Below are positions 1-64,000 of a stretch of DNA of 64,000 bases, one piece after another. Position numbers and translations under genes: made by a program. The stretch is from Chthoniobacterales bacterium. Lineage in GTDB: Bacteria; Verrucomicrobiota; Verrucomicrobiia; Chthoniobacterales; UBA6821. The notes under the pieces are model-generated. The model saw nothing but the letters and a program-made list of their open reading frames with translations. It did not search any database and was not told the origin of the DNA. Where the stretch lies: assembly GCA_049314455.1 (NCBI GenBank), contig JBMOFC010000001.1, forward strand, positions 16,301-80,300, given 5' to 3'. Each line of letters begins with the position of its first letter. Position 1 is the first letter of the stretch.

Positions 1-16
1 TGAAAAAAACAGCGCA

Positions 17-1171
17 TTGCATAGAGATATCGAGGATCAATCACATCATGACGTAGCTTCTGACTCAAAAACATCAATAGCTCATCAAAAACAAAATGCA
101 TCTGTCGCTTCTCATGACAGAAGTTATGTCAGTATTCATTCCAAAAAGGGAGATGTTCAAAAATTCAAAGTCACGGATGACAATGACAATGGCGATGACA
201 ATAAAAATACAGCTCCCACACAAGGAGTGGGTATGGGTATCAACTCAGGAGTGCCCGTGACAAAAAATAATGAGGCAGAGAATCTTTCAGATCTATTTTC
301 AGCAAAGAAGTCTTCTCTTGACTCATTTGTCTCCACAGATACAACCGGCACAGGAGAATTGGATGATAGTGATTCTAAAAAAGAGGTGCCATTTCCCACA
401 CAAGGAGTTGGCGTAGGTTTCAACTCAGGAATACCAGTTGTCACAAGTCAATCGAAAGGGGGGATTTCTGATCTCTTATCAGCAGCGGTTTCCTCTTTGA
501 GTTCATTAACATCAACAGACGGGACTACAAGCGCGTTGGGAGAATTTGAAGATGATAAATCCAATGTATCGGAAGAGAGTTCAGGATTTTTGGCTGCTTC
601 TTTAGTAAGTCAAACTGCTTCTGATTTTAAAAGCGAAGAATCCGTATCGGAAGAGAGTCCAGGATTTTCGGCTGCTTCTTTAGTAAGTCAAACTGCTTCT
701 GATTTTAAAAGTGAAGGATCCATAGGGTCTGCTGGTGCTCTTGGAGGAACCGTTTCAAAGCAGATGGCCAGTGCTATACGAACAGGAAATTTATCAGATT
801 TTTTAAGTGAATTAACGGCCACGGTGAGTCAAGTGCGTCGTAATAGCGCTAATGGACAAGATATCACACTCCAACTACGAAGTGATGTTCTGGATGCTAC
901 CAGTATTCACATTAATGCCAACACAGCCCAGATGCAGGTTGCTTTTTCTACAACGAGTGCTGCAAGCAACGCGCTGCTCAACGCTCATCTCACAACATTG
1001 CAGAATCATCTTGCCATGCTCTGCCCTGGCCAAGCGGTTGAAGTGAAAAATCAATTCTTAGCTTCTTCCAGCTCTTCTAACTTTAATAATGACGGAGAAA
1101 CTCGGGATGATTTAGCAAGTTTCAATCAAGAAAACAGAGGGAATTTGAGCAAGCGTGATGAAACCTTATAA
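17..1171 (+). CDS. sctP: T3SS needle-length ruler / substrate-specificity switch protein (SctP/YscP-like), 5' end outside window
   Basis: Long low-complexity Ser/Asp-rich region, then a C-terminal T3S4/FliK-like domain (ITLQLRSDVLDATSIHINANTAQMQVAFST...LQNHLAM). Lies directly upstream of sctQRSTU. The frame is open from the window start. Confidence 0.75.
   Translation: MHRDIEDQSHHDVASDSKTSIAHQKQNASVASHDRSYVSIHSKKGDVQKFKVTDDNDNGDDNKNTAPTQGVGMGINSGVPVTKNNEAENLSDLFSAKKSSLDSFVSTDTTGTGELDDSDSKKEVPFPTQGVGVGFNSGIPVVTSQSKGGISDLLSAAVSSLSSLTSTDGTTSALGEFEDDKSNVSEESSGFLAASLVSQTASDFKSEESVSEESPGFSAASLVSQTASDFKSEGSIGSAGALGGTVSKQMASAIRTGNLSDFLSELTATVSQVRRNSANGQDITLQLRSDVLDATSIHINANTAQMQVAFSTTSAASNALLNAHLTTLQNHLAMLCPGQAVEVKNQFLASSSSSNFNNDGETRDDLASFNQENRGNLSKRDETL
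215..721 (+). repeat. Intragenic repeats in sctP: two diverged 180-bp units (starts 215, 395) and a near-exact 78-bp tandem duplication (566-643, 644-721)
   Basis: PTQGVG(M/V)G(I/F)NSG(V/I)PV occurs twice 60 aa apart; VSEES(S/P)GF(L/S)AASLVSQTASDFKSE occurs twice 26 aa apart. Confidence 0.9.
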
Positions 1172-2201
1172 ACCGCTTGAACTTTCTCGGTGCGATGTGG
1201 AGGTGCTTGAGGAATTAATTTTTTCTAAAAGATTATTTTCACTTGCAGAAGCATCCCAAAAGATGCGCTTTGTACTCCCTCCTGAGTCCAGCAGTCAAGA
1301 GTTTGACTTTTTTCTTTCGCTCAAGACAGGAGAGTACCCTATACACTTAGCGTTGAAACCAACCAGCGAAAGCGATTTCATCAAATGCCTCTCAGAGTTT
1401 GGCGGAAAAGAAGCTATTCCCAAAGATTTTTTGACAGCAGTAACTGCTTTCTGTAGTCGAAAAATCGTTCATGCAATAGAAACTTTCTTGCAGCTTCCTG
1501 TTTCTTTAACAGAAGAGACGCCGAGTGACGATACTGCGTCAGAAGCAAAAAAAATTTATTTTGAAGTTATCAATGATCACTCTGCTGTCGAGATTCAAGG
1601 GGAAATCAAACTTCCTCTCCTGCTCCTTCAAAAAATTCTTTCGATGGCTCTTCAGCTTCCTCGCGCAGAACGCTCAGATCTTGCTGGCTTCTTTTTTCAA
1701 GGAGAACTCGTCGTTGGTACTGCAACGCTTTCACCTAAACAGCTCAGCAAACTGATGCCAGGAGATCTTGTTTTTTTTCAAGAACCATCTGCTTGTTCGA
1801 ATGGAAAAAGTTTCTTCTATTTTAACAAGGGTCAGCGAGTTGACTTCTTGCTTGATGTGAAGCAAATACAATCCTTGATTCATCCTTTGGAGAAAGTTGC
1901 TTTGTCTGGGTTTGTTCCCTCTAATATTTCCGCTGTAGAAGAAAAAATGAATGTTTCAGAACAAGAGTTGGCTTCTTTAGAAACGCTTGTGAAAATAGAA
2001 CTCGCTTTCAGCGCCGGTACAGTTTCTTTGAGCATGGATGAGGTCATCCATCTTGCTCACACAAAAAAGTTGCCTCACGTGCCACATTTGAGTGGTCCTA
2101 TAAAAATGTTAGCCCAAGGAACATTTATTGGGACTGGAGAGTTGGTAGAGCTTCATGGACAACACGCTATTTTTATTACTCAACTTAACTTAATAACATG
2201 A
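1155..2201 (+). CDS. sctQ: T3SS sorting-platform / C-ring protein SctQ
   Basis: Position between sctP and sctR; SpoA-like segments (LSKLMPGDLV; IKMLAQGTFIGTGELVELHGQHAIFITQL). Confidence 0.75.
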   Translation: MMKPYKPLELSRCDVEVLEELIFSKRLFSLAEASQKMRFVLPPESSSQEFDFFLSLKTGEYPIHLALKPTSESDFIKCLSEFGGKEAIPKDFLTAVTAFCSRKIVHAIETFLQLPVSLTEETPSDDTASEAKKIYFEVINDHSAVEIQGEIKLPLLLLQKILSMALQLPRAERSDLAGFFFQGELVVGTATLSPKQLSKLMPGDLVFFQEPSACSNGKSFFYFNKGQRVDFLLDVKQIQSLIHPLEKVALSGFVPSNISAVEEKMNVSEQELASLETLVKIELAFSAGTVSLSMDEVIHLAHTKKLPHVPHLSGPIKMLAQGTFIGTGELVELHGQHAIFITQLNLIT

Positions 2202-2857
2202 ATTTTAATATCGGAAATCCTTTAGAACTGATCTTAGTTTTGCTCGCAGTAGCAATGCTTCCTTTTGTGGCCGTCATGGTGACCTCTTTTGCAAAAGTGA
2301 TTGTTGTTTTTAGTTTAGTGAGAACAGCGCTGGGCCTTCAGTCTAGCCCTCCGAATATGGTTCTCAATGGAATGGCAATTATTTTATCAGTGTACGTGAT
2401 GTTTCCTGTTCTTTCCGATACGTATCATTTAACTGAAAAATTAAATATCTCTAATATTACCATCTCAAACATGGGTACTATGATGGATTCTATTAAAGAA
2501 CCGATAGAAACATTCTTGAGTAATAATAGCAAAGTGAACGTGCAAAAGTTTTTTGTTGTTACTGCAAAGCGCATTTGGCCTCCTAAATACGGGAATGCTG
2601 TTTCTAAGACAGATTTTATTATTTTAGTTCCCTCCTTCCTTGTTTCCGAATTAACTGCCGCTTTTCAGATAGGATTTATTCTTTATCTGCCGTTTATTAT
2701 TATTGATCTTGTGATTTCTAATATTCTCATGGCACTTGGAATGATGATGCTTTCACCGACAACCATTTCACTTCCTTTTAAATTATTACTTTTCTGTTTT
2801 GTGGACGGTTGGACGCGTCTTATGGATGGTCTGATTATGACCTACCGGATTTCTTAA
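2198..2857 (+). CDS. sctR: T3SS export apparatus subunit SctR
   Basis: MVTSFAKVIVVFSLVRTALGLQSSPPNMVLNG, ELTAAFQIGFILYLPF, SLPFKLLLFCFVDGW motifs. Confidence 0.97.
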   Translation: MNFNIGNPLELILVLLAVAMLPFVAVMVTSFAKVIVVFSLVRTALGLQSSPPNMVLNGMAIILSVYVMFPVLSDTYHLTEKLNISNITISNMGTMMDSIKEPIETFLSNNSKVNVQKFFVVTAKRIWPPKYGNAVSKTDFIILVPSFLVSELTAAFQIGFILYLPFIIIDLVISNILMALGMMMLSPTTISLPFKLLLFCFVDGWTRLMDGLIMTYRIS

Positions 2858-2899
2858 AGGACGGTATCCGTTCCTGCAAACAGCTACAAAGGACGATCT

Positions 2900-3172
2900 A
2901 TGAATCAAGACACTTCTGTTAATCTGGTTTCTCAAGCGATGTTGTTGGTCTTAACATCATCGCTCCCTCCTATTGTCGTGGCTACAGCTGTAGGATTGTT
3001 GGTGGCTTTATTTCAAGCGCTCACGCAAATTCAAGATCAGACGCTCCCTTTTGCGATCAAAATCATAGCAACCTTTTTAGTGATTGTTTACGCCATGAAT
3101 TATGTTTTTGGCGATCTCTTAAATTTCACGATTATCTCTTTTCGTGATTTTCCAGCCATGTTGAATTATTGA
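2900..3172 (+). CDS. sctS: T3SS export apparatus subunit SctS
   Basis: VGLLVALFQALTQIQDQTLPFAIK signature; 90 aa. Confidence 0.97.
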   Translation: MNQDTSVNLVSQAMLLVLTSSLPPIVVATAVGLLVALFQALTQIQDQTLPFAIKIIATFLVIVYAMNYVFGDLLNFTIISFRDFPAMLNY

Positions 3173-3270
3173 AGATACTGAAGCCTGTAGTCTTTTTAAC
3201 GTAGCGAACACCATAACCCATCGAAGTAGAAAGATTCTTTTTCAACATCATCCATTTACGGGCGCTATCT

Positions 3271-4053
3271 ATGGCTGACATTACACATTGGATTATCCAA
3301 GCTCCCATGCTGATCGCTCTCGGATCAGTTCGGTTTGGGGTGGTATTGACCATCGTTCCCTTTTTTTCGGCTAGTGGTCTTCCTCGACAGGTTTTTTTAG
3401 TCATGATGATTGGAATCATTGTTCCCATGACTGCTCCCATGATCGCTCTCGAACAACAGGGTTTGATTTACATCATGATACTCGTTCTGAAAGAAATTTT
3501 TTTGGGAATCGTCATTTCTTTTTTTATTTCCGTCATTTTTTGGGCTGTTGAAATTGCAGGTGAGCTCATTGATCTGCAGCGTGGAACGACAGCAGGAGGT
3601 ATCTATAATCCGATGTTGGGAGCTCAAGAATCTCCTATCGGAGGAATGTTTCTTCGCATTGTCAGCTATTTCTTTTTTGCCTCAGGAAGTTTTCTTTCCC
3701 TATTAGAAGTGATGTTTGCAAGCTATGAGGCCTATCCCGTAGATAAGCTTCTTCCTCCTTTTGCCATTGGTTGGCAAAACAGTGTTTTTCCATTTTTCAC
3801 AAAAGTCTTCGAGCTTGGGATTCTTTATGGTTCCCCCTTATTAATTATTTTCTTTTTTATGGATTTTGGGTTGGGTTTAATGAATCGTTTTGTTTCGCAG
3901 TTGAATATTTTTTTCATCTCGCTCCCCATCAAAAGTGGTCTTTGTTTCATCTTTTTACCATTTTACATGTATTATCTTATTGAGGGTTTCCAACATGACC
4001 TTTTCACCACGACAGGGGCAGCGTTTTTTTTGAAGGGACTTTTTCATGGCTGA
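3271..4053 (+). CDS. sctT: T3SS export apparatus subunit SctT
   Basis: KEIFLG, AGELIDLQRG, GLMNRFVSQLNIFFISLPIK motifs. Confidence 0.95.
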   Translation: MADITHWIIQAPMLIALGSVRFGVVLTIVPFFSASGLPRQVFLVMMIGIIVPMTAPMIALEQQGLIYIMILVLKEIFLGIVISFFISVIFWAVEIAGELIDLQRGTTAGGIYNPMLGAQESPIGGMFLRIVSYFFFASGSFLSLLEVMFASYEAYPVDKLLPPFAIGWQNSVFPFFTKVFELGILYGSPLLIIFFFMDFGLGLMNRFVSQLNIFFISLPIKSGLCFIFLPFYMYYLIEGFQHDLFTTTGAAFFLKGLFHG

Positions 4054-5110
4054 GCAACCCAGTGGAGAGAAGTCGGAAGAGCCCACGCAGAAGCGTCTGA
4101 GCGACGCTAGGGAAAAAGGCCAAGTTGCTAAAAGTACTGATGTTGTAACAACGGTCGGCACTTTTTTTGTGATGGAAACCATTTATTTGACGCTGGGGGA
4201 TATCTATAAATCGCTCATCAAACTGTTTGATACTGTTTTTGATGCCATTTCTAGGCCTAGTACAAATTCAGTCATGGATATATTGCAACTCTCGGTTCCC
4301 TGTTTGCTCTCTCAACTATTTCCCGTTGCGATTGTCGCTGCCTTCGCCGCCATTATAGCCAACGTAGGGCAATTCGGTTTTCTCTTTTCATTCGAATCAC
4401 TCAAGCCTGATCTCAGTAAGCTGAGTCCCATCAGTGGAATGAAAAAAATTTTTTCGATGAAGACACTTTTAGAGTTAGTCAAATCGACCTTGAAGCTCAC
4501 AATCTTTGGAGTGCTTCTCTACTATATTATTTCAACCTCCATAGGGCCGCTAGCCACCTTACCGTTTGCAACGTTATTCAATTCCTTGGATATCGTTCAG
4601 CCAATGTTATTACATTTTATTGCTTGGTTTATGGCTTTCTATGTCGTGATTGCTCTTTTTGATTTTATCCTTCAAAAAAAGTTACTCATGAAAGAGCTCA
4701 AAATGACGAAGGATGAAACCAAACGTGAAATGCACGATATGGAAGGAGATCCCCAGATCAAAGGAAATCGTCGGCGATTACAGCGCGAAATGATTTTTGA
4801 AGATACCTCCACTGCGACGCGTAAGTCTACCGTGCTCGTGACTAATCCGACGCACTATGCAGCGGCTATTTATTATGAACGTGGCAAAACACCACTCCCT
4901 ATTTTACGAGCTAAAGGGAGTGGCTTTATTGCGCTTCGAATGATTTCTGTCGCACGGAAAGAAAATATTCCGATCGTTGAAAATGTTCCTTTGGCACGAG
5001 CGCTCTATAACGAACTTGAGGTGAATGATATTATTCCTAAAAATCTTTTAGAGCCAATCACCGAGATCTTACGTTGGGTAAGAACATTGCCTCCACGGGT
5101 GGCAGAGTAG
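4046..5110 (+). CDS. sctU: T3SS export apparatus switch protein SctU
   Basis: EKSEEPTQKRLSDAREKGQV, EGDPQIK, and the NPTH autocleavage motif. Confidence 0.97.
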   Translation: MAEQPSGEKSEEPTQKRLSDAREKGQVAKSTDVVTTVGTFFVMETIYLTLGDIYKSLIKLFDTVFDAISRPSTNSVMDILQLSVPCLLSQLFPVAIVAAFAAIIANVGQFGFLFSFESLKPDLSKLSPISGMKKIFSMKTLLELVKSTLKLTIFGVLLYYIISTSIGPLATLPFATLFNSLDIVQPMLLHFIAWFMAFYVVIALFDFILQKKLLMKELKMTKDETKREMHDMEGDPQIKGNRRRLQREMIFEDTSTATRKSTVLVTNPTHYAAAIYYERGKTPLPILRAKGSGFIALRMISVARKENIPIVENVPLARALYNELEVNDIIPKNLLEPITEILRWVRTLPPRVAE

Positions 5111-5142
5111 GCACCCCGGTGTAGAACGGGTACAGTCGCATT

Positions 5143-6786
5143 TTAGTAATTGCGCTCAATATTACTAGAATTTCCAAAATAGAAGAAGATAGCTGAGAAT
5201 GCGAATGCACTCCATCCACGATACCATCGACTATTGCATTCTCTTCCTTTACGTTCTTTATAAGCCTGCGCTAATGCGTCGAATTGCTCAGTGCTCAGTG
5301 CGGCTCCTGAATCAGCACCAGCAGAAGCAGAACCAGGAAGCTGACGCTCAAGAATTGCATTCCATTGCGTCTCCCCCAGCGGACGAGTCCCATAAAGTTC
5401 TTCACTCGCTCTTCCTTCGGCAAGAATATGAGATCGTATCAGTGTATTGGCTTCCATACAATCTGACTCTATGAATTCGCCTCTGGTTATCAAGTTGATG
5501 ACAGCTTGATATGCCTCCTCAGTTCTTAACGTTGTTGCGACCAATCTAAGCTCAAAGATCGATCTGAGCTCAAAAATCGATCTGAGCTCACATGCAATAC
5601 GTGCCACACCTACCATATCGCCCACGCCTACAAACAGACTCAGAGTGCCTAACATATTCGCAACCACTTTCTCTATTGTAGCCTGTTCCTGTTGATTCGA
5701 AAATTGATACAACGCGCTACTTTTCAATAGTGGAAGGTTTTGTTGAATTGTTTGTTGGATTGCTCTGTATTGCTCTTGGAGGCTCATTTCTTCTGCTTCT
5801 GCTCCAGCTGGTTGCATCATGATCTCTTTGTTAACGGCAAGTTGAATAGCTCTCTTCTCGGTGGAAGCAGTGCTCTCCTTTAAAGACTCTGCAGTCCAGA
5901 TAGGTTCTCCTCCCTGAAGAGAAAATTGCTCAGCGTAGTGATGATTCCAAGATTGCTGTTGTGCAGTTCTGGGAAGGAAAAAAAGAGCATGGTTATCGAT
6001 CCTCTCCACACTATTTCCATTTTTGGAAAGCCAATAACACCCAACCTCAGCGCTCTGAGCAAGAATGGCATCAATGTGGTCGATTTGCTGACCATTGGAC
6101 TCAACATAAGCCACGGGAGGATAGATGAATTTTTCCTTAAAGTGTTTTGTCAAAGAGCAATCTAATTCTTTTTTTGGCGGATTTCCATTGAGAACAATTT
6201 CCTCCTGTTTTAGCTGATCGCAGAGCCATGAAACGGTGCATCTCCAATTTGCATAACCCCGGGCCACAGCAGCTGGAAGCATGGCGACCTCATTTTCGTA
6301 TTCTGGCACCACCTCATACGAATATTCTTGAGTGCCAAAGGGGCTTTCTGCAATTTTTCGACTGATTACCTTTCGTGTAATGAAAGGTTTCATGTCACGT
6401 GTCCAAAGAGCGTGTTGCGTTGCATCGGGATGATTCGAAGAATAGAGCCTTCTCGCACTATTTAGGAATTGTGAAATCTCACCCCAGGTAGTCAAATGAT
6501 CGCTCAATGCTACACCTGGAGCATCAGGAATGAGATAAAAACAACATTTTTGAAAAGAGGGACATACTTTTTCAAAATTATCCAAATGTTGGTAAGCTAC
6601 TGTTTTAAAATCACCAAAGTCCGGAAGGCTATTAAGAGGAATAAAAAGATTGGCATCAGATTGGATTACCGCAGTATTGCTATCAGGAGAATCAGTTGTC
6701 CTAGCTGACACATTGCGAGAGGGGCTCAAGGCTACTATGGTTCCTAGCAGTGGAGAGAGGAGGGTGGAGTGTAGATAAAATTTCAT
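5143..6786 (-). CDS. Orphan protein (547 aa), possible N-terminal signal peptide, antisense inside the T3SS cluster
   Basis: Long ORF with hydrophobic N-terminus and an internal ELRSIF tandem repeat; no family recognised. Confidence 0.6.
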   Translation of the reverse strand: MKFYLHSTLLSPLLGTIVALSPSRNVSARTTDSPDSNTAVIQSDANLFIPLNSLPDFGDFKTVAYQHLDNFEKVCPSFQKCCFYLIPDAPGVALSDHLTTWGEISQFLNSARRLYSSNHPDATQHALWTRDMKPFITRKVISRKIAESPFGTQEYSYEVVPEYENEVAMLPAAVARGYANWRCTVSWLCDQLKQEEIVLNGNPPKKELDCSLTKHFKEKFIYPPVAYVESNGQQIDHIDAILAQSAEVGCYWLSKNGNSVERIDNHALFFLPRTAQQQSWNHHYAEQFSLQGGEPIWTAESLKESTASTEKRAIQLAVNKEIMMQPAGAEAEEMSLQEQYRAIQQTIQQNLPLLKSSALYQFSNQQEQATIEKVVANMLGTLSLFVGVGDMVGVARIACELRSIFELRSIFELRLVATTLRTEEAYQAVINLITRGEFIESDCMEANTLIRSHILAEGRASEELYGTRPLGETQWNAILERQLPGSASAGADSGAALSTEQFDALAQAYKERKGRECNSRWYRGWSAFAFSAIFFYFGNSSNIERNY

Positions 6787-6885
6787 ATTGTGGGGTAAGG
6801 AATAAAAAACCTAGCCCGCCGGCGTACACTAGCTTTTACAGCTTTCTACATAAAAAAATCTTAACATTTTTCGTGAAAAATAGAT

Positions 6886-8622
6886 ATGCACCCGGAACAA
6901 TTAAAATTCGATAAAAAGTTTCTGCAAGACTTGTGGAATTTATTAAAGCCCTATTGGGTTTCCGAAGAGAAAAAATTGGCTTGGGTCTTGTTATTCCTGT
7001 TAATGCTTTGTGTCGTGTGTGAAGTGACCGCAGGAATTGGTTTTAACTATTTTTATAAATTTTTTTATGATGCGCTGCAGTCATTCGATACACATAAAAT
7101 TATTAATTCTTTTTATTATTTTGTAGCCGTTCGTGCGCTCTTTACAGCAGCTGTAGCTGCTACTGTTTTTCTGAGTGGAACGCTGAGCATTCGTTGGCAG
7201 CGATGGTTAACACAATATTACCTTCATCGCTGGCTTCAGGAGCATACCCATTATCGCCTGCAGTTTTTAAGCCAGAAGATAGATAATCCTGACCAACGTA
7301 TTACCGAAGACCTACAAAAATTTACCGAACTGACATTGCGGCTCTTATTTGGTCCTTACATGCTCATTCAGCAACTTCTCTATCTTGTTTCCTTTAGTGT
7401 GATTCTATGGAATCTTTCTAAAAATTTTCCACTCCAAATAGGAAGACATAGCTTTCTCATTCCTGGTTACCTGCTCTGGATTGCCTTATTTTATGGGGCT
7501 TTTGGAGTGGTTGTGATTGTTCAGCTTGGGAAAAAACTCTCTTTTCTAGATTATCTCCAACAACGCCTTAATGCAGATTTTCGCTTTAGCCTTATTAGAA
7601 TGAGGGAGTCGAGTGAGCAGGTTTCTTTTAGTAGAGGAGAGCCTATGGAAAATAAAAAATTTCGTTACTTTTTTAACCTTATTTTTCACAATTTCTTAAA
7701 CATTGTTTCATTAAATACGCGTCTCGCTTTTTTTAATCGATGTTATGACTATCTTTCCTATGCGATTGGATTTGCTGTTTGTATTCCTGCCTATTTGGGC
7801 AAGCTTGTTGGTCTTGGAATGGTGATGCAGACTTCCAGCGCTTATAGTTTTGTGGTGGGAAGTATTTCACTATTTTTAGAAGAGTTTCAAAGTTTCTCTG
7901 ATTGGCGTTCGGTCATTTATCGCTTAACGGAGTTCCGTCATTCCATGGAGAGTTTGCCAACTAGCGTGGAGCAAAAAATTATTATTAGAAAACAAGAGGT
8001 TCCTTTTATTCTGGTTTCTAACCTGCAGCTTGCCTGGCCAGATGGGAAAAAATTACCGCGCAACATCCAGTGGAAAATTGCGTTAGGAGAAAAAATTTTA
8101 CTTCAAGGCCCTTCTGGCTCTGGCAAAAGCACCTTGTTAAGAGCCATGGCTGGAATTTGGATGTATGGCACAGGGGAAATTATTCTTCCCAAGAATGCTT
8201 CTATTTTATTTCTTCCCCAAAAAACCTATTTTCCGCTCGGTTCTTTTAAAGAGCTATTGAGTTACCCTCATGATTCAAACGAAGAGGAGAGAATCGATGA
8301 AGTTTTGAAGCTTTGCTTATTAGAAAAATTCAAGCCGTATCTTCATGATGAAAAAAGTTGGACGCATCAACTTTCTTTAGGCGAGCAGCAACTCTTAGCT
8401 TTTGCACGTATTTTTTATGCGAAGCCTGACATTCTTTTTCTTGATGAAGCGACTGCTAGCCTTGATGAAGCCACTGAGTTTCAGCTTTATGAAAATTTGA
8501 AACTCTTTTTACCCAAGGTAACATTGATTAGCGTTGGCCATCGCAAAACGCTTCTGCAATTTCACGAGAAGGTGGTTGATTTAGATCAATTGTCCTCAAA
8601 CAATAGAATTCATGAATATTGA
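6886..8622 (+). CDS. Fused TMD-NBD ABC transporter, YddA/BacA(Rv1819c)/BclA-like (ABCD-type)
   Basis: PYWVSEEK, IDNPDQRITED, ADFRFSLIRMRESSEQ, Walker A GPSGSGKST, LSLGEQQ, ILFLDEAT, SVGHR. Confidence 0.9.
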   Translation: MHPEQLKFDKKFLQDLWNLLKPYWVSEEKKLAWVLLFLLMLCVVCEVTAGIGFNYFYKFFYDALQSFDTHKIINSFYYFVAVRALFTAAVAATVFLSGTLSIRWQRWLTQYYLHRWLQEHTHYRLQFLSQKIDNPDQRITEDLQKFTELTLRLLFGPYMLIQQLLYLVSFSVILWNLSKNFPLQIGRHSFLIPGYLLWIALFYGAFGVVVIVQLGKKLSFLDYLQQRLNADFRFSLIRMRESSEQVSFSRGEPMENKKFRYFFNLIFHNFLNIVSLNTRLAFFNRCYDYLSYAIGFAVCIPAYLGKLVGLGMVMQTSSAYSFVVGSISLFLEEFQSFSDWRSVIYRLTEFRHSMESLPTSVEQKIIIRKQEVPFILVSNLQLAWPDGKKLPRNIQWKIALGEKILLQGPSGSGKSTLLRAMAGIWMYGTGEIILPKNASILFLPQKTYFPLGSFKELLSYPHDSNEEERIDEVLKLCLLEKFKPYLHDEKSWTHQLSLGEQQLLAFARIFYAKPDILFLDEATASLDEATEFQLYENLKLFLPKVTLISVGHRKTLLQFHEKVVDLDQLSSNNRIHEY

Positions 8623-9256
8623 AAGCACTTATTCCTCGGGAAACACTAACCGTAATCTGAAGCTGCCCATTAGCTTCTCAGAGCGAGATTGCATTCCAAA
8701 AAGTCTCATCGGGAAAGAGCTGTACGAGCGTTTTCAGGAGTATGTATTTCGTGCTAACCCTGGAGAGAGCCCTATGGCGCGAGCTTTAGTGGCCCATGGG
8801 TATGAAGTTGTTGATTATCCAATATATCCACAGTATACGGATTCTGACTGGTTAGCTTCTTGTGTTTCAATGGGGGGGCTTAGTATTGTTTTTCGCCAAC
8901 CGACATCTGAGGATCTCTTTGTCTGTTTTATAAAAAGAGAGTCAGAAGATCAAAAAATGGCATCGGCTCTTTTTGGCATTGCGCAATTTTTTGCCTTCTG
9001 TCGCTACGATTGTCCTGGTCTCAAATATGTGGGAGGGAATATCGACAAGCAATTCAACGATGAAAGTCGGGAGTCAAAATTAGAAATGGATAGGCTGGCA
9101 GCTTTTTATAATCGTATTTTAGGAGATGTTGAAGCTTATGAGGAAAGTGGATTGCTTTTTATTTATGCAGAATTGCATCGAGATATACGTTTTAAAAAAT
9201 TTCCTATTTGGAAACGGTGTCGGAGAAGAAACGTGCCCATTCACAAGAACGGGTAA
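8612..9256 (+). CDS. LcrR/PcrR-family T3SS-associated regulator (putative)
   Basis: C-terminal LEMDRLAAFYNRILG and upstream LFVCFIKR pattern resemble LcrR (recalled, not searched); T3SS context. Confidence 0.55.
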   Translation: MNIESTYSSGNTNRNLKLPISFSERDCIPKSLIGKELYERFQEYVFRANPGESPMARALVAHGYEVVDYPIYPQYTDSDWLASCVSMGGLSIVFRQPTSEDLFVCFIKRESEDQKMASALFGIAQFFAFCRYDCPGLKYVGGNIDKQFNDESRESKLEMDRLAAFYNRILGDVEAYEESGLLFIYAELHRDIRFKKFPIWKRCRRRNVPIHKNG

Positions 9257-9395
9257 GAAAATAGAAGTTTGAAGATGGAAGATGGGAGTCGACCTGCTTA
9301 CGCAGGTGAAAATAGTTTGATCAATTGCCGAACGCCTTGGGTTCTATCTTCTATCCACCATCTACTATCTTCCTATCCGTTGCTTTGAACGAATA
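9234..9395. repeat. Hairpin-capped heptamer cassette, copy 1
   Basis: Its reverse complement aligns closely with 50532-50680; CCGTT..AACGG-type hairpins at both ends; GAAGATR/YATCTTC arrays inside. Confidence 0.9.
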
Positions 9396-9442
9396 CAAAG
9401 AACCCTTTTGACCTCATAAAGAAACTGAGTTATTGGTAGCGT

Positions 9443-9958
9443 ATGGCAAATCCTGAAGAGACCATAGAAGAAGAAGTCGCACATGAACCGCTTGAGGAGA
9501 CTATTCCCTTGGATGATGAAACGTCTCAAGAAACAGCATCATCTCAGGGCGAATCTGAGCTTGACAACTTATCTTCTAAAGAAGAAGAACCACAGGAAGT
9601 GCCGCAGAAGGCATTGAAAGAAATAGAACCGACTTCTCTCGAGCCAGGACGCGTGAGTTTAGAATCCTTCAAACAAGCAGTTAAAAAAACATCTCTCAGT
9701 GCAGTAGACACTCCGCAAGCCTTGTCGAAAGGTCCTGTCGCTCCTCTCGGCTTAGAAGTTGAATTATCTTTTGTATTGGGGAGTCAATCGATTCCACTGG
9801 AAGAGGTAAAAACACTCGTCGAAGGGAAGGTTATTTCTCTTAAAGGTTCTCAGTTTGAAGCAAGCATTGTGCTTGAAGAAAAAATCATTGCTCATGCTCA
9901 GTTAATCTTAGTAGAGGGAGTGCCATCTCTTCAAATCACAAAAACAGTCACTGTTTGA
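9443..9958 (+). CDS. Stand-alone SpoA (FliN/SctQ-C-like) domain protein with acidic N-terminus
   Basis: C-terminal VELSFVLGSQSIPLEEVKTLVEGKVISL...IIAHAQLILVEG...LQIT matches the SpoA pattern. Confidence 0.7.
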   Translation: MANPEETIEEEVAHEPLEETIPLDDETSQETASSQGESELDNLSSKEEEPQEVPQKALKEIEPTSLEPGRVSLESFKQAVKKTSLSAVDTPQALSKGPVAPLGLEVELSFVLGSQSIPLEEVKTLVEGKVISLKGSQFEASIVLEEKIIAHAQLILVEGVPSLQITKTVTV

Positions 9959-9992
9959 GGTATGTGGAGCTATCGTCAATTATTTTTAGGAG

Positions 9993-11186
9993 ATGATGAA
10001 TCCTAGAGTTCTAGCTCGTGTATCAACGCCCGTGGGGGGCGAAATAGACACTTCTGATTTACAAGGTATTGGGCTTTATCGGGGCAAGCAGATTAAAAAA
10101 TCTAGCTTTGATGATAATCTCGAATTTGGCGTTCATGATGAGGCAGATGATCAAGATGGTCAATCAGCGACAAGCGATCGGGTTGAATTAAAAAGCGCCT
10201 TTGAAAAAAAAGAAAAAAACGCTTTTGACGATCAACAGCAAAATCTTCCCGATTTCGATGAGTTTTCCAATTCTCCCGATTTTCAAAAATTTATGGCTCA
10301 AATCAGAAGGAGTCAGCGCGGGGGAAACTATCAGGAAGTACAACAAGCATTGGATTCTTTTTTTCAGGATCCTACTTTGAAGAATGCTGCCTTGAGAGTT
10401 GCCATCAAGCTGCTTGGTGACGATGCGGCTGATCCTGCGTTAAAAGAATTATTAGAAAAAATTCTTCAGGATTTGAATGAGAGTAATGGAGCTGAGATTC
10501 GAGCCGGATATAATGTTTCTCAAGTTGCCGCTTCAACAATAGGCAATGAAGCCGACCTAGTGGCTGCACTTCGAGATTTTTACTGCCAGGTTGTTTTTGG
10601 TGATCAAAGTATGGTAACCAATTATCACACAATCATGAATTCTTTTCCTGAACTCAATAAAGTTAAGCGAGATAAGAAAAAGAAAAAAAATCAGCATGGA
10701 GAGGAGGAACCAGACGGGCAAGAAGGCCAGGAGCGTCTCGAGAAGGCATTGGAATTTCTTTTGAAGTCATTAGCGGCTGAATTAAAATCAAACGCTCCTT
10801 CATTGGAGCCTTCGTTTTTAAAAAGTGTGATGGATGGATTGTGTCAGATGGAGTTTTTTCGCAATGCCTATCGTTCATTTCTTCAAATGCTCACAAAAAT
10901 GAACATCAGTTATCCTTCTATCCCAGTGAAACCTTCTCGGCTCATCAATGAAATCTTAACGCGTGTGACAAAAGATACATTTGCAGACGACGAATTTTTG
11001 CGCATCGCAGAAAAATTTTCCGTGCCGCCGCTTCAACTTTCTATTGAATTTCTAACACGCATTTACGAAATGATCAGACTTTTCCCAGAAAGAATTTTCC
11101 CTAGTAATATCAATCGAGAAAGTTGTTTGAGGGCAGTGCAAGCTTCTCTAGATTCTGCCATTGCTCGTGAGAGTGAAGTCGCGTAG
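9993..11186 (+). CDS. sctW: T3SS gatekeeper SctW (YopN/CopN with fused TyeA-like C-terminus)
   Basis: FFQDPTL, GAEIRAGYNV, LRDFY, ALEFLLKSLAAEL, and a TyeA-like end (IRLFPERIFPS...RESCLRAVQASLDSAIARE). Confidence 0.85.
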   Translation: MMNPRVLARVSTPVGGEIDTSDLQGIGLYRGKQIKKSSFDDNLEFGVHDEADDQDGQSATSDRVELKSAFEKKEKNAFDDQQQNLPDFDEFSNSPDFQKFMAQIRRSQRGGNYQEVQQALDSFFQDPTLKNAALRVAIKLLGDDAADPALKELLEKILQDLNESNGAEIRAGYNVSQVAASTIGNEADLVAALRDFYCQVVFGDQSMVTNYHTIMNSFPELNKVKRDKKKKKNQHGEEEPDGQEGQERLEKALEFLLKSLAAELKSNAPSLEPSFLKSVMDGLCQMEFFRNAYRSFLQMLTKMNISYPSIPVKPSRLINEILTRVTKDTFADDEFLRIAEKFSVPPLQLSIEFLTRIYEMIRLFPERIFPSNINRESCLRAVQASLDSAIARESEVA

Positions 11187-11211
11187 ATTGTTCCGTAATA
11201 GTTTAAGTGAC

Positions 11212-11393
11212 TAGCTCGGATATTTTATGCTGATTCTGCTTCGGCTTGCGAGAGCCTGATGGGAACTGCGTTGGTCTCGAATTGCTTCTCGGGCAGTATG
11301 AAACATACAGCCATCGTCGCAACTCATCGCCCGCCTTGTTCTCATCAAGCTGCGCGGCGCCTCGCGACGAATCAGTATGAAATATCCGGGCTG
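11212..11393. mobile_element. RPE-like MITE (subfamily with CCCGGATATTTCAT ends)
   Basis: Terminal inverted repeats TAGCTCGGATATTTTATGCTGATT...AATCAGTATGAAATATCCGGGCTG; same ends as 19797-19981. Confidence 0.8.
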
Positions 11394-11515
11394 GTTAAAG
11401 TTAAAGTGCTGAATATTCTCTGATTCAACTTCAACTTGTTCCGCAGCAGTTGTAGGTGTCATACAAAAATAAACCATGCATCTTCAAAAGTCATTCACCT
11501 GCTAAAAATTTCACT

Positions 11516-11881
11516 ATGATCACAGACGTTGTTCAACAATTTCTTCAAAACTATGGTCTTTCTGGCGTCACCATGCAGGAAGGAGGAAGTTTAAATTTAA
11601 AGATTGATACTATTGGCGCACTTCAGCTTGTTCATAAGGCTCCTCACTTTTTAATAGGATTGAACAAGAAAGTAGAAAACCTTTACTTGTTAAATGCGCG
11701 AAAGGTTTTAGCCTTTGCTCATTTTAGAGAACAGAGAATCAAACCGCTTCATGCCCAGCTCCACGAGGATATTTTGGGATTCTACTACATTTTTGGAGAG
11801 CGAGAAATCGATCCTTCTGTTTTATCAGGTGCCTTAGATTCTCTAACTGAACTGATGGATCAGCTTTTTCAAATTCTCTGA
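11516..11881 (+). CDS. sycN: T3SS class I chaperone, SycN-like
   Basis: 121 aa from ATG 11516 (MITDVVQQFLQNYG...); lies between sctW and sctX as in Ysc clusters. Confidence 0.65.
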   Translation: MITDVVQQFLQNYGLSGVTMQEGGSLNLKIDTIGALQLVHKAPHFLIGLNKKVENLYLLNARKVLAFAHFREQRIKPLHAQLHEDILGFYYIFGEREIDPSVLSGALDSLTELMDQLFQIL

Positions 11882-11892
11882 TTTTCTTGAAA

Positions 11893-12279
11893 ATGGAGCT
11901 CAAGCGGATTTCCCCATTTGATTTTAGAGAAGGAGGTCTGACTCTTTTGCCACAGGCTCGTCCTGAAAAACTTCCTATTGAAGAGCTTTCGCCTGCTTCT
12001 TTAGGAGAAGCTCCGGTTCTCAGTAAGTTACAGGAACTTTTTCGTGGAAATGAGTTAGAAAATTTTGAATTAGATTCCATGGCTCTTCCACCTGAGACAC
12101 TCAAAGTTCTTACACAAGAGACGCTCAAATCCCTGATCGCTGATACTTCTTCATTATTGAATGCTGCAAGTGGTATTGCCCCAATGCATGAAATCAGCCA
12201 CGTCGCCGAGATGCTACGTGAAGAGTTGACGAATCAAGAGCTTCTCTCTGCCCTTCGTCGGACTATTCTTGGAGGATGA
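11893..12279 (+). CDS. sctX: SctX/YscX-like T3SS protein
   Basis: Size and order between sycN and a TPR chaperone; C-terminus MLREELTNQELLSALRRTILGG. Confidence 0.6.
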   Translation: MELKRISPFDFREGGLTLLPQARPEKLPIEELSPASLGEAPVLSKLQELFRGNELENFELDSMALPPETLKVLTQETLKSLIADTSSLLNAASGIAPMHEISHVAEMLREELTNQELLSALRRTILGG

Positions 12280-12282
12280 AAA

Positions 12283-12651
12283 ATGAGCCAAGAAAAACGG
12301 TGCACCCATAGAGAGCGTTTGCATGCGCTCTTGGATTTGCTCAGCTACTTTTACATGGTTTACGGAAAACCAGAACGAGCGCGTCATTATTTGCGGTTAC
12401 TTATTAAATTGAGGCCGAGCGATAGTCGTCTTTTGAGATCTTTGGCACGCAGCGAAATGGAATCTGGTAATTCAGAACAAGCAAAAGAAATTTTGGAAAA
12501 TAGTTTGAAGATGAGTATGGATCATCAGGAACGGGCTGCTACATTTCTTTTGTTAAGTAGAGTCTTTGTACGACTGGAACGCTCAGAAGATTCTTTTAAT
12601 GCTATTACTGAATTTTTGAATCTCAAAAAAATGTTTAATCTGAAAAGTTAA
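12283..12651 (+). CDS. sctY: SctY/YscY-like TPR chaperone
   Basis: LLSYFYMVYGKPERARHYLRLLIKLRP TPR pattern; directly upstream of sctV. Confidence 0.7.
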   Translation: MSQEKRCTHRERLHALLDLLSYFYMVYGKPERARHYLRLLIKLRPSDSRLLRSLARSEMESGNSEQAKEILENSLKMSMDHQERAATFLLLSRVFVRLERSEDSFNAITEFLNLKKMFNLKS

Positions 12652-12681
12652 TTTTTTTGAAAAAACCAAGGCAGCCACTTC

Positions 12682-14799
12682 ATGAATGAATTTTTAGAAC
12701 AATTTCAAACTTGGATTACGCGTTCTAAGAAGTTTGGTGATTTTTATATAGCATTCCTCATTGTTGCTATTATTGCCCTGTTCATTCTGCCTGTTCCCTC
12801 ATGGCTGCTGGACACATTGATTTCGCTCAACCTTACGATTTCTATCGTCATGCTAATGATGGCGCTTTATGTCCCCAATGTGTTGGCTTTTTCAACATTT
12901 CCAAGTTTGCTCTTGATTACGACGCTGTTTCGATTGTCGCTCAATATTACTTCGACACGCATGATTCTTCTCGATGGATACGCAGGAGAAATTATTTATG
13001 CGTTCGGAAATTTTGTGGTGGGAGGTAATTTTGTGGTGGGTGTCGTGGTTTGGATGATTCTACTCGTGGTTCAATTTATTGTGGTGACTAAAGGTGCAGA
13101 GCGTGTTGCAGAAGTCGCTGCTCGTTTCACCCTCGATGCTATGCCGGGTAAACAAATGAGTATTGATGCCGATATGCGAGCTGGTGTGATTGATATTAAA
13201 GAAGCACAAAAACGACGTCACAATGTAGAAAAAGAGAGTCAAGTCTTCGGTTCGATGGATGGTGCCATGAAGTTCGTGAAGGGAGATGCGATTGCGACAT
13301 TAATTATTGTCTCTATCAATATCATTGCTGGAATTACTATTGGGATTTTGCAGAAAAGAATGCAGCTAGGAGCAGCTGTTCAAACATATTCTATTTTGTC
13401 CATCGGAGATGCTTTGGTTTCTCAGATCCCTGGATTACTGATTACGATTACCGCAGGTATTATTGTAACACGTGTTGGCTCTGAGGAAAAAACGGGACTC
13501 GGATCAGATATTTTTGGTCAAGTGCTAGCGATTCCTAAAGCATTGCTGATTGCAGGAACTATTTTACTGTTTTTTGCTATTGTTCCAGGATTTCCAAAAA
13601 TTCAATTTGGATTTTTGTCCATCATCGTTCTTGTGCTCGGTTATATGCTCGAACGTGGTCCCCTACCATTATTAAAAAAGGGGGGTTCTTTATTGCTTTC
13701 TCCTGGCGCTAAAAAAGCACCAGCAGCTCCTGGGGAGTCTCCAGCTGAGGATGGGAAAGAGGCTTCCCATGAAGAAGATTTTTCGATCACTGTTCCTGTC
13801 TTGTTGGAAGTAGATGCTGCCATCCAAGAACTCATTTCTCCAGATGCCCTCAATACGGAGCTCGTTCAAGTCAGGCGTGCACTTTATCACGACTTAGGTG
13901 TCCCTTTCCCTGGAATTCATTTGCGATTTAATGAGAATCTTAAAAAAGGACAATACCAACTCTTGCTACAAGAAGTGCCAATGTCCTCTGGAATTCTTCG
14001 GCCAGATTTTTTCTATGTTCGCGAAAGTCAAGAACACCTGTTGGCCTTCCATATTCCTTTTGAACCTGTCGAGTCTCCTCCTGATCAAATTCCTGCCGTT
14101 TGGGTTCCTGTTGCACAACAAGAATTACTTCAGCAAATTGGCCTCGCTGGAATGGATTCCTCGAAGTTGTTAAGTTTTCATATTTCTCTGGTGCTCAAAA
14201 AATATGCCGCTGATTTTATCGGTCTTCAAGAAACCAGAACGCTTCTTTCTCAAATGGAAGCAGAAAATGCAGAGGTTGTTCGCGAAGTCCAACGTGTTTT
14301 GCCTCCTACAAAAATCGCCGAAGTTTTGCAAAGGCTGGTTCAAGAAGAAATTTCTGTTCGAAATTTACGTACAATTTTTCAAGCGCTTATTGAATGGGCT
14401 CCCAAAGAAAAAGATGTGTTGTTGCTCACAGAATATGTACGCATCGCGCTGCGTCGTTACATAAGCTACCACTTCAGCGGCGGTAGAAATGTGCTTGTGG
14501 CCTACATTTTAGAGCCAAGTGCAGAAGAACAAATTAGAAAATCGATTCGACAAACCTCTGCAGGAAGTTTTCTAGCCATGGATCCTGTCATGAGTAAAAA
14601 ACTCATCGATGCCGTGAAACAGCAGGTTGGTGATATCGCTCACAAAGAGCGGCCTCCTGTTTTAATTTCCTCTATGGATGTACGGCGGTATATGAAAAAA
14701 CTTATTGAACTCGATATTCCTCAATTGACTGTTCTCTCACACCAAGAATTAACTGAAGAAATCAATATACAACCATTAGGTCGTATTAGTATTAATTAA
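12682..14799 (+). CDS. sctV: T3SS major export gate SctV (LcrD/FlhA family)
   Basis: GAERVAEVAARFTLDAMPGKQMSIDAD, GSMDGAMKFVKGDA, LVQEEISVRN, VLSHQEL. Confidence 0.98.
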   Translation: MNEFLEQFQTWITRSKKFGDFYIAFLIVAIIALFILPVPSWLLDTLISLNLTISIVMLMMALYVPNVLAFSTFPSLLLITTLFRLSLNITSTRMILLDGYAGEIIYAFGNFVVGGNFVVGVVVWMILLVVQFIVVTKGAERVAEVAARFTLDAMPGKQMSIDADMRAGVIDIKEAQKRRHNVEKESQVFGSMDGAMKFVKGDAIATLIIVSINIIAGITIGILQKRMQLGAAVQTYSILSIGDALVSQIPGLLITITAGIIVTRVGSEEKTGLGSDIFGQVLAIPKALLIAGTILLFFAIVPGFPKIQFGFLSIIVLVLGYMLERGPLPLLKKGGSLLLSPGAKKAPAAPGESPAEDGKEASHEEDFSITVPVLLEVDAAIQELISPDALNTELVQVRRALYHDLGVPFPGIHLRFNENLKKGQYQLLLQEVPMSSGILRPDFFYVRESQEHLLAFHIPFEPVESPPDQIPAVWVPVAQQELLQQIGLAGMDSSKLLSFHISLVLKKYAADFIGLQETRTLLSQMEAENAEVVREVQRVLPPTKIAEVLQRLVQEEISVRNLRTIFQALIEWAPKEKDVLLLTEYVRIALRRYISYHFSGGRNVLVAYILEPSAEEQIRKSIRQTSAGSFLAMDPVMSKKLIDAVKQQVGDIAHKERPPVLISSMDVRRYMKKLIELDIPQLTVLSHQELTEEINIQPLGRISIN

Positions 14800-14942
14800 G
14801 AGCGTGTTTGAAAAAGTCTCAAATCGCGCATTATCGTGTTGCTGCGGTGCTCGCATTCTCGAGTGTTTCCACATGCACTGCGGGTCTACGCTCCTCACTC
14901 CTGGTACTGCATCGATTTTAGTTCTTTTTCAAGCACACTCTT
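14798..14942. mobile_element. RPE-like MITE overlapping the sctV stop codon
   Basis: TIRs AAGAGCGTGTTTGAAAAAG...CTTTTTCAAGCACACTCTT; core GCTGCGGTGCTCGC...CACTGCGGGTCTACGCTCCTC. Confidence 0.8.
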
Positions 14943-15060
14943 TAACTTATAACGATGCTTTTTTAATGAAACGACATTGCCATTTTCTATGGTGCTCCAT
15001 CATCCCTTTTCAGACCTCTTTCTTAAGGTGTGCGAAACACTCTAATTAGCACTTTATTTC

Positions 15061-16467
15061 ATGAGTATCGAAAAACCATGGCTTCTCAAAGTCCTCAATG
15101 GACCTAATGCGGGAGCGCAGATTTTAGTTTCTAAAGAGATTACGATTGGCACCTCACTCGAGAGTGATCTTATTTTAAATGATCCCCATATCTCTCCCAT
15201 TCACTGCCAAATCAAAAAAGTGAAGGAGGAGGGGTTTGAAGTTATAACACGAGATGGAGCTGTGTTTATCAATGGAACTCGGATGACCGAGAAGGAGAAT
15301 TTGTTAAAATTAGGAGATGTTTTAACACTTGGAAGCACCCACCTGACTGGTGGGCCCAGTGAACAACTCTGGCCGCCTATAAAAATTCCAGAGATTCAAG
15401 AAATAGGATCCATTTCTCAAGAAGAGGTGCCCGGTTCTAAGGTGACAGCAACTCCTCTCAAAACGGCCTCACATAAAAAACAGATTGTTTCTACCTTGTC
15501 ACTGGTCATTCTGATCATTGTAGGAGTTTGTGTTTTCATGGGGTTGGCACTTTTTAAATTGATAGCACATAAAAATCTCATGATTCCGCGGACAGCATTT
15601 CAGCCTGCTTCTTTTGATCGAGAAGATCAAAAAATTTTACAGGAACAACGAGCAACTGCTGAAGCCTTAGCAAAAGAGCTGCAAAAAAAGTTTCCTAAAA
15701 ATAATATCAAAGTTGTTGAAAGGAATGGAGTATGTGCACTCTACATTTATGTGCACGATCAGATACAGAGTGATTATGTTCGCAAGACCATGAACGAGAT
15801 GAGTGTGCCCATTGTGTGCAACATTATTAACATTAGTGATATTGATGACAGTGGGTTGGCGATGATGGGAGCTATGAATTTAGCGGTCTCGATTACGGTT
15901 GATGAAAATACGGGTAAAGCAACATGGAGTGGTTATCTTCCCAATCAAGAACTTTTCGATATCATGAAAAAACAGATCGAAAAAGATCTTCCCGCTATTA
16001 CAGAACAAGAATTTCATATTGTTCTGGGAGACGATGCCGCAAAGCAAGTGCGTGAAATATTAACGAAAAATTATTTTGGAAGTCTCGCGATTACTCCAGA
16101 GCGAGAAAATATAACCTTAACAGGTACAATTGGGATGGCAGATAGTATCCGTTGGGAAAAAGTATTGAAAGAACTTGACCAGGCCTTTCATGGAAATGTC
16201 AAATTTTTGAACATGGTCACCATTAGTGCTGCTTCTATGAAAACACGTGGATTTTTTAATGCGCCAGTTGTTTCTATCTCCATCTCCTCTTTTCCTTATG
16301 CCATCCTCGCAAATGGAGAACGTATTTTCCTTGGTGCGAGGGCCAATAATGGTTACACTGTCGACTCTATTACGCGCAATGGCATTGAATTAATCAATCA
16401 TGGTGATAAAAAAACAATTCCTTTAATGGGGCAATCACCTGTATCAGAAACCAACATCTGTAAGTAA
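15061..16467 (+). CDS. sctD: T3SS inner-membrane ring protein SctD (N-terminal FHA-like domain, single TM)
   Basis: LKVLNGPNAGAQ...ITIG...DLILNDPHISPIH; one TM; C-terminal PYAILANGERIFLGA...GYTVDSI. Confidence 0.9.
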   Translation: MSIEKPWLLKVLNGPNAGAQILVSKEITIGTSLESDLILNDPHISPIHCQIKKVKEEGFEVITRDGAVFINGTRMTEKENLLKLGDVLTLGSTHLTGGPSEQLWPPIKIPEIQEIGSISQEEVPGSKVTATPLKTASHKKQIVSTLSLVILIIVGVCVFMGLALFKLIAHKNLMIPRTAFQPASFDREDQKILQEQRATAEALAKELQKKFPKNNIKVVERNGVCALYIYVHDQIQSDYVRKTMNEMSVPIVCNIINISDIDDSGLAMMGAMNLAVSITVDENTGKATWSGYLPNQELFDIMKKQIEKDLPAITEQEFHIVLGDDAAKQVREILTKNYFGSLAITPERENITLTGTIGMADSIRWEKVLKELDQAFHGNVKFLNMVTISAASMKTRGFFNAPVVSISISSFPYAILANGERIFLGARANNGYTVDSITRNGIELINHGDKKTIPLMGQSPVSETNICK

Positions 16468-16475
16468 GAATTTTT

Positions 16476-16742
16476 ATGATTAATAGCAAAAAAAAACAGA
16501 TCATGGAGATGGGGGAATCTCTTCAAAACGATCATAGCGGTCAATATCGTACAATGCTCTGCAACCGTGTTATTGAACTACGTCGGGAAACCGAGCTGAA
16601 AATTAGAGAAGAAAAAGACCATGCAGCTATAAAATGCCTCGAGGCCTTAATGCGGGCTTTGATAATTACCGATCGTATCTTGGATAAATTACTTGTCTCA
16701 GAACCGCATGAGATGAACTCCCAAAGTCGAGCAGTGGAGTAG
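16476..16742 (+). CDS. YscE/SsaE-like needle co-chaperone (putative)
   Basis: 88-aa helical protein after sctD (as in yscD-yscE); MGESLQNDHSG...ALMRALIITDRIL. Confidence 0.55.
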   Translation: MINSKKKQIMEMGESLQNDHSGQYRTMLCNRVIELRRETELKIREEKDHAAIKCLEALMRALIITDRILDKLLVSEPHEMNSQSRAVE

Positions 16743-16750
16743 AGTCTGTG

Positions 16751-16833
16751 TACCTGTTCAGCAGAACGGGTAAGGTTGCAGACTGCAGGTGAAATAAAGC
16801 CTTTGGCAACGTACTCGTTCAGCGAACGGGTAC
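16751..16833. repeat. Mini hairpin-capped cassette (two TACCCGTTC..GAACGGGTA hairpins)
   Basis: Hairpins at 16751-16772 and 16811-16833; the spacer resembles the sequence after the hairpin at 57828-57849. Confidence 0.8.
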
Positions 16834-16888
16834 TCGGCAGCAACATTGTCTCTTTTGTTGCTTCAACTATTCTTGCTAAGCAGGAGCC

Positions 16889-16978
16889 TGGTGGAGGGGG
16901 TGGGATTCGAACCCACGGAGGCTTTAACACCTCTCCGGTTTTCAAGACCGGTGCAATCAACCGCTCTACCACCCCTCC
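16889..16978 (-). tRNA. tRNA-Ser(TGA)
   Basis: Minus strand reads GGAGGGGTGG...CCGGT-CTTGAAA-ACCGG, long variable arm, GGTTCGAATCC, CCCCTCCACCA with encoded CCA. Confidence 0.97.
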
Positions 16979-17014
16979 AAAATTTCATTTTTAAGTGACC
17001 TCCTGTTGCGAACT

Positions 17015-17090
17015 GCTGTGTCGCTGCGGTGCTCAACTCCTTACGTATTTACTATACGCTCGTCTTCTGCGCTCCTCGACTCCTTGCATT
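17015..17090. repeat. Degenerate RPE-like core remnant
   Basis: GCTGCGGTGCTCAACTCCTTACGTATTTACTATACGCTCG..CTGCGCTCCTCGA matches the core at 54463-54517; no clear TIRs. Confidence 0.65.
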
Positions 17091-17230
17091 ACATTATTCC
17101 GGTGAACTCGAAAATCGAACGAAAGGGTGTTTAGTTAAGCTTGAAGGAGGGCTTTCTGTCAAAGTTTTTGAGCGATTTACTAAACAACTTGACGGTGTCA
17201 TCAGTTCTTTGCTTTTCTCTGCCCCCACTT

Positions 17231-18568
17231 ATGATAAAAACCACAACAACCCAAAAACTCGGCTCCTTTTATTCATGGTCCGTCGTTAGCATGCTTTGGG
17301 TTCTCCTGTTTTTAAATTATGCAGATCGTCAAGCCATCTGCGGAATTTTTCCGGCACTAGAACAAGAATTTGGTTTTTCCAAATTTCAACTTGGGCTGAT
17401 TGGGTCAATGTTTATTTGGGTCTACGCTGCAGCTGCCTTTTTTGCCGGTTTTTTAAGTGACCATGCAAAACGCAAACCATTCATTCTCGGAGGGTGTCTT
17501 TTTTGGAGTTTAGTAACGATGGGTACCAGCATCTGTTCCAAGTTTTGGCATTTTCTTGTGGTGCGTGGTCTCGAAGGAATGGGAGAAGCCTTTTACTTTC
17601 CATCTGCAAATTCCTTGATTGCTGATTACCACACGGAAGAAAAGCGTTCTACGGCATTAGCAGCCCATCAATCGGGAGTCTACATGGGGACTATCGCTGG
17701 AAGCTGGTTGGGAGGCTGGCTGGCAGAATATTACGGCTGGCAGTATGGGTTTTATTTTTTTGGAGGTTTAGGAGTTATTGTTTCTATCCTTCTTTTTTTC
17801 TTTCTCAAAGAACCACGACGACTGAGTGCTGAGCAAAAAAACAGGATGCTCTCTGCTCCCTTGAACCAAGAAGTATTTGCCGAGATTACGGAAAAAGAAT
17901 CCTCGTTGAGTATGCTTGAAACCCTATTCTATCTACTTAAACGTCCCGTCGTTGTGTTACTTGTTTTATCTTTTATGAGTTCCAATGTGGTGACGATGAT
18001 TTTTCTCACCTGGATGCCGACTTTTCTTTATGAAAAATTTCATATGACTCTTCCAACTGCTGGATTTTTTGCAGTGGCCTTTATTCAACTCTCCAGTGCA
18101 CTGAGCGCTCTTGGTAGTGGCTGGATCAGCGATCAGTGCTCACGACACTTTCAAAATGGACGCGTGGTCATGCAGTTTCTCTGTTTACTCTTGGGTGGAG
18201 GTGCTATTTTTTTTATTGGAAGTGCTACAAAAATCGCCACGCTTTTAGTGGCAATGATTTTTTTTGGTATTTGTAAAGGGGGATATGATGCTGGACTTTT
18301 TTCTTCTCTTTTTGATTATGTTGAACCCAAGGTGCGAGGCTCTGCTTCAGGGTTTCTTAGTTCCTGTGGCTATTTTGGAGGTGCCTTGGGTCCCGTAATC
18401 GTGGGGGCCGTCACTACTTATGGAGGAGCGCATAGCGGCGCCCTTAATCGTATGAGCATGACGATTGCATCAAGTGCTGGAGCCTACGGAGTGGCTGCTT
18501 TGTTGCTCTTGGCAGTGCTCATTGTAACACGAGTTAAAACATCACAAGGCTCAACAACCGAGGTCTAG
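17231..18568 (+). CDS. Major facilitator superfamily transporter
   Basis: LNYADRQ, GFLSDH, RGLEGMGEA; about 12 TM segments; likely ATG at 17231. Confidence 0.9.
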   Translation: MIKTTTTQKLGSFYSWSVVSMLWVLLFLNYADRQAICGIFPALEQEFGFSKFQLGLIGSMFIWVYAAAAFFAGFLSDHAKRKPFILGGCLFWSLVTMGTSICSKFWHFLVVRGLEGMGEAFYFPSANSLIADYHTEEKRSTALAAHQSGVYMGTIAGSWLGGWLAEYYGWQYGFYFFGGLGVIVSILLFFFLKEPRRLSAEQKNRMLSAPLNQEVFAEITEKESSLSMLETLFYLLKRPVVVLLVLSFMSSNVVTMIFLTWMPTFLYEKFHMTLPTAGFFAVAFIQLSSALSALGSGWISDQCSRHFQNGRVVMQFLCLLLGGGAIFFIGSATKIATLLVAMIFFGICKGGYDAGLFSSLFDYVEPKVRGSASGFLSSCGYFGGALGPVIVGAVTTYGGAHSGALNRMSMTIASSAGAYGVAALLLLAVLIVTRVKTSQGSTTEV

Positions 18569-19018
18569 AATTCTAAAAAATTCTTTTTCCTTAAGTGGCA
18601 TCACGCTCAGACGTGATTGTTTGATCAGTGGGACTTCTGAAAGCATAGGATCTGCTTTGATGATGGGGAGGGGCACAGGACGTTTGAAAGCATGCAGCGG
18701 TTTGAGTACAACGCAGCTCCAATCTCCTTCTTTTGCTGTCGGATCGGGATAAGCTGTTTTTACAACCTCGGCAATACCAACCACGCTAGGATTCACAACG
18801 CTATGATAAAAAAGCACCTGATCTCCCATCTGCATGGCACGAAGGTTATTACGTGCTTGGAAATTGCGAACTCCGGTCCACTCCGTTTTTCCTTCTTTCA
18901 CAAAAGTATCCCAGCTGTAAACGCTTGGTTCCTGCTTGACGAGCCAGTGGTTGGTTTTGCCCGGGGGCAAAAAAGTTCTCAGTTGTCGGTTGTTAGTTGT
19001 CAGTAGTTCGTTATTCAT
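18551..19018 (-). CDS. EVE domain protein
   Basis: WLVKQEP, WTGVRNFQARNNL, FYHS, AYPDPTA, SRLSV; start uncertain (ATG 19018). Confidence 0.92.
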   Translation of the reverse strand: MNNELLTTNNRQLRTFLPPGKTNHWLVKQEPSVYSWDTFVKEGKTEWTGVRNFQARNNLRAMQMGDQVLFYHSVVNPSVVGIAEVVKTAYPDPTAKEGDWSCVVLKPLHAFKRPVPLPIIKADPMLSEVPLIKQSRLSVMPLKEKEFFRILDLGC

Positions 19019-19137
19019 CGTCAAAGATATTATTGGTCGATTAGTATCACTTGATGTTTTATTTTCAACACTGATCATCACAACGATAGTTCTATGAGTG
19101 TCACACTGACAACCGATAACTGGCAACTGACAACTGA
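18979..19137. repeat. Inverted heptamer arrays (AGTTGTC / GACAACT) between divergent EVE and tmk genes
   Basis: TCAGTTGTCGGTTGTTAGTTGTCAGT at 18979-19004 and ACTGACAACCGATAACTGGCAACTGACAACTGA at 19105-19137. Confidence 0.8.
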
Positions 19138-19801
19138 CCTTGCGCAACGAGGCCCAAAAGCTCCTTTGTTTATTACTTTCGAAGGTTCTGAGGGTTGTGG
19201 TAAGTCAACTCAAATTGCTTCTCTTGAAAAATACTTGCGTCAAAAACATAATGAGCGCGAAGTAGTCGTGCTTCGTGAGCCAGGTGGAACTTCTTTTGGA
19301 GAAAAGATTCGACATCTCTTGAAGCATGAAGATCCTGGAGTTTCTATTACAGCCGAAGCGGAATTGCTGCTCTTTGCAGCGAGTCGTGCACAGCTTGTTC
19401 GTGAAATTATTCGTCCAGCCTTACAGCGAGGTGCCATCGTTCTCTGCGATCGCTTTCTCGATTCCACGATAGCTTATCAAGGAGCAGCGCGAGCCTTAAA
19501 TTTGGAAGATGTGACCATGATCAATCGCTTTGCTACAGGAGGGTTGCTTCCCGATGTGACTATTTTACTGGATCTTGAGGTGGCTGTGGGACGAGCTCGT
19601 ATGCTGGAGCGTAATAAAAAATCCACGACTCTTGACCGCATGGAGCAAGAGCCAGAGGCTTTCTATGAAGCGGTGCGGCATAGCTATTTAAAATTAGCCG
19701 CTACTGAACCAGAACGTTGGAGTGTCATTGATGCTTCTCAAAGATCGGCACAAGTTACTCAACAAATTATTCTTCAACTGGGGAAAAAATGGAGCATTTA
19801 A
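19094..19801 (+). CDS. tmk: Thymidylate kinase
   Basis: FITFEGSEGCGKSTQ, REPGGT, LLFAASRAQ, DRFLDST. True start may be TTG 19166. Confidence 0.97.
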   Translation: MSVTLTTDNWQLTTDLAQRGPKAPLFITFEGSEGCGKSTQIASLEKYLRQKHNEREVVVLREPGGTSFGEKIRHLLKHEDPGVSITAEAELLLFAASRAQLVREIIRPALQRGAIVLCDRFLDSTIAYQGAARALNLEDVTMINRFATGGLLPDVTILLDLEVAVGRARMLERNKKSTTLDRMEQEPEAFYEAVRHSYLKLAATEPERWSVIDASQRSAQVTQQIILQLGKKWSI

Positions 19802-19981
19802 CCCGGATATTTCATACTGATCTACTGCGGAGACCGGGAAGACAGATGGATGATGCGTTAGACTCACATGTTGACTTGGACAGTATGTATACATACTGTC
19901 CAAGTCAACATGTGAGTCTGCCTTACCCCATCAGCCTTCGCGGCCTCCTCGTTACGATCAGCATGAAATATCCGGGTTAAA
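19797..19981. mobile_element. RPE-like MITE with a perfect 60-bp central palindrome; overlaps the tmk stop
   Basis: TIRs TTTAACCCGGATATTTCAT...ATGAAATATCCGGGTTAAA; perfect palindrome at 19860-19919. Confidence 0.85.
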
Positions 19982-20019
19982 GCAACTAGATTTTTTCCTT
20001 TCGCCTCCAGCTTGTTTTT

Positions 20020-20961
20020 ATGCCTTTTTCTAAACACGAAGCTCTCGCCCTATTACAAAAAGCACTCGAGGAAGACCGACTCGGTCATGCCTATCTCCTG
20101 TGTGGCTCTTCTAAAGAGGAGGTAGGGCTGTTGAGCGAGGAGGTGGCTTCGTTGATTTTGGGGTGTAGTTTATTGCACCTTCAGGAGCATCCTGATTTTC
20201 ATCAGGTGGAGCCAGAGTCTAAGGCTCGAAAAATTCTTACCGATCAGATGCGACAGCTTGAAGAAGCGCTTCATCTCAAGGCCCAAGCCAGCTCTTATAA
20301 AGTTGCGGTGATTCATGATGCTGATCGGATGGTTCCTGCAGCAGCGAATGCTTTTTTAAAAACACTCGAAGAACCTCCTGAGAGAACGGTTCTTTTTTTA
20401 GTAACGCTGTTGCCCGAAGCGATACTTGCGACGATTCGATCTCGTTGTATTACCATCACCTTGCATGAAGCAGATTCCGCTTTCCAAAATGAATATGAGG
20501 AAAAAATAGAAAGAGTGATGGAATATTTTTTTAAAGAAGGAGCGCCTACTGATGCAACAGCTGCTTTTCAACTAACACGTGCTTTTCAAGAATTATTGTC
20601 TACTGCTCGAGAAAAAGCCACAGAAGGGGCTCAAGAGGAATTTCAAGTTGAGAAAAAGCGCTATGGAAAAACAACCGATGGTTCTTGGGAGGATCTTCGC
20701 GAAGAACATTTCAAAGCAACAGCAGAAGCAACAGCTCTAGAATCTCGCTCTTTATTGCTTGTGGGAGTTGAGAACTATTTTGGCATGCGCCTGAGGAATC
20801 TTTATCAGCAAGAAGAAAGTGGGGAACGTCACGAGCGAGGCACCTCTCTCTTGCGAGCACTAGGAATAGTAGAATCCCTACGCCATTCCCTCGAACAAGG
20901 GGTTCAAGAGGCGTTAGCCTTGGAAGCAGGGTTTTTGGAACTGATGGAGGTTGTGAAATAA
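20020..20961 (+). CDS. holB: DNA polymerase III delta' subunit
   Basis: HAYLL, HPDF, ANAFLKTLEEPP, TIRSRC; follows tmk. Confidence 0.93.
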   Translation: MPFSKHEALALLQKALEEDRLGHAYLLCGSSKEEVGLLSEEVASLILGCSLLHLQEHPDFHQVEPESKARKILTDQMRQLEEALHLKAQASSYKVAVIHDADRMVPAAANAFLKTLEEPPERTVLFLVTLLPEAILATIRSRCITITLHEADSAFQNEYEEKIERVMEYFFKEGAPTDATAAFQLTRAFQELLSTAREKATEGAQEEFQVEKKRYGKTTDGSWEDLREEHFKATAEATALESRSLLLVGVENYFGMRLRNLYQQEESGERHERGTSLLRALGIVESLRHSLEQGVQEALALEAGFLELMEVVK

Positions 20962-20972
20962 AAACAATTTTT

Positions 20973-21000
20973 TTGACATGCAGATTTTTTTTTATATCCT
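20973..21000 (+). promoter_or_regulatory. Putative sigma70 promoter of the orphan at 21056
   Basis: TTGACA-16 nt-TATCCT. Confidence 0.45.
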
Positions 21001-21055
21001 TCAGCGCCTTCTTGTTAAGAAGGCTATAATTTAACTATCATCACGCTATCTAACT

Positions 21056-22204
21056 ATGAAATATCTAGTCCCCCCTCCATTCCTTTTTGCCTCTTTTAAC
21101 TCTTGCAAGATGAAATACCTTTTTATTTCCTTGTCTGTTTTCGTGTTATCTTTTTCTAATGGCTATTGTGAGCTTACATCAGATCAGGCAAGATATATTA
21201 TTGGAAACTGTGGAGAAGATAGATTGATTTCAGTTTCCCTAAGGAAGAATAAGAATATTCTGAAAGAAGTTCATTTGGACGATGGCTCATCGATAGAGGT
21301 TAGTAGTGCTGAGGGATTTTTTAAAATGAATAAAATTTTCCCCATTGGAGGGGAAAACTATTCGGGTTTAGAGGATAGAAACATTCCAACGTCATCTGCT
21401 TCAGCAAGAATTTCTAATATCGACGGTACATATTCCGGTGGATTTTCAGATTGTGTCATAGAATTAAGTGGTGATGCTCGGATGGGTGGGGAAACAAAAG
21501 TTTATAATGGTAATGGATTCATAAATATTGATGAATATCATATACGATTCCCATCACCCTTTCTCCCTGGAGTAGGTGGTAGTTCAGCAGACATTGTGGG
21601 TAATGGAGTCGCCTATGCTGCGCGTATAATGGGATATGAAGCGAGAGATAGTGGAAGGCTAGATACTTCAAAACTAAAATTAGTCACAGGAATATTTGTT
21701 TGGGGGGATCCAGATCATCGTCCACGAAATTTATCTCTCCCATTAAACAAAGAAGATGATAGTAGCTGGGTAGGTGAATTTTTAGCGTTGCCTGAAGGGA
21801 AAGAAGTTGTATCCATTATTTATTTTGATCTCACAGAATTAGTAGTGCTTTGTGGAGATGGTTCGTTATGCTTCTGGAGCATTAATAAAGAAGGATCTTG
21901 GGATCGTGGAGTTATACCGATTGAAACTCATGGAAGAAAAATCGTCGCTATTAATAGCTGGCAGCCTGAAGGCTGGCATTACGGTATTGATGAATTGATG
22001 TTTGGGTTGCACATTACCTTTGACAACAAAGAAGAGGAGGATTGGACTCATGTGCGTACGATCTCACTTGGCGATTCTTTTCCCCATTATAAGATTACTA
22101 TTGATTCAAATGAGGGTTGGAAAAAACAAAAGCCGAAACCATTTCCTCTGGTGCAGGTATCTTATGAGGGCCTTCTGATAGATAGTGATGGCATGCTATA
22201 TTAA
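21056..22204 (+). CDS. Orphan secreted protein
   Basis: 382-aa ORF; signal-peptide-like segment from the second Met (21110, MKYLFISLSVFVLSFSNGYC); AT-rich. Confidence 0.65.
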   Translation: MKYLVPPPFLFASFNSCKMKYLFISLSVFVLSFSNGYCELTSDQARYIIGNCGEDRLISVSLRKNKNILKEVHLDDGSSIEVSSAEGFFKMNKIFPIGGENYSGLEDRNIPTSSASARISNIDGTYSGGFSDCVIELSGDARMGGETKVYNGNGFINIDEYHIRFPSPFLPGVGGSSADIVGNGVAYAARIMGYEARDSGRLDTSKLKLVTGIFVWGDPDHRPRNLSLPLNKEDDSSWVGEFLALPEGKEVVSIIYFDLTELVVLCGDGSLCFWSINKEGSWDRGVIPIETHGRKIVAINSWQPEGWHYGIDELMFGLHITFDNKEEEDWTHVRTISLGDSFPHYKITIDSNEGWKKQKPKPFPLVQVSYEGLLIDSDGMLY

Positions 22205-22308
22205 AAGATCATTATCATTTTCCTCTTAAGGATGCTGGGACTCGAGCGTTAGCAGGAGAGGGTGACATTGACATATAGAGTATTCTAAAAAATCTTTTTT
22301 CCATCTCC

Positions 22309-23118
22309 ATGTCAGCCCTCCTTCAGCCTCTAGCCTCTAGCCTCCAGCCTACTTCCCCTGTTGTTCTCAAATTTGGTACCGGTATTTTAGCGGAACCGGG
22401 TGGTTGCGCTATTGACCTGGTGCAGGTGCGGCGTTTTGCCAAAGAAATCAGCAGATTTATCAAGCAGGGAACCCCCTGTATTCTGGTCAGCAGTGCAGCG
22501 ATTGCTGCAGGAGTTCATGCATTGCGATTAAGTAAACGTCCAGCCGATACGGCTGGGAAGCAGGCTTGTGCCGCCGTAGGGCAACCTGCACTCATGGCCG
22601 CCTATGCACACTGTTTCGCACGTCATGGAATCACGACAGCTCAGTTGCTCTTAACGCATGAAGATATTTTTACCAAGAAGCGCCGTGCTAATGCTCAAGA
22701 GACCTTGAAGCGCCTCCTTTCCTCTCCCCATGTGCTTCCCATCATTAATGAAAATGATTCTGTAGCGACCGAAGAACTCAATCTAGGAGATAATGACCAA
22801 CTCTCTGCCGAAGTGGCCATCATGATGAGGGCACGGCTGTTGATACTACTCACCACCTCTGATGGACTGATGGCACGAGCAGGAGCTGCGCCAACACGGA
22901 TTTCAAGAGTGACGAATATACAAGAAGTTTTGTGTCATGTAACTCCAGAAAAGGGAGAACATGCTCGTGGTGGAATGATCAGTAAGCTCAAGGCGGTTGA
23001 AATAGCTATGGCTGCAGGAATTGAAACCATTATTGCCGATGGGCGTCGGCCTCAGCAGATGGAGAGAGCTCTTGCAGGGAAAGATGTGGGAACACGATTT
23101 CTAGTTTCACAACAATGA
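22309..23118 (+). CDS. proB: Glutamate 5-kinase (no PUA domain)
   Basis: VVLKFGT, LVSSAAIAAG, AAVGQ, PIINENDSV, GDNDQLSA, GGMISKL. Confidence 0.95.
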   Translation: MSALLQPLASSLQPTSPVVLKFGTGILAEPGGCAIDLVQVRRFAKEISRFIKQGTPCILVSSAAIAAGVHALRLSKRPADTAGKQACAAVGQPALMAAYAHCFARHGITTAQLLLTHEDIFTKKRRANAQETLKRLLSSPHVLPIINENDSVATEELNLGDNDQLSAEVAIMMRARLLILLTTSDGLMARAGAAPTRISRVTNIQEVLCHVTPEKGEHARGGMISKLKAVEIAMAAGIETIIADGRRPQQMERALAGKDVGTRFLVSQQ

Positions 23119-23912
23119 AAGGAGTGGAGTTCTCTTTCAAACGGCTCGGCATTCTTGCTACGATGACGTTTCGAGAATTGCTTCATCAAAAAGTAAGTGC
23201 TCTTTTTGCGCTCCTTTTTTTTCTTTTTTTAGCAGTGGGATCGCTCTTAGTAGCTGTTTCATTTCAAGAGAAAACTCTTTTATTTCAAGAGATGTTTCTG
23301 AGTCTATTTTCCCTTTTTTTAAATCTTTTGGCAATCGTGGCATCAGCACCACTACTCACGTTCAGCGGAGAAGAAGTGATGATTCTTGCAAGAGCAGTTC
23401 CACGTTTTGAATATTTTCTTGGGAAATTATTAGGTGTTCTTCTTTTACTCTTCATGGCGAGCAGCTACTTTGGTGTCATATCTCTTCTTTCTCAAAGCTT
23501 CTGGAGCATCATCTTGGTGGGACCTCTTTTTTTTATAGCACTCTTGGGAGCCTTTATGAAAGCCGCTCTCCTAGCAGCGATGACCTTGTTGATTTCTACG
23601 ATAGCCAGCTCTTCCCTTTTTGCGATTGTTGCTTCTCTCGCTTTCTATGTGATGGGACATATTGAAGCCGCTGCTCAACAACTTTGTACACGGCTTGCAC
23701 TCGTTCATGGTTGGACCGAGCATGTGCTTCAGATGCTCCTCTACCTCGTTCCTGATTTGTCTCTTTTTAATATGAGTGAACATGAAGGAGTCAGCATCAC
23801 GGAATGCATCTCCTATTTTCTAGAGATGATGAAATTGGGTAGTCTCTATTTTGGAATCTACGTTTTCTTAGGCTGTTTTCTTTTTGAGCGAAGAGAGAGC
23901 GCTAACGCATGA
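23115..23912 (+). CDS. ABC-2 type transporter permease
   Basis: TFRELL, VPRFEYFLGKLLG; about 6 TM; ends FERRE. Confidence 0.8.
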   Translation: MKGVEFSFKRLGILATMTFRELLHQKVSALFALLFFLFLAVGSLLVAVSFQEKTLLFQEMFLSLFSLFLNLLAIVASAPLLTFSGEEVMILARAVPRFEYFLGKLLGVLLLLFMASSYFGVISLLSQSFWSIILVGPLFFIALLGAFMKAALLAAMTLLISTIASSSLFAIVASLAFYVMGHIEAAAQQLCTRLALVHGWTEHVLQMLLYLVPDLSLFNMSEHEGVSITECISYFLEMMKLGSLYFGIYVFLGCFLFERRESANA

Positions 23913-24598
23913 AATATTTTTTCTTCGTTTTTTTTTCATTGTTAGTCGCAGGAATGTTCTCTGCTTCCTACGAAGAAAAATTGAGAGAAAAAAATCAGAT
24001 TTTCTTATGGAAGCCAGAAACAGCCTCTTTATTGGGAGAATCAGGTTGTATAGCTCTTCTTGGAGGTTTGCGTGCGCCTTTAGCCGCCTGGTTGTGGTTG
24101 AAGGTAGAGGCTTGCTGGGAAGAACAAGGCTGGAAGCAAATGGAGCCGTTGTTAGAGCTGATTTTGCAATTAGAACCGTATGACATTCCTTGTTATACTA
24201 TGGCTGCTTGGGAGCTAGGCTGGAATGCTAGCAGTGCGGCTCATGATGAGGGTGAGGCTCGGTTTTATATCAACGCCGGCCAAAGGGTGTTAGAACAAGG
24301 AATCGCAAAGAATCCAGAAAGTTCGCTGCTCTATGAATATTTAGGAGTGCTCTTGCGCGATCGTCTTCACGATCATGAAGCAGCCGCAGCTGCTTTTGCT
24401 AAGGGAGCCAACTTGCCAGGAGCTCATTCTTACTTGAGACGTTTCGTGGTTTATGAGTTAGCTGCTTCTGGAAAACATGATCAGGAGGCCTATGAACAAC
24501 TTCAGGAACTTTATGAAGAGGGCCACTCAGAATGGGTGCCGGCATTGTTGGATTTAAAAGAAAAGTTAGAAAACAAGACACAGGGATGGAGAAAATAA
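23909..24598 (+). CDS. Conserved TPR-like hypothetical protein coupled to the permease
   Basis: ALLGGLRAPLAAWLWL, LQLEP, WELGWNAS, LEQGIAKNPES; ATGA overlap with the permease. Confidence 0.7.
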   Translation: MKYFFFVFFSLLVAGMFSASYEEKLREKNQIFLWKPETASLLGESGCIALLGGLRAPLAAWLWLKVEACWEEQGWKQMEPLLELILQLEPYDIPCYTMAAWELGWNASSAAHDEGEARFYINAGQRVLEQGIAKNPESSLLYEYLGVLLRDRLHDHEAAAAAFAKGANLPGAHSYLRRFVVYELAASGKHDQEAYEQLQELYEEGHSEWVPALLDLKEKLENKTQGWRK

Positions 24599-24697
24599 TG
24601 CACAAGGATAAAAGAGAAAAAAGAAAGTTAATTTTCTTCTGTTGTTATCTTTTCATCTCATAACTGCCAACGTACTGTTAGCAGTTGTTTCATCCCT

Positions 24698-25681
24698 GTG
24701 AATTTTTTACTTCATCCACCACGTCGTATTCTCTTAATCAAGCCTAGTTCGATGGGGGATGTTATTCATGCCTTGCCGGTTGCAGCGGCACTGCATCAAG
24801 CGTGGCCCAAGGCAGAAATTTGCTGGCTCATTCACCCCGCGTTCCAAGATCTTGTGGAGCATCATCCTGCTGTTGCAAAAATCATTCTTTTTCCACGAGA
24901 GGAATTTCGAGGAGTCATGGGTGGCGTGCGTGCACTCTCATGGGCGCGCACGTTATGTGATTGGAAGCCTGATCTTGCCATCGATTTGCAAGGGCTCTTG
25001 CGAAGTGCCTTGATGGCGCGCGCTTCGGGGGCTCGTTATCGTATTGGACTGAGTGATGCTCGTGAGGGGGCTGGGTTTTGTTATTCAAACATTGCAAAGG
25101 TTGATCGAACTAGTCATGCCGTGACGCGCTACATGCAGGTTTTAAAAACACTAGGAATTTCATACCGTGAGCCGCAATTTGATCTTCCCAAGGGAAGCAT
25201 TCCTCCCGGGTTTTCACTCACCACTCCCTTTGTGGTGATTCATCCCTATGCGCGTGGTGAAGGAAAAAACCTCACTCAGGAACAAGTGCTCGCTTTTGCA
25301 GAGACCTTACATTCTTTTCCTGTTGTGCTTGTCGGGCAGGGCGAAAAAATGGAATGCCTTCCTGACAACGTTCTTGATTGGAGTGGGCGAACGAGCATGT
25401 TAGAACTTATTGGTCTCTTGCGTCAGGCTTCTTTTGTGGTAAGTTCTGACAGCGGACCAATGCATCTTGCAGCGGCATTACAACCAGAGCGGCTTATTGC
25501 GATTCACCGCTGGAGTGATCCTTTGCGTGTTGGACCATGGCCTCAAGCCGCTTTTGTTTGGAAAAATGGAAAACTGAAGTCCCATGGTCAACTTACCGAG
25601 GAGGCCCGATCTCCAGGTAGAACTCCCACGTTGGAAGAAATGAGAGCGCTTGGGACCTCTGTTTTGAAAAAACTAAAATAA
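24698..25681 (+). CDS. LPS heptosyltransferase (GT9, WaaC/WaaF-like)
   Basis: ILLIKPSSMGDVIHALP, DLQGLLRS, DSGPMHLAAA. Confidence 0.92.
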   Translation: MNFLLHPPRRILLIKPSSMGDVIHALPVAAALHQAWPKAEICWLIHPAFQDLVEHHPAVAKIILFPREEFRGVMGGVRALSWARTLCDWKPDLAIDLQGLLRSALMARASGARYRIGLSDAREGAGFCYSNIAKVDRTSHAVTRYMQVLKTLGISYREPQFDLPKGSIPPGFSLTTPFVVIHPYARGEGKNLTQEQVLAFAETLHSFPVVLVGQGEKMECLPDNVLDWSGRTSMLELIGLLRQASFVVSSDSGPMHLAAALQPERLIAIHRWSDPLRVGPWPQAAFVWKNGKLKSHGQLTEEARSPGRTPTLEEMRALGTSVLKKLK

Positions 25682-25682
25682 C

Positions 25683-26852
25683 ATGAATTTTTCTCATCAA
25701 CTGGCTCGTGATCTTGAGGATCCCTCAGCTTCTTTGCGTTCTTTTCAAAAGCTTCTAGAGCCATGTGATGATACTCTCCTAGAAAAACGGGCCCGTTCTT
25801 CTGCCGCTATCACGCGGCGTTTTTTTGGACGAACGATGCGGCTTTTTGCACCGCTTTATTTGTCCAATGAATGCATTAATTCGTGTGCTTATTGTGGGTT
25901 TTCACGAGATAATCCCATTTTGCGCGTAACGCTGGATGTTGAACAAATGGCTGCGGAAGCTTTCTATTTAGCACAGCAAGGTTTTCGTTCAGTGTTGCTC
26001 GTGGCGGGAGAGCATCCCAAATTTATTTCTAATGGTTATTTGGAACGTTGTGTGGAGCGGCTTGTGCCACTCTTTCCCTCCATTTTATTGGAAGTAGCCC
26101 CGATGGAACAAAAAGAATACCAGCAGCTCATCAAAGCGGGTGCTGAGGGAATTCTTGTTTATCAAGAGACCTACAACTCTACCGTTTATCGTGAGCTTCA
26201 TACAGCTGGTCCTAAAAAGGATTTTAACTGGCGTCTCGATTCTTTACAACGAGCCTACTTGGCTGGATTTCGACGTTTGGGATTGGGCGTTCTTTTTGGT
26301 TTGGCGGATTGGCGCCAGGAAGCAATGGCGCTAGCAGCGCATCTTTTTTTTCTTCAGCGTCATTGTTGGAAAGCACAACTCTCCGTGAGTCTCTTACGCC
26401 TGCGTCCTGCTGCTGGAAATTTTGAACCTCGTATTTTTTTTAGTGATCGTGATCTAGCGCAGCTTCTTTTTGCACTAAGGATGACTTTTCCTATGATTCA
26501 ATTGGTGATGAGCACGCGAGAAGAAGCCGCCTTTCGTGATTCTATGGCTCCTTTGGGAGTCACGATGATGAGTGCTGGAAGTCATACAGAACCGGGTGGC
26601 TATACAGGTCAAGGGAGTGAGGAATTGCATTATACGATTCAAGGAAAAAAAATAGAACAATCTTGCAATGCTAAAAATGCCACGAAGCAATTTGAGATTT
26701 CTGATGATCGTTCTCCCGCGGCAGTTGCAGGGATGCTGTCATCACTAGGACTCGAGCCAGTCTGGAAAGATTGGGATGCTGGAATTTTGGGAGAGCACTT
26801 AACAGGGATAGAAGCCATAGAAGAAATAGCAAACAAGAAATGTAATGTATGA
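25683..26852 (+). CDS. thiH: 2-iminoacetate synthase (radical SAM)
   Basis: LFAPLYLSNECINSCAYCGF, YQETY, STRE, SAGSHTEPGGY, QFEISDDRS, VWKDWD. Confidence 0.96.
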   Translation: MNFSHQLARDLEDPSASLRSFQKLLEPCDDTLLEKRARSSAAITRRFFGRTMRLFAPLYLSNECINSCAYCGFSRDNPILRVTLDVEQMAAEAFYLAQQGFRSVLLVAGEHPKFISNGYLERCVERLVPLFPSILLEVAPMEQKEYQQLIKAGAEGILVYQETYNSTVYRELHTAGPKKDFNWRLDSLQRAYLAGFRRLGLGVLFGLADWRQEAMALAAHLFFLQRHCWKAQLSVSLLRLRPAAGNFEPRIFFSDRDLAQLLFALRMTFPMIQLVMSTREEAAFRDSMAPLGVTMMSAGSHTEPGGYTGQGSEELHYTIQGKKIEQSCNAKNATKQFEISDDRSPAAVAGMLSSLGLEPVWKDWDAGILGEHLTGIEAIEEIANKKCNV

Positions 26853-27049
26853 AAAAGATTCAACTCAATGGCGAAGAACGTCAGGTAGTCGCAAACTCTC
26901 TTGTGGAATTACTTCAAGAGCTGAAGCTCCCTTTATCCACAGTCTTAGTGGAACAGAATGGAGTGGCTTTGCTACGACATGAATTAGAAAAAGCTCCGCT
27001 GAATGAAGGAGATCGTCTTGAGGTTTTAAAAGTTGTTGCGGGCGGGTAA
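26849..27049 (+). CDS. thiS: Sulfur carrier protein
   Basis: 66 aa; IQLNGE; ends VAGG; follows thiH. Confidence 0.95.
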   Translation: MKKIQLNGEERQVVANSLVELLQELKLPLSTVLVEQNGVALLRHELEKAPLNEGDRLEVLKVVAGG

Positions 27050-27199
27050 AAAATCCGTAGTGCAAATCTAATAGGCTTTTGAGACGGAAGCTCAAGAAAA
27101 GAAGTTGTTAGGTAAGCTGCTTTACGAGCAGTATGTGATGCGCTCTTTCTCTGCCCCTATATAGAGAAGGAAAAACCAAAAACCAACGCCGTTTTATTT

Positions 27200-30100
27200 A
27201 TGGGGAAAAACCAAGTTTCTCTGCTGCTCTGCGTGCTTATATGCACCTTATTTCTTGCTCGAGCCTCCATCGGGCAAAGTCTCTACGTTGGCACCAATAG
27301 CACGCCGGAGACGAATATTTTCTCCAGTGGAACCACCACGTATGATTCCATCTATATTGGCACCATCAGTACTGCTTCCAATAACAGCCTGCAGATTTCT
27401 AACACTGGAACGACTCTCATAGATACTAATATCAATACTGGGATTTTTATCGGCTACTACGGAAGTGCTAATAATATGACCATTGCTGCTGGAGCTACTC
27501 AACAAAACTACGGTTATGCATGGATTGGTGGAAACTACGCAGATGCTTCTTCTTCGACGGCCTCAAATAATAGTGTTCTGGTGACGGGGAGCAGTTCGAG
27601 CTGGTTCAATGGTCAAGATCTGACCGTGGGTGTTTACGGGGCAGGGAATAGTTTGATTATTTCTAATGGTGGGTCTGTTAATAATAATCATTACGCATGG
27701 GTTGGAGGAAATGCGTATGGGACCAATGGCGACTACAACGGAGATGCTAATTCTGCTACTTCTTCGAACAACAATGTGGTGGTGACTGGCAATGGCTCTC
27801 GCTGGAACATTGGGTATGATTTGACCATTGGTGTTTATGGATCAGGAAATACCATGAATATTTTGGATGGAGCACAGGTAGCTGTGCAAGGAAATGGATG
27901 GATTGGAGGTAATGGGGTTTATCCTAATAGTGATTCTACGAACTCTTCGACTGCTTCTAACAATACAGTTGTCGTTTCAGGAAGTAACTCGCTTTGGAGT
28001 AATGGAGGAGACCTGATTGTGGGGCTCTACGGACCGAATAATAGCCTCATCATTTCCAATGGAGGCGTGGTTCGAGATAATTATGGATGGATTGGAGGAA
28101 ATAGCAGTTATGGGGATCCGCAATCCTCTACCTCTTCTAATAACAGTATTGTTATTACTGGGAATGGTTCAATGTGGAGTAATGGGCAGGACATTTCCAT
28201 AGGTATTTATGGAGGGGGAAATACAGTCACGATTTCTGATGGAGGTCAACTTCAAGATGTGAATGGATGGATTGGAGGAGGATGGACGAACAACGGTATC
28301 ACTTCTTCTAATAACTCCGTATTGGTAACGGGCAGTAATTCCATTTGGAACAATGCTGGCATGCTTACGATTGGAAGCTATACGGCAGGAAATAGTCTAG
28401 TGATTTCTAATGGAGGAGCAGTGATCGTCAGTGGAGATGGGGTCATTGGTGGGAATGAAAACGACACGAATAATAATCTTTCCTCCACTGCTGCAAGTAA
28501 CAGCGTTCTGGTCACAGGATCCAATTCTTCTTGGAACATTCAAGGAAGTTTGATCGTAGGGGCTTATGGGGCCGGCAATACGATGACCATTGCTGATGGG
28601 GGTCAAGTTACCAATCAATATGGAAGGGCTTGGATTGGAGGAGAAGTTTATGGAGTTAGCAATCCTGCTTCTGTTACCTCTTCCAATAATTCCGTAGTCG
28701 TGACTGGAAGTAATTCTACTTGGTACGCCGGGAGTATTCTAACGATTGGTTGTTATTCTTCAGGTAATAGCCTTATGATTCAAAATGGAGGAACTGTTTT
28801 TAGTACAGCCGATAGTGATGATAATTATCAATCCCCCTGGGGCACCTGGATTGGGGGAAATGCTTTTGGGGATGCTCCTAATTCTTACATGGCTTCCAAC
28901 AATAGTGTGCTTGTGAGCGGCGCTGGTTCGCTTTGGAGTAATGGAGGTGACATCGGTATCGGCGTTTATGGAACAGGGAATACGATGGTTGTTTCCAATG
29001 GAGGTCACGTGATGAATGCCGGCAGTGGTTGGATTGGAGGAGATGGGTACAATGCTAATGATACTTCTTCGACTGCTTCCAACAATAGCGTTCTGGTTAC
29101 AGGATTAGATTCGCTTTGGAGTAATGCTGGGAATCTTACTGTGGGTGTTTATGGAGCTGGGAATAGCTTGGTTATTTCTAGTAATGCACAGGTCTTTAGT
29201 AGTAATGGCGTGATTGGTTTATATGCCACTTCCCTTAGTAATAGTGTGACCGTGAACTCAGGAGGTCTCTGGAGCAACAGTGGTATTCTTTCTATCGGCT
29301 CTAGTTCCAATGCTGGAAGCGGTTCGCTTCTGGTGGATGGTAGCGGAAGTCGCGTCTTGGCTCAATCGATTGCCATTAACAATGGAACGCTTCAAATAGG
29401 CTCCAATGCCGACTCCGCAGCCTTAGGAAATGCTATCATGACTCTCAACAACAGTAGTCAGGTGAGATCCGCAGCCACCTTGAATCTCTTAGCCTCATTT
29501 ACCATGGATACACTGAACTGGGGTTATGGATATGTTGCGCTCTTTTCTTCTAATGCATCCATCTCTACGAGTGGCTCTCTTGCTGTCAATACACTCAATG
29601 TCATTTCAGGGGGCGGGATCTTCGATTTTAGTTATTATTCAGCCTCCGGAACCAACGTGGTTCTGAGTGCTTCCAATGGTATTTCTAATACCTTTCAGGC
29701 ATACAGCTACGGCACGCTTGATACCAATTGGAGTTTTTCGAACAATGGAAATACCTTGGAAGCCATTTTTACTCAAGCAACCTACAGTAGCTCTGACCTC
29801 TACGTGGGGAGCAACACCTCTGGCAATGTTGTCGATTTTTACACTGGCACGAACAGCTACGACAACACCTACGTTGGCTATGCGACCAATGCCTCCAGCA
29901 ATGTGCTCAATGTAGCCAATAGTGGCACGGTTCTCTCTAACAGTGGAAATCTTTATGTTGGTGATGAAGGTAGTGGCAATATCATGTCTATTTTTAATGG
30001 AGGCCAGGTTTTTGATGCACAAGGATCAATCGGTTTTACGAATAGCTCTTCAAGCAATAGCGTCTTTGTCAGCGGAGCAGGCTCGCTTTGGAGTAATAGT

Positions 30101-33100
30101 GACGATCTCACAATAGGTGTTTATGGAGCGGGGAATAGTTTAACTATTTCTAATGGAGGTCAGGTTTTTTCTAGTAATGGATGGATTGGGGGAAATCAAA
30201 ACCACCAGGATATGAACACCTGTTCTAATAATCTCGTCTTAGTAACAGGAACTGACTCGCTTTGGAGCAATGGAGGTGCTCTCAATGTCGGTTTTATTGG
30301 TGGTAATAACCAACTCATCATTTCTGAAGGAGGAGAAGTGATTGTTGATAATAACAGTGCTGATAGTTTTATTGGCAATGGCTCCTCGAATAACACTGTT
30401 TTAGTTACTGATACCAACTCCGTTTGGAGCAATGGAGGGAATCTTTATATTGGAGGTGCAGGCGTTGGTAATCAATTGATCATTTCCAATGGAGGTACGG
30501 TTTACATTGGCGGTACTGATGCAAGCATCCTTGGAAATGGTGGTGGCTCTTCCAACAATATGGCTGTTGTTACAGGAACAAACTCCCTTTGGAGCAATGC
30601 AGGTGACCTTAGCGTTGGTTACAATGGTTCTAGTAATCAACTGATTGTTTCTAATGGAGGTGTCGTCATCAGTCCTAATGGTTATGTTGGTAATGTTGGT
30701 AATTCTAACAGTGCTATTATTACTGGAAGCAATTCCCTTTGGAGTAATAGTGGCAGTCTGACGGTAGGCGTTTACGGGGCTGGAAATAGTCTTATTATTT
30801 CGAATGGCGGTCAGGTCTATGCAGGCCAGTTTTTGAATGGAGGAAATATCTGGATTGGCGGAGATGGAGTAAATTCTGATGCAAGTTCTTTCACAGCTTC
30901 TAATAATAACGTTCTAGTCACCGGTCAGGGGTCCATTTTGGTTAGTTATGGTGATATCACGGTGGGCGTTTACGGAGCAGGAAATACATTGACCATTTCT
31001 GATGGAGGTCTCGTAGAGAGTTACTCAAATATCTGGATTGGAGGAAATGGAGTAGGGGAGGGTGGCGATCCCAATTCTTTTACAGCTTCTAACAATAGTG
31101 TCGTAGTTTCTGGAACTAACAGTGAAGTTTTTTCTTTGGTAGCTCTGGAGAATTTGGGAGTAGGTCTCTATGGAGCAGGGAATAGTTTAAATATTTCGAA
31201 CGGAGGAGCTGTGTTATTCGGAGGATCCAATAATACTATTTCCTATGCCTTGTTGATTGGCTCTGGAAGTACTGCTTCCAATAATAGTGTTTTTGTTACC
31301 GGCTCAAATTCAGCGTTGGGATCTTATAGTAGCAATTCCTATATCTATGTCGGTCTAGATGGATCTGGCAATAGTCTCACTCTTGCTGATGGAGGTGTTG
31401 TTGCATCAGCTTTCCTCTCGATTGGAAATAACGTGGGGTCTTCCAACAATAGTCTCAATATCGGCTCTTTCGGAGGAACTGATACCGCAGGACTCTTATT
31501 AATATATGATACTATCTCCTTTGGAAGTGGAAGTAATGGGGCTATTAATTTTAACCAAACTGATATCTTCACCCTGACATCTCCTATTTCGGGAAATGGT
31601 CTGGTCAACCAATTCGGCACAGGCACGACCATTCTCGCTGGGAGCAACAGCTACGGTGGCATCACTACGATCAACCAAGGAACTCTTGAGGCAACAAGCA
31701 CCAACGCGCTTGGAACCAGTGAGGTTATTCTTGGAGGTGCGGGAGCGACCAATACTAATTCTCCAGGCACCTTACTTCTTGCTACTAATCTTACCATTGC
31801 CTCGCTTGTCTGGGGAAGTAATGGATGGCTTGCTCCCAATACAACCACCAATCCTCCGCTGGAGCTTCTCACTATCGAAGGCTTCATGAGCAATGCTGGA
31901 GGTGGTGGCAGTATGTACTTTGGAAATTATTCTACGGTTGGAACCAGCACGGTGATTGGGTTTGGAAGTCAGAGTGGATTTAGTGTGGGAGATTTCCAAG
32001 CGGTCTATTCTAATGGGGTCGTAGACACTAACTGGAGTTTTGATCTAACCAGTAGCACCGTTCAGGCCATCTTCACGCAGTCGATCGATACGAACACTGA
32101 CCTCTACGTTGGAAGCAACACCTCTGGCAACGTCGTCGACCTTTATACGGCTGGCAGTTACAACTACAACAACACCTACATCGGTTACACCACTAACGCC
32201 TCCAATAATATCCTCAATGTAGCTAATGTAGGAGTTGTCTTAAATAACACGAATGATCTCTATGTTGGCGATGGCGGCGCGGGCAATACGATGAATATTT
32301 TTAATGGAGGTGTGATCAATGATACAAATGGACATATCGGTTTCGAAGGTACCTCCTCTAATAACAGTGTCTACGTCACGGGTGGCGCAACTTGGAATAA
32401 CTCTTTTAGTCTGACCGTTGGAGAAAATGGTTCTGGAAATACCCTTGTGATTTCCAACGGTACAGTCAACGCTCCGACGCTCTTTATCGGTGGTAATGAA
32501 GCTGGAGCAACCTCCTCCAACAACACCGTGATCGTCACAGGTTCTAACGCTGTTTTGAATGACAATTATAGAATCAAAGTCGGATTTGGTAACGGAAATA
32601 CCCTTATCGCTGCCAATGGAGCTACCATTAACGCGGGATCATTCTTTGCCATCGGTGAGGGAGCCGGTTCTAGTAGCAATACAGTCATACTCACAGGGTC
32701 TAATACAACCTTAACTTCCGCTCTTAATTTGGTGGTGGGCGATTTTGATGGCTCCTACAACAAACTCATTATCGCCCAAGGTGCTCATGCTAGTGTTACT
32801 GCTAATGTCTATGATAGTTGCGTGGGAGTTGGTGGCTATAGCAACACAGCACTCGTGACCGATCTTGGTTCTGCATGGATTTTAACAGATCAGCTTGGTG
32901 TTGGAGCTGGAGGCTCCTTTAGCATCTTAACAATTTCTAATGGAGGAATTGTTTCGGATCTAACTGGCTATCTTGGTTCTAACGGGGGAACCAATAACAG
33001 CGTCCTAGTCACTGGAACAGGATCGCTTTGGAGTAACAATTCAAACCTTATCATCGGTGTTGATGCGAGTGGTAATAGCGTCACTATTGCTGATGGAGCT

Positions 33101-35431
33101 TCTGTGGTCGTTGCCTCAAATATCATCATTGGTGCTTCCAGTACTTCTTCGGACAACAGTCTCAACTTTGGTGCGCTCGGTGGGAGCGACAGTGCTGGAA
33201 GCTTAGTAGCCTCAAGCATTATCTTTGGGAATGGAAGTAATGGTGCTATCAACTTCAACCAAACAAATAACCTCACCCTGACTAGCACCATTACTGGTTC
33301 TGGTTCTCTCAATCAACTTGGAAGAGGTACGACAATAATCTCCAGTAGCAATAACTACAACGGCACAACACTCATTCAAAATGGAACCTTAGTTGCAGCC
33401 AATCAGAGTGCCCTCGGCACAAGTGGAGTTATTCTTCAAGGAACGGCAACGACCAAGGGCATACTCTCCTTAAGCAACAACCTCACTATTGAGAGCCTTA
33501 CCTGGGGAAGCAATGGTATCCTAGCTCCGGACCCAGGAGTAACAGCTCTCACGGTTACGGGAACTATGAGTAATTCCGGAGGAGGAGGGACTTTTAAATT
33601 CGACCCACTGTCCGCTGGGAATGCAACCAACATTCTCATTAATTTTGGAAGCCAGAGTGGCTTTACAAGTGATAGCTATAGCATTTCTGGATTCAGCGGC
33701 TACACCTTTATCCAAACAGCTAGTAACGTTTCTGGATATCTCTCGACCAATGCGGATCTCGTGGTTTCAGATAACTACACCATCAATAACAATACGGCTC
33801 ACGTAAGCAGCCTCACCATTGCTCCTAGGGGTAGTGTTAATGGAACAGGAAACCTTAATGCTAACTTAATCAATGAAGGCCATCTAGCGCCTGGCGTTCC
33901 CACAGGTACATTAACAGTCAATGGTAGTTTCACCTGCTATCCTAAAGGAGTCCTACAAATTAACGTTGCTAGTCCCACTAGCTATGGACAACTCCAAGTC
34001 AATGGGAACGTGAACCTCGGAGGCACCTTGGAAGTAGCGCCAATAGGAAACATCCCACTTTTTTATGGTGAACAACTCACCTTCCTCAATTCCACTGGTC
34101 CCATCAAAGGAAACTTCAACACCGTTCAAATTGATCAGTCAGGCTGTCGCGGACGTGTTCAAATCATAGGAGATCCCCAAGCGATCGTCCTCATCGCTCC
34201 GACAAGCTACACCCTAGTAGCCCAAAATCAAAACCAGATGAACGTTGCTGCGGCCTTGGACAGCCTCATCCCAGCAACCAGTTCCGATGCACAGACCGTT
34301 TCCGCAGCACTTGATTTCTTAACCGCGGAGCAGTATCCAGCTGCCTTCGAACAAATCATGCCCACCCTCTACCAATCGCTCTCCACCATTGCCTTTAACA
34401 TCGACAACGCCCAGAACCAAGAAATCATCCAACGCCTCTGGGGAGTCCGCTTAGCCTCTGCGCAAGAGGCAGGGGGTAACTTCCAAATGAGCGGCTTTAC
34501 TGACAACACAGCATGCCTCCAAGAAAAAGATAAAAAAGAAATCAAAAATGACATCATGCGCCCTGCGCCTAACAACCATTGGGGAATGTTCGTGGATGGA
34601 AACGGAATCTTCGCTCAAGCCAACAGCGCCAACAACCTCTCCACCTACAACGCCGAGAGCGGTGGCGTCACCACAGGACTCTCTTACCGCTGGAACAAAA
34701 CAGTCACTACCGGAATCTACGCTGGCTACCAAGGAGTTTACAGCAAATACAACGCAGGAAGCACCCTCATTGACGACCAAGTGAATTTCGGACTCTTCGG
34801 TACCTACGGAGAAGAAAATGGGCAAGGACTCTTTATTGATGGCCTTGCTGGAGGAGCCTACGACAATTACCAAATGAACCGTAACATTTCCTTTGGCAGC
34901 GGAGACTATGCTCTTAACCGCACCGCCATGGGAGCCCCAGGAGCAGGGGAACTCAACACCATGGTTGCTACCGGCTACGACCTCAAACGAGGCAACTTTA
35001 CCTTCGGCCCACTCTCCAGCATCCAATACCAATATTTTGGGGCTCAATCCTTCAGTGAAACAGGCGCTCAAGCACTCAACCTAAACGTCAATGCCTGGGA
35101 TACCAGCAGCCTGATCTTCAGCCTTGGAAGCCATGTTGCCTACAACTGGCAAGCCACCAAAAACCTTCTGGTCATTCCTCAAATTTCCTTAAGCTGGCAA
35201 CATCAATTTTTAGAAAATCCTTATACCATCAACAGCACCTTGAATTACGGAAACAGTCCTACCTTTGCCAATACCAGCAGCGTCCCACTTCGCGACACCC
35301 TCTACACCGGCATTGGCGTTACGATGGAATTTGCGAAACGCTGGGATACCTCCTTCTTCTACAATGCCGCTGCCGGCAACCAAGATGTCGTCAGCCAAAA
35401 TATCTTCTGGAGTTTGGGGTATAAGTTTTAG
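27200..35431 (+). CDS. Giant autotransporter (type Va), 2743 aa, beta-helical repeat passenger
   Basis: Signal peptide; dozens of SNNSVLVTGxxSxWSN/LxVGxxGxGNxLxISNGG repeats; two NQxGxGTTI..NxYxGxTxIxxGTL repeats; C-terminal beta-barrel ending SLGYKF. Confidence 0.95.
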   Translation: MGKNQVSLLLCVLICTLFLARASIGQSLYVGTNSTPETNIFSSGTTTYDSIYIGTISTASNNSLQISNTGTTLIDTNINTGIFIGYYGSANNMTIAAGATQQNYGYAWIGGNYADASSSTASNNSVLVTGSSSSWFNGQDLTVGVYGAGNSLIISNGGSVNNNHYAWVGGNAYGTNGDYNGDANSATSSNNNVVVTGNGSRWNIGYDLTIGVYGSGNTMNILDGAQVAVQGNGWIGGNGVYPNSDSTNSSTASNNTVVVSGSNSLWSNGGDLIVGLYGPNNSLIISNGGVVRDNYGWIGGNSSYGDPQSSTSSNNSIVITGNGSMWSNGQDISIGIYGGGNTVTISDGGQLQDVNGWIGGGWTNNGITSSNNSVLVTGSNSIWNNAGMLTIGSYTAGNSLVISNGGAVIVSGDGVIGGNENDTNNNLSSTAASNSVLVTGSNSSWNIQGSLIVGAYGAGNTMTIADGGQVTNQYGRAWIGGEVYGVSNPASVTSSNNSVVVTGSNSTWYAGSILTIGCYSSGNSLMIQNGGTVFSTADSDDNYQSPWGTWIGGNAFGDAPNSYMASNNSVLVSGAGSLWSNGGDIGIGVYGTGNTMVVSNGGHVMNAGSGWIGGDGYNANDTSSTASNNSVLVTGLDSLWSNAGNLTVGVYGAGNSLVISSNAQVFSSNGVIGLYATSLSNSVTVNSGGLWSNSGILSIGSSSNAGSGSLLVDGSGSRVLAQSIAINNGTLQIGSNADSAALGNAIMTLNNSSQVRSAATLNLLASFTMDTLNWGYGYVALFSSNASISTSGSLAVNTLNVISGGGIFDFSYYSASGTNVVLSASNGISNTFQAYSYGTLDTNWSFSNNGNTLEAIFTQATYSSSDLYVGSNTSGNVVDFYTGTNSYDNTYVGYATNASSNVLNVANSGTVLSNSGNLYVGDEGSGNIMSIFNGGQVFDAQGSIGFTNSSSSNSVFVSGAGSLWSNSDDLTIGVYGAGNSLTISNGGQVFSSNGWIGGNQNHQDMNTCSNNLVLVTGTDSLWSNGGALNVGFIGGNNQLIISEGGEVIVDNNSADSFIGNGSSNNTVLVTDTNSVWSNGGNLYIGGAGVGNQLIISNGGTVYIGGTDASILGNGGGSSNNMAVVTGTNSLWSNAGDLSVGYNGSSNQLIVSNGGVVISPNGYVGNVGNSNSAIITGSNSLWSNSGSLTVGVYGAGNSLIISNGGQVYAGQFLNGGNIWIGGDGVNSDASSFTASNNNVLVTGQGSILVSYGDITVGVYGAGNTLTISDGGLVESYSNIWIGGNGVGEGGDPNSFTASNNSVVVSGTNSEVFSLVALENLGVGLYGAGNSLNISNGGAVLFGGSNNTISYALLIGSGSTASNNSVFVTGSNSALGSYSSNSYIYVGLDGSGNSLTLADGGVVASAFLSIGNNVGSSNNSLNIGSFGGTDTAGLLLIYDTISFGSGSNGAINFNQTDIFTLTSPISGNGLVNQFGTGTTILAGSNSYGGITTINQGTLEATSTNALGTSEVILGGAGATNTNSPGTLLLATNLTIASLVWGSNGWLAPNTTTNPPLELLTIEGFMSNAGGGGSMYFGNYSTVGTSTVIGFGSQSGFSVGDFQAVYSNGVVDTNWSFDLTSSTVQAIFTQSIDTNTDLYVGSNTSGNVVDLYTAGSYNYNNTYIGYTTNASNNILNVANVGVVLNNTNDLYVGDGGAGNTMNIFNGGVINDTNGHIGFEGTSSNNSVYVTGGATWNNSFSLTVGENGSGNTLVISNGTVNAPTLFIGGNEAGATSSNNTVIVTGSNAVLNDNYRIKVGFGNGNTLIAANGATINAGSFFAIGEGAGSSSNTVILTGSNTTLTSALNLVVGDFDGSYNKLIIAQGAHASVTANVYDSCVGVGGYSNTALVTDLGSAWILTDQLGVGAGGSFSILTISNGGIVSDLTGYLGSNGGTNNSVLVTGTGSLWSNNSNLIIGVDASGNSVTIADGASVVVASNIIIGASSTSSDNSLNFGALGGSDSAGSLVASSIIFGNGSNGAINFNQTNNLTLTSTITGSGSLNQLGRGTTIISSSNNYNGTTLIQNGTLVAANQSALGTSGVILQGTATTKGILSLSNNLTIESLTWGSNGILAPDPGVTALTVTGTMSNSGGGGTFKFDPLSAGNATNILINFGSQSGFTSDSYSISGFSGYTFIQTASNVSGYLSTNADLVVSDNYTINNNTAHVSSLTIAPRGSVNGTGNLNANLINEGHLAPGVPTGTLTVNGSFTCYPKGVLQINVASPTSYGQLQVNGNVNLGGTLEVAPIGNIPLFYGEQLTFLNSTGPIKGNFNTVQIDQSGCRGRVQIIGDPQAIVLIAPTSYTLVAQNQNQMNVAAALDSLIPATSSDAQTVSAALDFLTAEQYPAAFEQIMPTLYQSLSTIAFNIDNAQNQEIIQRLWGVRLASAQEAGGNFQMSGFTDNTACLQEKDKKEIKNDIMRPAPNNHWGMFVDGNGIFAQANSANNLSTYNAESGGVTTGLSYRWNKTVTTGIYAGYQGVYSKYNAGSTLIDDQVNFGLFGTYGEENGQGLFIDGLAGGAYDNYQMNRNISFGSGDYALNRTAMGAPGAGELNTMVATGYDLKRGNFTFGPLSSIQYQYFGAQSFSETGAQALNLNVNAWDTSSLIFSLGSHVAYNWQATKNLLVIPQISLSWQHQFLENPYTINSTLNYGNSPTFANTSSVPLRDTLYTGIGVTMEFAKRWDTSFFYNAAAGNQDVVSQNIFWSLGYKF

Positions 35432-35528
35432 AACCTGTCTTCAAAATCTACTGCAGCTACGATGGGCTGCGTCCCGCCGCTGGCTCTTTCTCCATCATCA
35501 GCCGTAGCAATTTTGAAAATAGGTTCTT
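35430..35528. mobile_element. Internally deleted RPE-like MITE (obgE subfamily); overlaps the autotransporter stop
   Basis: TIRs AGAACCTGTCTTCAAAAT...ATTTTGAAAATAGGTTCT; its reverse complement aligns with both ends of 56913-57058. Confidence 0.85.
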
Positions 35529-35562
35529 TAGTCAGAAGGTTAGGTTAACTTAATATAATTTT

Positions 35563-36561
35563 ATGGAGCAAACTCCCCCTCTCGTTTCCGTACTGATGAC
35601 TGTTTTTAATGCAGAAGAATATTTGGCAGCTTCCATTGAGAGTATTTGCAACCAGACATTTGATGACTGGGAATTTTTGATCGTGGATGATGCTTCGACC
35701 GATCGTTCGCTTCAGATTGTAGAAGAGTATGCTTTGAAAGATCAACGGCTTCGTGTGATTCGAAATAAAATAAACAAAGGTCAAACAGCCTGTTTGAATC
35801 AAGGTCTGAGCGAGGCTCGTGGAAAATGGATTGCCAGGCAAGATGCGGATGATCTTTCTTTGCCAACACGCTTGGAACAACAAATTCAATCTGTAACACA
35901 TCATCCCAATCTAGTATTGGTAGGCACTTGCGGTTTCATTATTGATGCTCACGATCGTCTTATGGGTCTATTGGATGTTCCCTTGCGACACGAAATCATT
36001 TATTGGAGTGCTGCTATAGCTAATCCGTTTTTACATACATCTGTTTTGTTTCAAACCGATGTGGTGCGCTTCTTGGGAGGCTACGATACAACCTATCGCA
36101 TTGCTCAAGATTACGACCTTTGGGGGCGTTTGATGGCGGCTGGCTATGACACCAAAAATCTTTCGGAACGCTTGATCTGTTATCGCCACGTAAATCATTC
36201 TTTATCCAAGGGAAATCAGCAGCAAACGCTTCAAGAAATTTCAAGGGTCTCAGAGCGTTTGGCTGAGGAAACGTTTCGAGAAACGCTTTCACATGAAGAA
36301 CGAGTTCTTTTGCAAGGCTGGCGTTCTTCTCAAAAACGAACAGCTTTTTGGAAGCTGTATCGCAAGCTCTCCTCTTTTTTGTCACAAGAAAACATCTTGA
36401 TCCAAAAAGATTATGCTCGTTTTACAGCAGCACTGCATCTCAATGTGGCTGGGTGCTGTTCTGGCCTCGCACTGTTAGAAGAGTTGGTGGCGGCATTCAT
36501 GGCTGATGCTAGCTTTTTTGTGAGTTGGATGTTTCAGCGCTTATTTCCAAAAAATTTTTGA
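35563..36561 (+). CDS. Glycosyltransferase family 2
   Basis: [31 protein letters not shown]. Confidence 0.93.
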
Positions 36562-37102
36562 GGAGTAGTTTTCCTTCTTGAGTCACAATGGACTCAGGAT
36601 GAAATTGAACTCCCCAAAGTGGTAGCGTTCGATGTCGCAGAGCCATAATTTCTCCTTCTTTTGTTTCTGCAGTAATTTCCAAGCAGGAGGGAAAGGTTTC
36701 ACGTCGCACTAAGAGGCTATGATAGCGCATCGCTGAAAAAGGATTCGGAAGATTTTTAAAAAGATCGTTTCCACCGTGGTGGATGAGAGAAGGTTTTCCA
36801 TGCATCAGACGAGTGGCTCTTACAATTTCACCTCCAAAAACTTCTGCGATGCATTGATGACCCAGGCAGACTCCTAAAATCGGAATTTTCCCAGCAAATG
36901 CCTCAATGAGGTCCTTGCTGATACCCGCATCACAAGGCCTTCCCGGGCCTGGCGAGATGCAGAGATAATGGGGGTTTAGAATCCTTATGTCTTCGAGTGT
37001 GATTTGATCGTGTCGAACAACCTGTGGCTCTGCTCCGAGTTCTCCAAAATAATGAACTAAGTTGTAGGTGAACGAATCGTAGTTATCGATGAGGAGGAGC
37101 AT
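36509..37102 (-). CDS. trpG: Anthranilate/aminodeoxychorismate synthase glutamine amidotransferase (TrpG/PabA)
   Basis: [34 protein letters not shown]. Confidence 0.93.
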
Positions 37103-37297
37103 GCTTTCAGAATGAGTAAAGAGTAAAGGGTGATGGGTAAAGAGGATAAAATCGAAACAAAATTAGTTATCGAATGGCCCATTTTTATAGGATGTTTTTT
37201 TCAAAAAATAGAGCTCAGTAAATGGTTTCCATTATTGCGCCGGCTACTCTCTTTACCCCCATGCGCTATCAATCTTCTAGAGTGATGGCATTAACAG

Positions 37298-37460
37298 TAT
37301 AGTCTTTTAAAGAGAGAAGGGCGCGATAAGAGGATGAAATTTTTCTTGATAACAAGGCCGAAGAGCGAGCGCTATCTTAAGATAACGTGAGTGATGAGAA
37401 CGCTGTTATCAAGAAAAAGAGCAAGTTCAGATCGTGCCCTTATGGATTTAAAAGACTATA
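37298..37460. mobile_element. RPE-like MITE bounded by TATA
   Basis: TIRs TATAGTCTTTTAAA...TTTAAAAGACTATA; inner arms TTTTTCTTGATAACA/TGTTATCAAGAAAAA; core GAGCGAGCGCTATCTTAAGATAACGTGAG. Confidence 0.85.
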
Positions 37461-37483
37461 GATTGCTTCCTAGCAAGTTCCAG

Positions 37484-37945
37484 TTACCGTCGTTGTTTCT
37501 CAAACCGCACAACTTCTCGTTTCATTTCACGAGTGGCATCTTTCTTTTTTAAATCTTGACGTTTATCTCCTGCTTTTTTTCCTTTGCCAACACCTATTTC
37601 TACTTTGACTTTTCCCTGTTTCCAGTAGAGCCGCAGTGCTGGTAGGGCGCGCCCATGCCGCAAGGTTTGTTCTGCCAAACGGCTGATTTCTGTTTTATGC
37701 AGCAGTAATCTGCGAGGACGTTTTGGATCATGGGTTTCATGGCTCGCTTGTGCATAGGCTTGAATCGTAGCCTCGCAAAGATAGATTCCTTTTTTTTCGA
37801 ACCGAGCAAAGGCGCCTAGCAGATCGACATGACCCTGACGAATCGATTTTACTTCTGTTCCGAGTAAGGAAATACCGGCCTCTAAGCGATCTAAGATTTC
37901 AAAGTCTCGAAGCGCTTTTCGATTCAAGACGATATCAGCGCTCAT
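37484..37945 (-). CDS. smpB: SsrA-binding protein
   Basis: NRKALRDF, EAGISLLGTEVKSIR, RRLLLHKTEI, GKGKK..DKR. Confidence 0.97.
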   Translation of the reverse strand: MSADIVLNRKALRDFEILDRLEAGISLLGTEVKSIRQGHVDLLGAFARFEKKGIYLCEATIQAYAQASHETHDPKRPRRLLLHKTEISRLAEQTLRHGRALPALRLYWKQGKVKVEIGVGKGKKAGDKRQDLKKKDATREMKREVVRFEKQRR

Positions 37946-37954
37946 GATGAGATG

Positions 37955-37975
37955 TACCCGTTCCCTGAACGGGTG
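37955..37975. repeat. Solo 21-bp hairpin repeat
   Basis: TACCCGTTC-CCT-GAACGGGTG fills the rpoZ-smpB gap. Other solo copies at 2865-2886, 5111-5133, 41605-41625 and 42759-42779. Confidence 0.8.
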
Positions 37976-38194
37976 CTATGCTAATGCTTCTTCTTCGGAA
38001 AGCAGATTCAAGATGGAGACATGGTGAGCAGCGATTTCTGAGAGAGCAATGTCAGCAAATCCCATATTAAAAGCGTTAGCAATCAAAGGGCGGCTTCCTG
38101 CGGTGAGTTGGCGAACACGTTTGCTAACAATATTCACTAGAAGTTGTTTGTTTGGGATCACCAAAGCGGCTTGCTCGATAAGTTGGGAATTCAT
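37976..38194 (-). CDS. rpoZ: RNA polymerase omega subunit
   Basis: LVNIVSKRVRQL..GSRPL..DIALSEIA; 72 aa. Confidence 0.88.
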   Translation of the reverse strand: MNSQLIEQAALVIPNKQLLVNIVSKRVRQLTAGSRPLIANAFNMGFADIALSEIAAHHVSILNLLSEEEALA

Positions 38195-38275
38195 AAATGG
38201 CGGGAAATTTTAAAAAGGAAGTGAATTTTTAAAGCAAAAGAGGCTTGACGGCAATAAGAATCATTATTCGTTTTG

Positions 38276-40147
38276 CTATGAGATTTGATTTTTCAAACAA
38301 AAGAGAATCTTCTCTGCAATGGCCTCTGCAGTCAGACCATATTTTTGCCTTAGGATCGGAACAGAACCATGTTCGATAAACTGATCGGGCCAGCCGATCC
38401 GTAGGAGCGGTGTTTTGATCTCCTTTTCTTCAAGGTGTTCGGCAACAGCTGTCCCAAAGCCATTCAGGAGTGCATGGTCTTCTAAGGTGACCAGCAGTTT
38501 TGTTTTTTTTGCAAAAGCATTCACTGTTTCTTTATCGAGTGGTTTGATCCAACGAGGATTAATCACCGCTGCATGAATCCCCTGTTTGGCTAATAATAGA
38601 GCTACTTCCTGGGCAATGGCGCAAAAATTTCCTAATCCAAAAAGAGCGACATCTGTTCCTTCACTGACTATTTCTGCTTTGCCTACAGTGAGTAACTGAG
38701 GATTTTTTTTAGGAATGGCTCCTGTGCCTGTGCCCCGCGGATAGCGAATCGCCATTGGTCCTTCCTGGTGATGAAGCATGGTCCAGAGCATATCGACAAA
38801 TTCTTCTTCGTCTTTGGGCTGCATCTGAATCATGTTGGGAATAGCCCGCAGGTAGGCGATATCAAAAAGACCATGGTGTGTGGGGCCGTCATCACCCGAA
38901 AGTCCAGCACGATCCATGCAGAGCTTCACGTTAAGGTTCTGCAAGGCAATGTCATGAACGATCATATCAAAAGCCCGTTGCATGAAAGTGGAGTAAATGG
39001 CTAGGAATGGCTTCATTCCTTGTGTTGCCATCCCTGCGGCAAAGAGAGCTGCGTGACCTTCGGCAATACCGACATCATAAAAGCGATCGGGATGACGCTG
39101 TGCAAAGTGGATCAATCCTGTTCCATCGGGCATCGCTGCAGTGATGGCAACAAGAGAAGCGTCATGCGTAGCAAAATGAGCAAGTGTTTGTCCGAAAATT
39201 TCGGAGTAGGTTGGCGTGGCCGAAGAATCAGTCTCTCCGGTGTCTGGTTGATATTTCCCAAGGCCATGAAACTTGTGGGGTTTTGCCAAGGCGGGAGCAT
39301 ATCCTTTCCCTTTTTCTGTAAGGATATGAAGGATAACCGGTTCTTGTTGGGTCTTGAGAAATTCAAACGTCCGAATGAGGAGTGAGATATCGTGACCGTC
39401 AATAGGACCATAGTAGCGAAGTCCTAGATTTTCAAAAATAACACTGGGGAGCAAAATTTGTTTAACACTGGTTTCGATTTTGTGAGCCAGATGGCGTGCT
39501 TTTTTTCCACCAATCCATTCTACAAATTTGGCAGCCTGCTCGTGGAGATGGGCATAGGCGGGGCTTGTGGTGATACGATTAAAATGTTGAGCAATGGCGC
39601 CGGTATTTTTGGCAATCGACCATTTGTTGTCATTCAACACAACGATGAAACGTTTGGTGGTCGCAGCAACGTTGTTTAAGGCTTCATAACTCGTGCCACA
39701 GGTGAAAGCGGCATCGCCAGCAACAACAACGACATGTTCGTTTCCTTGATGATGATCACGTGCTGCAGCCATTCCTAGAGCGGCAGAAAGGGCTGTGCCT
39801 GCATGTCCTGCACCGTAACAATCATGCTCACTTTCACTGCGTAATAAAAATCCATTGAGTCCACCATGTTGACGCATAGTTGCTAGCCTGTCGCGGCGGC
39901 CTGTGAGCATTTTGTGGACATAACCTTGATGGCTGACATCAAAGAGAAATTTATCCTCAGGAGTGTTAAAAACGCGATGCAGTGCAATGGTCAGTTCTAC
40001 GACTCCTAGATTAGGTCCGAGATGACCTCCTGTCTGCGAAAGCGTTGTGATGAGTTCTTGCCTGATTTCCGAAGCGAGTGCCGGGAGCTCACTTTCTGGC
40101 AGTTCTTGCAGTGCAGCGCACGAATCGATGAAGGTGGGGTGGCTCAA
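38276..40147 (-). CDS. dxs: 1-deoxy-D-xylulose-5-phosphate synthase
   Basis: GGHLGPNLGVVELTIALH, DVSHQGYVHK, GPIDGHD, DVGIAE, DRAG..G.DGPTHHG. Confidence 0.98.
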   Translation of the reverse strand: MSHPTFIDSCAALQELPESELPALASEIRQELITTLSQTGGHLGPNLGVVELTIALHRVFNTPEDKFLFDVSHQGYVHKMLTGRRDRLATMRQHGGLNGFLLRSESEHDCYGAGHAGTALSAALGMAAARDHHQGNEHVVVVAGDAAFTCGTSYEALNNVAATTKRFIVVLNDNKWSIAKNTGAIAQHFNRITTSPAYAHLHEQAAKFVEWIGGKKARHLAHKIETSVKQILLPSVIFENLGLRYYGPIDGHDISLLIRTFEFLKTQQEPVILHILTEKGKGYAPALAKPHKFHGLGKYQPDTGETDSSATPTYSEIFGQTLAHFATHDASLVAITAAMPDGTGLIHFAQRHPDRFYDVGIAEGHAALFAAGMATQGMKPFLAIYSTFMQRAFDMIVHDIALQNLNVKLCMDRAGLSGDDGPTHHGLFDIAYLRAIPNMIQMQPKDEEEFVDMLWTMLHHQEGPMAIRYPRGTGTGAIPKKNPQLLTVGKAEIVSEGTDVALFGLGNFCAIAQEVALLLAKQGIHAAVINPRWIKPLDKETVNAFAKKTKLLVTLEDHALLNGFGTAVAEHLEEKEIKTPLLRIGWPDQFIEHGSVPILRQKYGLTAEAIAEKILFCLKNQIS

Positions 40148-40356
40148 GGCAAGTAATGGGTAACGAGTAACGGGTAAGGAGTAGGATTTTTGAACTCTCT
40201 TTTGTAAGCAATGTTATTTTTTAGAAAAGAATGAAAGACAAAGAACACATGGATAAGATAAAGAGCGCAAAAGAAATTTTATGAAAAATTTTCTCTATTT
40301 TAATGATGCTGGTTGCATTTTTTTTGAGAAGAGACTCGTTTAAGAAAATAGGTATT

Positions 40357-40605
40357 TTATAAGGAAGAGCTTTCAAAAGGTTGTAACGATACTTCTCCTC
40401 GTGCATTACGCGCGATGATTTCGATGCGCTGCTCTGCTGTTGTGAGTTTTTCTTGGCACAATTTTAAAAGTCCCACGCCCTCCTCATAGCGTTCAATTAA
40501 GGTTTCCAGGGGAGGTGGTGTTGTTTCGATAGTATTGACGATTTTCTCCAAGCGTGAAAGTGCTGATTCTATGGAATCGGGAGGAGTTGATTTTTTTTCA
40601 GCCAT
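40357..40605 (-). CDS. xseB: Exodeoxyribonuclease VII small subunit
   Basis: ESALSRLEKIV, YEEGVGLLKLCQEKL..AEQRI; xseB-dxs order. Confidence 0.93.
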   Translation of the reverse strand: MAEKKSTPPDSIESALSRLEKIVNTIETTPPPLETLIERYEEGVGLLKLCQEKLTTAEQRIEIIARNARGEVSLQPFESSSL

Positions 40606-40634
40606 GAGAGAATGAGAAAAGTTAGTGGGTATGA

Positions 40635-40663
40635 TTGACGTTGATGATAGGCTAGCCTATATT
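40635..40663 (+). promoter_or_regulatory. Putative sigma70 promoter of the polysaccharide deacetylase
   Basis: TTGACG-17 nt-TATATT. Confidence 0.5.
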
Positions 40664-40747
40664 TTCTGGAACTCCAAAATGATTTAAAATCTATTTCACA
40701 AGAACCAAGCCTTTTCTTTAGTCTTTTAATCTAACAGTAATATTTTT

Positions 40748-41599
40748 ATGAAGAACAACATTTTCTACTCTTGTGCATGGGTTGGTCTTCTCATGCTCGT
40801 TCTTTCTTCCATCAGTTGGTCTCAAGAAAAATCTTCTGCTTCAGTTGTGCCAACACCGCCAGCAAATGCCATGCCAACAGCCGTGTCAACTCCTTCTGCA
40901 GAGACAGGTGCTAAGAGTGGTGCGCCTTTAAAGTCATACCCTCGTTATGGTCATGTGCATGTTGATGGACCTTATGTCGCATTGACTTTTGATGATGGTC
41001 CCAGCGCTACACTTACACCACGCTTGTTAGATATACTAAAAGAGCATCATGCGAAGGCTACTTTTTTTATCATTGGAGAAAGAGCGCAAAGAAATTCTGA
41101 GATTTTAGCTCGTGAGGTCCAAGAGGGCCATGAAGTTGGCAATCATACTTGGGACCATATCACTATTACGAAATTGTCTGACGCACAATTTGACGAAGAG
41201 ATTCAAAAAACAAATAAGCTTATTACAGATGCCACAGGAGAAAAACCAACCTTATTTAGACCTCCTGGTGGTGCTATCAATCGTCATTTTGTTGAAATTT
41301 TGGCAAATAAATATGGAATGAAAAGTATTCTTTGGTCCGTTGATCCTCTCGATTGGAAAAGACCAGGTTCTAGTGTCGTAGCGCAACGGCTTATAGCTGG
41401 TACCACCCCAGGAGCCATCACGATTTCTCATGATATCAAGCTTGGAACTATTGAAGCGATGCCAGAAGTGCTCGATGCCTTACAGGCAAAAGGGTATAAG
41501 TTTGTCACAGTTTCAGAGCTCATTGCGCTAGAGACGAAGGCTCCTGCAACAGCTCCAACAGTGAAATCTGTGGCATCGACTCAGAAGAAAGGGAGCTGA
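40748..41599 (+). CDS. Exported polysaccharide deacetylase (CE4/NodB)
   Basis: ALTFDDGP, HEVGNHTWDH, FRPPGG, DPLDW, SHD; signal peptide. Confidence 0.94.
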   Translation: MKNNIFYSCAWVGLLMLVLSSISWSQEKSSASVVPTPPANAMPTAVSTPSAETGAKSGAPLKSYPRYGHVHVDGPYVALTFDDGPSATLTPRLLDILKEHHAKATFFIIGERAQRNSEILAREVQEGHEVGNHTWDHITITKLSDAQFDEEIQKTNKLITDATGEKPTLFRPPGGAINRHFVEILANKYGMKSILWSVDPLDWKRPGSSVVAQRLIAGTTPGAITISHDIKLGTIEAMPEVLDALQAKGYKFVTVSELIALETKAPATAPTVKSVASTQKKGS

Positions 41600-41633
41600 A
41601 GGGTTTCCGTTCACAGGAACGGGTAAAGTAACT

Positions 41634-42065
41634 TCAACTATTGCTCAGTGAGGTCGGAACAAAAGGATGCGGAAAGCCCTTAGGAAGACGTTGTACTTTG
41701 GCCTCGGGCATTTTAACGAAAGCCAAGGATTGTTGAGAAGTCACCATCAGTGCTCCATCAGAAGGACGAATGATTCTAAAATGGCACCAGAAGCGTGCAG
41801 ATCCAGTTTCTCCAAGCCAGCTCTGGACTTCGAGTAGATCACCCAAAAGGGCTGGCTTTTTGTAGTCAATCTCGGTGCGCACTACCACAGGAAAAATAGA
41901 TGTCTGCTTCATATATTCCCAATCAAGGCCATAGTGGATGCCTAGGAGTGTGCGCGCTGTTTCGATAAAACGTAGGTAGGCGATGTTATGGACCACCCCT
42001 CCAGCGTCTGTATCAAAAAACATCACGGTGATAGGCGTGATCATCGGTTGTTGTTCAGTAATCAT
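41634..42065 (-). CDS. Acyl-CoA thioesterase (YbgC/4-HBT family)
   Basis: DTDAGGVVHNIAYLRFIETAR, IDYKKPA. Confidence 0.9.
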   Translation of the reverse strand: MITEQQPMITPITVMFFDTDAGGVVHNIAYLRFIETARTLLGIHYGLDWEYMKQTSIFPVVVRTEIDYKKPALLGDLLEVQSWLGETGSARFWCHFRIIRPSDGALMVTSQQSLAFVKMPEAKVQRLPKGFPHPFVPTSLSNS

Positions 42066-42748
42066 GAGAAAGAAGTTATTTCTTGAATCAGTCCATTAAC
42101 AATCAGAAGCTCTCGATCTCCGCGTGCAGCCAGCAAAGGATCATGTGTCACCGCAATGAGGGTTCGACGATCTTGTTGTGTCAGTTCTAGCAAGAGATCA
42201 ATAATGGTAGCACCTGTGGCGGCATCTAGATTCCCGGTCGGTTCATCGGCAAAAAGAATACTCGGGTCATTCATCAAGGCACGTGCAATAGCGACACGTT
42301 GCTGTTCACCACCACTGAGCTGAGAAGGAAGGTGGTCGAGGCGCTTGACCAAGCCAACACGGGTGAGGAGCTCCTCTGCTTTGTATATATCAGGCTTGCC
42401 TAGGAGCATTGCTGGGAGATGGACATTTTCAAGAGCTGTTAACTCCGGTAATAAAAAATAAGATTGAAACACAAATCCCATTTGCTTATTGCGCAGCAAG
42501 GCCAAAGAGTCTTGTTTCATTTTGAAAAGAACATTCCCTTCAAAAATGACCTCTCCGGCCAGAGGCTTTTCCAAACCTGCAAGGGTATAGAGCAAGGTCG
42601 ATTTACCAGCCCCAGAAGCCCCACGCAGAAAAAGTACTTCTCCCTTGGCTACATCGAGATCGATACCACGAAGAATCTCAAGAGAGCTATTTCCGAGTCG
42701 ATATGTTTGACGCAGTCCACGTGCAGTAAGGTGAAGAGGAGATGGCAT
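42062..42748 (-). CDS. ABC ATP-binding protein, LolD-like
   Basis: GASGAGKST, GFVFQ, LSGGEQQRVAIARAL, ADEPTGNLD; likely ATG 42748. Confidence 0.9.
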   Translation of the reverse strand: MPSPLHLTARGLRQTYRLGNSSLEILRGIDLDVAKGEVLFLRGASGAGKSTLLYTLAGLEKPLAGEVIFEGNVLFKMKQDSLALLRNKQMGFVFQSYFLLPELTALENVHLPAMLLGKPDIYKAEELLTRVGLVKRLDHLPSQLSGGEQQRVAIARALMNDPSILFADEPTGNLDAATGATIIDLLLELTQQDRRTLIAVTHDPLLAARGDRELLIVNGLIQEITSFS

Positions 42749-42976
42749 GGGAGGCAGGAACCCGTTCAATAGAACGGTTGTAGTTAAAGTGAAAAGTTGA
42801 AGTAGCAGGCACGCATATCTTTTTAGTAAGATGGGTACTATTCCTTATTCCGTTTTTGTCATTGCCGTAAAGGAAGATTGAAGCATGAAAGTATAAACCG
42901 AGTGCGAAATATAACACCCAAAAATAGTGTTAGAAGCTGAAAAGGATTTACTTCAACTTTAATTTGCAAGGTCAAC

Positions 42977-44026
42977 TCAACTCAATTTTTCCTTGAAAAA
43001 TTGAGTTGCCCCCTCTTCCTCAGAGCGCAAACGTCGTCCCAAAAGTCCTTTGATGGCCTCTCGCGGAGATTTTCCGTTATCCAGGACAGCCACCACTTCA
43101 TCGATAATAGGGACTTCAATGCCTCGCTCTCTTGCGCATTCTTGAGCGCTGCGGGCTGTAAAAAGACCCTCTGCGATCATGGTCATGGAGTGTTCAATTT
43201 GTGTGGGAGATTTTCCTTGAGCGAGTTGCCATCCCACTTGATAGTTGCGGCTTTGGGAGCTAAAGCAGGTGGCCATCAAATCTCCAATACCACTAAGGCC
43301 GCTAAAGGTCTGTGGCCGTCCTCCCATGGACACGCCGAGGCGCGTCATTTCGGCTAAGGCGCGCGTCACAAGCCCCGCACGTGCATTCTCTCCCATGCCT
43401 AATCCATCGGAAGCACCTGTAGCGATCGCAAAAATATTTTTAAGAGCGCCTCCTAATTGAATTCCGGAAACATCACTGCTGGTATAGGCACGATAATGAG
43501 TCTGATGAAAAATATTTTGTAATGAAGCGAGGGCTGCTTCATGGTGGCCGCCGAGAACGCCTGCTGCAGGTAGACCTCGAGCGATTTCACCAGCTAAATT
43601 AGGACCTGAAAGAACTGCAATAGAAGCGGTCGGAATGATTTCTGTGAGGATTTCACTCATGAGCTTTCCGCTCGTGGGTTCAATACCTTTAGTGCAGCTG
43701 ATAATAGTTGGAGTAGTAGAAGGGTCGATGCATGTTGCTAAGGAAGTTGCGACAGCACGAAAAAATTTTGAAGGAACAACAAAAAATAAGATTCCTGCTT
43801 CTGCCGCCTCACTGAGACTTGTCGTGAGGTGAATATTTTCAGGAAAGGTAATTTCTGGCAAATAGCGCGCATTGAGACGTGATTCTTGGATGGCTTGGAG
43901 GTGCGTGGCATTATGGCCCCAGAGAGTAACGGATTTGCCAGCCCGTGCAAAAATAAGTGATAGTGCGCTTCCCCAGCTGCCAGCACCAAGAATGCTTATG
44001 GAATGGGAGGTTTGAGTGAGAGGCAT
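42977..44026 (-). CDS. gpsA: NAD(P)H-dependent glycerol-3-phosphate dehydrogenase
   Basis: GAGSWG, TKGIE, LSGPNLA, GALKNIFAIA, GLSGIGDL..TC.S..SRN. Confidence 0.97.
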   Translation of the reverse strand: MPLTQTSHSISILGAGSWGSALSLIFARAGKSVTLWGHNATHLQAIQESRLNARYLPEITFPENIHLTTSLSEAAEAGILFFVVPSKFFRAVATSLATCIDPSTTPTIISCTKGIEPTSGKLMSEILTEIIPTASIAVLSGPNLAGEIARGLPAAGVLGGHHEAALASLQNIFHQTHYRAYTSSDVSGIQLGGALKNIFAIATGASDGLGMGENARAGLVTRALAEMTRLGVSMGGRPQTFSGLSGIGDLMATCFSSQSRNYQVGWQLAQGKSPTQIEHSMTMIAEGLFTARSAQECARERGIEVPIIDEVVAVLDNGKSPREAIKGLLGRRLRSEEEGATQFFKEKLS

Positions 44027-44030
44027 AAAG

Positions 44031-44699
44031 TTATTTTTTTGAATTTTTATTTTCAAATCGTGTTTCCGTTCCTGCAAGAAGGCGCTCTATATTCCCACGG
44101 TGGCGCCAAAGGACAAGTCCTGCCATGACGAGTGAGGCAACAATGGAAAGCCAATCTCCAGCGAGCCATAGGGGCCATCCAGGAAAGAAATGACTGCAGA
44201 AATAAAAAAGAATAACTGTTGCTGGAAGCATGAGGGCAGCCACGATAGAGGCGATCGAGACATAACGTGTGGTCAAAAACAGAAGAAGCCAACTTCCTAA
44301 ACAAAATAAAAAGGATCCTGGAAACATGCCAACAATAATCCCTGCTGAGGTCGAAATTCCTTTGCCGCCTCGAAAGCGGAGCCAGATGGGAAAACTATGT
44401 CCTAGCAGTGCTGCTAATGCAGCGATGGCTCCAGGAGCCGAATGTGGGCTGGTAGTGACAGCGTCACTCCAGAGTGTTGCTAGAAAAACAGGAAGCCATC
44501 CTTTTAGAAAATCGATGACAAAAACGGTATAGCCCCATTTTTTGCCCAGCAGGCGCATGACATTAGTAGCCCCTATATTGCCGCTTCCATGCAAGCGGAC
44601 ATCGATGCCACAACAAAGACCCGCCAGATAACCGGCAGGAAAAGAACCGAGGAGATAGGCTCCTAGGGCTATAAAAAAAAGGGGGAACAAAAAACTCAT
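44031..44699 (-). CDS. plsY: Glycerol-3-phosphate acyltransferase
   Basis: YLLGS, GSGNIGATN, DFLKG, GHSFP..F.GGKG, RHRGNIERL. Confidence 0.96.
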   Translation of the reverse strand: MSFLFPLFFIALGAYLLGSFPAGYLAGLCCGIDVRLHGSGNIGATNVMRLLGKKWGYTVFVIDFLKGWLPVFLATLWSDAVTTSPHSAPGAIAALAALLGHSFPIWLRFRGGKGISTSAGIIVGMFPGSFLFCLGSWLLLFLTTRYVSIASIVAALMLPATVILFYFCSHFFPGWPLWLAGDWLSIVASLVMAGLVLWRHRGNIERLLAGTETRFENKNSKK

Positions 44700-44884
44700 G
44701 GTTGGAAAGGCTAAAGCCTAACACGTATAAGAAAAGAAAATTGATATTGTTAGAAAATCTCTATTTTCATTTTTAACTGATAAACTTTTAACTGATGAAT
44801 GTTAGGAACGTTTGTTGGTTCTTTTTGAGACTATAGTGTGTTGAATCGATAAGGGCACGCTATAAGCTGACCTCATTTATCCGC

Positions 44885-45100
44885 GCATTGTGGCATCACT
44901 GCGGTGCGTCATTTCCTCGCGAAGGAGGGAATCGAGTTCTCGAATATCTCTTATACACTGCGGGTCTGCGCTCCTCGTTTGACTCGCTCGCTCCCGCTCA
45001 CCTCGCCCTTGCTGGGCTGCCTAACGGCAGTCTGCCCAACCGACTCCCGTCGGGTCGTTTTCTGACACTGCACACAACTACAATATTTTTTAAAATGCAC
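44885..45100. mobile_element. Composite RPE-like element (left TIR lost) with nested REP hairpin
   Basis: Closely similar over most of its length to 50709-50953; nested CGTCATTTCCTCGCGAAGGAGGGAATC at 44907-44933. Confidence 0.85.
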
Positions 45101-45294
45101 GGATGGTATCCTTTCATAGGACTGGAGGGGAGAAAAGTCTCGATAATGGCTGTCACCGCAACAGTTGTCATCTCCGCTTTCGCGACGATGACGACTAGTG
45201 GAGCTTGAGGTTACACTAGTAACAAATATTCACTACGTATCATCATTGCAACCGGTCCTCTGAACGAATGCTGTTAATGAACGAGTGGTGCTAA

Positions 45295-45708
45295 CTACAA
45301 ATAAGGTTCGTCCTTTTTTGTTTTTGGGTTCTGGTAGCTATCAATTGATGTGGGAGCTTTTGTGGGAGTTTTGGATGCAATCATTTTTCTGAACTCATCT
45401 TCTGTGAGACCATCAAAACCTCCAAAAAACCTTTCGTCATCGTCCTGCGGCTTTGTTGTAAAACACCCAAAGTATTTTGCAAAAAAACCTTTCTTTGGCT
45501 GAAGATCTTTTTGCGAAGGATTTGTTACAGCAGAAAGAGAGCCGCCTCCAAGAGTTCCATCCTTTGGTATGAGGCACGTTTTCTCATGAGGTCGTGCAAC
45601 ACCCTGAAAATTACTGGTGCTAGAGGGGCCAGTGTGAGAAGAGTCTATCGGTTGAAAATCTTTATCGGAGAGGGGAAGTTTGCGGTAACCACTAAAAAAT
45701 CGATTCAT
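45295..45708 (-). CDS. Orphan low-complexity protein (137 aa), candidate secreted effector
   Basis: ORF with Ser/Thr/Pro-rich N-terminus; no family recognised. Confidence 0.5.
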   Translation of the reverse strand: MNRFFSGYRKLPLSDKDFQPIDSSHTGPSSTSNFQGVARPHEKTCLIPKDGTLGGGSLSAVTNPSQKDLQPKKGFFAKYFGCFTTKPQDDDERFFGGFDGLTEDEFRKMIASKTPTKAPTSIDSYQNPKTKKDEPYL

Positions 45709-45788
45709 AGGATATAAAAATTTTGGTTTTTCTTTTGTCTGCTGCTTCAGGGAGTGTTGTCCATCAGATGTTGGGTTGTGATTATAGT

Positions 45789-46229
45789 CTATTCATCATC
45801 TTCATCATCTTCATCGTCACTAACATTACCACATTTACGAATAAATGTTTCAACTCCATGATCAGAAGTTCTATCGGAAGAACTTTTTTGACTATTACTC
45901 TGGTTGCGTTCTGTTCCAAACCAATAAGAGACAAAACGGAAGCGTAAACTTTTACTTTGATCATTATTACGATAAACATAGGTTTTTCGTATGCCTGAAT
46001 CTTGCTCAGCGTTGCTGAAGATTGTTGATGCAGAAGATCCAAAATAGGCAAAGAAAGAATAAGTTCTTGAAAGAATCCCTTTAATACGATCGCCAGGAAA
46101 CCAGCTAGATTGACTTTTTTCGTTAGCTACTTCTTGTCGGGATCCAATAGAAGTTTTTTGATCACGGGAGTTATAACCTGTACTTAGTTCAGTCGCCAGA
46201 CTTGTAATCGAAGTATTATTTGACGTCAT
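45789..46229 (-). CDS. Orphan Ser-rich protein with acidic tail (146 aa)
   Basis: ATG 46229 just after the nadE stop; MTSNNTSITSLATELS...; ends DDEDDEDDE. Confidence 0.5.
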   Translation of the reverse strand: MTSNNTSITSLATELSTGYNSRDQKTSIGSRQEVANEKSQSSWFPGDRIKGILSRTYSFFAYFGSSASTIFSNAEQDSGIRKTYVYRNNDQSKSLRFRFVSYWFGTERNQSNSQKSSSDRTSDHGVETFIRKCGNVSDDEDDEDDE

Positions 46230-46240
46230 AAGACCCTTTT

Positions 46241-47908
46241 CTACTCCCCTACGTAGCGTTGTGCAATCGGGAAATGTCGTCCTAGGCCGAATGCCTTTCC
46301 AGTGACTTTGAGACCAGGGGCTGCTTGTTGGCGTTTGTATTCGTTCCGGTACACATGGCGAGCGATCCAACGGACGGTTTTTTCATCGAAACCTTGAGCG
46401 ATAATTTGAGGGAGGGATTGATGTTCTTCGAGGAGTAATCCCAGGATCGCATCCAAGATTTCGTAAGGAGGGAGCGTGTCTTGATCTTTTTGATTGGGGC
46501 GAAGCTCGGCACTTGGGGCTTTATGGATCGAGTTCCAAGGAATGATTTCCTGTTTGCGATTGATCCAGTGTGCCAGCTTGTAAACAACGGTCTTTGGCAC
46601 ATCAGCAATGACGGCCAATCCTCCACACATATCGCCATAGAGGGTGCAGTAACCGACAGCCAGTTCGCTTTTATTTCCTGTGGTGAGGAGAAGAGTGCCA
46701 AGCTTATTAGAAAGTGCCATGAGGGTTATAGCACGCAAGCGTGCTTGGAGGTTCTCTTCGGTTACTCCGGATATATGTGCTAGGTCTTCCTGCAAATTTA
46801 AAAAGGGTTCTTCCAAGGTCTTTGTGGCTTCATCGTAGAGCGAGGTAATGGGAAGAGTGAGATGAGGTATGGTAAGGTTATTAGCCAGTGCCTTGGCATC
46901 ATTAATACTTCCTTGAGAAGAGTAGGGGCCTGGCATCAGGACTCCTTGGACATTCTCTGGACCAAGGGCGGCGACAGCCAAAGTGGCAACTACGGCAGAA
47001 TCGATGCCTCCACTCAGTCCTAGCAAGGCTCCCTTAAAACCACATTTATGCAAATAATCACGAAGACCTAGGACCAGAGCACTATGGAGTTCTTGCATAG
47101 AATTTTCCGTGGTAATTATTGATGAAGCTTTTGTTTCATGACTCAATAAGGAAAGATCGACTAATTTTGTTTCTTCACGGTATCCTGGAAACGTCACTAT
47201 GGATCGGCCTTGAGAGGCGATGACCAGAGAATGTCCATCAAAAATAAGCTGATCATTGGCTCCCACCGCATTGCAATAAATAATAGGAACTTTCAGTCGC
47301 TTCGCTTGACCTTGAAGCATGGCTAGGCGCTGTGCTGGCTTACCCATCTGAAAGGGAGAGGCGCTCAGATTCAGTATGATCTCCGCTCCTTTAAGTACGA
47401 GCTCTTCTGCGGGATCGATGCAATAGAGTTCTCGAGGTAAGTAATCTGGACTCCAAAGATCTTCACAAATAGTGATGCCCCATGTTTTTCCTGCATGAGA
47501 GAAGCAGGGTGCTTCACAACCCGGTTCAAAATAACGTGCTTCTTCAAAAACATCATAGGTGGGCAGGAGGCGTTTATGAGCAATAAGCCGAGGTGTTTCT
47601 TGACACAGCAGAGCAGCTGCATTGTGAAAGGGTTTCCCCTCTTTAGTTTTATTTTTATCCACAAAACCAACCAGGAGTGGCACGCTTCCTATTTTTTTTT
47701 CTAAGGCATCCAATTTTTTTAAATTATCGTCTACAAAACTTCCTGCAAAAAGAAGATCTTGCGGTGGATAGCCCGTGAGTGCTAGTTCGGGGGTAATCAC
47801 AAGATCTGCCCCTTGCGTCACAAGCTCTTCATAGGCGCTGAGAATTAATGCAGCGTTACCCGTGAGGTCACCGACGGTGGTGTTGATTTGTGCAATGCCG
47901 ATTTTCAT
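46241..47908 (-). CDS. nadE: Glutamine-dependent NAD+ synthetase
   Basis: Nitrilase domain (PELALTGYPPQDLL, ICED) plus LGLSGGIDS, ENLQAR, TGNKSE, PSAEL, EYKRQQ. Confidence 0.97.
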   Translation of the reverse strand: MKIGIAQINTTVGDLTGNAALILSAYEELVTQGADLVITPELALTGYPPQDLLFAGSFVDDNLKKLDALEKKIGSVPLLVGFVDKNKTKEGKPFHNAAALLCQETPRLIAHKRLLPTYDVFEEARYFEPGCEAPCFSHAGKTWGITICEDLWSPDYLPRELYCIDPAEELVLKGAEIILNLSASPFQMGKPAQRLAMLQGQAKRLKVPIIYCNAVGANDQLIFDGHSLVIASQGRSIVTFPGYREETKLVDLSLLSHETKASSIITTENSMQELHSALVLGLRDYLHKCGFKGALLGLSGGIDSAVVATLAVAALGPENVQGVLMPGPYSSQGSINDAKALANNLTIPHLTLPITSLYDEATKTLEEPFLNLQEDLAHISGVTEENLQARLRAITLMALSNKLGTLLLTTGNKSELAVGYCTLYGDMCGGLAVIADVPKTVVYKLAHWINRKQEIIPWNSIHKAPSAELRPNQKDQDTLPPYEILDAILGLLLEEHQSLPQIIAQGFDEKTVRWIARHVYRNEYKRQQAAPGLKVTGKAFGLGRHFPIAQRYVGE

Positions 47909-47967
47909 AAAATGGACCAATACAACTAAAATATTAACTACCAACGTGGCTTGTTGAAAAAAGAATT

Positions 47968-48010
47968 AACCACAAAGAACACATAGATGACACAAAGAAC
48001 ACAAAAAGAA
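47968..48010. repeat. ACACAAAGA-type nonamer repeat tract
   Basis: AACCACAAAGAACACATAGATGACACAAAGAACACAAAAAG. Confidence 0.6.
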
Positions 48011-48104
48011 TTTATTCATAAAAAAATTCTAATAGGTTTTGAGTCCCAGTTTTTTTCTGTGTATTGGTTCCGTTGATAGTCACCATAAAAGAGTAAAACA
48101 AACG

Positions 48105-48432
48105 TATCTGTTCAAAGCAACGGATAGGAAGATAGTAGATGGTAGATAGAAGATGGGGTTTTAGTTTGCTCAGATATACCTTTTGCGGATGATTTTTAGG
48201 AATTTTATACGCAGGAGTTATTTTCTCTGGCAAGACGTTCCGAGCGAGACGCTATGTGAACATAATGTAAGCGAGGACAACGCAGCCAGAGGCAATAAGA
48301 ACTAGTAGAAAATCCTAAAAATCATTCGTGAAAGGTATAGATAAAAAGGAGAATTATTCTTGTAAGAGGGCTTTGATCCTACCTTCTATCTTCAAACTTC
48401 TATCTTCTTACCCGTTGCTGTGAAGGGGGATA
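48105..48432. repeat. Hairpin-capped heptamer cassette, copy 2, containing a nested MITE
   Basis: Left end matches 50532-50581; right end matches the reverse complement of ~9245-9290. Confidence 0.85.
48175..48339. mobile_element. RPE-like MITE bounded by TATA, nested in the cassette
   Basis: TIRs TATACCTTTTGCGGATGATTTTTAGGA...TCCTAAAAATCATTCGTGAAAGGTATA; core GAGCGAGACGCTATGTGAACATAATGTAAGCGAG. Confidence 0.85.
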
Positions 48433-48468
48433 AACAAACAACCCCAGACGTACTAGACATCTGGGGTT
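48432..48468 (-). terminator. Intrinsic terminator of rpoA-rplQ
   Basis: Minus strand AACCCCAGATGT-CTAGT-ACGTCTGGGGTT followed by GTTTGTTT. Confidence 0.6.
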
Positions 48469-48528
48469 ATCGTGATTTTTGTCATGAAGCCTTAGGGGGA
48501 GACCGACTTCACCTGTTCTTGGGAATTA

Positions 48529-48984
48529 TTATTTCTTGGGCGCAGAAACTTTTTTTTCAGCTTTAGCTTTTGGTGCCTTCGCTGTGGTTGTTACAACCTC
48601 TTCTTGAGGTGCCACAGTTTCTGCTGCTACGATGTCCACCCATTCGAGATAGGCCATGGGAGCGCTGTCGCTTTGACGAGGACCGAGTTTCGTAATGCGT
48701 GTGTAGCCTCCTTGTCGGTTAGCAGCAGCAGGAGCTATTTTTTCAAAAAGAATTTTTACAACATCTTTTTGTTTGAGGTAAGAAATGGCAGTACGACGAG
48801 CATGGAGGTCTCCACGTTTGCCAAGAGTCACCATACGTTCTGCAAGTGGCTTCGCAGCTTTTGCTTTAGCCAACGTTGTTTTGATGCGATGATGTTCGAT
48901 CAGGCTGCAAACTTGATTGGCCAACAAGGAATCACGATGAGCCGTCGAGCGGCCGAGTTTAATAGTTTTTCTGCGATGACGCAT
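48529..48984 (-). CDS. rplQ: 50S ribosomal protein L17
   Basis: MRHR..KLGR...HR, IKTTLAKAK, GGYTRI.K...R..D.APMA. Confidence 0.98.
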   Translation of the reverse strand: MRHRRKTIKLGRSTAHRDSLLANQVCSLIEHHRIKTTLAKAKAAKPLAERMVTLGKRGDLHARRTAISYLKQKDVVKILFEKIAPAAANRQGGYTRITKLGPRQSDSAPMAYLEWVDIVAAETVAPQEEVVTTTAKAPKAKAEKKVSAPKK

Positions 48985-49005
48985 AATTTCAAATAGCGGT
49001 AAAAA

Positions 49006-50022
49006 TTATTCTAAGATAGTGGTAGTAATCGAGGTTTGCTCGATGAGACCAGGTTCAAACTTCATTCCAAGACCTAGGCCGAGTTGCACCAATTTTTCTT
49101 TGATCTCATTGAGTGATTTTTTACCAAAGTTGCGGTACTTCAGCATATCAGGCTCTGATTTGGTTGCGAGTTGGCCAACAGTGGTGATGTTGGCATTATT
49201 GAGGCAGTTAGCAGCACGTACTGAGAGCTCAATTTCATTCACGCTCATGGCTAAGAGTTTCTTGAGACGGCTGTTTTCTTGGCTGACTTCTGTAGGAGTT
49301 TCATCGAACTCGACTTGCGTGTCATCAAAGTTAACAAAGACATCGAGATGATGGCGTAGAATTGCTGAAGCTTGAAGAATAGCTTCCTCAGGGGTAACGC
49401 GGCCATCTGTCCAAATTTCAAGAATGAGCTTATCGTAGTCAGTCCGTTGTCCCACACGTGTATTTTCTACGGCATACTTCACGCGAGTGACAGGAGAGAA
49501 AATAGAATCGATAGCAATGACCCCGACAGCCATATCAGGATATTTATTTTCATCGCCAGTGGCAAAACCACGACCTACTTTGATTTCGAACTCTGCTTCG
49601 AATTTTGTTTTTTTATCCAGCGTGCAAATGTGTTGATCTGGGTTGAGAACCTCACACTGAGCTGTTGAAGCGATATCGCCTGCCGTGACGGCTCCCTCCT
49701 TGTGTACCGAAAGAGTAAGTGTGCGCACATCGTGGTCGTGAGCCTTGAACTTTACTTTTTTCAAATTAAGGATGATTTCGACAACATCCTCCACAACACC
49801 AGGAAGACTGGTGAACTCATGAGGAGCTCCTTCAATACGAATAGAAGTAATGGCAGCACCTTCGAGTGACGAGAGTAAGGTGCGGCGCAACGAATTTCCA
49901 ATCGTGTGGCCATAGCCAGCTTCAAAGGGTTCTGCAATAAATTTTGCGTAGGTTTCTGTGGCGGTAGCTTCTTCTTTAACAAGAGCTTTCGGCATTTCAA
50001 AACGACCAAGACGAATAGGCAT
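49006..50022 (-). CDS. rpoA: RNA polymerase alpha subunit
   Basis: EPFEAGYGHTIGNSLRRTLLSS, DSIFSPV, ELSVRAANCL, NFGKKSLNEI. Confidence 0.99.
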   Translation of the reverse strand: MPIRLGRFEMPKALVKEEATATETYAKFIAEPFEAGYGHTIGNSLRRTLLSSLEGAAITSIRIEGAPHEFTSLPGVVEDVVEIILNLKKVKFKAHDHDVRTLTLSVHKEGAVTAGDIASTAQCEVLNPDQHICTLDKKTKFEAEFEIKVGRGFATGDENKYPDMAVGVIAIDSIFSPVTRVKYAVENTRVGQRTDYDKLILEIWTDGRVTPEEAILQASAILRHHLDVFVNFDDTQVEFDETPTEVSQENSRLKKLLAMSVNEIELSVRAANCLNNANITTVGQLATKSEPDMLKYRNFGKKSLNEIKEKLVQLGLGLGMKFEPGLIEQTSITTTILE

Positions 50023-50288
50023 AATAATAATATTTCTTGTGCCGGGTTTCCCTTAGCGCATCTGGCAATGAGGCTGAAGCGTCATCACCTAAGGACCAAC
50101 GGCGACTTCTGGAATAAGGTTGCGCGAGCCAGTAAAGTTAATGGCTTTTTTTTTAGAAGCAAGGATTTTTTATGGACATGTCAAAAAACAAAATGCCACA
50201 CGAGATGGATTATCACTTTTTTTACTTCAGAGTTCCCCAAGGCGGAACGATTTTGCTAGCCGTGATTGAGCCTGGATCATTTTTTAGC

Positions 50289-50456
50289 TCAGAAGAAGGT
50301 TTTTTTCTTCTTTGAAGATACTTGTGTTATGTTTGACGCAGTGCTGGTTTGCCTTCCTTGTTCTACATTTGTTTCTGATTCTTTTGCATCATCTTGAGGA
50401 AGCTTTGAGTATGATATTGCTCCATACTTAGGGAATTTGGTGTTTGAAAAGCTCAT
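50289..50456 (-). pseudogene. Short Ser/Thr-rich ORF (55 aa), possibly a truncated orphan
   Basis: Translated by hand: MSFSNTKFPKYGAISYSKLPQDDAKESETNVEQGRQTSTASNITQVSSKKKKTFF*; the stop follows an A-run. Confidence 0.3.
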
Positions 50457-50531
50457 GGTTTGTATAGATGGAATGTTTGTAACAGCTCAGGTATCTAAAA
50501 AGCAGACTATCTCAATGTGTTATTATCGTCG

Positions 50532-50680
50532 TATCCGTTCAAAGCAACGGATAGGAAGATAGTAGATGGTAGATAGAAGATAGGATCCAAGGCTTTCGGC
50601 AATTGATCAACCTATTTTCACCAACCTAAGCAGGTCGACTCCCATCTTCCATCTTCTTAACCATTCCTATGAACGGGCAC
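50532..50680. repeat. Hairpin-capped heptamer cassette, copy 3
   Basis: TATCCGTTCAAAGCAACGGATA + GGAAGAT AGTAGAT GGTAGAT AGAAGAT + core + CCCATCTTCCATCTTC + ACCATTCCTATGAACGGGCAC; inverted near-copy of 9234-9395. Confidence 0.9.
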
Positions 50681-50708
50681 TTATCGTCTACTTCCAGGTT
50701 TAGGGGTT

Positions 50709-50953
50709 TAGAGCATTTTAAAAAATTCTGTAGCCGCACCTTGTGGTGTCACTCCGAACGTCATCCCCGCGAAGGCGGGGATCGCGTTCTCGAGTATCGC
50801 TGGCTACACTGCGGGTCTGCGCTCCTCGTTTGACTCGCTTTGCGAAGCTCACCTCGCCCTGGCTGGTCTGCCTAACGGCAGTCTGCCCGACCGACTCCCG
50901 TCGGGTCGTGTTCTGACAATGCCATCGACTACAGAATTTTTTTAAACGCTCTA
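50709..50953. mobile_element. Composite RPE-like MITE with nested REP hairpin
   Basis: TIRs TAGAGCATTTTAAAAAATTCTGTAG...CTACAGAATTTTTTTAAACGCTCTA; nested CGTCATCCCCGCGAAGGCGGGGATC at 50759-50783. Confidence 0.88.
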
Positions 50954-51140
50954 GGGGATGCCCTAGAAGCTGCTACACAGCTTGTTTAAATATAAATCTT
51001 CTGAAGATCGCTTTGCGTATTGTGTTCATGATTTCAAGAATTTTCCCCTCAACCCTTCAACCCCTAAACAAGGAACTCGGTAATGATTACTGAGTAAGTT
51101 ATCTTATTTTTCTAAGACTCCTGAGTAGTTACGAATGTTC

Positions 51141-52157
51141 CTATGTTGTCACCGTCGCAAGTGTCTGTAATATGCGACCAGCGATTTTGTAAGGATCACC
51201 TTGGGAGTTCGGACGGCGATCTTCAAGGTAGCCTTTGTAACCGTTGTTCACGAAACTGTGTGGTACACGAATAGAGGCGCCGCGGTTGGCAACGCCATAG
51301 TTAAATTTATCAATCGATTGAGTTTCATGAAGTCCGGTAAGGCGTAGATGATTGTCAGGCCCATAGACGGCGATATGTTCATTTTTATAGTTGTCAAAAG
51401 CCATCATGACTTTTTCAAAATATTCTTTACCACCATGCTCGCGGAGTTTTTTGGTCGAAAAGTTGCAATGCATTCCCGAGCCGTTCCAATCAAGATCCTT
51501 GCCGAGCGGCTTGCAATGGTATTCTACATCGATACCGTAGCTTTCCCCTAGGCGCTGCAAGAGGTATCTTGCTATCCAGACCTCATCAGCAGCTTTTTTG
51601 GAACCTTTGCCAAAAATTTGAAACTCCCATTGTCCTTTGGCGACTTCTGCATTAATCCCTTCGTGATGGATGCCGGCGGCCAAGCAGATTTCGAGATGTT
51701 CGTAGACCATTTGACGTGCCTGAGAACCAATATTGGAAAATCCAACACCACAGTAATACTGACCTTGTGGAGCAGGGTATCCCTCCTTTGGAAAACCCAG
51801 AGGTCGACCATCTTGGTAGAGAAAATATTCTTGTTCAAAACCAAACCACGCATCGGGATCATCTAAAATTGTAGCACGAGCATTTGATGGGTGAGGTGTG
51901 CCATCAGGCATCATGACTTCACACATGACTAAAAAAGCATCTTCCATCGTGACATCTGGATAGAGCGCTACAGGCTTCAACATACAATCAGAGCTCTTTC
52001 CCTCTGCTTGACGTGTCGAACTTCCATCAAAACTCCATGCTGGAATGTCTGCGAGTGTTGGTTCCGTTGTAAATTCTTTAACCTGTAATTTGCTGCGGAG
52101 GTTGGGGACAGGTTCATAACCGTCGAGCCAGATATATTCTAATTTGTACTTAGTCAT
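51141..52157 (-). CDS. glnII: Glutamine synthetase type II (GSII)
   Basis: 338 aa; LEYIWLDG, WSFDGSST, GFEQEY, GINAEVAKGQWEFQI, DWNGSGMH, RLTGLHET, GYLEDRRP. Confidence 0.92.
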   Translation of the reverse strand: MTKYKLEYIWLDGYEPVPNLRSKLQVKEFTTEPTLADIPAWSFDGSSTRQAEGKSSDCMLKPVALYPDVTMEDAFLVMCEVMMPDGTPHPSNARATILDDPDAWFGFEQEYFLYQDGRPLGFPKEGYPAPQGQYYCGVGFSNIGSQARQMVYEHLEICLAAGIHHEGINAEVAKGQWEFQIFGKGSKKAADEVWIARYLLQRLGESYGIDVEYHCKPLGKDLDWNGSGMHCNFSTKKLREHGGKEYFEKVMMAFDNYKNEHIAVYGPDNHLRLTGLHETQSIDKFNYGVANRGASIRVPHSFVNNGYKGYLEDRRPNSQGDPYKIAGRILQTLATVTT

Positions 52158-52299
52158 GGGAGCTAGAAATGTTGGAGTGAAACGTGCTGAAAAAATGATT
52201 GTAAAAAAAAATAATGACCAATCAAGTCACTTCTGACTTTATTATTGGAAATTCTGTTTTTCCTTTCCTTCTACTTCCACTTTCCACTTCAACTAAGCA

Positions 52300-52689
52300 A
52301 TGCAAGAAGTCAAAGATACATTACGAGCCACGGTTCATGTCACCTTTGATGGACGTGTGATCAAGCAGTTCCGAGGTCCTAAGGCAAAGGAGCGCTTTGC
52401 CAACGAAGTAGAAGTGCTTGGCTATTTGGAAAAGAAAGCTTGTTTTTTTGTGCCTCGCTTACTAGAGGTCGATGAGGATCGTTTGAAAATTGTCACTACA
52501 AACTGCGGTAGTCGTGTGGAGTATCTGGATGAGGAGCGCCAGAAAGAACTCTTCAAAGAGCTCGAACAATATGGCGTTCGCCATGATGATCCTGACAAAC
52601 GCAATGTGACCTACCGTCAAAAAGATGGTCGTTTTTGTCTAATCGATTTTGAATTTGCAACGATTTTGGGAGAACATTCACAAGGATAA
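52300..52689 (+). CDS. Miniature protein-kinase-fold protein (129 aa)
   Basis: RVIK (beta3 Lys), FANEV (alphaC Glu), HDDPDKRN (catalytic loop), IDFEFA (DFG-like). Confidence 0.75.
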   Translation: MQEVKDTLRATVHVTFDGRVIKQFRGPKAKERFANEVEVLGYLEKKACFFVPRLLEVDEDRLKIVTTNCGSRVEYLDEERQKELFKELEQYGVRHDDPDKRNVTYRQKDGRFCLIDFEFATILGEHSQG

Positions 52690-52721
52690 AAAATCTCTTT
52701 GTTTTCATCCCTTCCATCCCT

Positions 52722-53588
52722 GTGAATTACTCCTCTCCACCAATCTTGCGCTGGTCTGCGCACACCGATATCGGGCGTGTTCGTAAAAACAATGAAGACA
52801 GTTTTTTGGGGATCGTACTCGATACTCAAGAAGTTTCCTATTTGGGGAAAATAGGAGAGCTTTCGGATTATTCGAAGGATTATGTTTTTGCAGTGAGTGA
52901 TGGGATGGGAGGGGCAATGGCAGGTGAGTTTGCAAGCCGGATTGCTGTTGAAAAAATCACCAAGATGTTCCCCATCTACTGCAGTAAAAAAATAACAAAT
53001 CATGCTGCTGCCCTAGAAAATGATTCCTTTTACCAGTTCTTAATTGCGTTGTTTCAAGAAATTCATAGAGCTCTTCTTTTGTTGAGTGCTAGTTACGCGG
53101 AATGCCATGGTATGGGGACAACTCTGACCCTTTGCTGGATACAACATCAGCGGCTCTATTTTGCACATATCGGTGATAGTCGTCTTTACTATCTTCCCAA
53201 AGGAGGTGGTATTCAGCAAATTTCGGAAGATGATACGCATGTAGGGTGGCTTTTTCGCCAAGGAATGATTACGGAATACGAATCCAAAAATCATCCTCGT
53301 CGTAACTTGCTTCAAAAGGTACTTGGAGCGGATCATCAATTTGTCACGCCTCAGGTCGGCTTTCTGACACCTGCTCCCGGTGATCGCTTTTTGATTTGCT
53401 CCGATGGAGTAAACGATGGACTTTTCGATGCTCAGCTTCTTGATATTCTCAACACATTTACTCCTCAATCCCCCGCGCAACACCTCGTTCAGGAGGCGGT
53501 CGATCGCTCAGGTAGAGATAATGCAACGGCGATTGTCATCGAGTATCATTTCAACTTTCAGGAGAAAATTGAGATGAGTTTAAGTTGA
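52722..53588 (+). CDS. PP2C/PPM family Ser/Thr phosphatase
   Basis: TDIGRVRKNNEDS, VSDGMGG, MGTT, HIGDSRLY, CSDG, RDNAT. Confidence 0.94.
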   Translation: MNYSSPPILRWSAHTDIGRVRKNNEDSFLGIVLDTQEVSYLGKIGELSDYSKDYVFAVSDGMGGAMAGEFASRIAVEKITKMFPIYCSKKITNHAAALENDSFYQFLIALFQEIHRALLLLSASYAECHGMGTTLTLCWIQHQRLYFAHIGDSRLYYLPKGGGIQQISEDDTHVGWLFRQGMITEYESKNHPRRNLLQKVLGADHQFVTPQVGFLTPAPGDRFLICSDGVNDGLFDAQLLDILNTFTPQSPAQHLVQEAVDRSGRDNATAIVIEYHFNFQEKIEMSLS

Positions 53589-53673
53589 AAGTTGAAGTTG
53601 AAGCAGCACTCTCCTAGCTTGCAAGCAATAGAAACTCTAGGTACTTTCCTTCTTCCAATCTTTCAAATAATCT

Positions 53674-54420
53674 ATGAAACCATTAGAAAATCAGGTAGCC
53701 ATTGTCACCGGTGCTGGCCGAGGAATCGGCGAGGCCATTGCTCACCAACTCGCGCTCCAAGGCGCTAAAGTCGCGGTTGTGAGTCGTAGTGAGGCTAATT
53801 CCTCACGCGTGGCAGATGCCTTGAACCAAAAAATAGCAGGAAGTGCCAAAGCCTATGCAGTCGATGTGGCCGATTTTGAGTTGGTCCAAAAAGTCGGAGA
53901 GCAAATCATCATTGATTTTGGACGTGTTGATATTTTAGTCAACAATGCAGGGATCACCCGCGATACGCTGCTCATGCGGATGTCTTCGGAAGATTGGGAT
54001 GCTGTTCTTAACGCCAATCTCAAAGGAGCCTTTAATTTTGTTCGTGCTGTCCTGCGCCCTATGATGAAGGCCCGCTCGGGACGTATCATCAATATTAGTT
54101 CCGTGAGCGGCATCATGGGGAATGCCGGCCAAACCAATTACGCGGCAAGCAAAGCCGGCTTGATTGGCTTTAGCAAAAGCCTTGCTCGTGAAATTGCAAG
54201 TCGCAACATTACCGTCAATGTTGTCGCTCCTGGATTTATCGAAACAGACATGACTGCTGTGCTCAGCGAAGAAATTCAAAAAGCGGTCGTCACTCAAATC
54301 CCTCTAGCACGCTTTGGGAAACCAGATGATATCGCCACTGCCGTCGCCTATCTTGCAGGGCCACATGCGGGCTATATTACCGGGCAGGTATTAGCTATCG
54401 ATGGAGGGATGTCCATGTAA
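53674..54420 (+). CDS. fabG: 3-oxoacyl-ACP reductase
   Basis: TGAGRGIG, NNAGITRD, GNAGQTNYAASK, VAPGFIETDMT. Confidence 0.96.
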   Translation: MKPLENQVAIVTGAGRGIGEAIAHQLALQGAKVAVVSRSEANSSRVADALNQKIAGSAKAYAVDVADFELVQKVGEQIIIDFGRVDILVNNAGITRDTLLMRMSSEDWDAVLNANLKGAFNFVRAVLRPMMKARSGRIINISSVSGIMGNAGQTNYAASKAGLIGFSKSLAREIASRNITVNVVAPGFIETDMTAVLSEEIQKAVVTQIPLARFGKPDDIATAVAYLAGPHAGYITGQVLAIDGGMSM

Positions 54421-54558
54421 CATGGGGTTAAATTCTACTGAGGCTGCGAAGAACCGTGTTGCTGCGGTGCTCGCTCCCTCACGTATTGCTATACGCTCGG
54501 TCCTTGCGCTCCTCGACGTCTTATTCTTCATCAGCCTCAGCGAATTTAACCCCATGTT
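54419..54558. mobile_element. RPE-like MITE overlapping the fabG stop codon
   Basis: TIRs AACATGGGGTTAAATT...AATTTAACCCCATGTT; core GCTGCGGTGCTCGCTCCCTCACGTATTGCTATACGCTCGGTCCTTGCGCTCCTCGA. Confidence 0.9.
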
Positions 54559-54593
54559 GCTGCGAGAAAAGTCAACTTCAACTGGTTGAAGAG

Positions 54594-54656
54594 CGGGTCT
54601 GCGCGCCGTCGCTCCTGCTCCTTCATCAGCATCAGCGAACTTGAAGAGGGTTTTCT
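54594..54656. repeat. Half-copy of the obgE-subfamily MITE amid AACTTCA-type arrays
   Basis: Reverse complement AGAAAACCCTCTTCAAGTTCGCTGATGCTGATGAAGGAGCAGGAGCGACGGCGCGCAG aligns with ~56913-56970. Confidence 0.7.
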
Positions 54657-54837
54657 GGGTAGGTTCGGAGTGAGTTTAAAACCAGGTTGCTATGAGAAAA
54701 GATTTCTCTGCTTTAACTTCAACTTGTAACTTCAACTACCGCGAAGCGGTAGGATGCGCGCCGTCGCCTTGTTTATCAGGTTCTTTTAGTTTGAACTTGC
54801 TGACGGCAAGAATATAAGCTCGTCACTTAAAAAAACG

Positions 54838-55332
54838 ATGATTCTTTATCTTCTTAGACATGCTGAAGCAGGTCTCAAAACCAAACATGGTGACTCGAAA
54901 CGTGCACTAACGGAAGTTGGAAAACAGCAAGCGATGCGCATGGGTGCATTTTTTCAAAAACATCAGATCCAACTGGAGTTGGTTTTAACAAGCCCATTCT
55001 GTCGAGCAGTGAAGACGATGGAGGCTTTTTTTGAAACAAGTCTTACAGTTCCTTTCCTCGAGGTTCCTTGGATGGCCTCTGGTATGTCGTCCGAGACGGC
55101 ACTGAAAGAGCTTCAAGCTTATAAAAAACTTGAATCGGTGATGCTCGTAGGACATGAGCCTGATTTTAGTCATTTGATTGCAACCATGCTAGGAATGACT
55201 CATGCAGAAAATGTCAACGTTCCTAAAGCGTCCTTGACTGCTATTCAATTAGAAAAAATTGCTTCAGGCACAGGAGTACTTCAGTTCTTGATTCCTGTGG
55301 AGTTAGTCGATGAAAAATTTTTAGCTTCATGA
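54838..55332 (+). CDS. sixA: Phosphohistidine phosphatase
   Basis: LYLLRHAEA, RALT, SPFCRA, LVGHEP. Confidence 0.9.
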   Translation: MILYLLRHAEAGLKTKHGDSKRALTEVGKQQAMRMGAFFQKHQIQLELVLTSPFCRAVKTMEAFFETSLTVPFLEVPWMASGMSSETALKELQAYKKLESVMLVGHEPDFSHLIATMLGMTHAENVNVPKASLTAIQLEKIASGTGVLQFLIPVELVDEKFLAS

Positions 55333-56546
55333 AACTCCTTTTACTCACCAAAGAATATCCTCCTCATATTTACGGTGGAGCAGGGGTGCATGTAGAGTAT
55401 CTCAGTCGCGAGCTTGCTAAATTGATTTCCTTGGAAGTGCGTTGTTTTGGGGAACAGCATCAGAGCACGGAACATTTTTCTGTGCGTGGATTTTCTAGTA
55501 ACGGGCTCTTTTTGGAGTGTGCCAAGCAGTTGCAAAGTCCATTGGATGCGGCTTGGCGAGGGATTCAGTTCAATGCAGTAGGGATTGATGCTGATCTTGT
55601 CCATTGCCATACCTGGTACACCTATCTAGGCGGAATCATGGCAAAACAGCTTTATGGAATTCCACTCGTGGTCACCGTTCATTCTTTAGAGCCCCTACGT
55701 CCTTGGAAACGAGAGCAGTTAGGAGGAGGCTATGATTATTCTTGTTGGATTGAAAAGCAGACACTCACCATGGCAGATGCGGTCATTGCTGTTTCTGAGG
55801 AGACGAAACAAGATATCCTCACTCATTTTAAAATTCCAGAAGAGCGCATTTCTGTGATTCATAATGGTATTGATTTAGAAGAATATTCTAGAAGGCAAGA
55901 TCAGCATTGCTTGAAAAAACATGGGATTAACCCGCAACAGCCTTACATCCTTTTTGTAGGTCGTATCACACGTCAAAAAGGTATCATTCATCTCGTGCAT
56001 GCGATTGAAGAGATGGATCCCGGTTTTCAAATTGTCTTATGCGCAGGTGCTCCCGATACCCCAGAGATTGCTCGTGAAATGAAAATGGCTGTAGCAAAAA
56101 TTCAGGAGCGTCGTCCAGGAGTTATCTGGATTAGTGATATGGTTGAGCATCATGAAATCATTGCGCTCTATTCGGGAGCTGCTGTTTTTGTGTGTCCTTC
56201 GATTTACGAACCTTTTGGAATTATTAATTTGGAAGCGATGGCCTGTGGTGTTCCTGTGGTGGCCTCTGCGGTCGGTGGGATTAAAGAAGTTGTGGTCGAT
56301 GGAGTGACCGGATTTTTAGTCCCCTGTGAGCAGATAGAGGGAGATTCTGATATCTTATATCCAGAAAAATTCGCTCACGATCTTGCTAGTTATGTGAATC
56401 AATTGATGGCAGATCCTATTCTTGCAGCCACGATGGGGGCTGCAGGCCGACTCCGTGCAGAAAAATATTTTTCTTGGGAGAGGATTGCTAAGAAAACAGA
56501 GCGACTTTATGCTCAGGTTCTGAAAGACTCTAGCGATGTTCATTGA
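55329..56546 (+). CDS. glgA: GT4 glycogen synthase / maltose-1-phosphate synthase (actinobacterial GlgA/GlgM type)
   Basis: TKEYPPHIYGGAGVHV, HTWY, HSLEPLRPWKREQLGGGY, GRITRQKG, YEPFGIINLEAMAC. Confidence 0.9.
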   Translation: MKLLLLTKEYPPHIYGGAGVHVEYLSRELAKLISLEVRCFGEQHQSTEHFSVRGFSSNGLFLECAKQLQSPLDAAWRGIQFNAVGIDADLVHCHTWYTYLGGIMAKQLYGIPLVVTVHSLEPLRPWKREQLGGGYDYSCWIEKQTLTMADAVIAVSEETKQDILTHFKIPEERISVIHNGIDLEEYSRRQDQHCLKKHGINPQQPYILFVGRITRQKGIIHLVHAIEEMDPGFQIVLCAGAPDTPEIAREMKMAVAKIQERRPGVIWISDMVEHHEIIALYSGAAVFVCPSIYEPFGIINLEAMACGVPVVASAVGGIKEVVVDGVTGFLVPCEQIEGDSDILYPEKFAHDLASYVNQLMADPILAATMGAAGRLRAEKYFSWERIAKKTERLYAQVLKDSSDVH

Positions 56547-57807
56547 TCGTATTCGTATTCATGCAAAAGCCGGAAAGGGAGGCAATGGTTGTGCTAGCTT
56601 TCGTCGGGAGAAGTTTATTCCTAAAGGTGGCCCAGATGGCGGTGATGGAGGCGATGGAGGAAGTGTGATTCTGAGGGCTAGTACGAATGAAACACAGTTG
56701 GCTTCGTTGTTTTACAAACCAATCTTACGTGCTAAAAATGGAGCTCCCGGGTCGAGTCGTCAAAAACATGGAAAGTCTGCTCCTGACTTAATCATTCCTG
56801 TTCCTGTCGGAACCTTGGTTTATCGTGTGCCTGCACCCCAGGCCTCACCAGCCTTGGAAGAAGAGTTCGAGGCTTCTGAAAAAAAAGAGGATACTTCCTC
56901 CGCTCCAACATCAAAACCTGTTTTCAAAGTCGCTGTGGCTGATGAGGGGGAAGGAGCCGCCGACGTGCAGCGAAGGAGTGTACTTAACGTACTCGATGGA
57001 GAGAGCACCGGCGTGACGCAGTCCATCGCAGTCACAGTAGACTCTGAGAGCAGGTTCTCAGAACCTCGTTCTAAACTAGCCACTCCTGATCCTGACGATT
57101 TAGTAGCCGACTTAGCACAGTCAGGAGAAGAATTTGTCCTTTGCTTAAAAGGGCATGGAGGACGTGGAAACATTCATTTTAAAAGTTCGCGTAATCGTGC
57201 TCCGCGTCGCTTTACAGAAGGAACAGAAGGAGAAGAGGGATGGTTTCTTTTAGAACTCCGCACCATTGCTTTTGCAGGACTGGTCGGATATCCGAATGCT
57301 GGAAAATCAACTTTGCTTCGCGCTCTTTCGGCAGCCCATCCCAAAGTGGCTTCGTATGCTTTTACCACACGCCATCCACATGTTGGTGTTGTCGATTTAG
57401 ACGATTATAAGCACACCACTGTTGCCGACATTCCTGGGCTCATCGAAGGAGCTAGTCATAATCGTGGTCTAGGACATGCTTTTCTAAGACACATCATGCG
57501 TTGTCCCTTTTTACTCTTTGTGCTCGATATGGCTGGCACTGACGACCGCAAGCCATGGAATGACCTCCGTGTTTTAAGAAAAGAAATAGAGCTCTACGAT
57601 CCCGAATTAGCAGCACGTCCCTGGTGTGTGATTGCAAATAAAATGGATTCTCCGGAAGCGGCAAAAAATCTGACTCAATTTCGTAAAAAAAATCCTGACC
57701 TCAAGGTGATTCCTATTTGTGCAGAATTAGGGGAGGGCATAGACGCAGTCAAAAAAATGCTTCAAGAGGAAGTGGCTTCTTCGAATCCCATCGCACTGGA
57801 GGTTTGA
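56536..57807 (+). CDS. obgE: GTPase Obg with an in-frame palindromic insertion
   Basis: FRREKFIPKGGPDGGDGG, GYPNAGKSTL, DIPGLIEGA, NKMD; ~90-aa insert between VPVGTLVYR and LVADL. Confidence 0.97.
   Translation: MFIDRIRIHAKAGKGGNGCASFRREKFIPKGGPDGGDGGDGGSVILRASTNETQLASLFYKPILRAKNGAPGSSRQKHGKSAPDLIIPVPVGTLVYRVPAPQASPALEEEFEASEKKEDTSSAPTSKPVFKVAVADEGEGAADVQRRSVLNVLDGESTGVTQSIAVTVDSESRFSEPRSKLATPDPDDLVADLAQSGEEFVLCLKGHGGRGNIHFKSSRNRAPRRFTEGTEGEEGWFLLELRTIAFAGLVGYPNAGKSTLLRALSAAHPKVASYAFTTRHPHVGVVDLDDYKHTTVADIPGLIEGASHNRGLGHAFLRHIMRCPFLLFVLDMAGTDDRKPWNDLRVLRKEIELYDPELAARPWCVIANKMDSPEAAKNLTQFRKKNPDLKVIPICAELGEGIDAVKKMLQEEVASSNPIALEV
56913..57058. mobile_element. RPE-like MITE inserted in frame in obgE
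   Basis: TIRs AAAACCTGTTTTCAAAGTC...GACTCTGAGAGCAGGTTCT; homologous to the intergenic copy at 35430-35528. Confidence 0.85.
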
Positions 57808-57827
57808 TGGTACGTGGATGTAGAGAA

Positions 57828-57950
57828 TACCCGTTCAGCAGAATGGGTAAGGTTACAGACTACAGGCTGCAGGTAAAATGAAGCTTTCAGCGACTGAAGG
57901 TCTTTTGTAATTTTAAAACTCTTTGTTGTACTTCACCCTTGAATGGGCCC
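57828..57950. repeat. Hairpin-capped cassette related to 16751-16833
   Basis: TACCCGTTCAGCAGAATGGGTA-AGGTTACAGACTACAGGCTGCAGGTAAAATGAAGC versus TACCTGTTCAGCAGAACGGGTA-AGGTTGCAGACTGCAGGTGAAATAAAGC; right end degenerate. Confidence 0.75.
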
Positions 57951-57951
57951 T

Positions 57952-60231
57952 CTAAATACCACGCGTCACCGGCCTCATCTGTTTAACACTTTTTTTTGCT
58001 TTTACTTTTTCTTCTTGAATCTTTCTTTCCAATTGAACGATCAATGCAGCACGAAGCTGAAAGCCTGTTTGTACACGAAACAGTATGATGTCTCTAGCGG
58101 CTACTAAAGAGCCTGTGTTGAAATGGCTATCCTTAGTGAAAAGAGGAATCAGTTTTTTAAAAAGAGCATCGATTGCTTTCATTCTTTCCTGATGTTCCTC
58201 AGCACTCGGTTGAGCGCTCTTGAGTTCATCCAGGATGCGTTGGGCCCTTTCTCCGGTGAGATCACTCCAAGCTTTTCTGAAGTTCTGCAATGCAACTTCA
58301 GGAGCAAAAGAGTTCCATGCTTCAGGAACATTCTGCATCGCACGCATCGCACCGAGAGTGCCATGATGAATAGCACCTGCTACAGCAGTTCCTGCCGCGG
58401 CTCCTACAGCAGCCCCTCCAGGACCGCCTACAACATGTCCTGCAGCCTGCCCAACCAAACTTCCGATCTCTCTACCAGTCGACCCCATTAACACCTCGCC
58501 GAGTGCCATATAAATATAAGAAGTAATCCACGTTCGAATAGAAGCATAGTTGAGATAATCACGAAGACCAGAATAAGGCCATCGAGAGTTGATCACATTA
58601 TGAAAAAAAGTATTCCTCTCAGGCTGAAAAATAGCGTCCATAGCGGAGCCTATAAATGCGCCAGTTGCGGCACCATAAAGTAAGCTAGAAGGTATAGATC
58701 CCCAAAGCGCACCAGTATATTCATAATTTTCTCCTAATAGAGCATGCGAGAGTCCTCCAGCCGTTACTCCAAGAAGTGCAGCAGCAAGAGATGCTGCTCC
58801 AATACTAGGAGCATTAGCAACAACACCGGAGGCAAAACCATGAGAAAGAACAGCCACAGAATTCCCCACAGCAGCACTTCCACGACCTATGGTTTCTGCA
58901 AGGTACCAGGGTGCGCTAGCGAGGGCTTGATCAGGATGTTCTAATGCAGTTAGAGCTTCACTCGCCTCCTCTGTTGTTGTATCACCACCTAGAATGTCAC
59001 GACACTGAATTAACAGAGCCCTCTCCTTATCGGTAAAGGGAGCATAGCGCTCTGAGATCTGTTTTAACTCAAATTTGAATGTAACATAAGGGAGAACTAC
59101 CTTTTCTAGGTCAGGGTTTGGAACTACCCTAAAGGAATCATCATTGTAGACATTATTATTGTCTGCCAGTCTCATTATATAAGGGCTAGGAACACAATTT
59201 AATTCATTGAGAATTCCTCCCACCTCTGTACTACGAATATAATCTTGTTCTCTCTCCTTGCGAAAGGTATGTTGTGCTGCTCGAGAGTTCGTGAGTTTCA
59301 ATGGCCCATAAAAGACCATTAATGTTTGATAAAGATGATTTCGGATAACTTTGTTATCTTCAGGAGTAGGAAACTGATCAGGCGACCTGCTCCCATCAAC
59401 ACCTTTCAGATTTACTAGCGTGATAAAAGGAATGGCAGGAGGGGTCTCTCCTTCTTCGCCGCGAGCAGGAAATGTTTTCATTTGAAAAGGAGGATCAACA
59501 TTATTTAAGACAAAACACTCATATAAGTGGTTGTTGTCAGATAAAAATTGATGTTCTTGGAAACTGCCTTCCTCTGCTGGGTCATACTCATTGCTAAAAT
59601 CAAGAGCCATTAAGAGCCTCATTGTATCAGCGTACTCAAACTTTTTAAGCTCACTGAAGATTTGATTAATAACTGGCTTTGCCTCCTGTACGGCTTTTTC
59701 TATTTTTTGGGCTTCTGCTACTACCTCTTCTTGTACTTCTTTGCATTGTGTTTTAAGTTGCTCCACAGGCGTGGCCACTTGGGTTACAGAAGTGGTAATA
59801 GGGCCTGAATTATTAAAGCCTATCGGAGCAACGTTGGCACTCGGACAAACTGATGCCGGGTCAATCGAAGAATGATGACCTCTTAACATGCGAATAACTC
59901 CCTCTAAGCGCTCTCGCGTTAAAGGAGTTCCAATTGTAAATGCAGCGTTTTGTAATAGCTGCTTCCATCCTAATTCTTTCAATCTACTTCTCAGCGCCCC
60001 CATCGATCTGCCCGCCTCCGCAGTCGACACTTCCGTCGGCGTGATTGTGCCATCATGAGGATTGATAATAAAACGCTCAGCCCCTGTAAAGTCATCGAGT
60101 GCTCCTTGCAGAGAGGTGATTAGGTTGCTACGGCTCTGCTCGACACTACCGAAATGATTAATGGTACGGCTAAGTATCTGGTTCGAGGGAGCTGTTGGTC
60201 CTATTCCTATAGTCGTATTATTCACATTCAT
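57952..60231 (-). CDS. Orphan glycine-zipper / coiled-coil protein (~759 aa), candidate T3SS substrate
   Basis: ATG 60231 MNVNNTTIGIGPTAPSNQ; Gly/Ala hydrophobic blocks (GGPGGAAVGAAAGTAVAG); coiled-coil-like regions; no Sec signal evident. Confidence 0.7.
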   Translation of the reverse strand: MNVNNTTIGIGPTAPSNQILSRTINHFGSVEQSRSNLITSLQGALDDFTGAERFIINPHDGTITPTEVSTAEAGRSMGALRSRLKELGWKQLLQNAAFTIGTPLTRERLEGVIRMLRGHHSSIDPASVCPSANVAPIGFNNSGPITTSVTQVATPVEQLKTQCKEVQEEVVAEAQKIEKAVQEAKPVINQIFSELKKFEYADTMRLLMALDFSNEYDPAEEGSFQEHQFLSDNNHLYECFVLNNVDPPFQMKTFPARGEEGETPPAIPFITLVNLKGVDGSRSPDQFPTPEDNKVIRNHLYQTLMVFYGPLKLTNSRAAQHTFRKEREQDYIRSTEVGGILNELNCVPSPYIMRLADNNNVYNDDSFRVVPNPDLEKVVLPYVTFKFELKQISERYAPFTDKERALLIQCRDILGGDTTTEEASEALTALEHPDQALASAPWYLAETIGRGSAAVGNSVAVLSHGFASGVVANAPSIGAASLAAALLGVTAGGLSHALLGENYEYTGALWGSIPSSLLYGAATGAFIGSAMDAIFQPERNTFFHNVINSRWPYSGLRDYLNYASIRTWITSYIYMALGEVLMGSTGREIGSLVGQAAGHVVGGPGGAAVGAAAGTAVAGAIHHGTLGAMRAMQNVPEAWNSFAPEVALQNFRKAWSDLTGERAQRILDELKSAQPSAEEHQERMKAIDALFKKLIPLFTKDSHFNTGSLVAARDIILFRVQTGFQLRAALIVQLERKIQEEKVKAKKSVKQMRPVTRGI

Positions 60232-60546
60232 ACAAACAATGGTTGTAAACTCACGATAAATCTCTTTGGGAGCGAGCTTCAGGAGTTCCTCCAAAAAAGA
60301 TAGGGTATTTGGTTTTGTCGATGCTGTGGGATGGAGCGTCTTTAAAAGAACGCTCTTTCCCAATTCCTTAAGCTGATCAATAGAATGCTAAATAAAAAGC
60401 GGGAGAAGTCTATGGATTTTGTGTTGGAAGGAAGGGGGGCGAATTGACTCAAAAATAAATGAGCACGGTTCAAAAAAGATGCTACTAACATCAATCGTTA
60501 GAAAATGAAGGCTCCAATGACGCGCTTCTCCATGAATGGAGAGGAA

Positions 60547-60756
60547 TCAATCCAAGGTCACTCCAATTTTCACCGTGACCTGCCAATGGGCAATCTTACC
60601 CTCTTCCAAGTGGGCACGAGTCTCCAACACTTCTAACCAACGAAGGTGAGCATGTTCTTTTGAGGCTTTGGATACCGCGTTCTGAACAGCATCTTCAATG
60701 CTCGTCGTTGAAGAACCGACAAGTTCTATTTTTTGGTAGGTGTGCGCGGTGGTCAT
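60547..60756 (-). CDS. Dodecin (flavin-binding)
   Basis: YQKIELVGSS..SIEDAVQNAV..A...LRWLEV...WQVTVKIG. Confidence 0.92.
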   Translation of the reverse strand: MTTAHTYQKIELVGSSTTSIEDAVQNAVSKASKEHAHLRWLEVLETRAHLEEGKIAHWQVTVKIGVTLD

Positions 60757-60767
60757 ATTTTTATTAA

Positions 60768-61328
60768 CTACAGTTTGTGTGTTCGTTGTAAATTCTTCAG
60801 TGTCTCTTGATATTCCTTGAGCTCTTGAGGTGAAAGATGGTCGATAAATAAGATTCCATGGAGGTGATCGACTTCATGCATCGCCGCTCGCGCGAGAAGA
60901 CCTTCTGCTTCGATTTCTAAGTGCTCTCCTTCGAGTGATTGATAGCGAATTTTCACACGAGCAGGACGATTTATTTTTGCTGAAATGCCAGGAATGCTCA
61001 AACACCCTTCTGTGTCATAAGAAGTTTTTCTGCCAAGGGGAATGATTTCTGGATTAATGAGGATCAGTGGTGTGATGCTCTCAATATCGAGAGGTTTGCC
61101 ATCTTTCCATGCCTTGCTAGGACGATCTTTTATAGCAGCGATGACATCAATGACAGCGAGCTGCAACGAACGTCCTACCTGATGTGCTGCTAATCCACAA
61201 CCATCGTACTCATACATGGTTTGAAGCATCTCTTCTGCAAGGGTGATGAGGTGATGATCAAATTTTTCCACACGACTTCCTTTTGTCCTTAGTGCAGGAT
61301 GACCGTAGTAAACAAGTTCAAGTGGCAT
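60768..61328 (-). CDS. def: Peptide deformylase
   Basis: YGHPALR, GCGLAAHQVG, EGCLSIPG, HEVDHLHG; ATG 61328. Confidence 0.96.
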   Translation of the reverse strand: MPLELVYYGHPALRTKGSRVEKFDHHLITLAEEMLQTMYEYDGCGLAAHQVGRSLQLAVIDVIAAIKDRPSKAWKDGKPLDIESITPLILINPEIIPLGRKTSYDTEGCLSIPGISAKINRPARVKIRYQSLEGEHLEIEAEGLLARAAMHEVDHLHGILFIDHLSPQELKEYQETLKNLQRTHKL

Positions 61329-61452
61329 AGCAATAGTTATTAGAGTGTTTTCAATTTCAAGGTCAATGTGTTGAAAGATTGATAATGCGAAACAGGTTGA
61401 AGCATCAAATAACAAGGAGCAGTCTTGTTAAAATTCCTTAACCTTCAAACAA

Positions 61453-61869
61453 TCACAGCTTCACCGCCCGTGTCATGGTGGGGATATTTTTGATGCCAGC
61501 TGCTTGCAGGGCATCCAGTACTGTGACAATGGCGCCAAAAGGGGCTTCTTTGTCGGCTTGCATAGTGACCACGCATTCTGGATTCGTTTTCTGAATTTCT
61601 TGAAGTGCTTCTGCAAGGGTTGCTGTAGTGACAGGGTGCCCATCCAATGTCATTTTCTCGGCAGACTGAACTTCTAAGAGAATATTTTTTTTAGCAGAAG
61701 AAGAAACTTGGGTTCCCGATGTTGATTCAGGAAGGTTGATTTGAAGTTGAGAAAGTTTTGTTTTGAAGGCGGAAGTAACAATAAAAAAAATCAGAAGAAT
61801 CGCTAAAATATCGATTAACGAAACAATCGTAATGGAAGGAATGCGTCGTTTTTTTGTGTAGAAGTGCAT
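61453..61869 (-). CDS. exbD: ExbD/TolR biopolymer transport protein
   Basis: IVSLIDILAILLIFFIVT, INLP, ADK.A.FG.IV.VLD. Confidence 0.9.
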   Translation of the reverse strand: MHFYTKKRRIPSITIVSLIDILAILLIFFIVTSAFKTKLSQLQINLPESTSGTQVSSSAKKNILLEVQSAEKMTLDGHPVTTATLAEALQEIQKTNPECVVTMQADKEAPFGAIVTVLDALQAAGIKNIPTMTRAVKL

Positions 61870-61938
61870 TGAGGAACGAGGCTGAAGACTAAAGACGGAA
61901 GGAGAGAGGAAAGGGAATGTGGATTTGTAATTTATCTC

Positions 61939-62577
61939 TTAATGTTCCCGCGTGATGTAGAGCTTCGTGATCAACTCTGCGGATAAGGCTTCCATATCAA
62001 TAGCGATGACTTCAATACGTCGTGAAAAATAATGAAAAGCCACAAGGCTCGGAACAGCCACGGCAAGGCCAAGGATGGTTGAGTTTAAGGCTTCAGAAAT
62101 TCCTAGTGCCACCATCTGAGGGTCCCCTTTGTCCCCCAGGTTGGCAAAAATACCGACGAGTCCAGAAAGCGTTCCAAGAAGCCCCAGCAGTGGAGAAATG
62201 CCAGTCGTGATTTCTAGAAGCATCAGGCCCGCTTCGAGGCGTGCGATTTCATGACGTGCTCTGACTTGAACGGCATCGAGTGCTTCCACACGAGGCCAGT
62301 CACGATGAGCTAGTAATGTTTTAACGATTCTACTTAAGGGAGAATCTATTTTTTCAATCACTTGATGAAGTGCTGCAATAGAATTATTGTGCTGAAACGT
62401 GTGCAACGCTTGCTTCAGTGCAGGAGGGATTATTTCTGAGCTTCGTAGAGCTAAAGCACGTTGAAAAATAATCGTGAGCGAAGCAATGGAGAGAAGTATC
62501 AGGAGAATGACAAAAGGTCCTCCGTGAAGAATCAGTTGAAGCATGGGAGGCAAGGCAGAAGAAGTCATAGAAGGCAA
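61939..62577 (-). CDS. exbB: MotA/TolQ/ExbB proton channel protein
   Basis: SPLLGLLGTLSGLV, GISEALNSTILGLAVAVP. Confidence 0.9.
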   Translation of the reverse strand: MPSMTSSALPPMLQLILHGGPFVILLILLSIASLTIIFQRALALRSSEIIPPALKQALHTFQHNNSIAALHQVIEKIDSPLSRIVKTLLAHRDWPRVEALDAVQVRARHEIARLEAGLMLLEITTGISPLLGLLGTLSGLVGIFANLGDKGDPQMVALGISEALNSTILGLAVAVPSLVAFHYFSRRIEVIAIDMEALSAELITKLYITREH

Positions 62578-62656
62578 ATAAGGAGTAACGAGTAATGAGT
62601 CTAGTAACTTGCTCGTGACAATTTCAAACTAAAAGAACTAAACTCGTTGATCTTTT

Positions 62657-63841
62657 ATGAAAATATACAAATTTCTTTTGACAATAGTAATTTGTAGTGC
62701 TTTACATGCTGAAACAGCTCTCGTTGCTAGTCCAAATTCAGTAACAATAATGAACAGGCAGTTGCTTGTCGATGAGAGGCCTTTTGTAATGCAGGGAATT
62801 TGTTATAACCCCGTTCGTAAAGGAGAAACCGAACAAAGTGGGCTCATTACCATAAACCCTACTAAGGAAGATCTGCTTACCATTGAAAAGGATTTTAAGA
62901 TGATGAGGGAAGCAGGCTTTAATACAATTAGAACGTATAGGCCCATATTACACCGTCAAGTTCTTGATCTTCTTTCAAAATATCAACTTAAAACTATTGT
63001 TCCTGTTTATTCCCATTATCTTCGTGATACTGAAACAGACCTTATTCAAGTTATAGAAATGCTCAAGGATGAGCCTTCAACGCTTCTATGGGAAATTGGT
63101 AATGAATGGAACCTTAACCATTTCTACACTCATGATAGTACAGAGTGGATTCTAAATCATTTATGTCATCCAGTGTCTGATGAGGTGAAAAAAAATATAT
63201 TGAGTTATTCTTTGGTATCAAAAGAACTAAGCAATCTAGAAGGGATGCAAATCATTGAACATGTAGCTTCATTGATTAGAGAAAAAGATAGACTTCATCC
63301 AATTAGCACCAACATCTTAGATCCAAAGCGTATTTCTGATGCTATCGAGAATCATGACTACTATTTTTTGTCTGACTCTATAGATCTTTATGGAATCAAT
63401 GTTTATGACGGATTGAGCTTTGGATCAAGATTTGATTTTTGGAAGCAGCTCAGTAGTAAACCATGCTATATAGGAGAGTTCGGAGCCGACGCCTGGAATC
63501 AAGATATTAATGATTATGACCCTGATTCTCAAAAACAAGCTGATCTAGCATTGCTAGAAGAAATAATGAACAACTTATCAGCTAGGGACCCCAATAATAT
63601 TCTAGTAGGAGGATGCATTTTCGAATGGAATGATGAATGGTGGAAGGATCGGACTGGATCAGCTGATAAACATGATACCAACGGCGTTCGCCCTGATGAA
63701 GGAGGTCCATTTCCTGATCATAGTTTTACAGAAGAATGGTGGGGTATTGTAGATATTGAAAGAAATCCAAGGCCAGTATATGACGCAATTAAGAAATTGT
63801 ATCATGGTAATTGCTCATTTCCTTCTCGAGATAATCAATAG
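62657..63841 (+). CDS. Exported clan GH-A glycoside hydrolase (GH2/GH5-like TIM barrel)
   Basis: Signal peptide; GFNTIRTY; acid/base WEIGNE; nucleophile IGEFG; FEWNDEWWK; EEWWG. Confidence 0.8.
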   Translation: MKIYKFLLTIVICSALHAETALVASPNSVTIMNRQLLVDERPFVMQGICYNPVRKGETEQSGLITINPTKEDLLTIEKDFKMMREAGFNTIRTYRPILHRQVLDLLSKYQLKTIVPVYSHYLRDTETDLIQVIEMLKDEPSTLLWEIGNEWNLNHFYTHDSTEWILNHLCHPVSDEVKKNILSYSLVSKELSNLEGMQIIEHVASLIREKDRLHPISTNILDPKRISDAIENHDYYFLSDSIDLYGINVYDGLSFGSRFDFWKQLSSKPCYIGEFGADAWNQDINDYDPDSQKQADLALLEEIMNNLSARDPNNILVGGCIFEWNDEWWKDRTGSADKHDTNGVRPDEGGPFPDHSFTEEWWGIVDIERNPRPVYDAIKKLYHGNCSFPSRDNQ

Positions 63842-64000
63842 TTCTCAGTTGTCAGTAGTTTTAGATCGTTATCTTCGAAAAAATCGAACTAAAATTAGCG
63901 CACCATCATGGGTCAATTTTGCCAAAAATGTGCAGCACCTTGCAACGAATTAACATGAAATATTCGTGCTAACTAAAAAGTAAAAAAGAACTTGCAACAA

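What the first reader, a model, noticed from the sequence alone, without database searches (positions are those of the whole stretch)
9234..57950. Hairpin-capped, heptamer-armed miniature cassette family (possibly undescribed)
Seen: a ~22-bp hairpin TACCCGTTC-N3-4-GAACGGGTA occurs about 14 times. It appears solo (2865, 5111, 37955, 41605, 42759) or as both caps of a cassette: hairpin, purine-rich heptamer array, core, inverted heptamer array, hairpin. Full cassettes are at 9234-9395, 48105-48432 and 50532-50680; shorter relatives are at 16751-16833 and 57828-~57950. Copies 9234 and 50532 are near-identical in inverted orientation 41 kb apart, including the core, so the unit spread as a whole. 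The same hairpin goes with different heptamer types. At 9234 it supplies the last codons and stop (PIHKNG*) of the lcrR-like gene. Known: terminal hairpins are the recognition sites of HUH transposases (IS200/IS605 TnpA, RAYT/REPIN). Inference: a non-autonomous element or gene-cassette system, mobilised in trans, that may carry cargo elsewhere in the genome.
Basis: partly seen in the sequence, partly recalled or inferred. Interest (0 to 1): 0.72.

Follow-up and report, generated by a model that had tools for sequence, protein, structure and literature searches.

The report
Hairpin-ended miniature transposons, IS66 type
The repeated hairpin marks both ends of a family of small non-coding jumping DNA elements that duplicate 8 bases where they land, and that most likely descend from an IS66-type insertion sequence, not from a hairpin-cutting HUH enzyme or a gene-cassette system.

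Summary
A roughly 24-bp palindromic cap, G-TAYCCGTTC-N4-GAACGGRTA-C, occurs at 11 sites in the window (0.36 expected) and 223 times in the 2.0-Mb genome (3-8 in controls). The caps are strongly paired at 60-450 bp.

The units are mobile and non-autonomous:
- Twenty elements of 88-453 bp carry 8-bp target-site duplications directly outside the caps.
- Paralogous and orthologous empty sites hold one copy of the 8-mer.
- None of these elements contains an ORF.

A fixed 8-bp duplication points to a DDE transposase rather than an HUH enzyme. The genome's only Y1/RAYT-like gene is flanked by a different repeat, which forms its own REPIN-like doublets.

In a congeneric genome (G006), decayed pieces of an IS66-family transposase, laid out as a single ORF like ISBst12, end in the same cap on both the 5' and the 3' side. 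This fits the published IS66 traits of GTA/GTG termini and 8-bp repeats. No such transposase is present in this assembly, so the family is orphan here.

Caps also occur alone with perfect 8-bp duplications. These are most simply deletion remnants. The scan had already noted other MITE families and heptamer palindromes in this genome, but not this one.

Verdict: a new miniature transposon (MITE) family of moderate interest.

The parts
2856..2895 (.). Solo cap (G at 2864, hairpin 2865-2886, C at 2887) between sctR/fliP and the next gene. It is flanked by a perfect 8-bp duplication, AAAGGACG, at 2856-2863 and 2888-2895.
   Evidence: The roughly 32-bp insert is missing at this site in 10 of 10 aligned relatives.
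5111..5133 (.). Degenerate half cap (only the GAACGGGTAC arm is intact), just after the sctU-like gene end.
   Evidence: It is not found at 3 mismatches or fewer.
8612..9256 (+). LcrR-family ORF whose last codons and stop (VPIHKNG-stop) lie inside the left cap of the next element.
   Evidence: G001 has its stop just before the insertion point.
9225..9404 (.). 164-bp cap-array-core-array-cap element (9233-9396) with a flanking 8-mer in 6/8 agreement (GAAGAAAC / AAAGAACC).
   Evidence: The orthologous spacer in G001 lacks the element and reads AAAGAAGC once.
16750..16880 (.). One-capped element (cap 16750-16773, GCTRTAG-like arm). A second solo cap with a 3-nt loop is nested at 16811-16833, flanked by TTGGCAAC / TCGGCAGC (6/8). 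It lies next to a tRNA gene at 16892-16978.
   Evidence: Uninterrupted sister copies are seen (read by eye).
37954..37976 (.). Solo cap with a 3-nt loop, 8 nt upstream of the smpB start codon. No clear duplication (4/8 by eye).
41603..41626 (.). Cap 5 nt after the stop of a polysaccharide deacetylase gene, followed by a short GTTGAAG-type remnant.
42758..42985 (.). Decayed element: one cap, a GTTGAAG-type array, and the inverted array near 42940-42985, with no second cap.
48096..48439 (.). Cap element 48104-48431 with a perfect duplication, AAACAAAC, at 48096-48103 and 48432-48439. Its core is split at a TA by a different, nested MITE at 48175-48339 (31-nt inverted ends).
   Evidence: (I8). 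An uninterrupted 163-bp sister lies at C8:18417-18579.
50523..50688 (.). 150-bp cap element 50531-50680 with a perfect duplication, TTATCGTC, at 50523-50530 and 50681-50688. It is inserted in another dispersed repeat.
   Evidence: Seven paralogous empty sites were found, for example C4:64696-64765 with one TTATCGTC. It folds as a long imperfect hairpin, -19.6 kcal/mol, z -2.8.
57827..57950 (.). One-capped element (cap 57827-57850, GCTRTAG-like arm), 21 nt after the obg stop.

Best explanation
The hairpin is the terminal inverted repeat of a family of foldback-type MITEs. Each element reads: cap, purine-rich heptamer array, short core, the inverted array, cap.

Shown:
- The element is inserted as a unit, with a staggered cut that duplicates 8 bp of target.
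- It carries no gene.

Inferred:
- It was moved in trans by a DDE transposase of the IS66 family, with a single-ORF layout like ISBst12. That transposase's own ends carry the same cap.
- Only the roughly 23-bp cap is needed for recognition. This would explain why subfamilies with three unrelated array types and several cores share it.
- Copies survive mainly in spacers just after stop codons, where they do least harm.
- Solo caps with intact duplications are what remains after the interior was deleted between the two near-identical caps, as happens with solo LTRs.

The transposase is not in this assembly and is decayed in the relative, so the family is probably no longer moving here.
For: Duplications:
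- 13 of 62 adjacent cap pairs have at least 7/8 matching flanks, against 0.6 expected and a maximum of 4 in 200 shuffles.
- At a fixed offset (one base outside the TA), 20 elements of 88-453 bp score at least 7/8, and none longer than 500 bp does.

Empty sites:
- Paralogous: window 50531-50680 (7 sites), C5:54871, C26:11393 (nested in another cap element), C49:5242 and the solo C7:30714.
- Orthologous: G001 for 9233-9396 and 10 of 10 relatives for the solo at 2865.
- 33 orthologous loci in relatives hold no caps apart from 2 weak 3-mismatch hits.

Parent element in G006, the relative with the second most caps (19):
- It holds IS66-family pieces (PF03050, NF033517).
- In L121 the transposase ATG lies 77 bp inside the cap GTACCCGTTCAGCCGAGCGGAAA, with no tnpA or tnpB between them.
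- In L122 the transposase C-terminus (model positions 337-384 of 387) ends about 20-40 bp from the cap GTATCCGTTCACGCGAGCGGAAT.
- Both outer ends face away from the gene, and 16 columns are invariant between these ends and the window's MITE ends.

Literature: ISDge4 of the ISBst12 group has TIRs starting GTGA/GTAA, one ORF and an 8-bp direct repeat (PMC12898284, passages).
Against: - No IS66-type transposase is found in G000, by HMM or by tblastn with the G006 pieces (all E > 0.8).
- Across 13 genomes of the genus, IS66 hits occur only in G004 (0 caps) and G006 (19 caps). None occurs in G008, G011, G002 or G012, which have 8, 4, 3 and 2 caps.
- The G006 pieces are decayed: an in-frame TAA, truncations and another insertion. 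The two ends lie on different contigs, so no complete element with its own duplication was seen.
- The inner arm of the IS ends (GAGCGGAA) differs from that of the MITE caps (GAACGGRTA).
- Only 20 of roughly 56 multi-cap clusters keep a clear duplication.
- The deletion origin of solo caps is inferred, not shown.
- The role of the heptamer arrays is unexplained.
Confidence: 0.68

Rival explanations
1. REPIN-like elements: the cap is a REP sequence cut and joined as single-stranded DNA by the genome's Y1 (RAYT-like) HUH transposase.
For: - The caps are hairpins, and they often occur as inverted doublets that fold back.
- One Y1 gene with an intact HUH motif (HYH) exists. It matches PF01797 at 38.9 bits, and NF047646 at 52.6 bits, below that model's cut-off of 80.
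Against: - The 8-bp duplications and single-copy empty sites are not left by IS200/IS605-type enzymes (established knowledge, recalled).
- The Y1 gene is flanked on both sides by a different repeat, GGGGTCAGGCTAAGAATATTGAC. That repeat has 34 copies and 16 doublets spaced about 68 bp apart.
- The nearest caps on that contig are 1.3 and 2.8 kb away, with other ORFs in between.
- Y1 presence does not track cap presence in relatives.
Confidence: 0.03
2. The 24-bp cap is itself the mobile unit: two 10-bp ends facing each other. It inserts alone, and two caps that land on either side of any DNA, such as this genome's common heptamer palindromes, make that DNA mobile as a composite element.
For: - Solo caps with perfect 8-bp duplications at window 2865, C12:145 and C40:9351, plus 7/8 at C7:30714 and C24:7308. 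That is 6 caps at 7/8 or better, against 0.28 expected.
- Empty sites exist for solos.
- The same cap sits on three unrelated array types.
- The arm 9-mer occurs almost only as a full hairpin: 173 of 219 occurrences, and the 46 lone arms compare with roughly 58 expected by chance.
- Heptamer arrays are common without caps: 261 arrays, and 0 of 78 arrays of three frequent types are capped.
Against: - Every solo is equally explained by deletion between the two caps of a full element.
- Single caps in capped cassettes show little sign of their own duplication: in the group with an array on one side, 3 of 115 score 6/8 or better.
- A 24-bp duplex is too short for two ends to be synapsed by known DDE transposases (established knowledge, recalled).
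- The IS ends in G006 already carry the whole 23-nt cap, so the cap is an ordinary terminal repeat.
Confidence: 0.14
3. A MITE family moved by some other DDE transposase that makes 8-bp duplications (for example IS256, ISL3, IS1595 or IS6). On this view the caps next to the IS66 pieces in G006 are unrelated MITE insertions.
For: - No complete IS66 element bounded by two caps was seen.
- MITEs of this family do insert into other repeats.
Against: - Two independent IS66 pieces abut caps at the positions and orientations expected for the two termini.
- Those two caps share a variant inner arm (CGAGCGGAA) with each other.
- No IS256, ISL3, IS1595, DDE_Tnp_1 or rve transposase is found in G000 either.
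Confidence: 0.1
4. A non-mobile functional motif, either a terminator or a protein-binding hairpin, kept by selection at gene 3' ends.
For: - 50 caps lie 1-25 nt after a gene end, against 19 expected.
- 8 caps lie within 25 nt of a gene start, against 31 expected.
- 172 of 223 caps lie outside crude ORFs in a genome that is 84% coding.
- Relatives show the same placement.
Against: - The duplications and empty sites show insertion.
- The sites are not conserved in relatives.
- No T-run follows the stem; the flank is purine-rich array or unrelated sequence.
- The placement bias is what purifying selection on insertions would leave. A later regulatory effect on some genes is not excluded.
Confidence: 0.03

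Closest known systems
IS66 family, ISBst12 group (single-ORF members such as ISDge4; PMC12898284, passages read)
   Same: - 8-bp target duplication.
- Termini beginning GTA/GTG.
- In G006, a single transposase ORF starting 77 bp inside the end, with leucine-zipper, zf-IS66 and DDE_Tnp_IS66 parts.
   Different: - The window's elements have no transposase.
- Their 23-nt end is a near-perfect palindrome.
- Their interior is built of heptamer arrays.
- No intact parent element was found in this genome or its relatives.
Bacterial MITEs in general (for example MITEPsy1, PMC3189936, passages read; Correia/NEMIS elements, recalled)
   Same: Small, non-coding, with terminal inverted repeats, a fixed-length target duplication, many dispersed copies, insertion into other repeats, and occasional supply of gene ends.
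   Different: - Those examples make 2- or 4-bp duplications and derive from IS630- or IS5-type elements.
- I found no IS66-derived MITE described. One search returned 14 papers holding IS66, MITE and 'miniature inverted', of which I read passages from 2.
REPINs and their RAYT transposases (PMC3116915, passages read)
   Same: Short palindromes, inverted doublets that fold into a long hairpin, intergenic placement, and singlets alongside doublets.
   Different: - REPINs flank their RAYT gene, and no target duplication is described for them (recalled).
- The cap family shows 8-bp duplications and does not flank the Y1 gene.
- A separate repeat in this genome does fit the REPIN pattern.
Convergent heptamer-repeat pairs, such as the GGGAATC arrays of Xanthomonas (PMC4692102, passages read)
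   Same: Two arrays of a 7-nt unit in inverted orientation, lying in intergenic DNA close behind the upstream ORF.
   Different: No terminal cap, no duplication and no mobility is reported for them in the passages read. Here a subset of arrays is bounded by caps and demonstrably inserted as a unit.
Small dispersed repeats (SDR) of Nostoc (Elhai et al. 2008, Genome Res 18:1484). The paper is not held; only its reference entry was seen, and its content is recalled.
   Same: As recalled: hairpin-forming repeats of 21-27 nt, found inside MITEs and next to tandem heptamers.
   Different: As recalled, no transposase and no fixed duplication were tied to SDRs. I could not check this.
Foldback (FB) transposons of eukaryotes (recalled, not checked)
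   Same: Long inverted arms made of short tandem repeats, with a conserved tip and little or no middle.
   Different: They occur in eukaryotes, the transposase is unrelated, and they are much larger.

Membership tests
MITE (non-autonomous DDE transposon derivative) | Small size and no coding capacity | tested here: met
   The duplication-bounded units are 88-453 bp. Their interiors are arrays, short cores or nested MITEs.
MITE (non-autonomous DDE transposon derivative) | Terminal inverted repeats shared by all copies | tested here: met
   The 22-24-nt cap sits at both ends in inverted orientation.
MITE (non-autonomous DDE transposon derivative) | Target-site duplication of fixed length, present once at empty sites | tested here: met
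   The duplication is 8 bp. 13 of 62 pairs score at least 7/8, against 0.6 expected. Empty sites were found.
MITE (non-autonomous DDE transposon derivative) | A full-length element with the same ends that encodes the transposase | tested here: inconclusive
   Only decayed pieces were found, on separate contigs of relative G006. None was found in G000.
IS66 family (ISBst12-like) | 8-bp direct repeats on insertion | tested here: met
   The family trait is taken from PMC12898284 and from recall of ISfinder.
IS66 family (ISBst12-like) | Ends beginning GTA(A)/GTG | tested here: met
   The ends read GTAYCCGTTC. ISDge4 ends read GTGACT.../GTAACT....
IS66 family (ISBst12-like) | IS66 DDE transposase lying between the matching ends | tested here: inconclusive
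   In G006, caps abut both the N-terminal and the C-terminal transposase pieces, but never on one contig. The transposase is not found in G000.
REPIN/RAYT system | The repeat flanks the RAYT gene | tested here: not met
   The Y1 gene C71:1586-2638 is flanked by a different repeat. The nearest caps are 1.3 and 2.8 kb away.
REPIN/RAYT and IS200/IS605 derivatives | Insertion without target duplication, next to a short specific target | tested here: not met
   8-bp duplications are present, and the 22 target 8-mers listed show no common sequence.
Intrinsic terminator | GC-rich stem followed by a T-run | tested here: not met
   No T-run follows the stem; the flank is a purine-rich array or unrelated sequence.
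Gene-cassette system (integron-like) | Recombination sites that bound ORF-bearing cassettes, with a cognate integrase | tested here: not met
   No ORF lies inside any of the 20 bounded units. An integrase was not searched for.

The most novel reading that the evidence does not exclude
The 24-bp palindromic cap is the smallest working transposon end-pair: two opposed 10-bp ends separated by 4 nt. It can insert on its own, and any two caps make the DNA between them mobile. This would be how an otherwise unexplained class of bacterial repeats, inverted heptamer arrays, gets copied around this genome. It would also give a bacterial, DDE-based counterpart to the very small mobile repeats reported in cyanobacteria.
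Probability: 0.14. Interest if true: 0.6.

Novelty: new member of a known kind. Interest (0 to 1): 0.38.

Why it matters
- It corrects an attractive but wrong mechanistic label. The elements are DDE-type, not HUH-type, and the same genome supplies a contrast in its real RAYT gene with its own doublet repeat.
- It adds a MITE family that appears to derive from the little-studied IS66/ISBst12 group. My two literature searches found no described MITE of that origin.
- It shows that some of the puzzling heptamer-array palindromes of this lineage were spread by ordinary transposition.
- For annotation, the elements rewrite gene ends (the LcrR-like gene) and sit inside type III secretion operon spacers. 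They also break assemblies: many contigs end in a cap.

Tried and rejected
- **Exact consensus:** I replaced it with a degenerate pattern.
- **Transposases in G000:** IS66, IS256, DDE_Tnp_1, ISL3, IS1595 and rve were not found. One DDE_3 (IS630-type) gene lies at C56:10752-11147. It belongs to the TA-duplicating kind and was not followed.
- **Long cap pairs:** no pair 500-6000 bp apart carries a duplication.
- **Small contigs:** the ORFs of C77 and C80 looked like housekeeping genes by eye and were not scanned.
- **Collection scans:**
  - Genome contigs gave 69 loci. Most are single hits in unrelated phyla. Records with several hits are all Verrucomicrobiota or Chthoniobacterales MAGs.
  - Metagenome contigs gave only 2 loci.
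  - Of 111 ORFs lying within 250 bp of those hits, I scanned 25 ORFs against Pfam, nearly all drawn from that list and all at loci of verrucomicrobial, planctomycete and kiritimatiellal records plus the two metagenome loci. None is a transposase.
- **Order-wide search:** the G006 transposase piece found only 27-31% identical relatives, in 5 of the other 200 genomes searched.
- **Sequencing runs:** no RNA holder is listed.
- **Contigs of 4 DNA runs laid on 40500-58500:** joints exist, for example 50522 to 50681, which skips 158 (150 plus 8). With 25-26 letters on the shorter side they fit the genome's paralogous empty copies. They say nothing about excision or circles.
- **Rfam:** only a tRNA at 16892-16978.
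- **tRNA as cargo:** the tRNA between caps at C2:18522-18715 has no duplication.
- **Chimeric stems in solo caps** as a test of the deletion model: the counts are too small to tell.
- **Elhai 2008** is not held.
- **Earlier-findings look-ups:** by sequence, nothing was found.

Full report
**Setting.** The window is G000:C1:16301-80300, from a draft genome of 2.0 Mb in 86 contigs with 43.8% G+C. Earlier notes of this scan call the genome an uncultured freshwater member of the Chthoniobacterales (Verrucomicrobiota). The only public records with several exact cap matches carry Verrucomicrobiota or Chthoniobacterales titles. The window holds type III secretion genes (sctR/fliP, sctU, an LcrR-family gene, a FliN-type gene and a YscD-like gene), rpoA, rplQ, glnA, obg, smpB and dxs.

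**Observation.**
The degenerate form TAYCCGTTS-N5-AACGGRTA with up to 3 mismatches gives 11 sites, against 0.36 expected.
Site 5111 is only a half hairpin and 37955 has a 3-nt loop.
- The cassettes at 9234-9395, 48105-48430 and 50532-50679 are real. The first and third are 92% complementary over 131 nt.
- Genome-wide there are 223 caps, against 3-8 in Markov controls. Of 165 neighbour distances, 68 are under 500 bp, against about 9 expected. The caps form 155 clusters: 99 single, 45 double, 10 triple and 1 quadruple.
- Exact 9-nt arms occur 219 times, 173 of them inside a full hairpin. The 46 lone arms compare with roughly 58 expected by chance.

**Anatomy.**
- A typical unit is cap, purine-rich heptamer array, short core, the inverted array, cap.
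- The array abutting a cap is of type GAAGATR (59 caps), GCTRTAG (35) or GTTGAAG (30). It is always on one side only, and 99 caps have no array by a strict criterion.
- Period-7 arrays are common in this genome without caps. There are 261 arrays of at least 2.8 units, and 0 of 78 arrays of the types GGAGGCT, GTCAGTT and AAAGAGT are capped.
- The 150-nt copy at 50531-50680 folds as one long imperfect hairpin, -19.6 kcal/mol with z -2.8.
- The 326-bp copy at 48105-48430 is a 162-bp element whose core is split at a TA by a different MITE at 48175-48339. Earlier notes reported IS630-type MITEs of this kind in the same genome.

**Mobility.**
- The element is bounded one base outside the TA (G-TA...TA-C), and an 8-bp direct repeat lies directly outside that.
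- With offsets of 0-2 allowed, 13 of 62 adjacent pairs match at 7/8 or better, against 0.6 expected and a maximum of 4 in 200 shuffles.
- At the fixed offset, 20 elements of 88-453 bp match at 7/8 or better, and no pair up to 6 kb apart does beyond 453 bp.
- The remaining pairs show no clear repeat. Many are neighbours from different elements, or old copies.
- In the window, 48104-48431 has AAACAAAC twice, 50531-50680 has TTATCGTC twice, and 9233-9396 has GAAGAAAC/AAAGAACC (6/8).
- Empty sites confirm insertion:
  - The host repeat around 50531-50680 occurs seven more times without the element and with one TTATCGTC, for example on C4.
  - Three further elements and one solo cap have paralogous empty sites.
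  - G001 lacks the 9233-9396 element and reads AAAGAAGC once.
- 33 orthologous loci from three neighbourhoods in relatives carry no cap, apart from two weak 3-mismatch hits in one locus. The window's insertions are therefore specific to this lineage.

**Solo caps.**
- Some single caps have their own perfect duplication: window 2865 (AAAGGACG), C12:145 and C40:9351. C7:30714 and C24:7308 score 7/8. In all, 6 caps score 7/8 or better, against 0.28 expected.
- The cap at 2865 adds about 32 bp between sctR and the next gene, and it is missing in 10 of 10 relatives.
- Most single caps by the 500-bp rule still have an array on one side, so they are ends of decayed elements.
- I read the true solos as deletion products. 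This is inference, and independent insertion of the 24-bp unit is not excluded.

**Which enzyme.**
- A fixed 8-bp duplication is the mark of a staggered cut by a DDE-type transposase. IS200/IS605 and REPIN-type HUH systems leave none (established knowledge, recalled).
- The genome has one Y1 gene, 351 aa with the HUH motif HYH. It scores 52.6 bits against the REP-associated tyrosine transposase model, below the cut-off of 80.
- That gene is flanked downstream by a perfect 109-bp doublet and upstream by a singlet of a different repeat, GGGGTCAGGCTAAGAATATTGAC. This repeat occurs 34 times, mostly as inverted doublets about 68 bp apart. It is the arrangement expected for a RAYT with its own REPINs, and it leaves the cap family without an HUH partner.
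- Y1 homologues do not follow the cap in relatives either.

**Parent element.**
- Across 41 genomes including G000, the cap (up to 1 mismatch) is found only in six genomes of the genus: G000 has 70, G006 19, G008 8, G011 4, G002 3 and G012 2.
- A family search for IS66 transposases in 13 genomes of the genus hit G004 and G006.
- In G006 the pieces are decayed but informative.
  - **L121:** the ORFs encode a leucine zipper, zf-IS66 and the start of the DDE domain (NF033517 positions 1-178, E 1.2e-34). One in-frame TAA splits them. The ATG lies 77 bp inside the cap GTACCCGTTCAGCCGAGCGGAAA, whose outer end faces away, and there is no room for tnpA or tnpB.
  - **L122:** the last 46 matched residues (model positions 337-384 of 387) end about 20-40 bp from the cap GTATCCGTTCACGCGAGCGGAAT, again with the outer end facing outward.
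  - The two IS-end caps share an inner-arm variant with each other. They align with the window's MITE ends at 16 invariant columns.
- Published ISBst12-group behaviour matches: ISDge4 has one ORF, ends GTGACT.../GTAACT... and an 8-bp direct repeat (PMC12898284, passages).
- Evidence against this link:
  - No complete element was seen, and the two ends lie on different contigs.
  - G000 has no trace of the transposase.
  - Four other cap-bearing relatives gave no IS66 hit.
  - The closest homologues elsewhere in the order are only 27-31% identical.

**Placement and effects.**
- With a crude ORF-based gene call (84% coding), 172 of 223 caps lie outside ORFs.
- 50 caps lie 1-25 nt after a gene end, against 19 expected. 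8 lie within 25 nt of a start, against 31 expected.
- I take this as survival bias, as for other MITEs and REPs. A secondary role in transcript ends was not tested.
- The copy at 9233 replaces the tail of the LcrR-family protein and supplies its stop.

**Comparison with what is known, and novelty.**
- The family meets the MITE criteria, except that an intact parent is missing.
- It works like an IS66/ISBst12 derivative, and I file it there with about two-thirds confidence.
- It resembles REPINs in shape only.
- Its arms resemble the convergent heptamer arrays of Xanthomonas (PMC4692102, passages) and, from recall, the hairpin SDRs of Nostoc (paper not held).
- Two literature searches gave no description of MITEs in Verrucomicrobia or of IS66-derived MITEs:
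  - 369 papers hold at least 2 of the 3 terms, and none of the 10 listed holds the term Verrucomicrobia.
  - 14 papers hold the three terms, 12 were listed, and I read passages in 2.
  This is a limited search, and supplements were not looked at.
- The scan had already recorded other MITE families and heptamer palindromes in this genome, but not this sequence.
- I rate it a new member of a known kind, of moderate interest. The boldest reading, the cap as a minimal transposon that builds composite elements, remains open at about one in seven.

Noticed in passing
G000 contig C71:1472-2700 (outside the window); copies on C2, C4, C7, C12, C14, C17, C25, C46, C56: The genome's only Y1/RAYT-like gene (351 aa, HUH motif HYH) is flanked by a perfect 109-bp palindromic doublet on one side and a singlet on the other. 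Both belong to the repeat GGGGTCAGGCTAAGAATATTGAC, which has 34 copies, 16 of them inverted doublets about 68 bp apart. This looks like a RAYT/REPIN system in a verrucomicrobium.
   Followed up: partly
window 50710-50955 and 44996-45098; more than 20 copies genome-wide: A repeat of about 245 bp, containing GTCATCCCCGCGAAGGCGGGGATC, is present at 85-96% identity on many contigs. It lies next to the cap element at 50531-50680.
   Followed up: no
window 50476-50530 plus 50681-50711; paralogues on C3, C4, C5, C9, C25, C26, C71: The DNA that hosts the 50531-50680 insertion is itself a dispersed repeat. A filled version recurs on C60 and, in the opposite orientation, on C49, so the host repeat seems to have spread after it was hit.
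   Followed up: partly
window 48175-48339: A different 165-bp MITE with 31-nt inverted ends is inserted at a TA inside the core of a cap element. It matches the IS630-type MITEs noted earlier in this genome. One DDE_3 transposase gene lies at C56:10752-11147.
   Followed up: partly
window 27200-35431: An ORF of 2743 aa is built from many diverged repeats of about 60 aa (D1-D7), reminiscent of polymorphic or autotransporter-like surface proteins. It sits in a 2-Mb genome that also encodes a type III secretion system.
   Followed up: no
window 19860-19919: A perfect 60-bp palindrome: 30-nt arms, 100% complementary, with no spacer (I5).
   Followed up: no
genome-wide, e.g. C1:14012-14072 (outside the window): Long arrays of other heptamers, (GTCAGTT)n, (GGAGGCT)n and (AAAGAGT)n, occur 24-30 times each and are never capped. 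The first resembles the TAACTGA-type heptamers mentioned in earlier notes.
   Followed up: no
G000 C4:77296-77384, C10:3904-3992, C38:9244-9332, C49:12085-12173, C8:11722: A conserved 89-nt module between an AATCCGTTCTGCTAAACGGATA cap and a TATCCGGACCGCTGAACGGGTA cap forms the right part of a 211-258-bp subfamily. Three of those copies have 7-8/8 duplications.
   Followed up: partly
G000 C2:18522-18715: A tRNA gene lies between two caps 194 bp apart, but without a flanking duplication. In the window a cap element also sits beside a tRNA gene (16892-16978).
   Followed up: partly

What the first reader, a model, noticed from the sequence alone, without database searches (positions are those of the whole stretch)
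56911..57060. Palindromic element inserted in frame in the essential GTPase Obg
Seen: about 147 bp (49 codons, KPVFKVAVADEGEGAADVQRRSVLNVLDGESTGVTQSIAVTVDSESRFS) with terminal inverted repeats and TCA on both sides. It lies in the loop between VPVGTLVYR and VADL. Its ends match the non-coding element at 35430-35528 and the half-copy at 54594-54656. Known: in-frame coding insertion of palindromic repeats is described for Rickettsia RPEs and Wolbachia WPEs. Inference: the same process of making new peptide sequence from selfish DNA operates in a probable Verrucomicrobium and is tolerated in a conserved ribosome-assembly factor.
Basis: partly seen in the sequence, partly recalled or inferred. Interest (0 to 1): 0.78.

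Follow-up and report, generated by a model that had tools for sequence, protein, structure and literature searches.

The report
RPE1-like mobile palindrome inside Obg
A 144-base mobile palindromic repeat, related to the Rickettsia palindromic element RPE1, sits in frame in a floppy loop of the essential GTPase Obg of a freshwater verrucomicrobium, and at least 26 more copies sit in frame in other housekeeping genes of the same small genome.

Summary
Window 56914-57057 is a 144-nt palindromic element core. It is flanked by a duplicated TCA (56911-13 and 57058-60), so Obg (56536-57807) gains exactly 49 codons.

The two closest relatives, G005 and G010, have an empty site with a single TCA. The element belongs to a family with 159 nhmmer hits in this 2.0-Mb genome. 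The family shows terminal inverted repeats that covary and a 3-bp target-site duplication (16 of 39 copies exact; 0 of 10000 permutations reach that).

Of 93 full-length copies, 27 lie inside long ORFs. All 27 use only 2 of the 6 possible frames. Hosts include six aminoacyl-tRNA synthetases, UvrA, GltB, GcvP, LpxB and UppP.

The family was found in 12 of 12 genomes of the genus. It was found in 0 of 399 genomes from 183 other verrucomicrobial genera.

Its peptide matches NCBIfam RPE1 (TIGR01045) below the cut-off. Its profile finds RPE1-domain proteins of Legionella and proteins of a Wolbachia at E about 1e-9 to 1e-12. It is therefore a homologue of RPE1 and more than an analogue.

Translation of the insert and Obg function with it are inferred. 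The transposase is unknown.

Verdict: a new member of a known kind, in a new phylum.

The parts
56536..57807 (+). Obg/CgtA GTPase gene, 423 aa, the only full Obg match in the genome
   Evidence: ORF. Pfam GTP1_OBG + MMR_HSR1. TIGR02729 381.9 bits. In one search the only other G000 matches listed are a weak GTPase hit and an element copy.
56911..56913 (+). Left copy of the 3-bp target-site duplication, TCA (Ser126)
   Evidence: The empty sites in G010 and G005 hold a single TCA. The family-wide 3-bp duplication is shown.
56914..57057 (+). Element core, 144 nt = 48 codons (residues 127-174), read in the 'same' frame (first base of the core = first base of a codon)
   Evidence: CM R1 123.9 bits (this copy is in the seed alignment). 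Independent peptide HMM E 9.7e-16. nhmmer E 1.6e-29 (the search was seeded with this copy).
56913..56949 (+). Left arm of the outer helix (terminal inverted repeat)
   Evidence: Helix 1 of the consensus structure, alignment columns 1-37 with 132-169: 30 pairs, 23 with changes on both sides.
57022..57058 (+). Right arm of the outer helix (terminal inverted repeat)
57058..57060 (+). Right copy of the target-site duplication, TCA (Ser175)
56851..57093 (+). Lineage-specific acidic/proline-rich loop of the Obg fold (residues about 106-186) in which the element landed. Predicted disordered.
   Evidence: The loop is present without the element in all 24 aligned relatives of the order. AlphaFold2 pLDDT is below 50 for residues 106-179, between strands 93-98 and 189-193.
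35430..35528 (-). Intergenic family member, 99 nt, with an internal deletion
   Evidence: Two nhmmer pieces, model 2-52 and 97-146. Alignment A1.
54419..54555 (-). Full-length non-coding family member
   Evidence: nhmmer E 1.2e-22. Row win54417_nc of A2.
54593..54648 (-). Half-copy (model 8-64)
   Evidence: nhmmer E 4.1e-8.
14799..14936 (-). Full-length non-coding family member
   Evidence: nhmmer E 8.2e-22.
50710..50947 (-). Long (about 238 nt) composite family member
   Evidence: nhmmer E 4.8e-25. Alignment of the long class.
44881..45095 (-). Further family member (model 9-119)
   Evidence: nhmmer E 4.4e-16.
17001..17096 (-). Partial family member (model 28-124)
   Evidence: nhmmer E 3.9e-11.

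Best explanation
The segment is a non-autonomous DNA transposon (a MITE) of an RPE1-like family. Its 144-nt core is a long imperfect palindrome. It integrated into a TCA in the Obg gene and duplicated those 3 bases. Because 144 + 3 = 147 = 49 codons, the frame downstream is kept whatever the site. The copy survives for two reasons: it lies in one of the only two orientation/phase combinations of the element that have no stop codon, and it landed in a long, already expanded, probably disordered surface loop of the Obg fold. Obg is therefore most likely made as a 423-aa protein with 49 extra loop residues and still works. The insertion is young and specific to this species' lineage. The same process has put at least 26 other full copies in frame into housekeeping genes of this genome. 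Shown: family membership, target-site duplication, empty sites in relatives, frame restriction, loop location, RPE1 relationship. Inferred: translation of the insert, retained Obg function, mobilisation in trans by a DDE-type transposase (none identified).
For: Empty versus filled site. G010 and G005 are the closest Obg relatives, 85.8% identity outside the loop. They read ...TCA|GAR CCT CGC... where G000 has TCA + 144 nt + TCA.

Family. 159 nhmmer hits in 2.0 Mb, 94 near full length. The outer helix has 92.3% of cells paired versus 76.7% in shuffles and 32-43% when slid, and 25 of 39 pairs change on both sides.

Target-site duplication. In 16 of 39 copies identical 3-mers flank the core, and in 29 of 39 at least 2 of 3 bases match. 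The permuted mean is 2.8 and the maximum 10; 0 of 10000 permutations reach 16.

Frames. 27 of 93 full copies lie in ORFs of 200 aa or more, and 25 of those 27 have a core length divisible by 3, against 24 of 66 elsewhere. All 27 use frame F0 (13 copies) or R1 (14 copies). F0 is open in 25 of 27 and R1 in 23 of 27, so the unused frame is mostly open too. The other four frames are open in 1, 1, 9 and 6 of 27.

Hosts. 29 of 33 host ORFs have Pfam families: AlaRS (2 copies), MetRS, AspRS, ValRS, PheRS-beta, another class I aaRS, UvrA, GltB, GcvP, aconitase, LpxB, UppP, PyrF, SucD, AroK, FolP and others.

Youth. Both AlaRS inserts are absent from 12 of 12 other genomes of the genus. The UvrA insert is absent from G010, G011, G001 and G006.

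Loop. pLDDT is below 50 over residues 106-179. A second species (G004) has its own full copy, with ATT on both sides, at another position of the same Obg loop.

Assembly. Contigs from two other samples cross each junction without differences, and no excised form was seen.

RPE1 link.
Against: There is no RNA or protein evidence that the insert is expressed. The genome is a draft assembled from a metagenome (86 contigs).

G003 is a slightly more distant relative (83.3%). It has a 52-aa insert at about the same site that neither the CM (no hit at E <= 1) nor the peptide HMM (E about 1) recognises. The history at this site, one old insertion or two, is therefore open.

One in-ORF copy (AlaRS, second site) adds exactly 144 nt with no duplicated triplet.

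No transposase with matching ends was found.

Folded alone as DNA, the Obg copy is not better than shuffles (z = -1.38). The structural signal is at family level only.

All RPE1-model scores of this family are under the curated cut-off (best 27 of 30 bits).
Confidence: 0.88

Rival explanations
1. The insertion is old. It entered Obg once before G000 and G003 split, and was later cleanly lost in the G005/G010 lineage. G000's copy only looks young.
For: G003 has a 52-aa insert at about the same codon position, with a conserved ...CTCGATGG... core-like stretch in the codon alignment.
Against: G000's copy scores 123.9 bits on the CM, against a family maximum of about 160. G003's scores nothing at E <= 1, and the peptide HMM gives E about 1. 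G005 and G010 are closer to G000 than G003 is, in Obg (85.8 vs 83.3%), AlaRS (77/76 vs 72%) and UvrA (80 vs 72%). This history therefore needs a scar-free deletion of 147 nt. Independent hits in one loop do happen: G004 Obg and G009 UvrA (+ 37, 77).
Confidence: 0.2
2. The 147 nt are removed before Obg acts, as an intron-like RNA excision or an intein-like protein excision, so the mature protein is normal.
For: Nothing direct. The element is a strong hairpin at family level, and no expression data exist.
Against: No Rfam family matches in the window apart from one tRNA. The peptide has no intein-like features. In-ORF copies are restricted to stop-free frames and to lengths divisible by 3, which is what translation through the element demands and excision would not. 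The literature on the homologous RPE1 elements treats them as translated (passages in PMC10969869).
Confidence: 0.04
3. The block is an assembly or binning chimera: a repeat copy wrongly threaded into the Obg contig.
For: Many contigs of this assembly end inside family copies, so the repeat does disturb assembly.
Against: The frame is kept exactly. Both flanks are collinear with orthologues. Contigs from two other samples cross each junction with 0 differences. Dozens of other in-frame copies show the same anatomy.
Confidence: 0.02
4. The gene is a dying Obg. The insertion inactivated it, and the cell copes by another route.
For: Small genome (2.0 Mb) with many insertions in essential genes.
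Against: The ORF is intact. The G1-G4 motifs and the glycine-rich Obg fold are invariant in the 25-sequence alignment. The gene scores above the equivalog cut-off. No second Obg is seen. The insert lies in a loop that is already variable and long in all relatives.
Confidence: 0.04
5. The repeat arose from the Obg loop (a gene fragment copied around the genome), the reverse direction of the transfer.
For: None beyond the shared sequence.
Against: The closest relatives have empty sites. There are target-site duplications at many loci. The family is present in 12 of 12 genus genomes whether or not their Obg has it. Homologues occur in Legionella and Wolbachia.
Confidence: 0.01

Closest known systems
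Rickettsia palindromic elements, RPE-1 (Ogata et al. 2000, 2002; seen only as cited and summarised in passages of PMC10969869, PMC3733652 and PMC1458961)
   Same: About 150-bp palindromic repeat. Many copies are inserted in frame in unrelated housekeeping genes and encode a conserved peptide of about 48 aa; the NCBIfam RPE1 model has 48 positions and this core has 48 codons. No transposase is known. The peptide of this family hits the RPE1 model over its full length (positions 1-46 or 1-48) at E down to 3e-6. R. bellii: 526 RPEs, 53 in genes (passage). Here: 159 hits, 27 full copies in long ORFs.
   Different: The host is a freshwater Chthoniobacterales (Verrucomicrobiota) genus, outside the Rickettsiales. 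All scores stay under the curated 30-bit cut-off. A 3-bp target-site duplication and use of both orientations are shown here; I did not see either stated for RPEs in the passages read. No DNA-level comparison with Rickettsia copies could be made.
RPE1-domain small ORFs of Legionella (L. norrlandica, L. anisa, a Legionellales MAG) and of Wolbachia of Folsomia candida
   Same: These are the nearest named sequence relatives. The family profile finds them at E 1e-12 to 7e-5 in a database of 5.8 billion proteins. They share the N-terminal RLLSKLA, the central EDSST and the C-terminal AVEFRKKS motifs. Two Legionellales proteins (L. norrlandica and the Legionellales MAG) pass the RPE1 cut-off at 39.7 and 34.4 bits, and the best Wolbachia protein scores 27.1 bits.
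   Different: Those records are short stand-alone ORF calls. Whether they lie in frame inside genes was not examined. They come from a different phylum.
Bacterial MITEs in general (Correia, ERIC, QMITE, Anabaena MITEs; review PMC10969869, passages)
   Same: Small size, terminal inverted repeats, target-site duplication, no transposase gene, occasional in-frame fusions.
   Different: Here in-frame residence in essential genes is the rule for two subfamilies, not an exception. The whole element is palindromic, not only its ends.
REP / REPIN elements mobilised by RAYT (Y1) transposases (PMC3733652, passages)
   Same: Palindromic and high in copy number. A conserved GTAG lies in one arm. One RAYT-like gene is present in the genome.
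   Different: REPs are 20-40 bp and extragenic and make no target duplication (recalled). RAYT homologues were found in only 8 of 12 genus genomes that carry the element, and in many genera without it.

Membership tests
RPE1 (Rickettsia palindromic element 1) superfamily | Repeated palindromic DNA element of about 150 bp | tested here: met
   144-nt core (165- and about 238-nt variants also exist). 159 hits in the genome. 30-pair outer helix with covariation.
RPE1 (Rickettsia palindromic element 1) superfamily | Copies inserted in frame in protein-coding genes of unrelated function | tested here: met
   27 of 93 full copies lie in ORFs of 200 aa or more. 29 of 33 host ORFs have Pfam families.
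RPE1 (Rickettsia palindromic element 1) superfamily | Encoded peptide matches the RPE1 domain model TIGR01045 at or above its curated cut-off (30 bits) | tested here: not met
   Best 27 bits (E 3e-6). 5 of 12 'same'-frame peptides and 0 of 11 'opp'-frame peptides match at E <= 1. The 8 six-frame hits in the genome all fall on element copies, and none is over the cut-off.
RPE1 (Rickettsia palindromic element 1) superfamily | Significant sequence relationship to accepted members (transitive) | tested here: met
   Profile A4 finds L. norrlandica 'palindromic element RPE1 domain-containing protein' at E 6.6e-10 and a Legionellales MAG protein at 1.1e-12. These score 39.7 and 34.4 bits on TIGR01045.
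RPE1 (Rickettsia palindromic element 1) superfamily | DNA-level similarity to Rickettsia RPE-1 copies | not testable with these tools
MITE (non-autonomous DNA transposon) | Terminal inverted repeats | tested here: met
MITE (non-autonomous DNA transposon) | Target-site duplication of fixed length | tested here: met
   3 bp. 16 of 39 copies exact versus a permuted mean of 2.8. Obg has TCA/TCA with a single TCA in the empty sites. G004 Obg has ATT/ATT. Exception: the second AlaRS site has none.
MITE (non-autonomous DNA transposon) | A full-length insertion sequence with the same ends in the same or a related genome | tested here: not met
   PF01609, PF13359 and PF13586: no match in G000. One DDE_3 and one Y1_Tnp gene were found. 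Near DDE_3 the CM found nothing better than E 0.34; near Y1_Tnp it hit only a different 95-nt palindrome. The draft is 97% complete, and repeats are often unassembled.
REP/REPIN-RAYT system | Co-occurrence of the repeat with its RAYT gene | tested here: not met
   Element in 12 of 12 genus genomes. RAYT-like protein in 8 of 12 of them, and in 10 of 16 other genera that lack the element.
Self-splicing insert (group I/II intron, intein) | Recognisable ribozyme or intein motifs | tested here: not met
   Rfam at gathering threshold finds only a tRNA in the window. The 69-aa segment around the insert hits no NCBIfam family at E <= 1.

The most novel reading that the evidence does not exclude
RPE1-like elements are one cross-phylum lineage of 'coding-competent' transposons. 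They have a core length divisible by 3, a 3-bp duplication, and stop-free reading in one frame of each orientation. These would be properties of the master copies, kept by selection because in gene-dense small genomes the only safe landing places are loops of proteins. On this reading they moved horizontally between Rickettsia, Wolbachia, Legionella and this verrucomicrobial genus, which would suggest that the genus shares a eukaryotic host cell (amoeba or other protist) with such bacteria. The same permissive loops are hit again and again (Obg in two species, UvrA in two species).
Probability: 0.3. Interest if true: 0.8.

Novelty: new member of a known kind. Interest (0 to 1): 0.62.

Why it matters
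[quoted passage not shown] Here a homologous element does the same thing on the same scale in a different phylum and a freshwater habitat. It has clean empty sites, a measurable 3-bp target duplication and recent species-specific insertions.

That gives a second, independent system for three questions: how such elements move, why proteins tolerate them, and whether they spread between bacteria that share host cells.

For annotation, it explains odd 48-56-aa inserts in Obg, aminoacyl-tRNA synthetases, UvrA and other core proteins of this genus.

Tried and rejected
- **RAYT link.** One Y1_Tnp gene lies on contig C71. Its homologues do not track the element. The palindrome beside it is a different sequence that the CM picks up only weakly (E 6e-6).
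- **IS630-type transposase.** One DDE_3 gene was found. It has no element-like ends, and the 3-bp duplication does not fit the TA duplication recalled for that family.
- **IS5 / Harbinger-type transposases.** PF01609, PF13586 and PF13359 gave no match in G000, which is 97% complete.
- **Rfam.** No family covers the element.
- **Plasmid and phage collections.** tblastn with one element peptide gave no match at E <= 1e-3.
- **Expression.** No RNA holder is listed among the 4 runs found. The contigs laid showed no joined (excised) form.
- **Single-sequence fold of the Obg copy.** z = -1.38, not distinctive.
- **G003's insert at the same site.** It is not recognisable as a family member, so it is left open.
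- **Target-site register.** A 2-bp TA duplication fits the ...TA|GAC... look of one subfamily. The exact-match count is best for 3 bp around a 144-nt core.
- **Literature.** Five full-text searches found no report of RPE-like or in-frame palindromic elements in Verrucomicrobia or Chthoniobacterales. Ogata et al. 2002 (PMC186582) is not held. The Science 2000 paper and the Wolbachia 'WPE' paper were not seen.
Full report
**What is there**

The ORF at 56536..57807 (+) encodes a 423-aa Obg/CgtA GTPase. It has Pfam GTP1_OBG plus MMR_HSR1 and scores 381.9 bits on TIGR02729, cut-off 280.

Between the strand ending ...VPVGTLVYR and the one beginning ...VADL lies a loop of about 90 residues. Inside it, 56914-57057 is a 144-nt block bracketed by TCA at 56911-13 and 57058-60. 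The repeat finder reports inverted arms at its ends. The block aligns end to end with the reverse complement of the intergenic repeat at 35430-35528, which lacks about 48 central bases.

**It is an insertion**

I took Obg from 40 relatives with the genome search and aligned 30 of them. All members of the family and order already have a long acidic, proline-rich loop here.

G010 and G005 are the closest relatives, 85.8% identical outside the loop. They read ...TCA|GAR CCT CGC..., a single TCA with nothing between. G000 has TCA, 144 nt, TCA at exactly that point.

G004 (77.9%) carries its own full copy at a different position of the same loop, with ATT on both sides. The CM gives 121.6 bits for it and the peptide HMM E 2.5e-18.

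G003 (83.3%) has a 52-aa insert at about G000's site. Neither model recognises it, so whether that is an old decayed copy is open.

**The repeat family**

Iterated nhmmer gives 159 hits at E <= 1e-3 in the 1,999,942-base, 86-contig genome. Ninety-four are near full length, and many contigs end inside copies. That search was seeded with the Obg copy. As an independent test, a peptide HMM built from 12 other in-ORF copies hits Obg residues 127-173 at E 9.7e-16.

An alignment of 24 copies (A2) folds into a long hairpin. The 30-pair outer helix has 23 pairs with changes on both sides. Overall, 92.3% of cells are paired, against 76.7% in 500 shuffles (0 of 500 reach the observed value) and 32-43% with the partner slid by 1-3 columns. 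The two ends therefore co-vary between subfamilies. The Obg copy folded alone is not remarkable (z = -1.38).

There are size classes: 144 nt, 165 nt (a nested 21-nt palindrome adding 7 codons), and about 238 nt (a composite class; many copies are close to identical, and the median pairwise identity over the 26 aligned is 83%).

**Target-site duplication**

I placed the core at model positions 2-145. With that register, 16 of 39 well-bounded copies have identical 3-mers on both sides, and 29 of 39 match in at least 2 of 3 bases. Permuting right flanks among copies gives a mean of 2.8 and a maximum of 10, and 0 of 10000 permutations reach 16.

The subfamily that begins GAAC... sits in T-N-A (TCA, TTA, TAA, TGA). 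The subfamily that begins AGAC... sits in A-N-T (AAT, ATT, AGT).

One in-ORF copy (second AlaRS site) adds exactly 144 nt with no duplicated triplet relative to six relatives. That is an exception I cannot explain.

**Life inside genes**

Thirty-eight hits lie wholly inside stop-to-stop ORFs of 150 aa or more, and 33 distinct ORFs of 200 aa or more hold at least one hit. Twenty-nine of the 33 have Pfam families:
- AlaRS (two copies), MetRS, AspRS, ValRS, PheRS-beta and one more class I synthetase;
- UvrA, a UvrD-like helicase and a PD-(D/E)XK nuclease;
- GltB, GcvP, aconitase, SucD, PyrF, AroK and FolP;
- LpxB, UppP, a NuoM-like subunit and others.

Of 93 full copies, 27 are in such ORFs, although about 81% of the genome lies in ORFs of that size. 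Twenty-five of the 27 have a core length divisible by 3, against 24 of 66 elsewhere.

All 27 are read in one of two frames: F0 of the model strand (13 copies) or R1 of the opposite strand (14 copies). F0 is open in 25 of 27 and R1 in 23 of 27, so the frame that is not used is mostly open as well. The other four frames are open in 1, 1, 9 and 6 of 27. Among the 66 other copies, F0 is open in 6 and R1 in 23.

This means that the copies found in genes come from subfamilies that are stop-free in both orientations. The property is not merely something each copy kept after landing.

**Age and recurrence**

Both AlaRS inserts of G000 are missing from all 12 other genomes of the genus. G011's AlaRS has its own copy at another site (peptide HMM E 9.5e-11).

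G000's UvrA insert is missing from G010, G011, G001 and G006. G009 has a copy in the opposite orientation a few residues away. It appears as a CM hit at G009:C32:6256-6400, inside the UvrA match at 5649-8312.

Insertions are therefore recent and species-specific, and the same loops are hit repeatedly.

**Where the family occurs**

It finds it in 1 of 12 genomes of the sister genus (one match at E 2e-4) and in 0 of 16 genomes of other genera of the order.

The peptide profile A4 was searched in six frames over 401 genomes drawn across the phylum. It matches 2 genomes, both of this genus, and 0 of 399 genomes from 183 other genera at E <= 1e-6.

The nearest named Obg loci are MAGs labelled Chthoniobacterales, Verrucomicrobia or Spartobacteria. 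The runs that hold the sequence are labelled freshwater metagenome.

**Relationship to RPE1**

NCBIfam TIGR01045 is the 'palindromic element RPE1 domain' model, 48 positions long. Its hits fall exactly on the inserts:
- AlaRS residues 755-789, E 3.2e-6, 27 bits;
- AspRS residues 82-126, E 0.029;
- 5 of 12 'same'-frame peptides (best E 5e-6) and 0 of 11 'opp'-frame peptides;
- 8 six-frame hits at E <= 0.01 in the genome, all on element copies, with one chance hit among 14 control genomes.

None reaches the 30-bit cut-off.

The profile A4 was also searched against 5.8 billion proteins. It finds a Legionellales MAG protein (E 1.1e-12), L. norrlandica 'palindromic element RPE1 domain-containing protein' (6.6e-10), an L. 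anisa protein (1.1e-9) and five proteins of Wolbachia of Folsomia candida (1.1e-9 to 7e-5). They share the motifs RLLSKLA, EDSST and AVEFRKKS with this family. The L. norrlandica and Legionellales MAG proteins pass the RPE1 cut-off at 39.7 and 34.4 bits; the L. anisa protein scores 28.4 and the best Wolbachia protein 27.1.

The family is therefore a distant but real relative of RPE1. I file it as RPE1-like, not as a model-defined member.

**Why Obg tolerates it**

An AlphaFold2 model built from a 25-sequence alignment has mean pLDDT 71.8. It gives pLDDT below 50 for residues 106-179, which is the whole loop including the insert at 127-175. The loop lies between confident strands 93-98 and 189-193 of the Obg fold. 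The catalytic and glycine-rich motifs are invariant. In one search the only other G000 matches listed are a weak GTPase hit and an element copy.

Contigs from two other samples of the same study cross the left and right junctions with no differences. No excised form was seen. The likely source sample is not counted as support.

**How it moves**

This is not known. G000 has one RAYT-like Y1 transposase and one IS630-type DDE gene. Neither has element-like ends. RAYT homologues do not track the element (8 of 12 genus genomes; also present in 10 of 16 other genera). No IS5- or Harbinger-type transposase domain was found.

The fixed 3-bp duplication points to a cut-and-paste DDE-type enzyme acting in trans. 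This rests on general knowledge of transposons and is an inference.

**What is known in print**

From passages read:
- RPEs of about 150 bp are inserted in frame in many R. conorii genes (review PMC10969869; PMC3733652).
- R. bellii has 526 RPEs, 53 of them in genes (PMC1458961).

Five full-text searches found no report of such elements in Verrucomicrobia. The original RPE papers and the Wolbachia paper were not available to me, and supplements were not consulted.

**Verdict**

It is a new member of a known kind: an RPE1-like, coding-competent MITE family in a new phylum. Obg is one of at least 27 in-frame hosts in this genome.

Noticed in passing
G000 contig C71, locus L171:719-813: A near-perfect 95-nt hairpin of different sequence lies just downstream of the 333-aa RAYT-like (Y1_Tnp) gene (L171:823-1824, minus strand). 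Similar 'SLTP...' peptide strings appear in two neighbouring ORFs. It may be a second repeat family tied to the RAYT.
   Followed up: partly
Alignment A2 columns 95-118 (e.g. L045:1591-1757, L055:709-875): A 21-nt nested palindrome (CCCCGC...GCGGGG type) is present in about 10 of 24 aligned copies. It turns the 144-nt core into 165 nt and adds 7 codons, still in frame.
   Followed up: partly
window 50710-50947, and about 25 other places in G000: A class of about 238 nt has extra internal hairpins. Most copies are highly alike and intergenic. At least 15 contigs end inside family copies, so the family is probably under-counted in this draft.
   Followed up: partly
Obg residues about 99-186 in all 24 aligned relatives: The whole family and order carry a 35-45-aa acidic/proline-rich loop in the Obg fold. 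It is variable in length and sequence, even without any element. G001 and G008 have further unexplained extra segments there.
   Followed up: no
G009:C32:6256-6400 (UvrA) and G011:C48 about 34645-34785 (AlaRS): Other species of the genus have their own in-frame copies. G009's lies within a few residues of G000's UvrA site but in the other orientation. G011's lies at a different AlaRS site.
   Followed up: partly
Alignment A2, pairs 20/148, 31/138, 53/69, 55/67: Four conserved G-T (G-U) wobble pairs make the hairpin better on one strand than on its complement. A conserved GTAG lies in the 3' arm only. The element therefore has a built-in polarity that is unexplained.
   Followed up: no
window 57952-60363 (-): An 803-aa ORF directly downstream of Obg on the other strand, with glycine/alanine-rich hydrophobic stretches. 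Not examined.
   Followed up: no
window 55329-56546 (+): A 405-aa glycosyltransferase-like ORF overlaps the Obg start by 11 bases. Not examined with any family search.
   Followed up: no
window 16892-16978 (-): A tRNA gene, the only Rfam match in the window at gathering threshold. A partial element copy lies about 20 bases away at 17001-17096.
   Followed up: no
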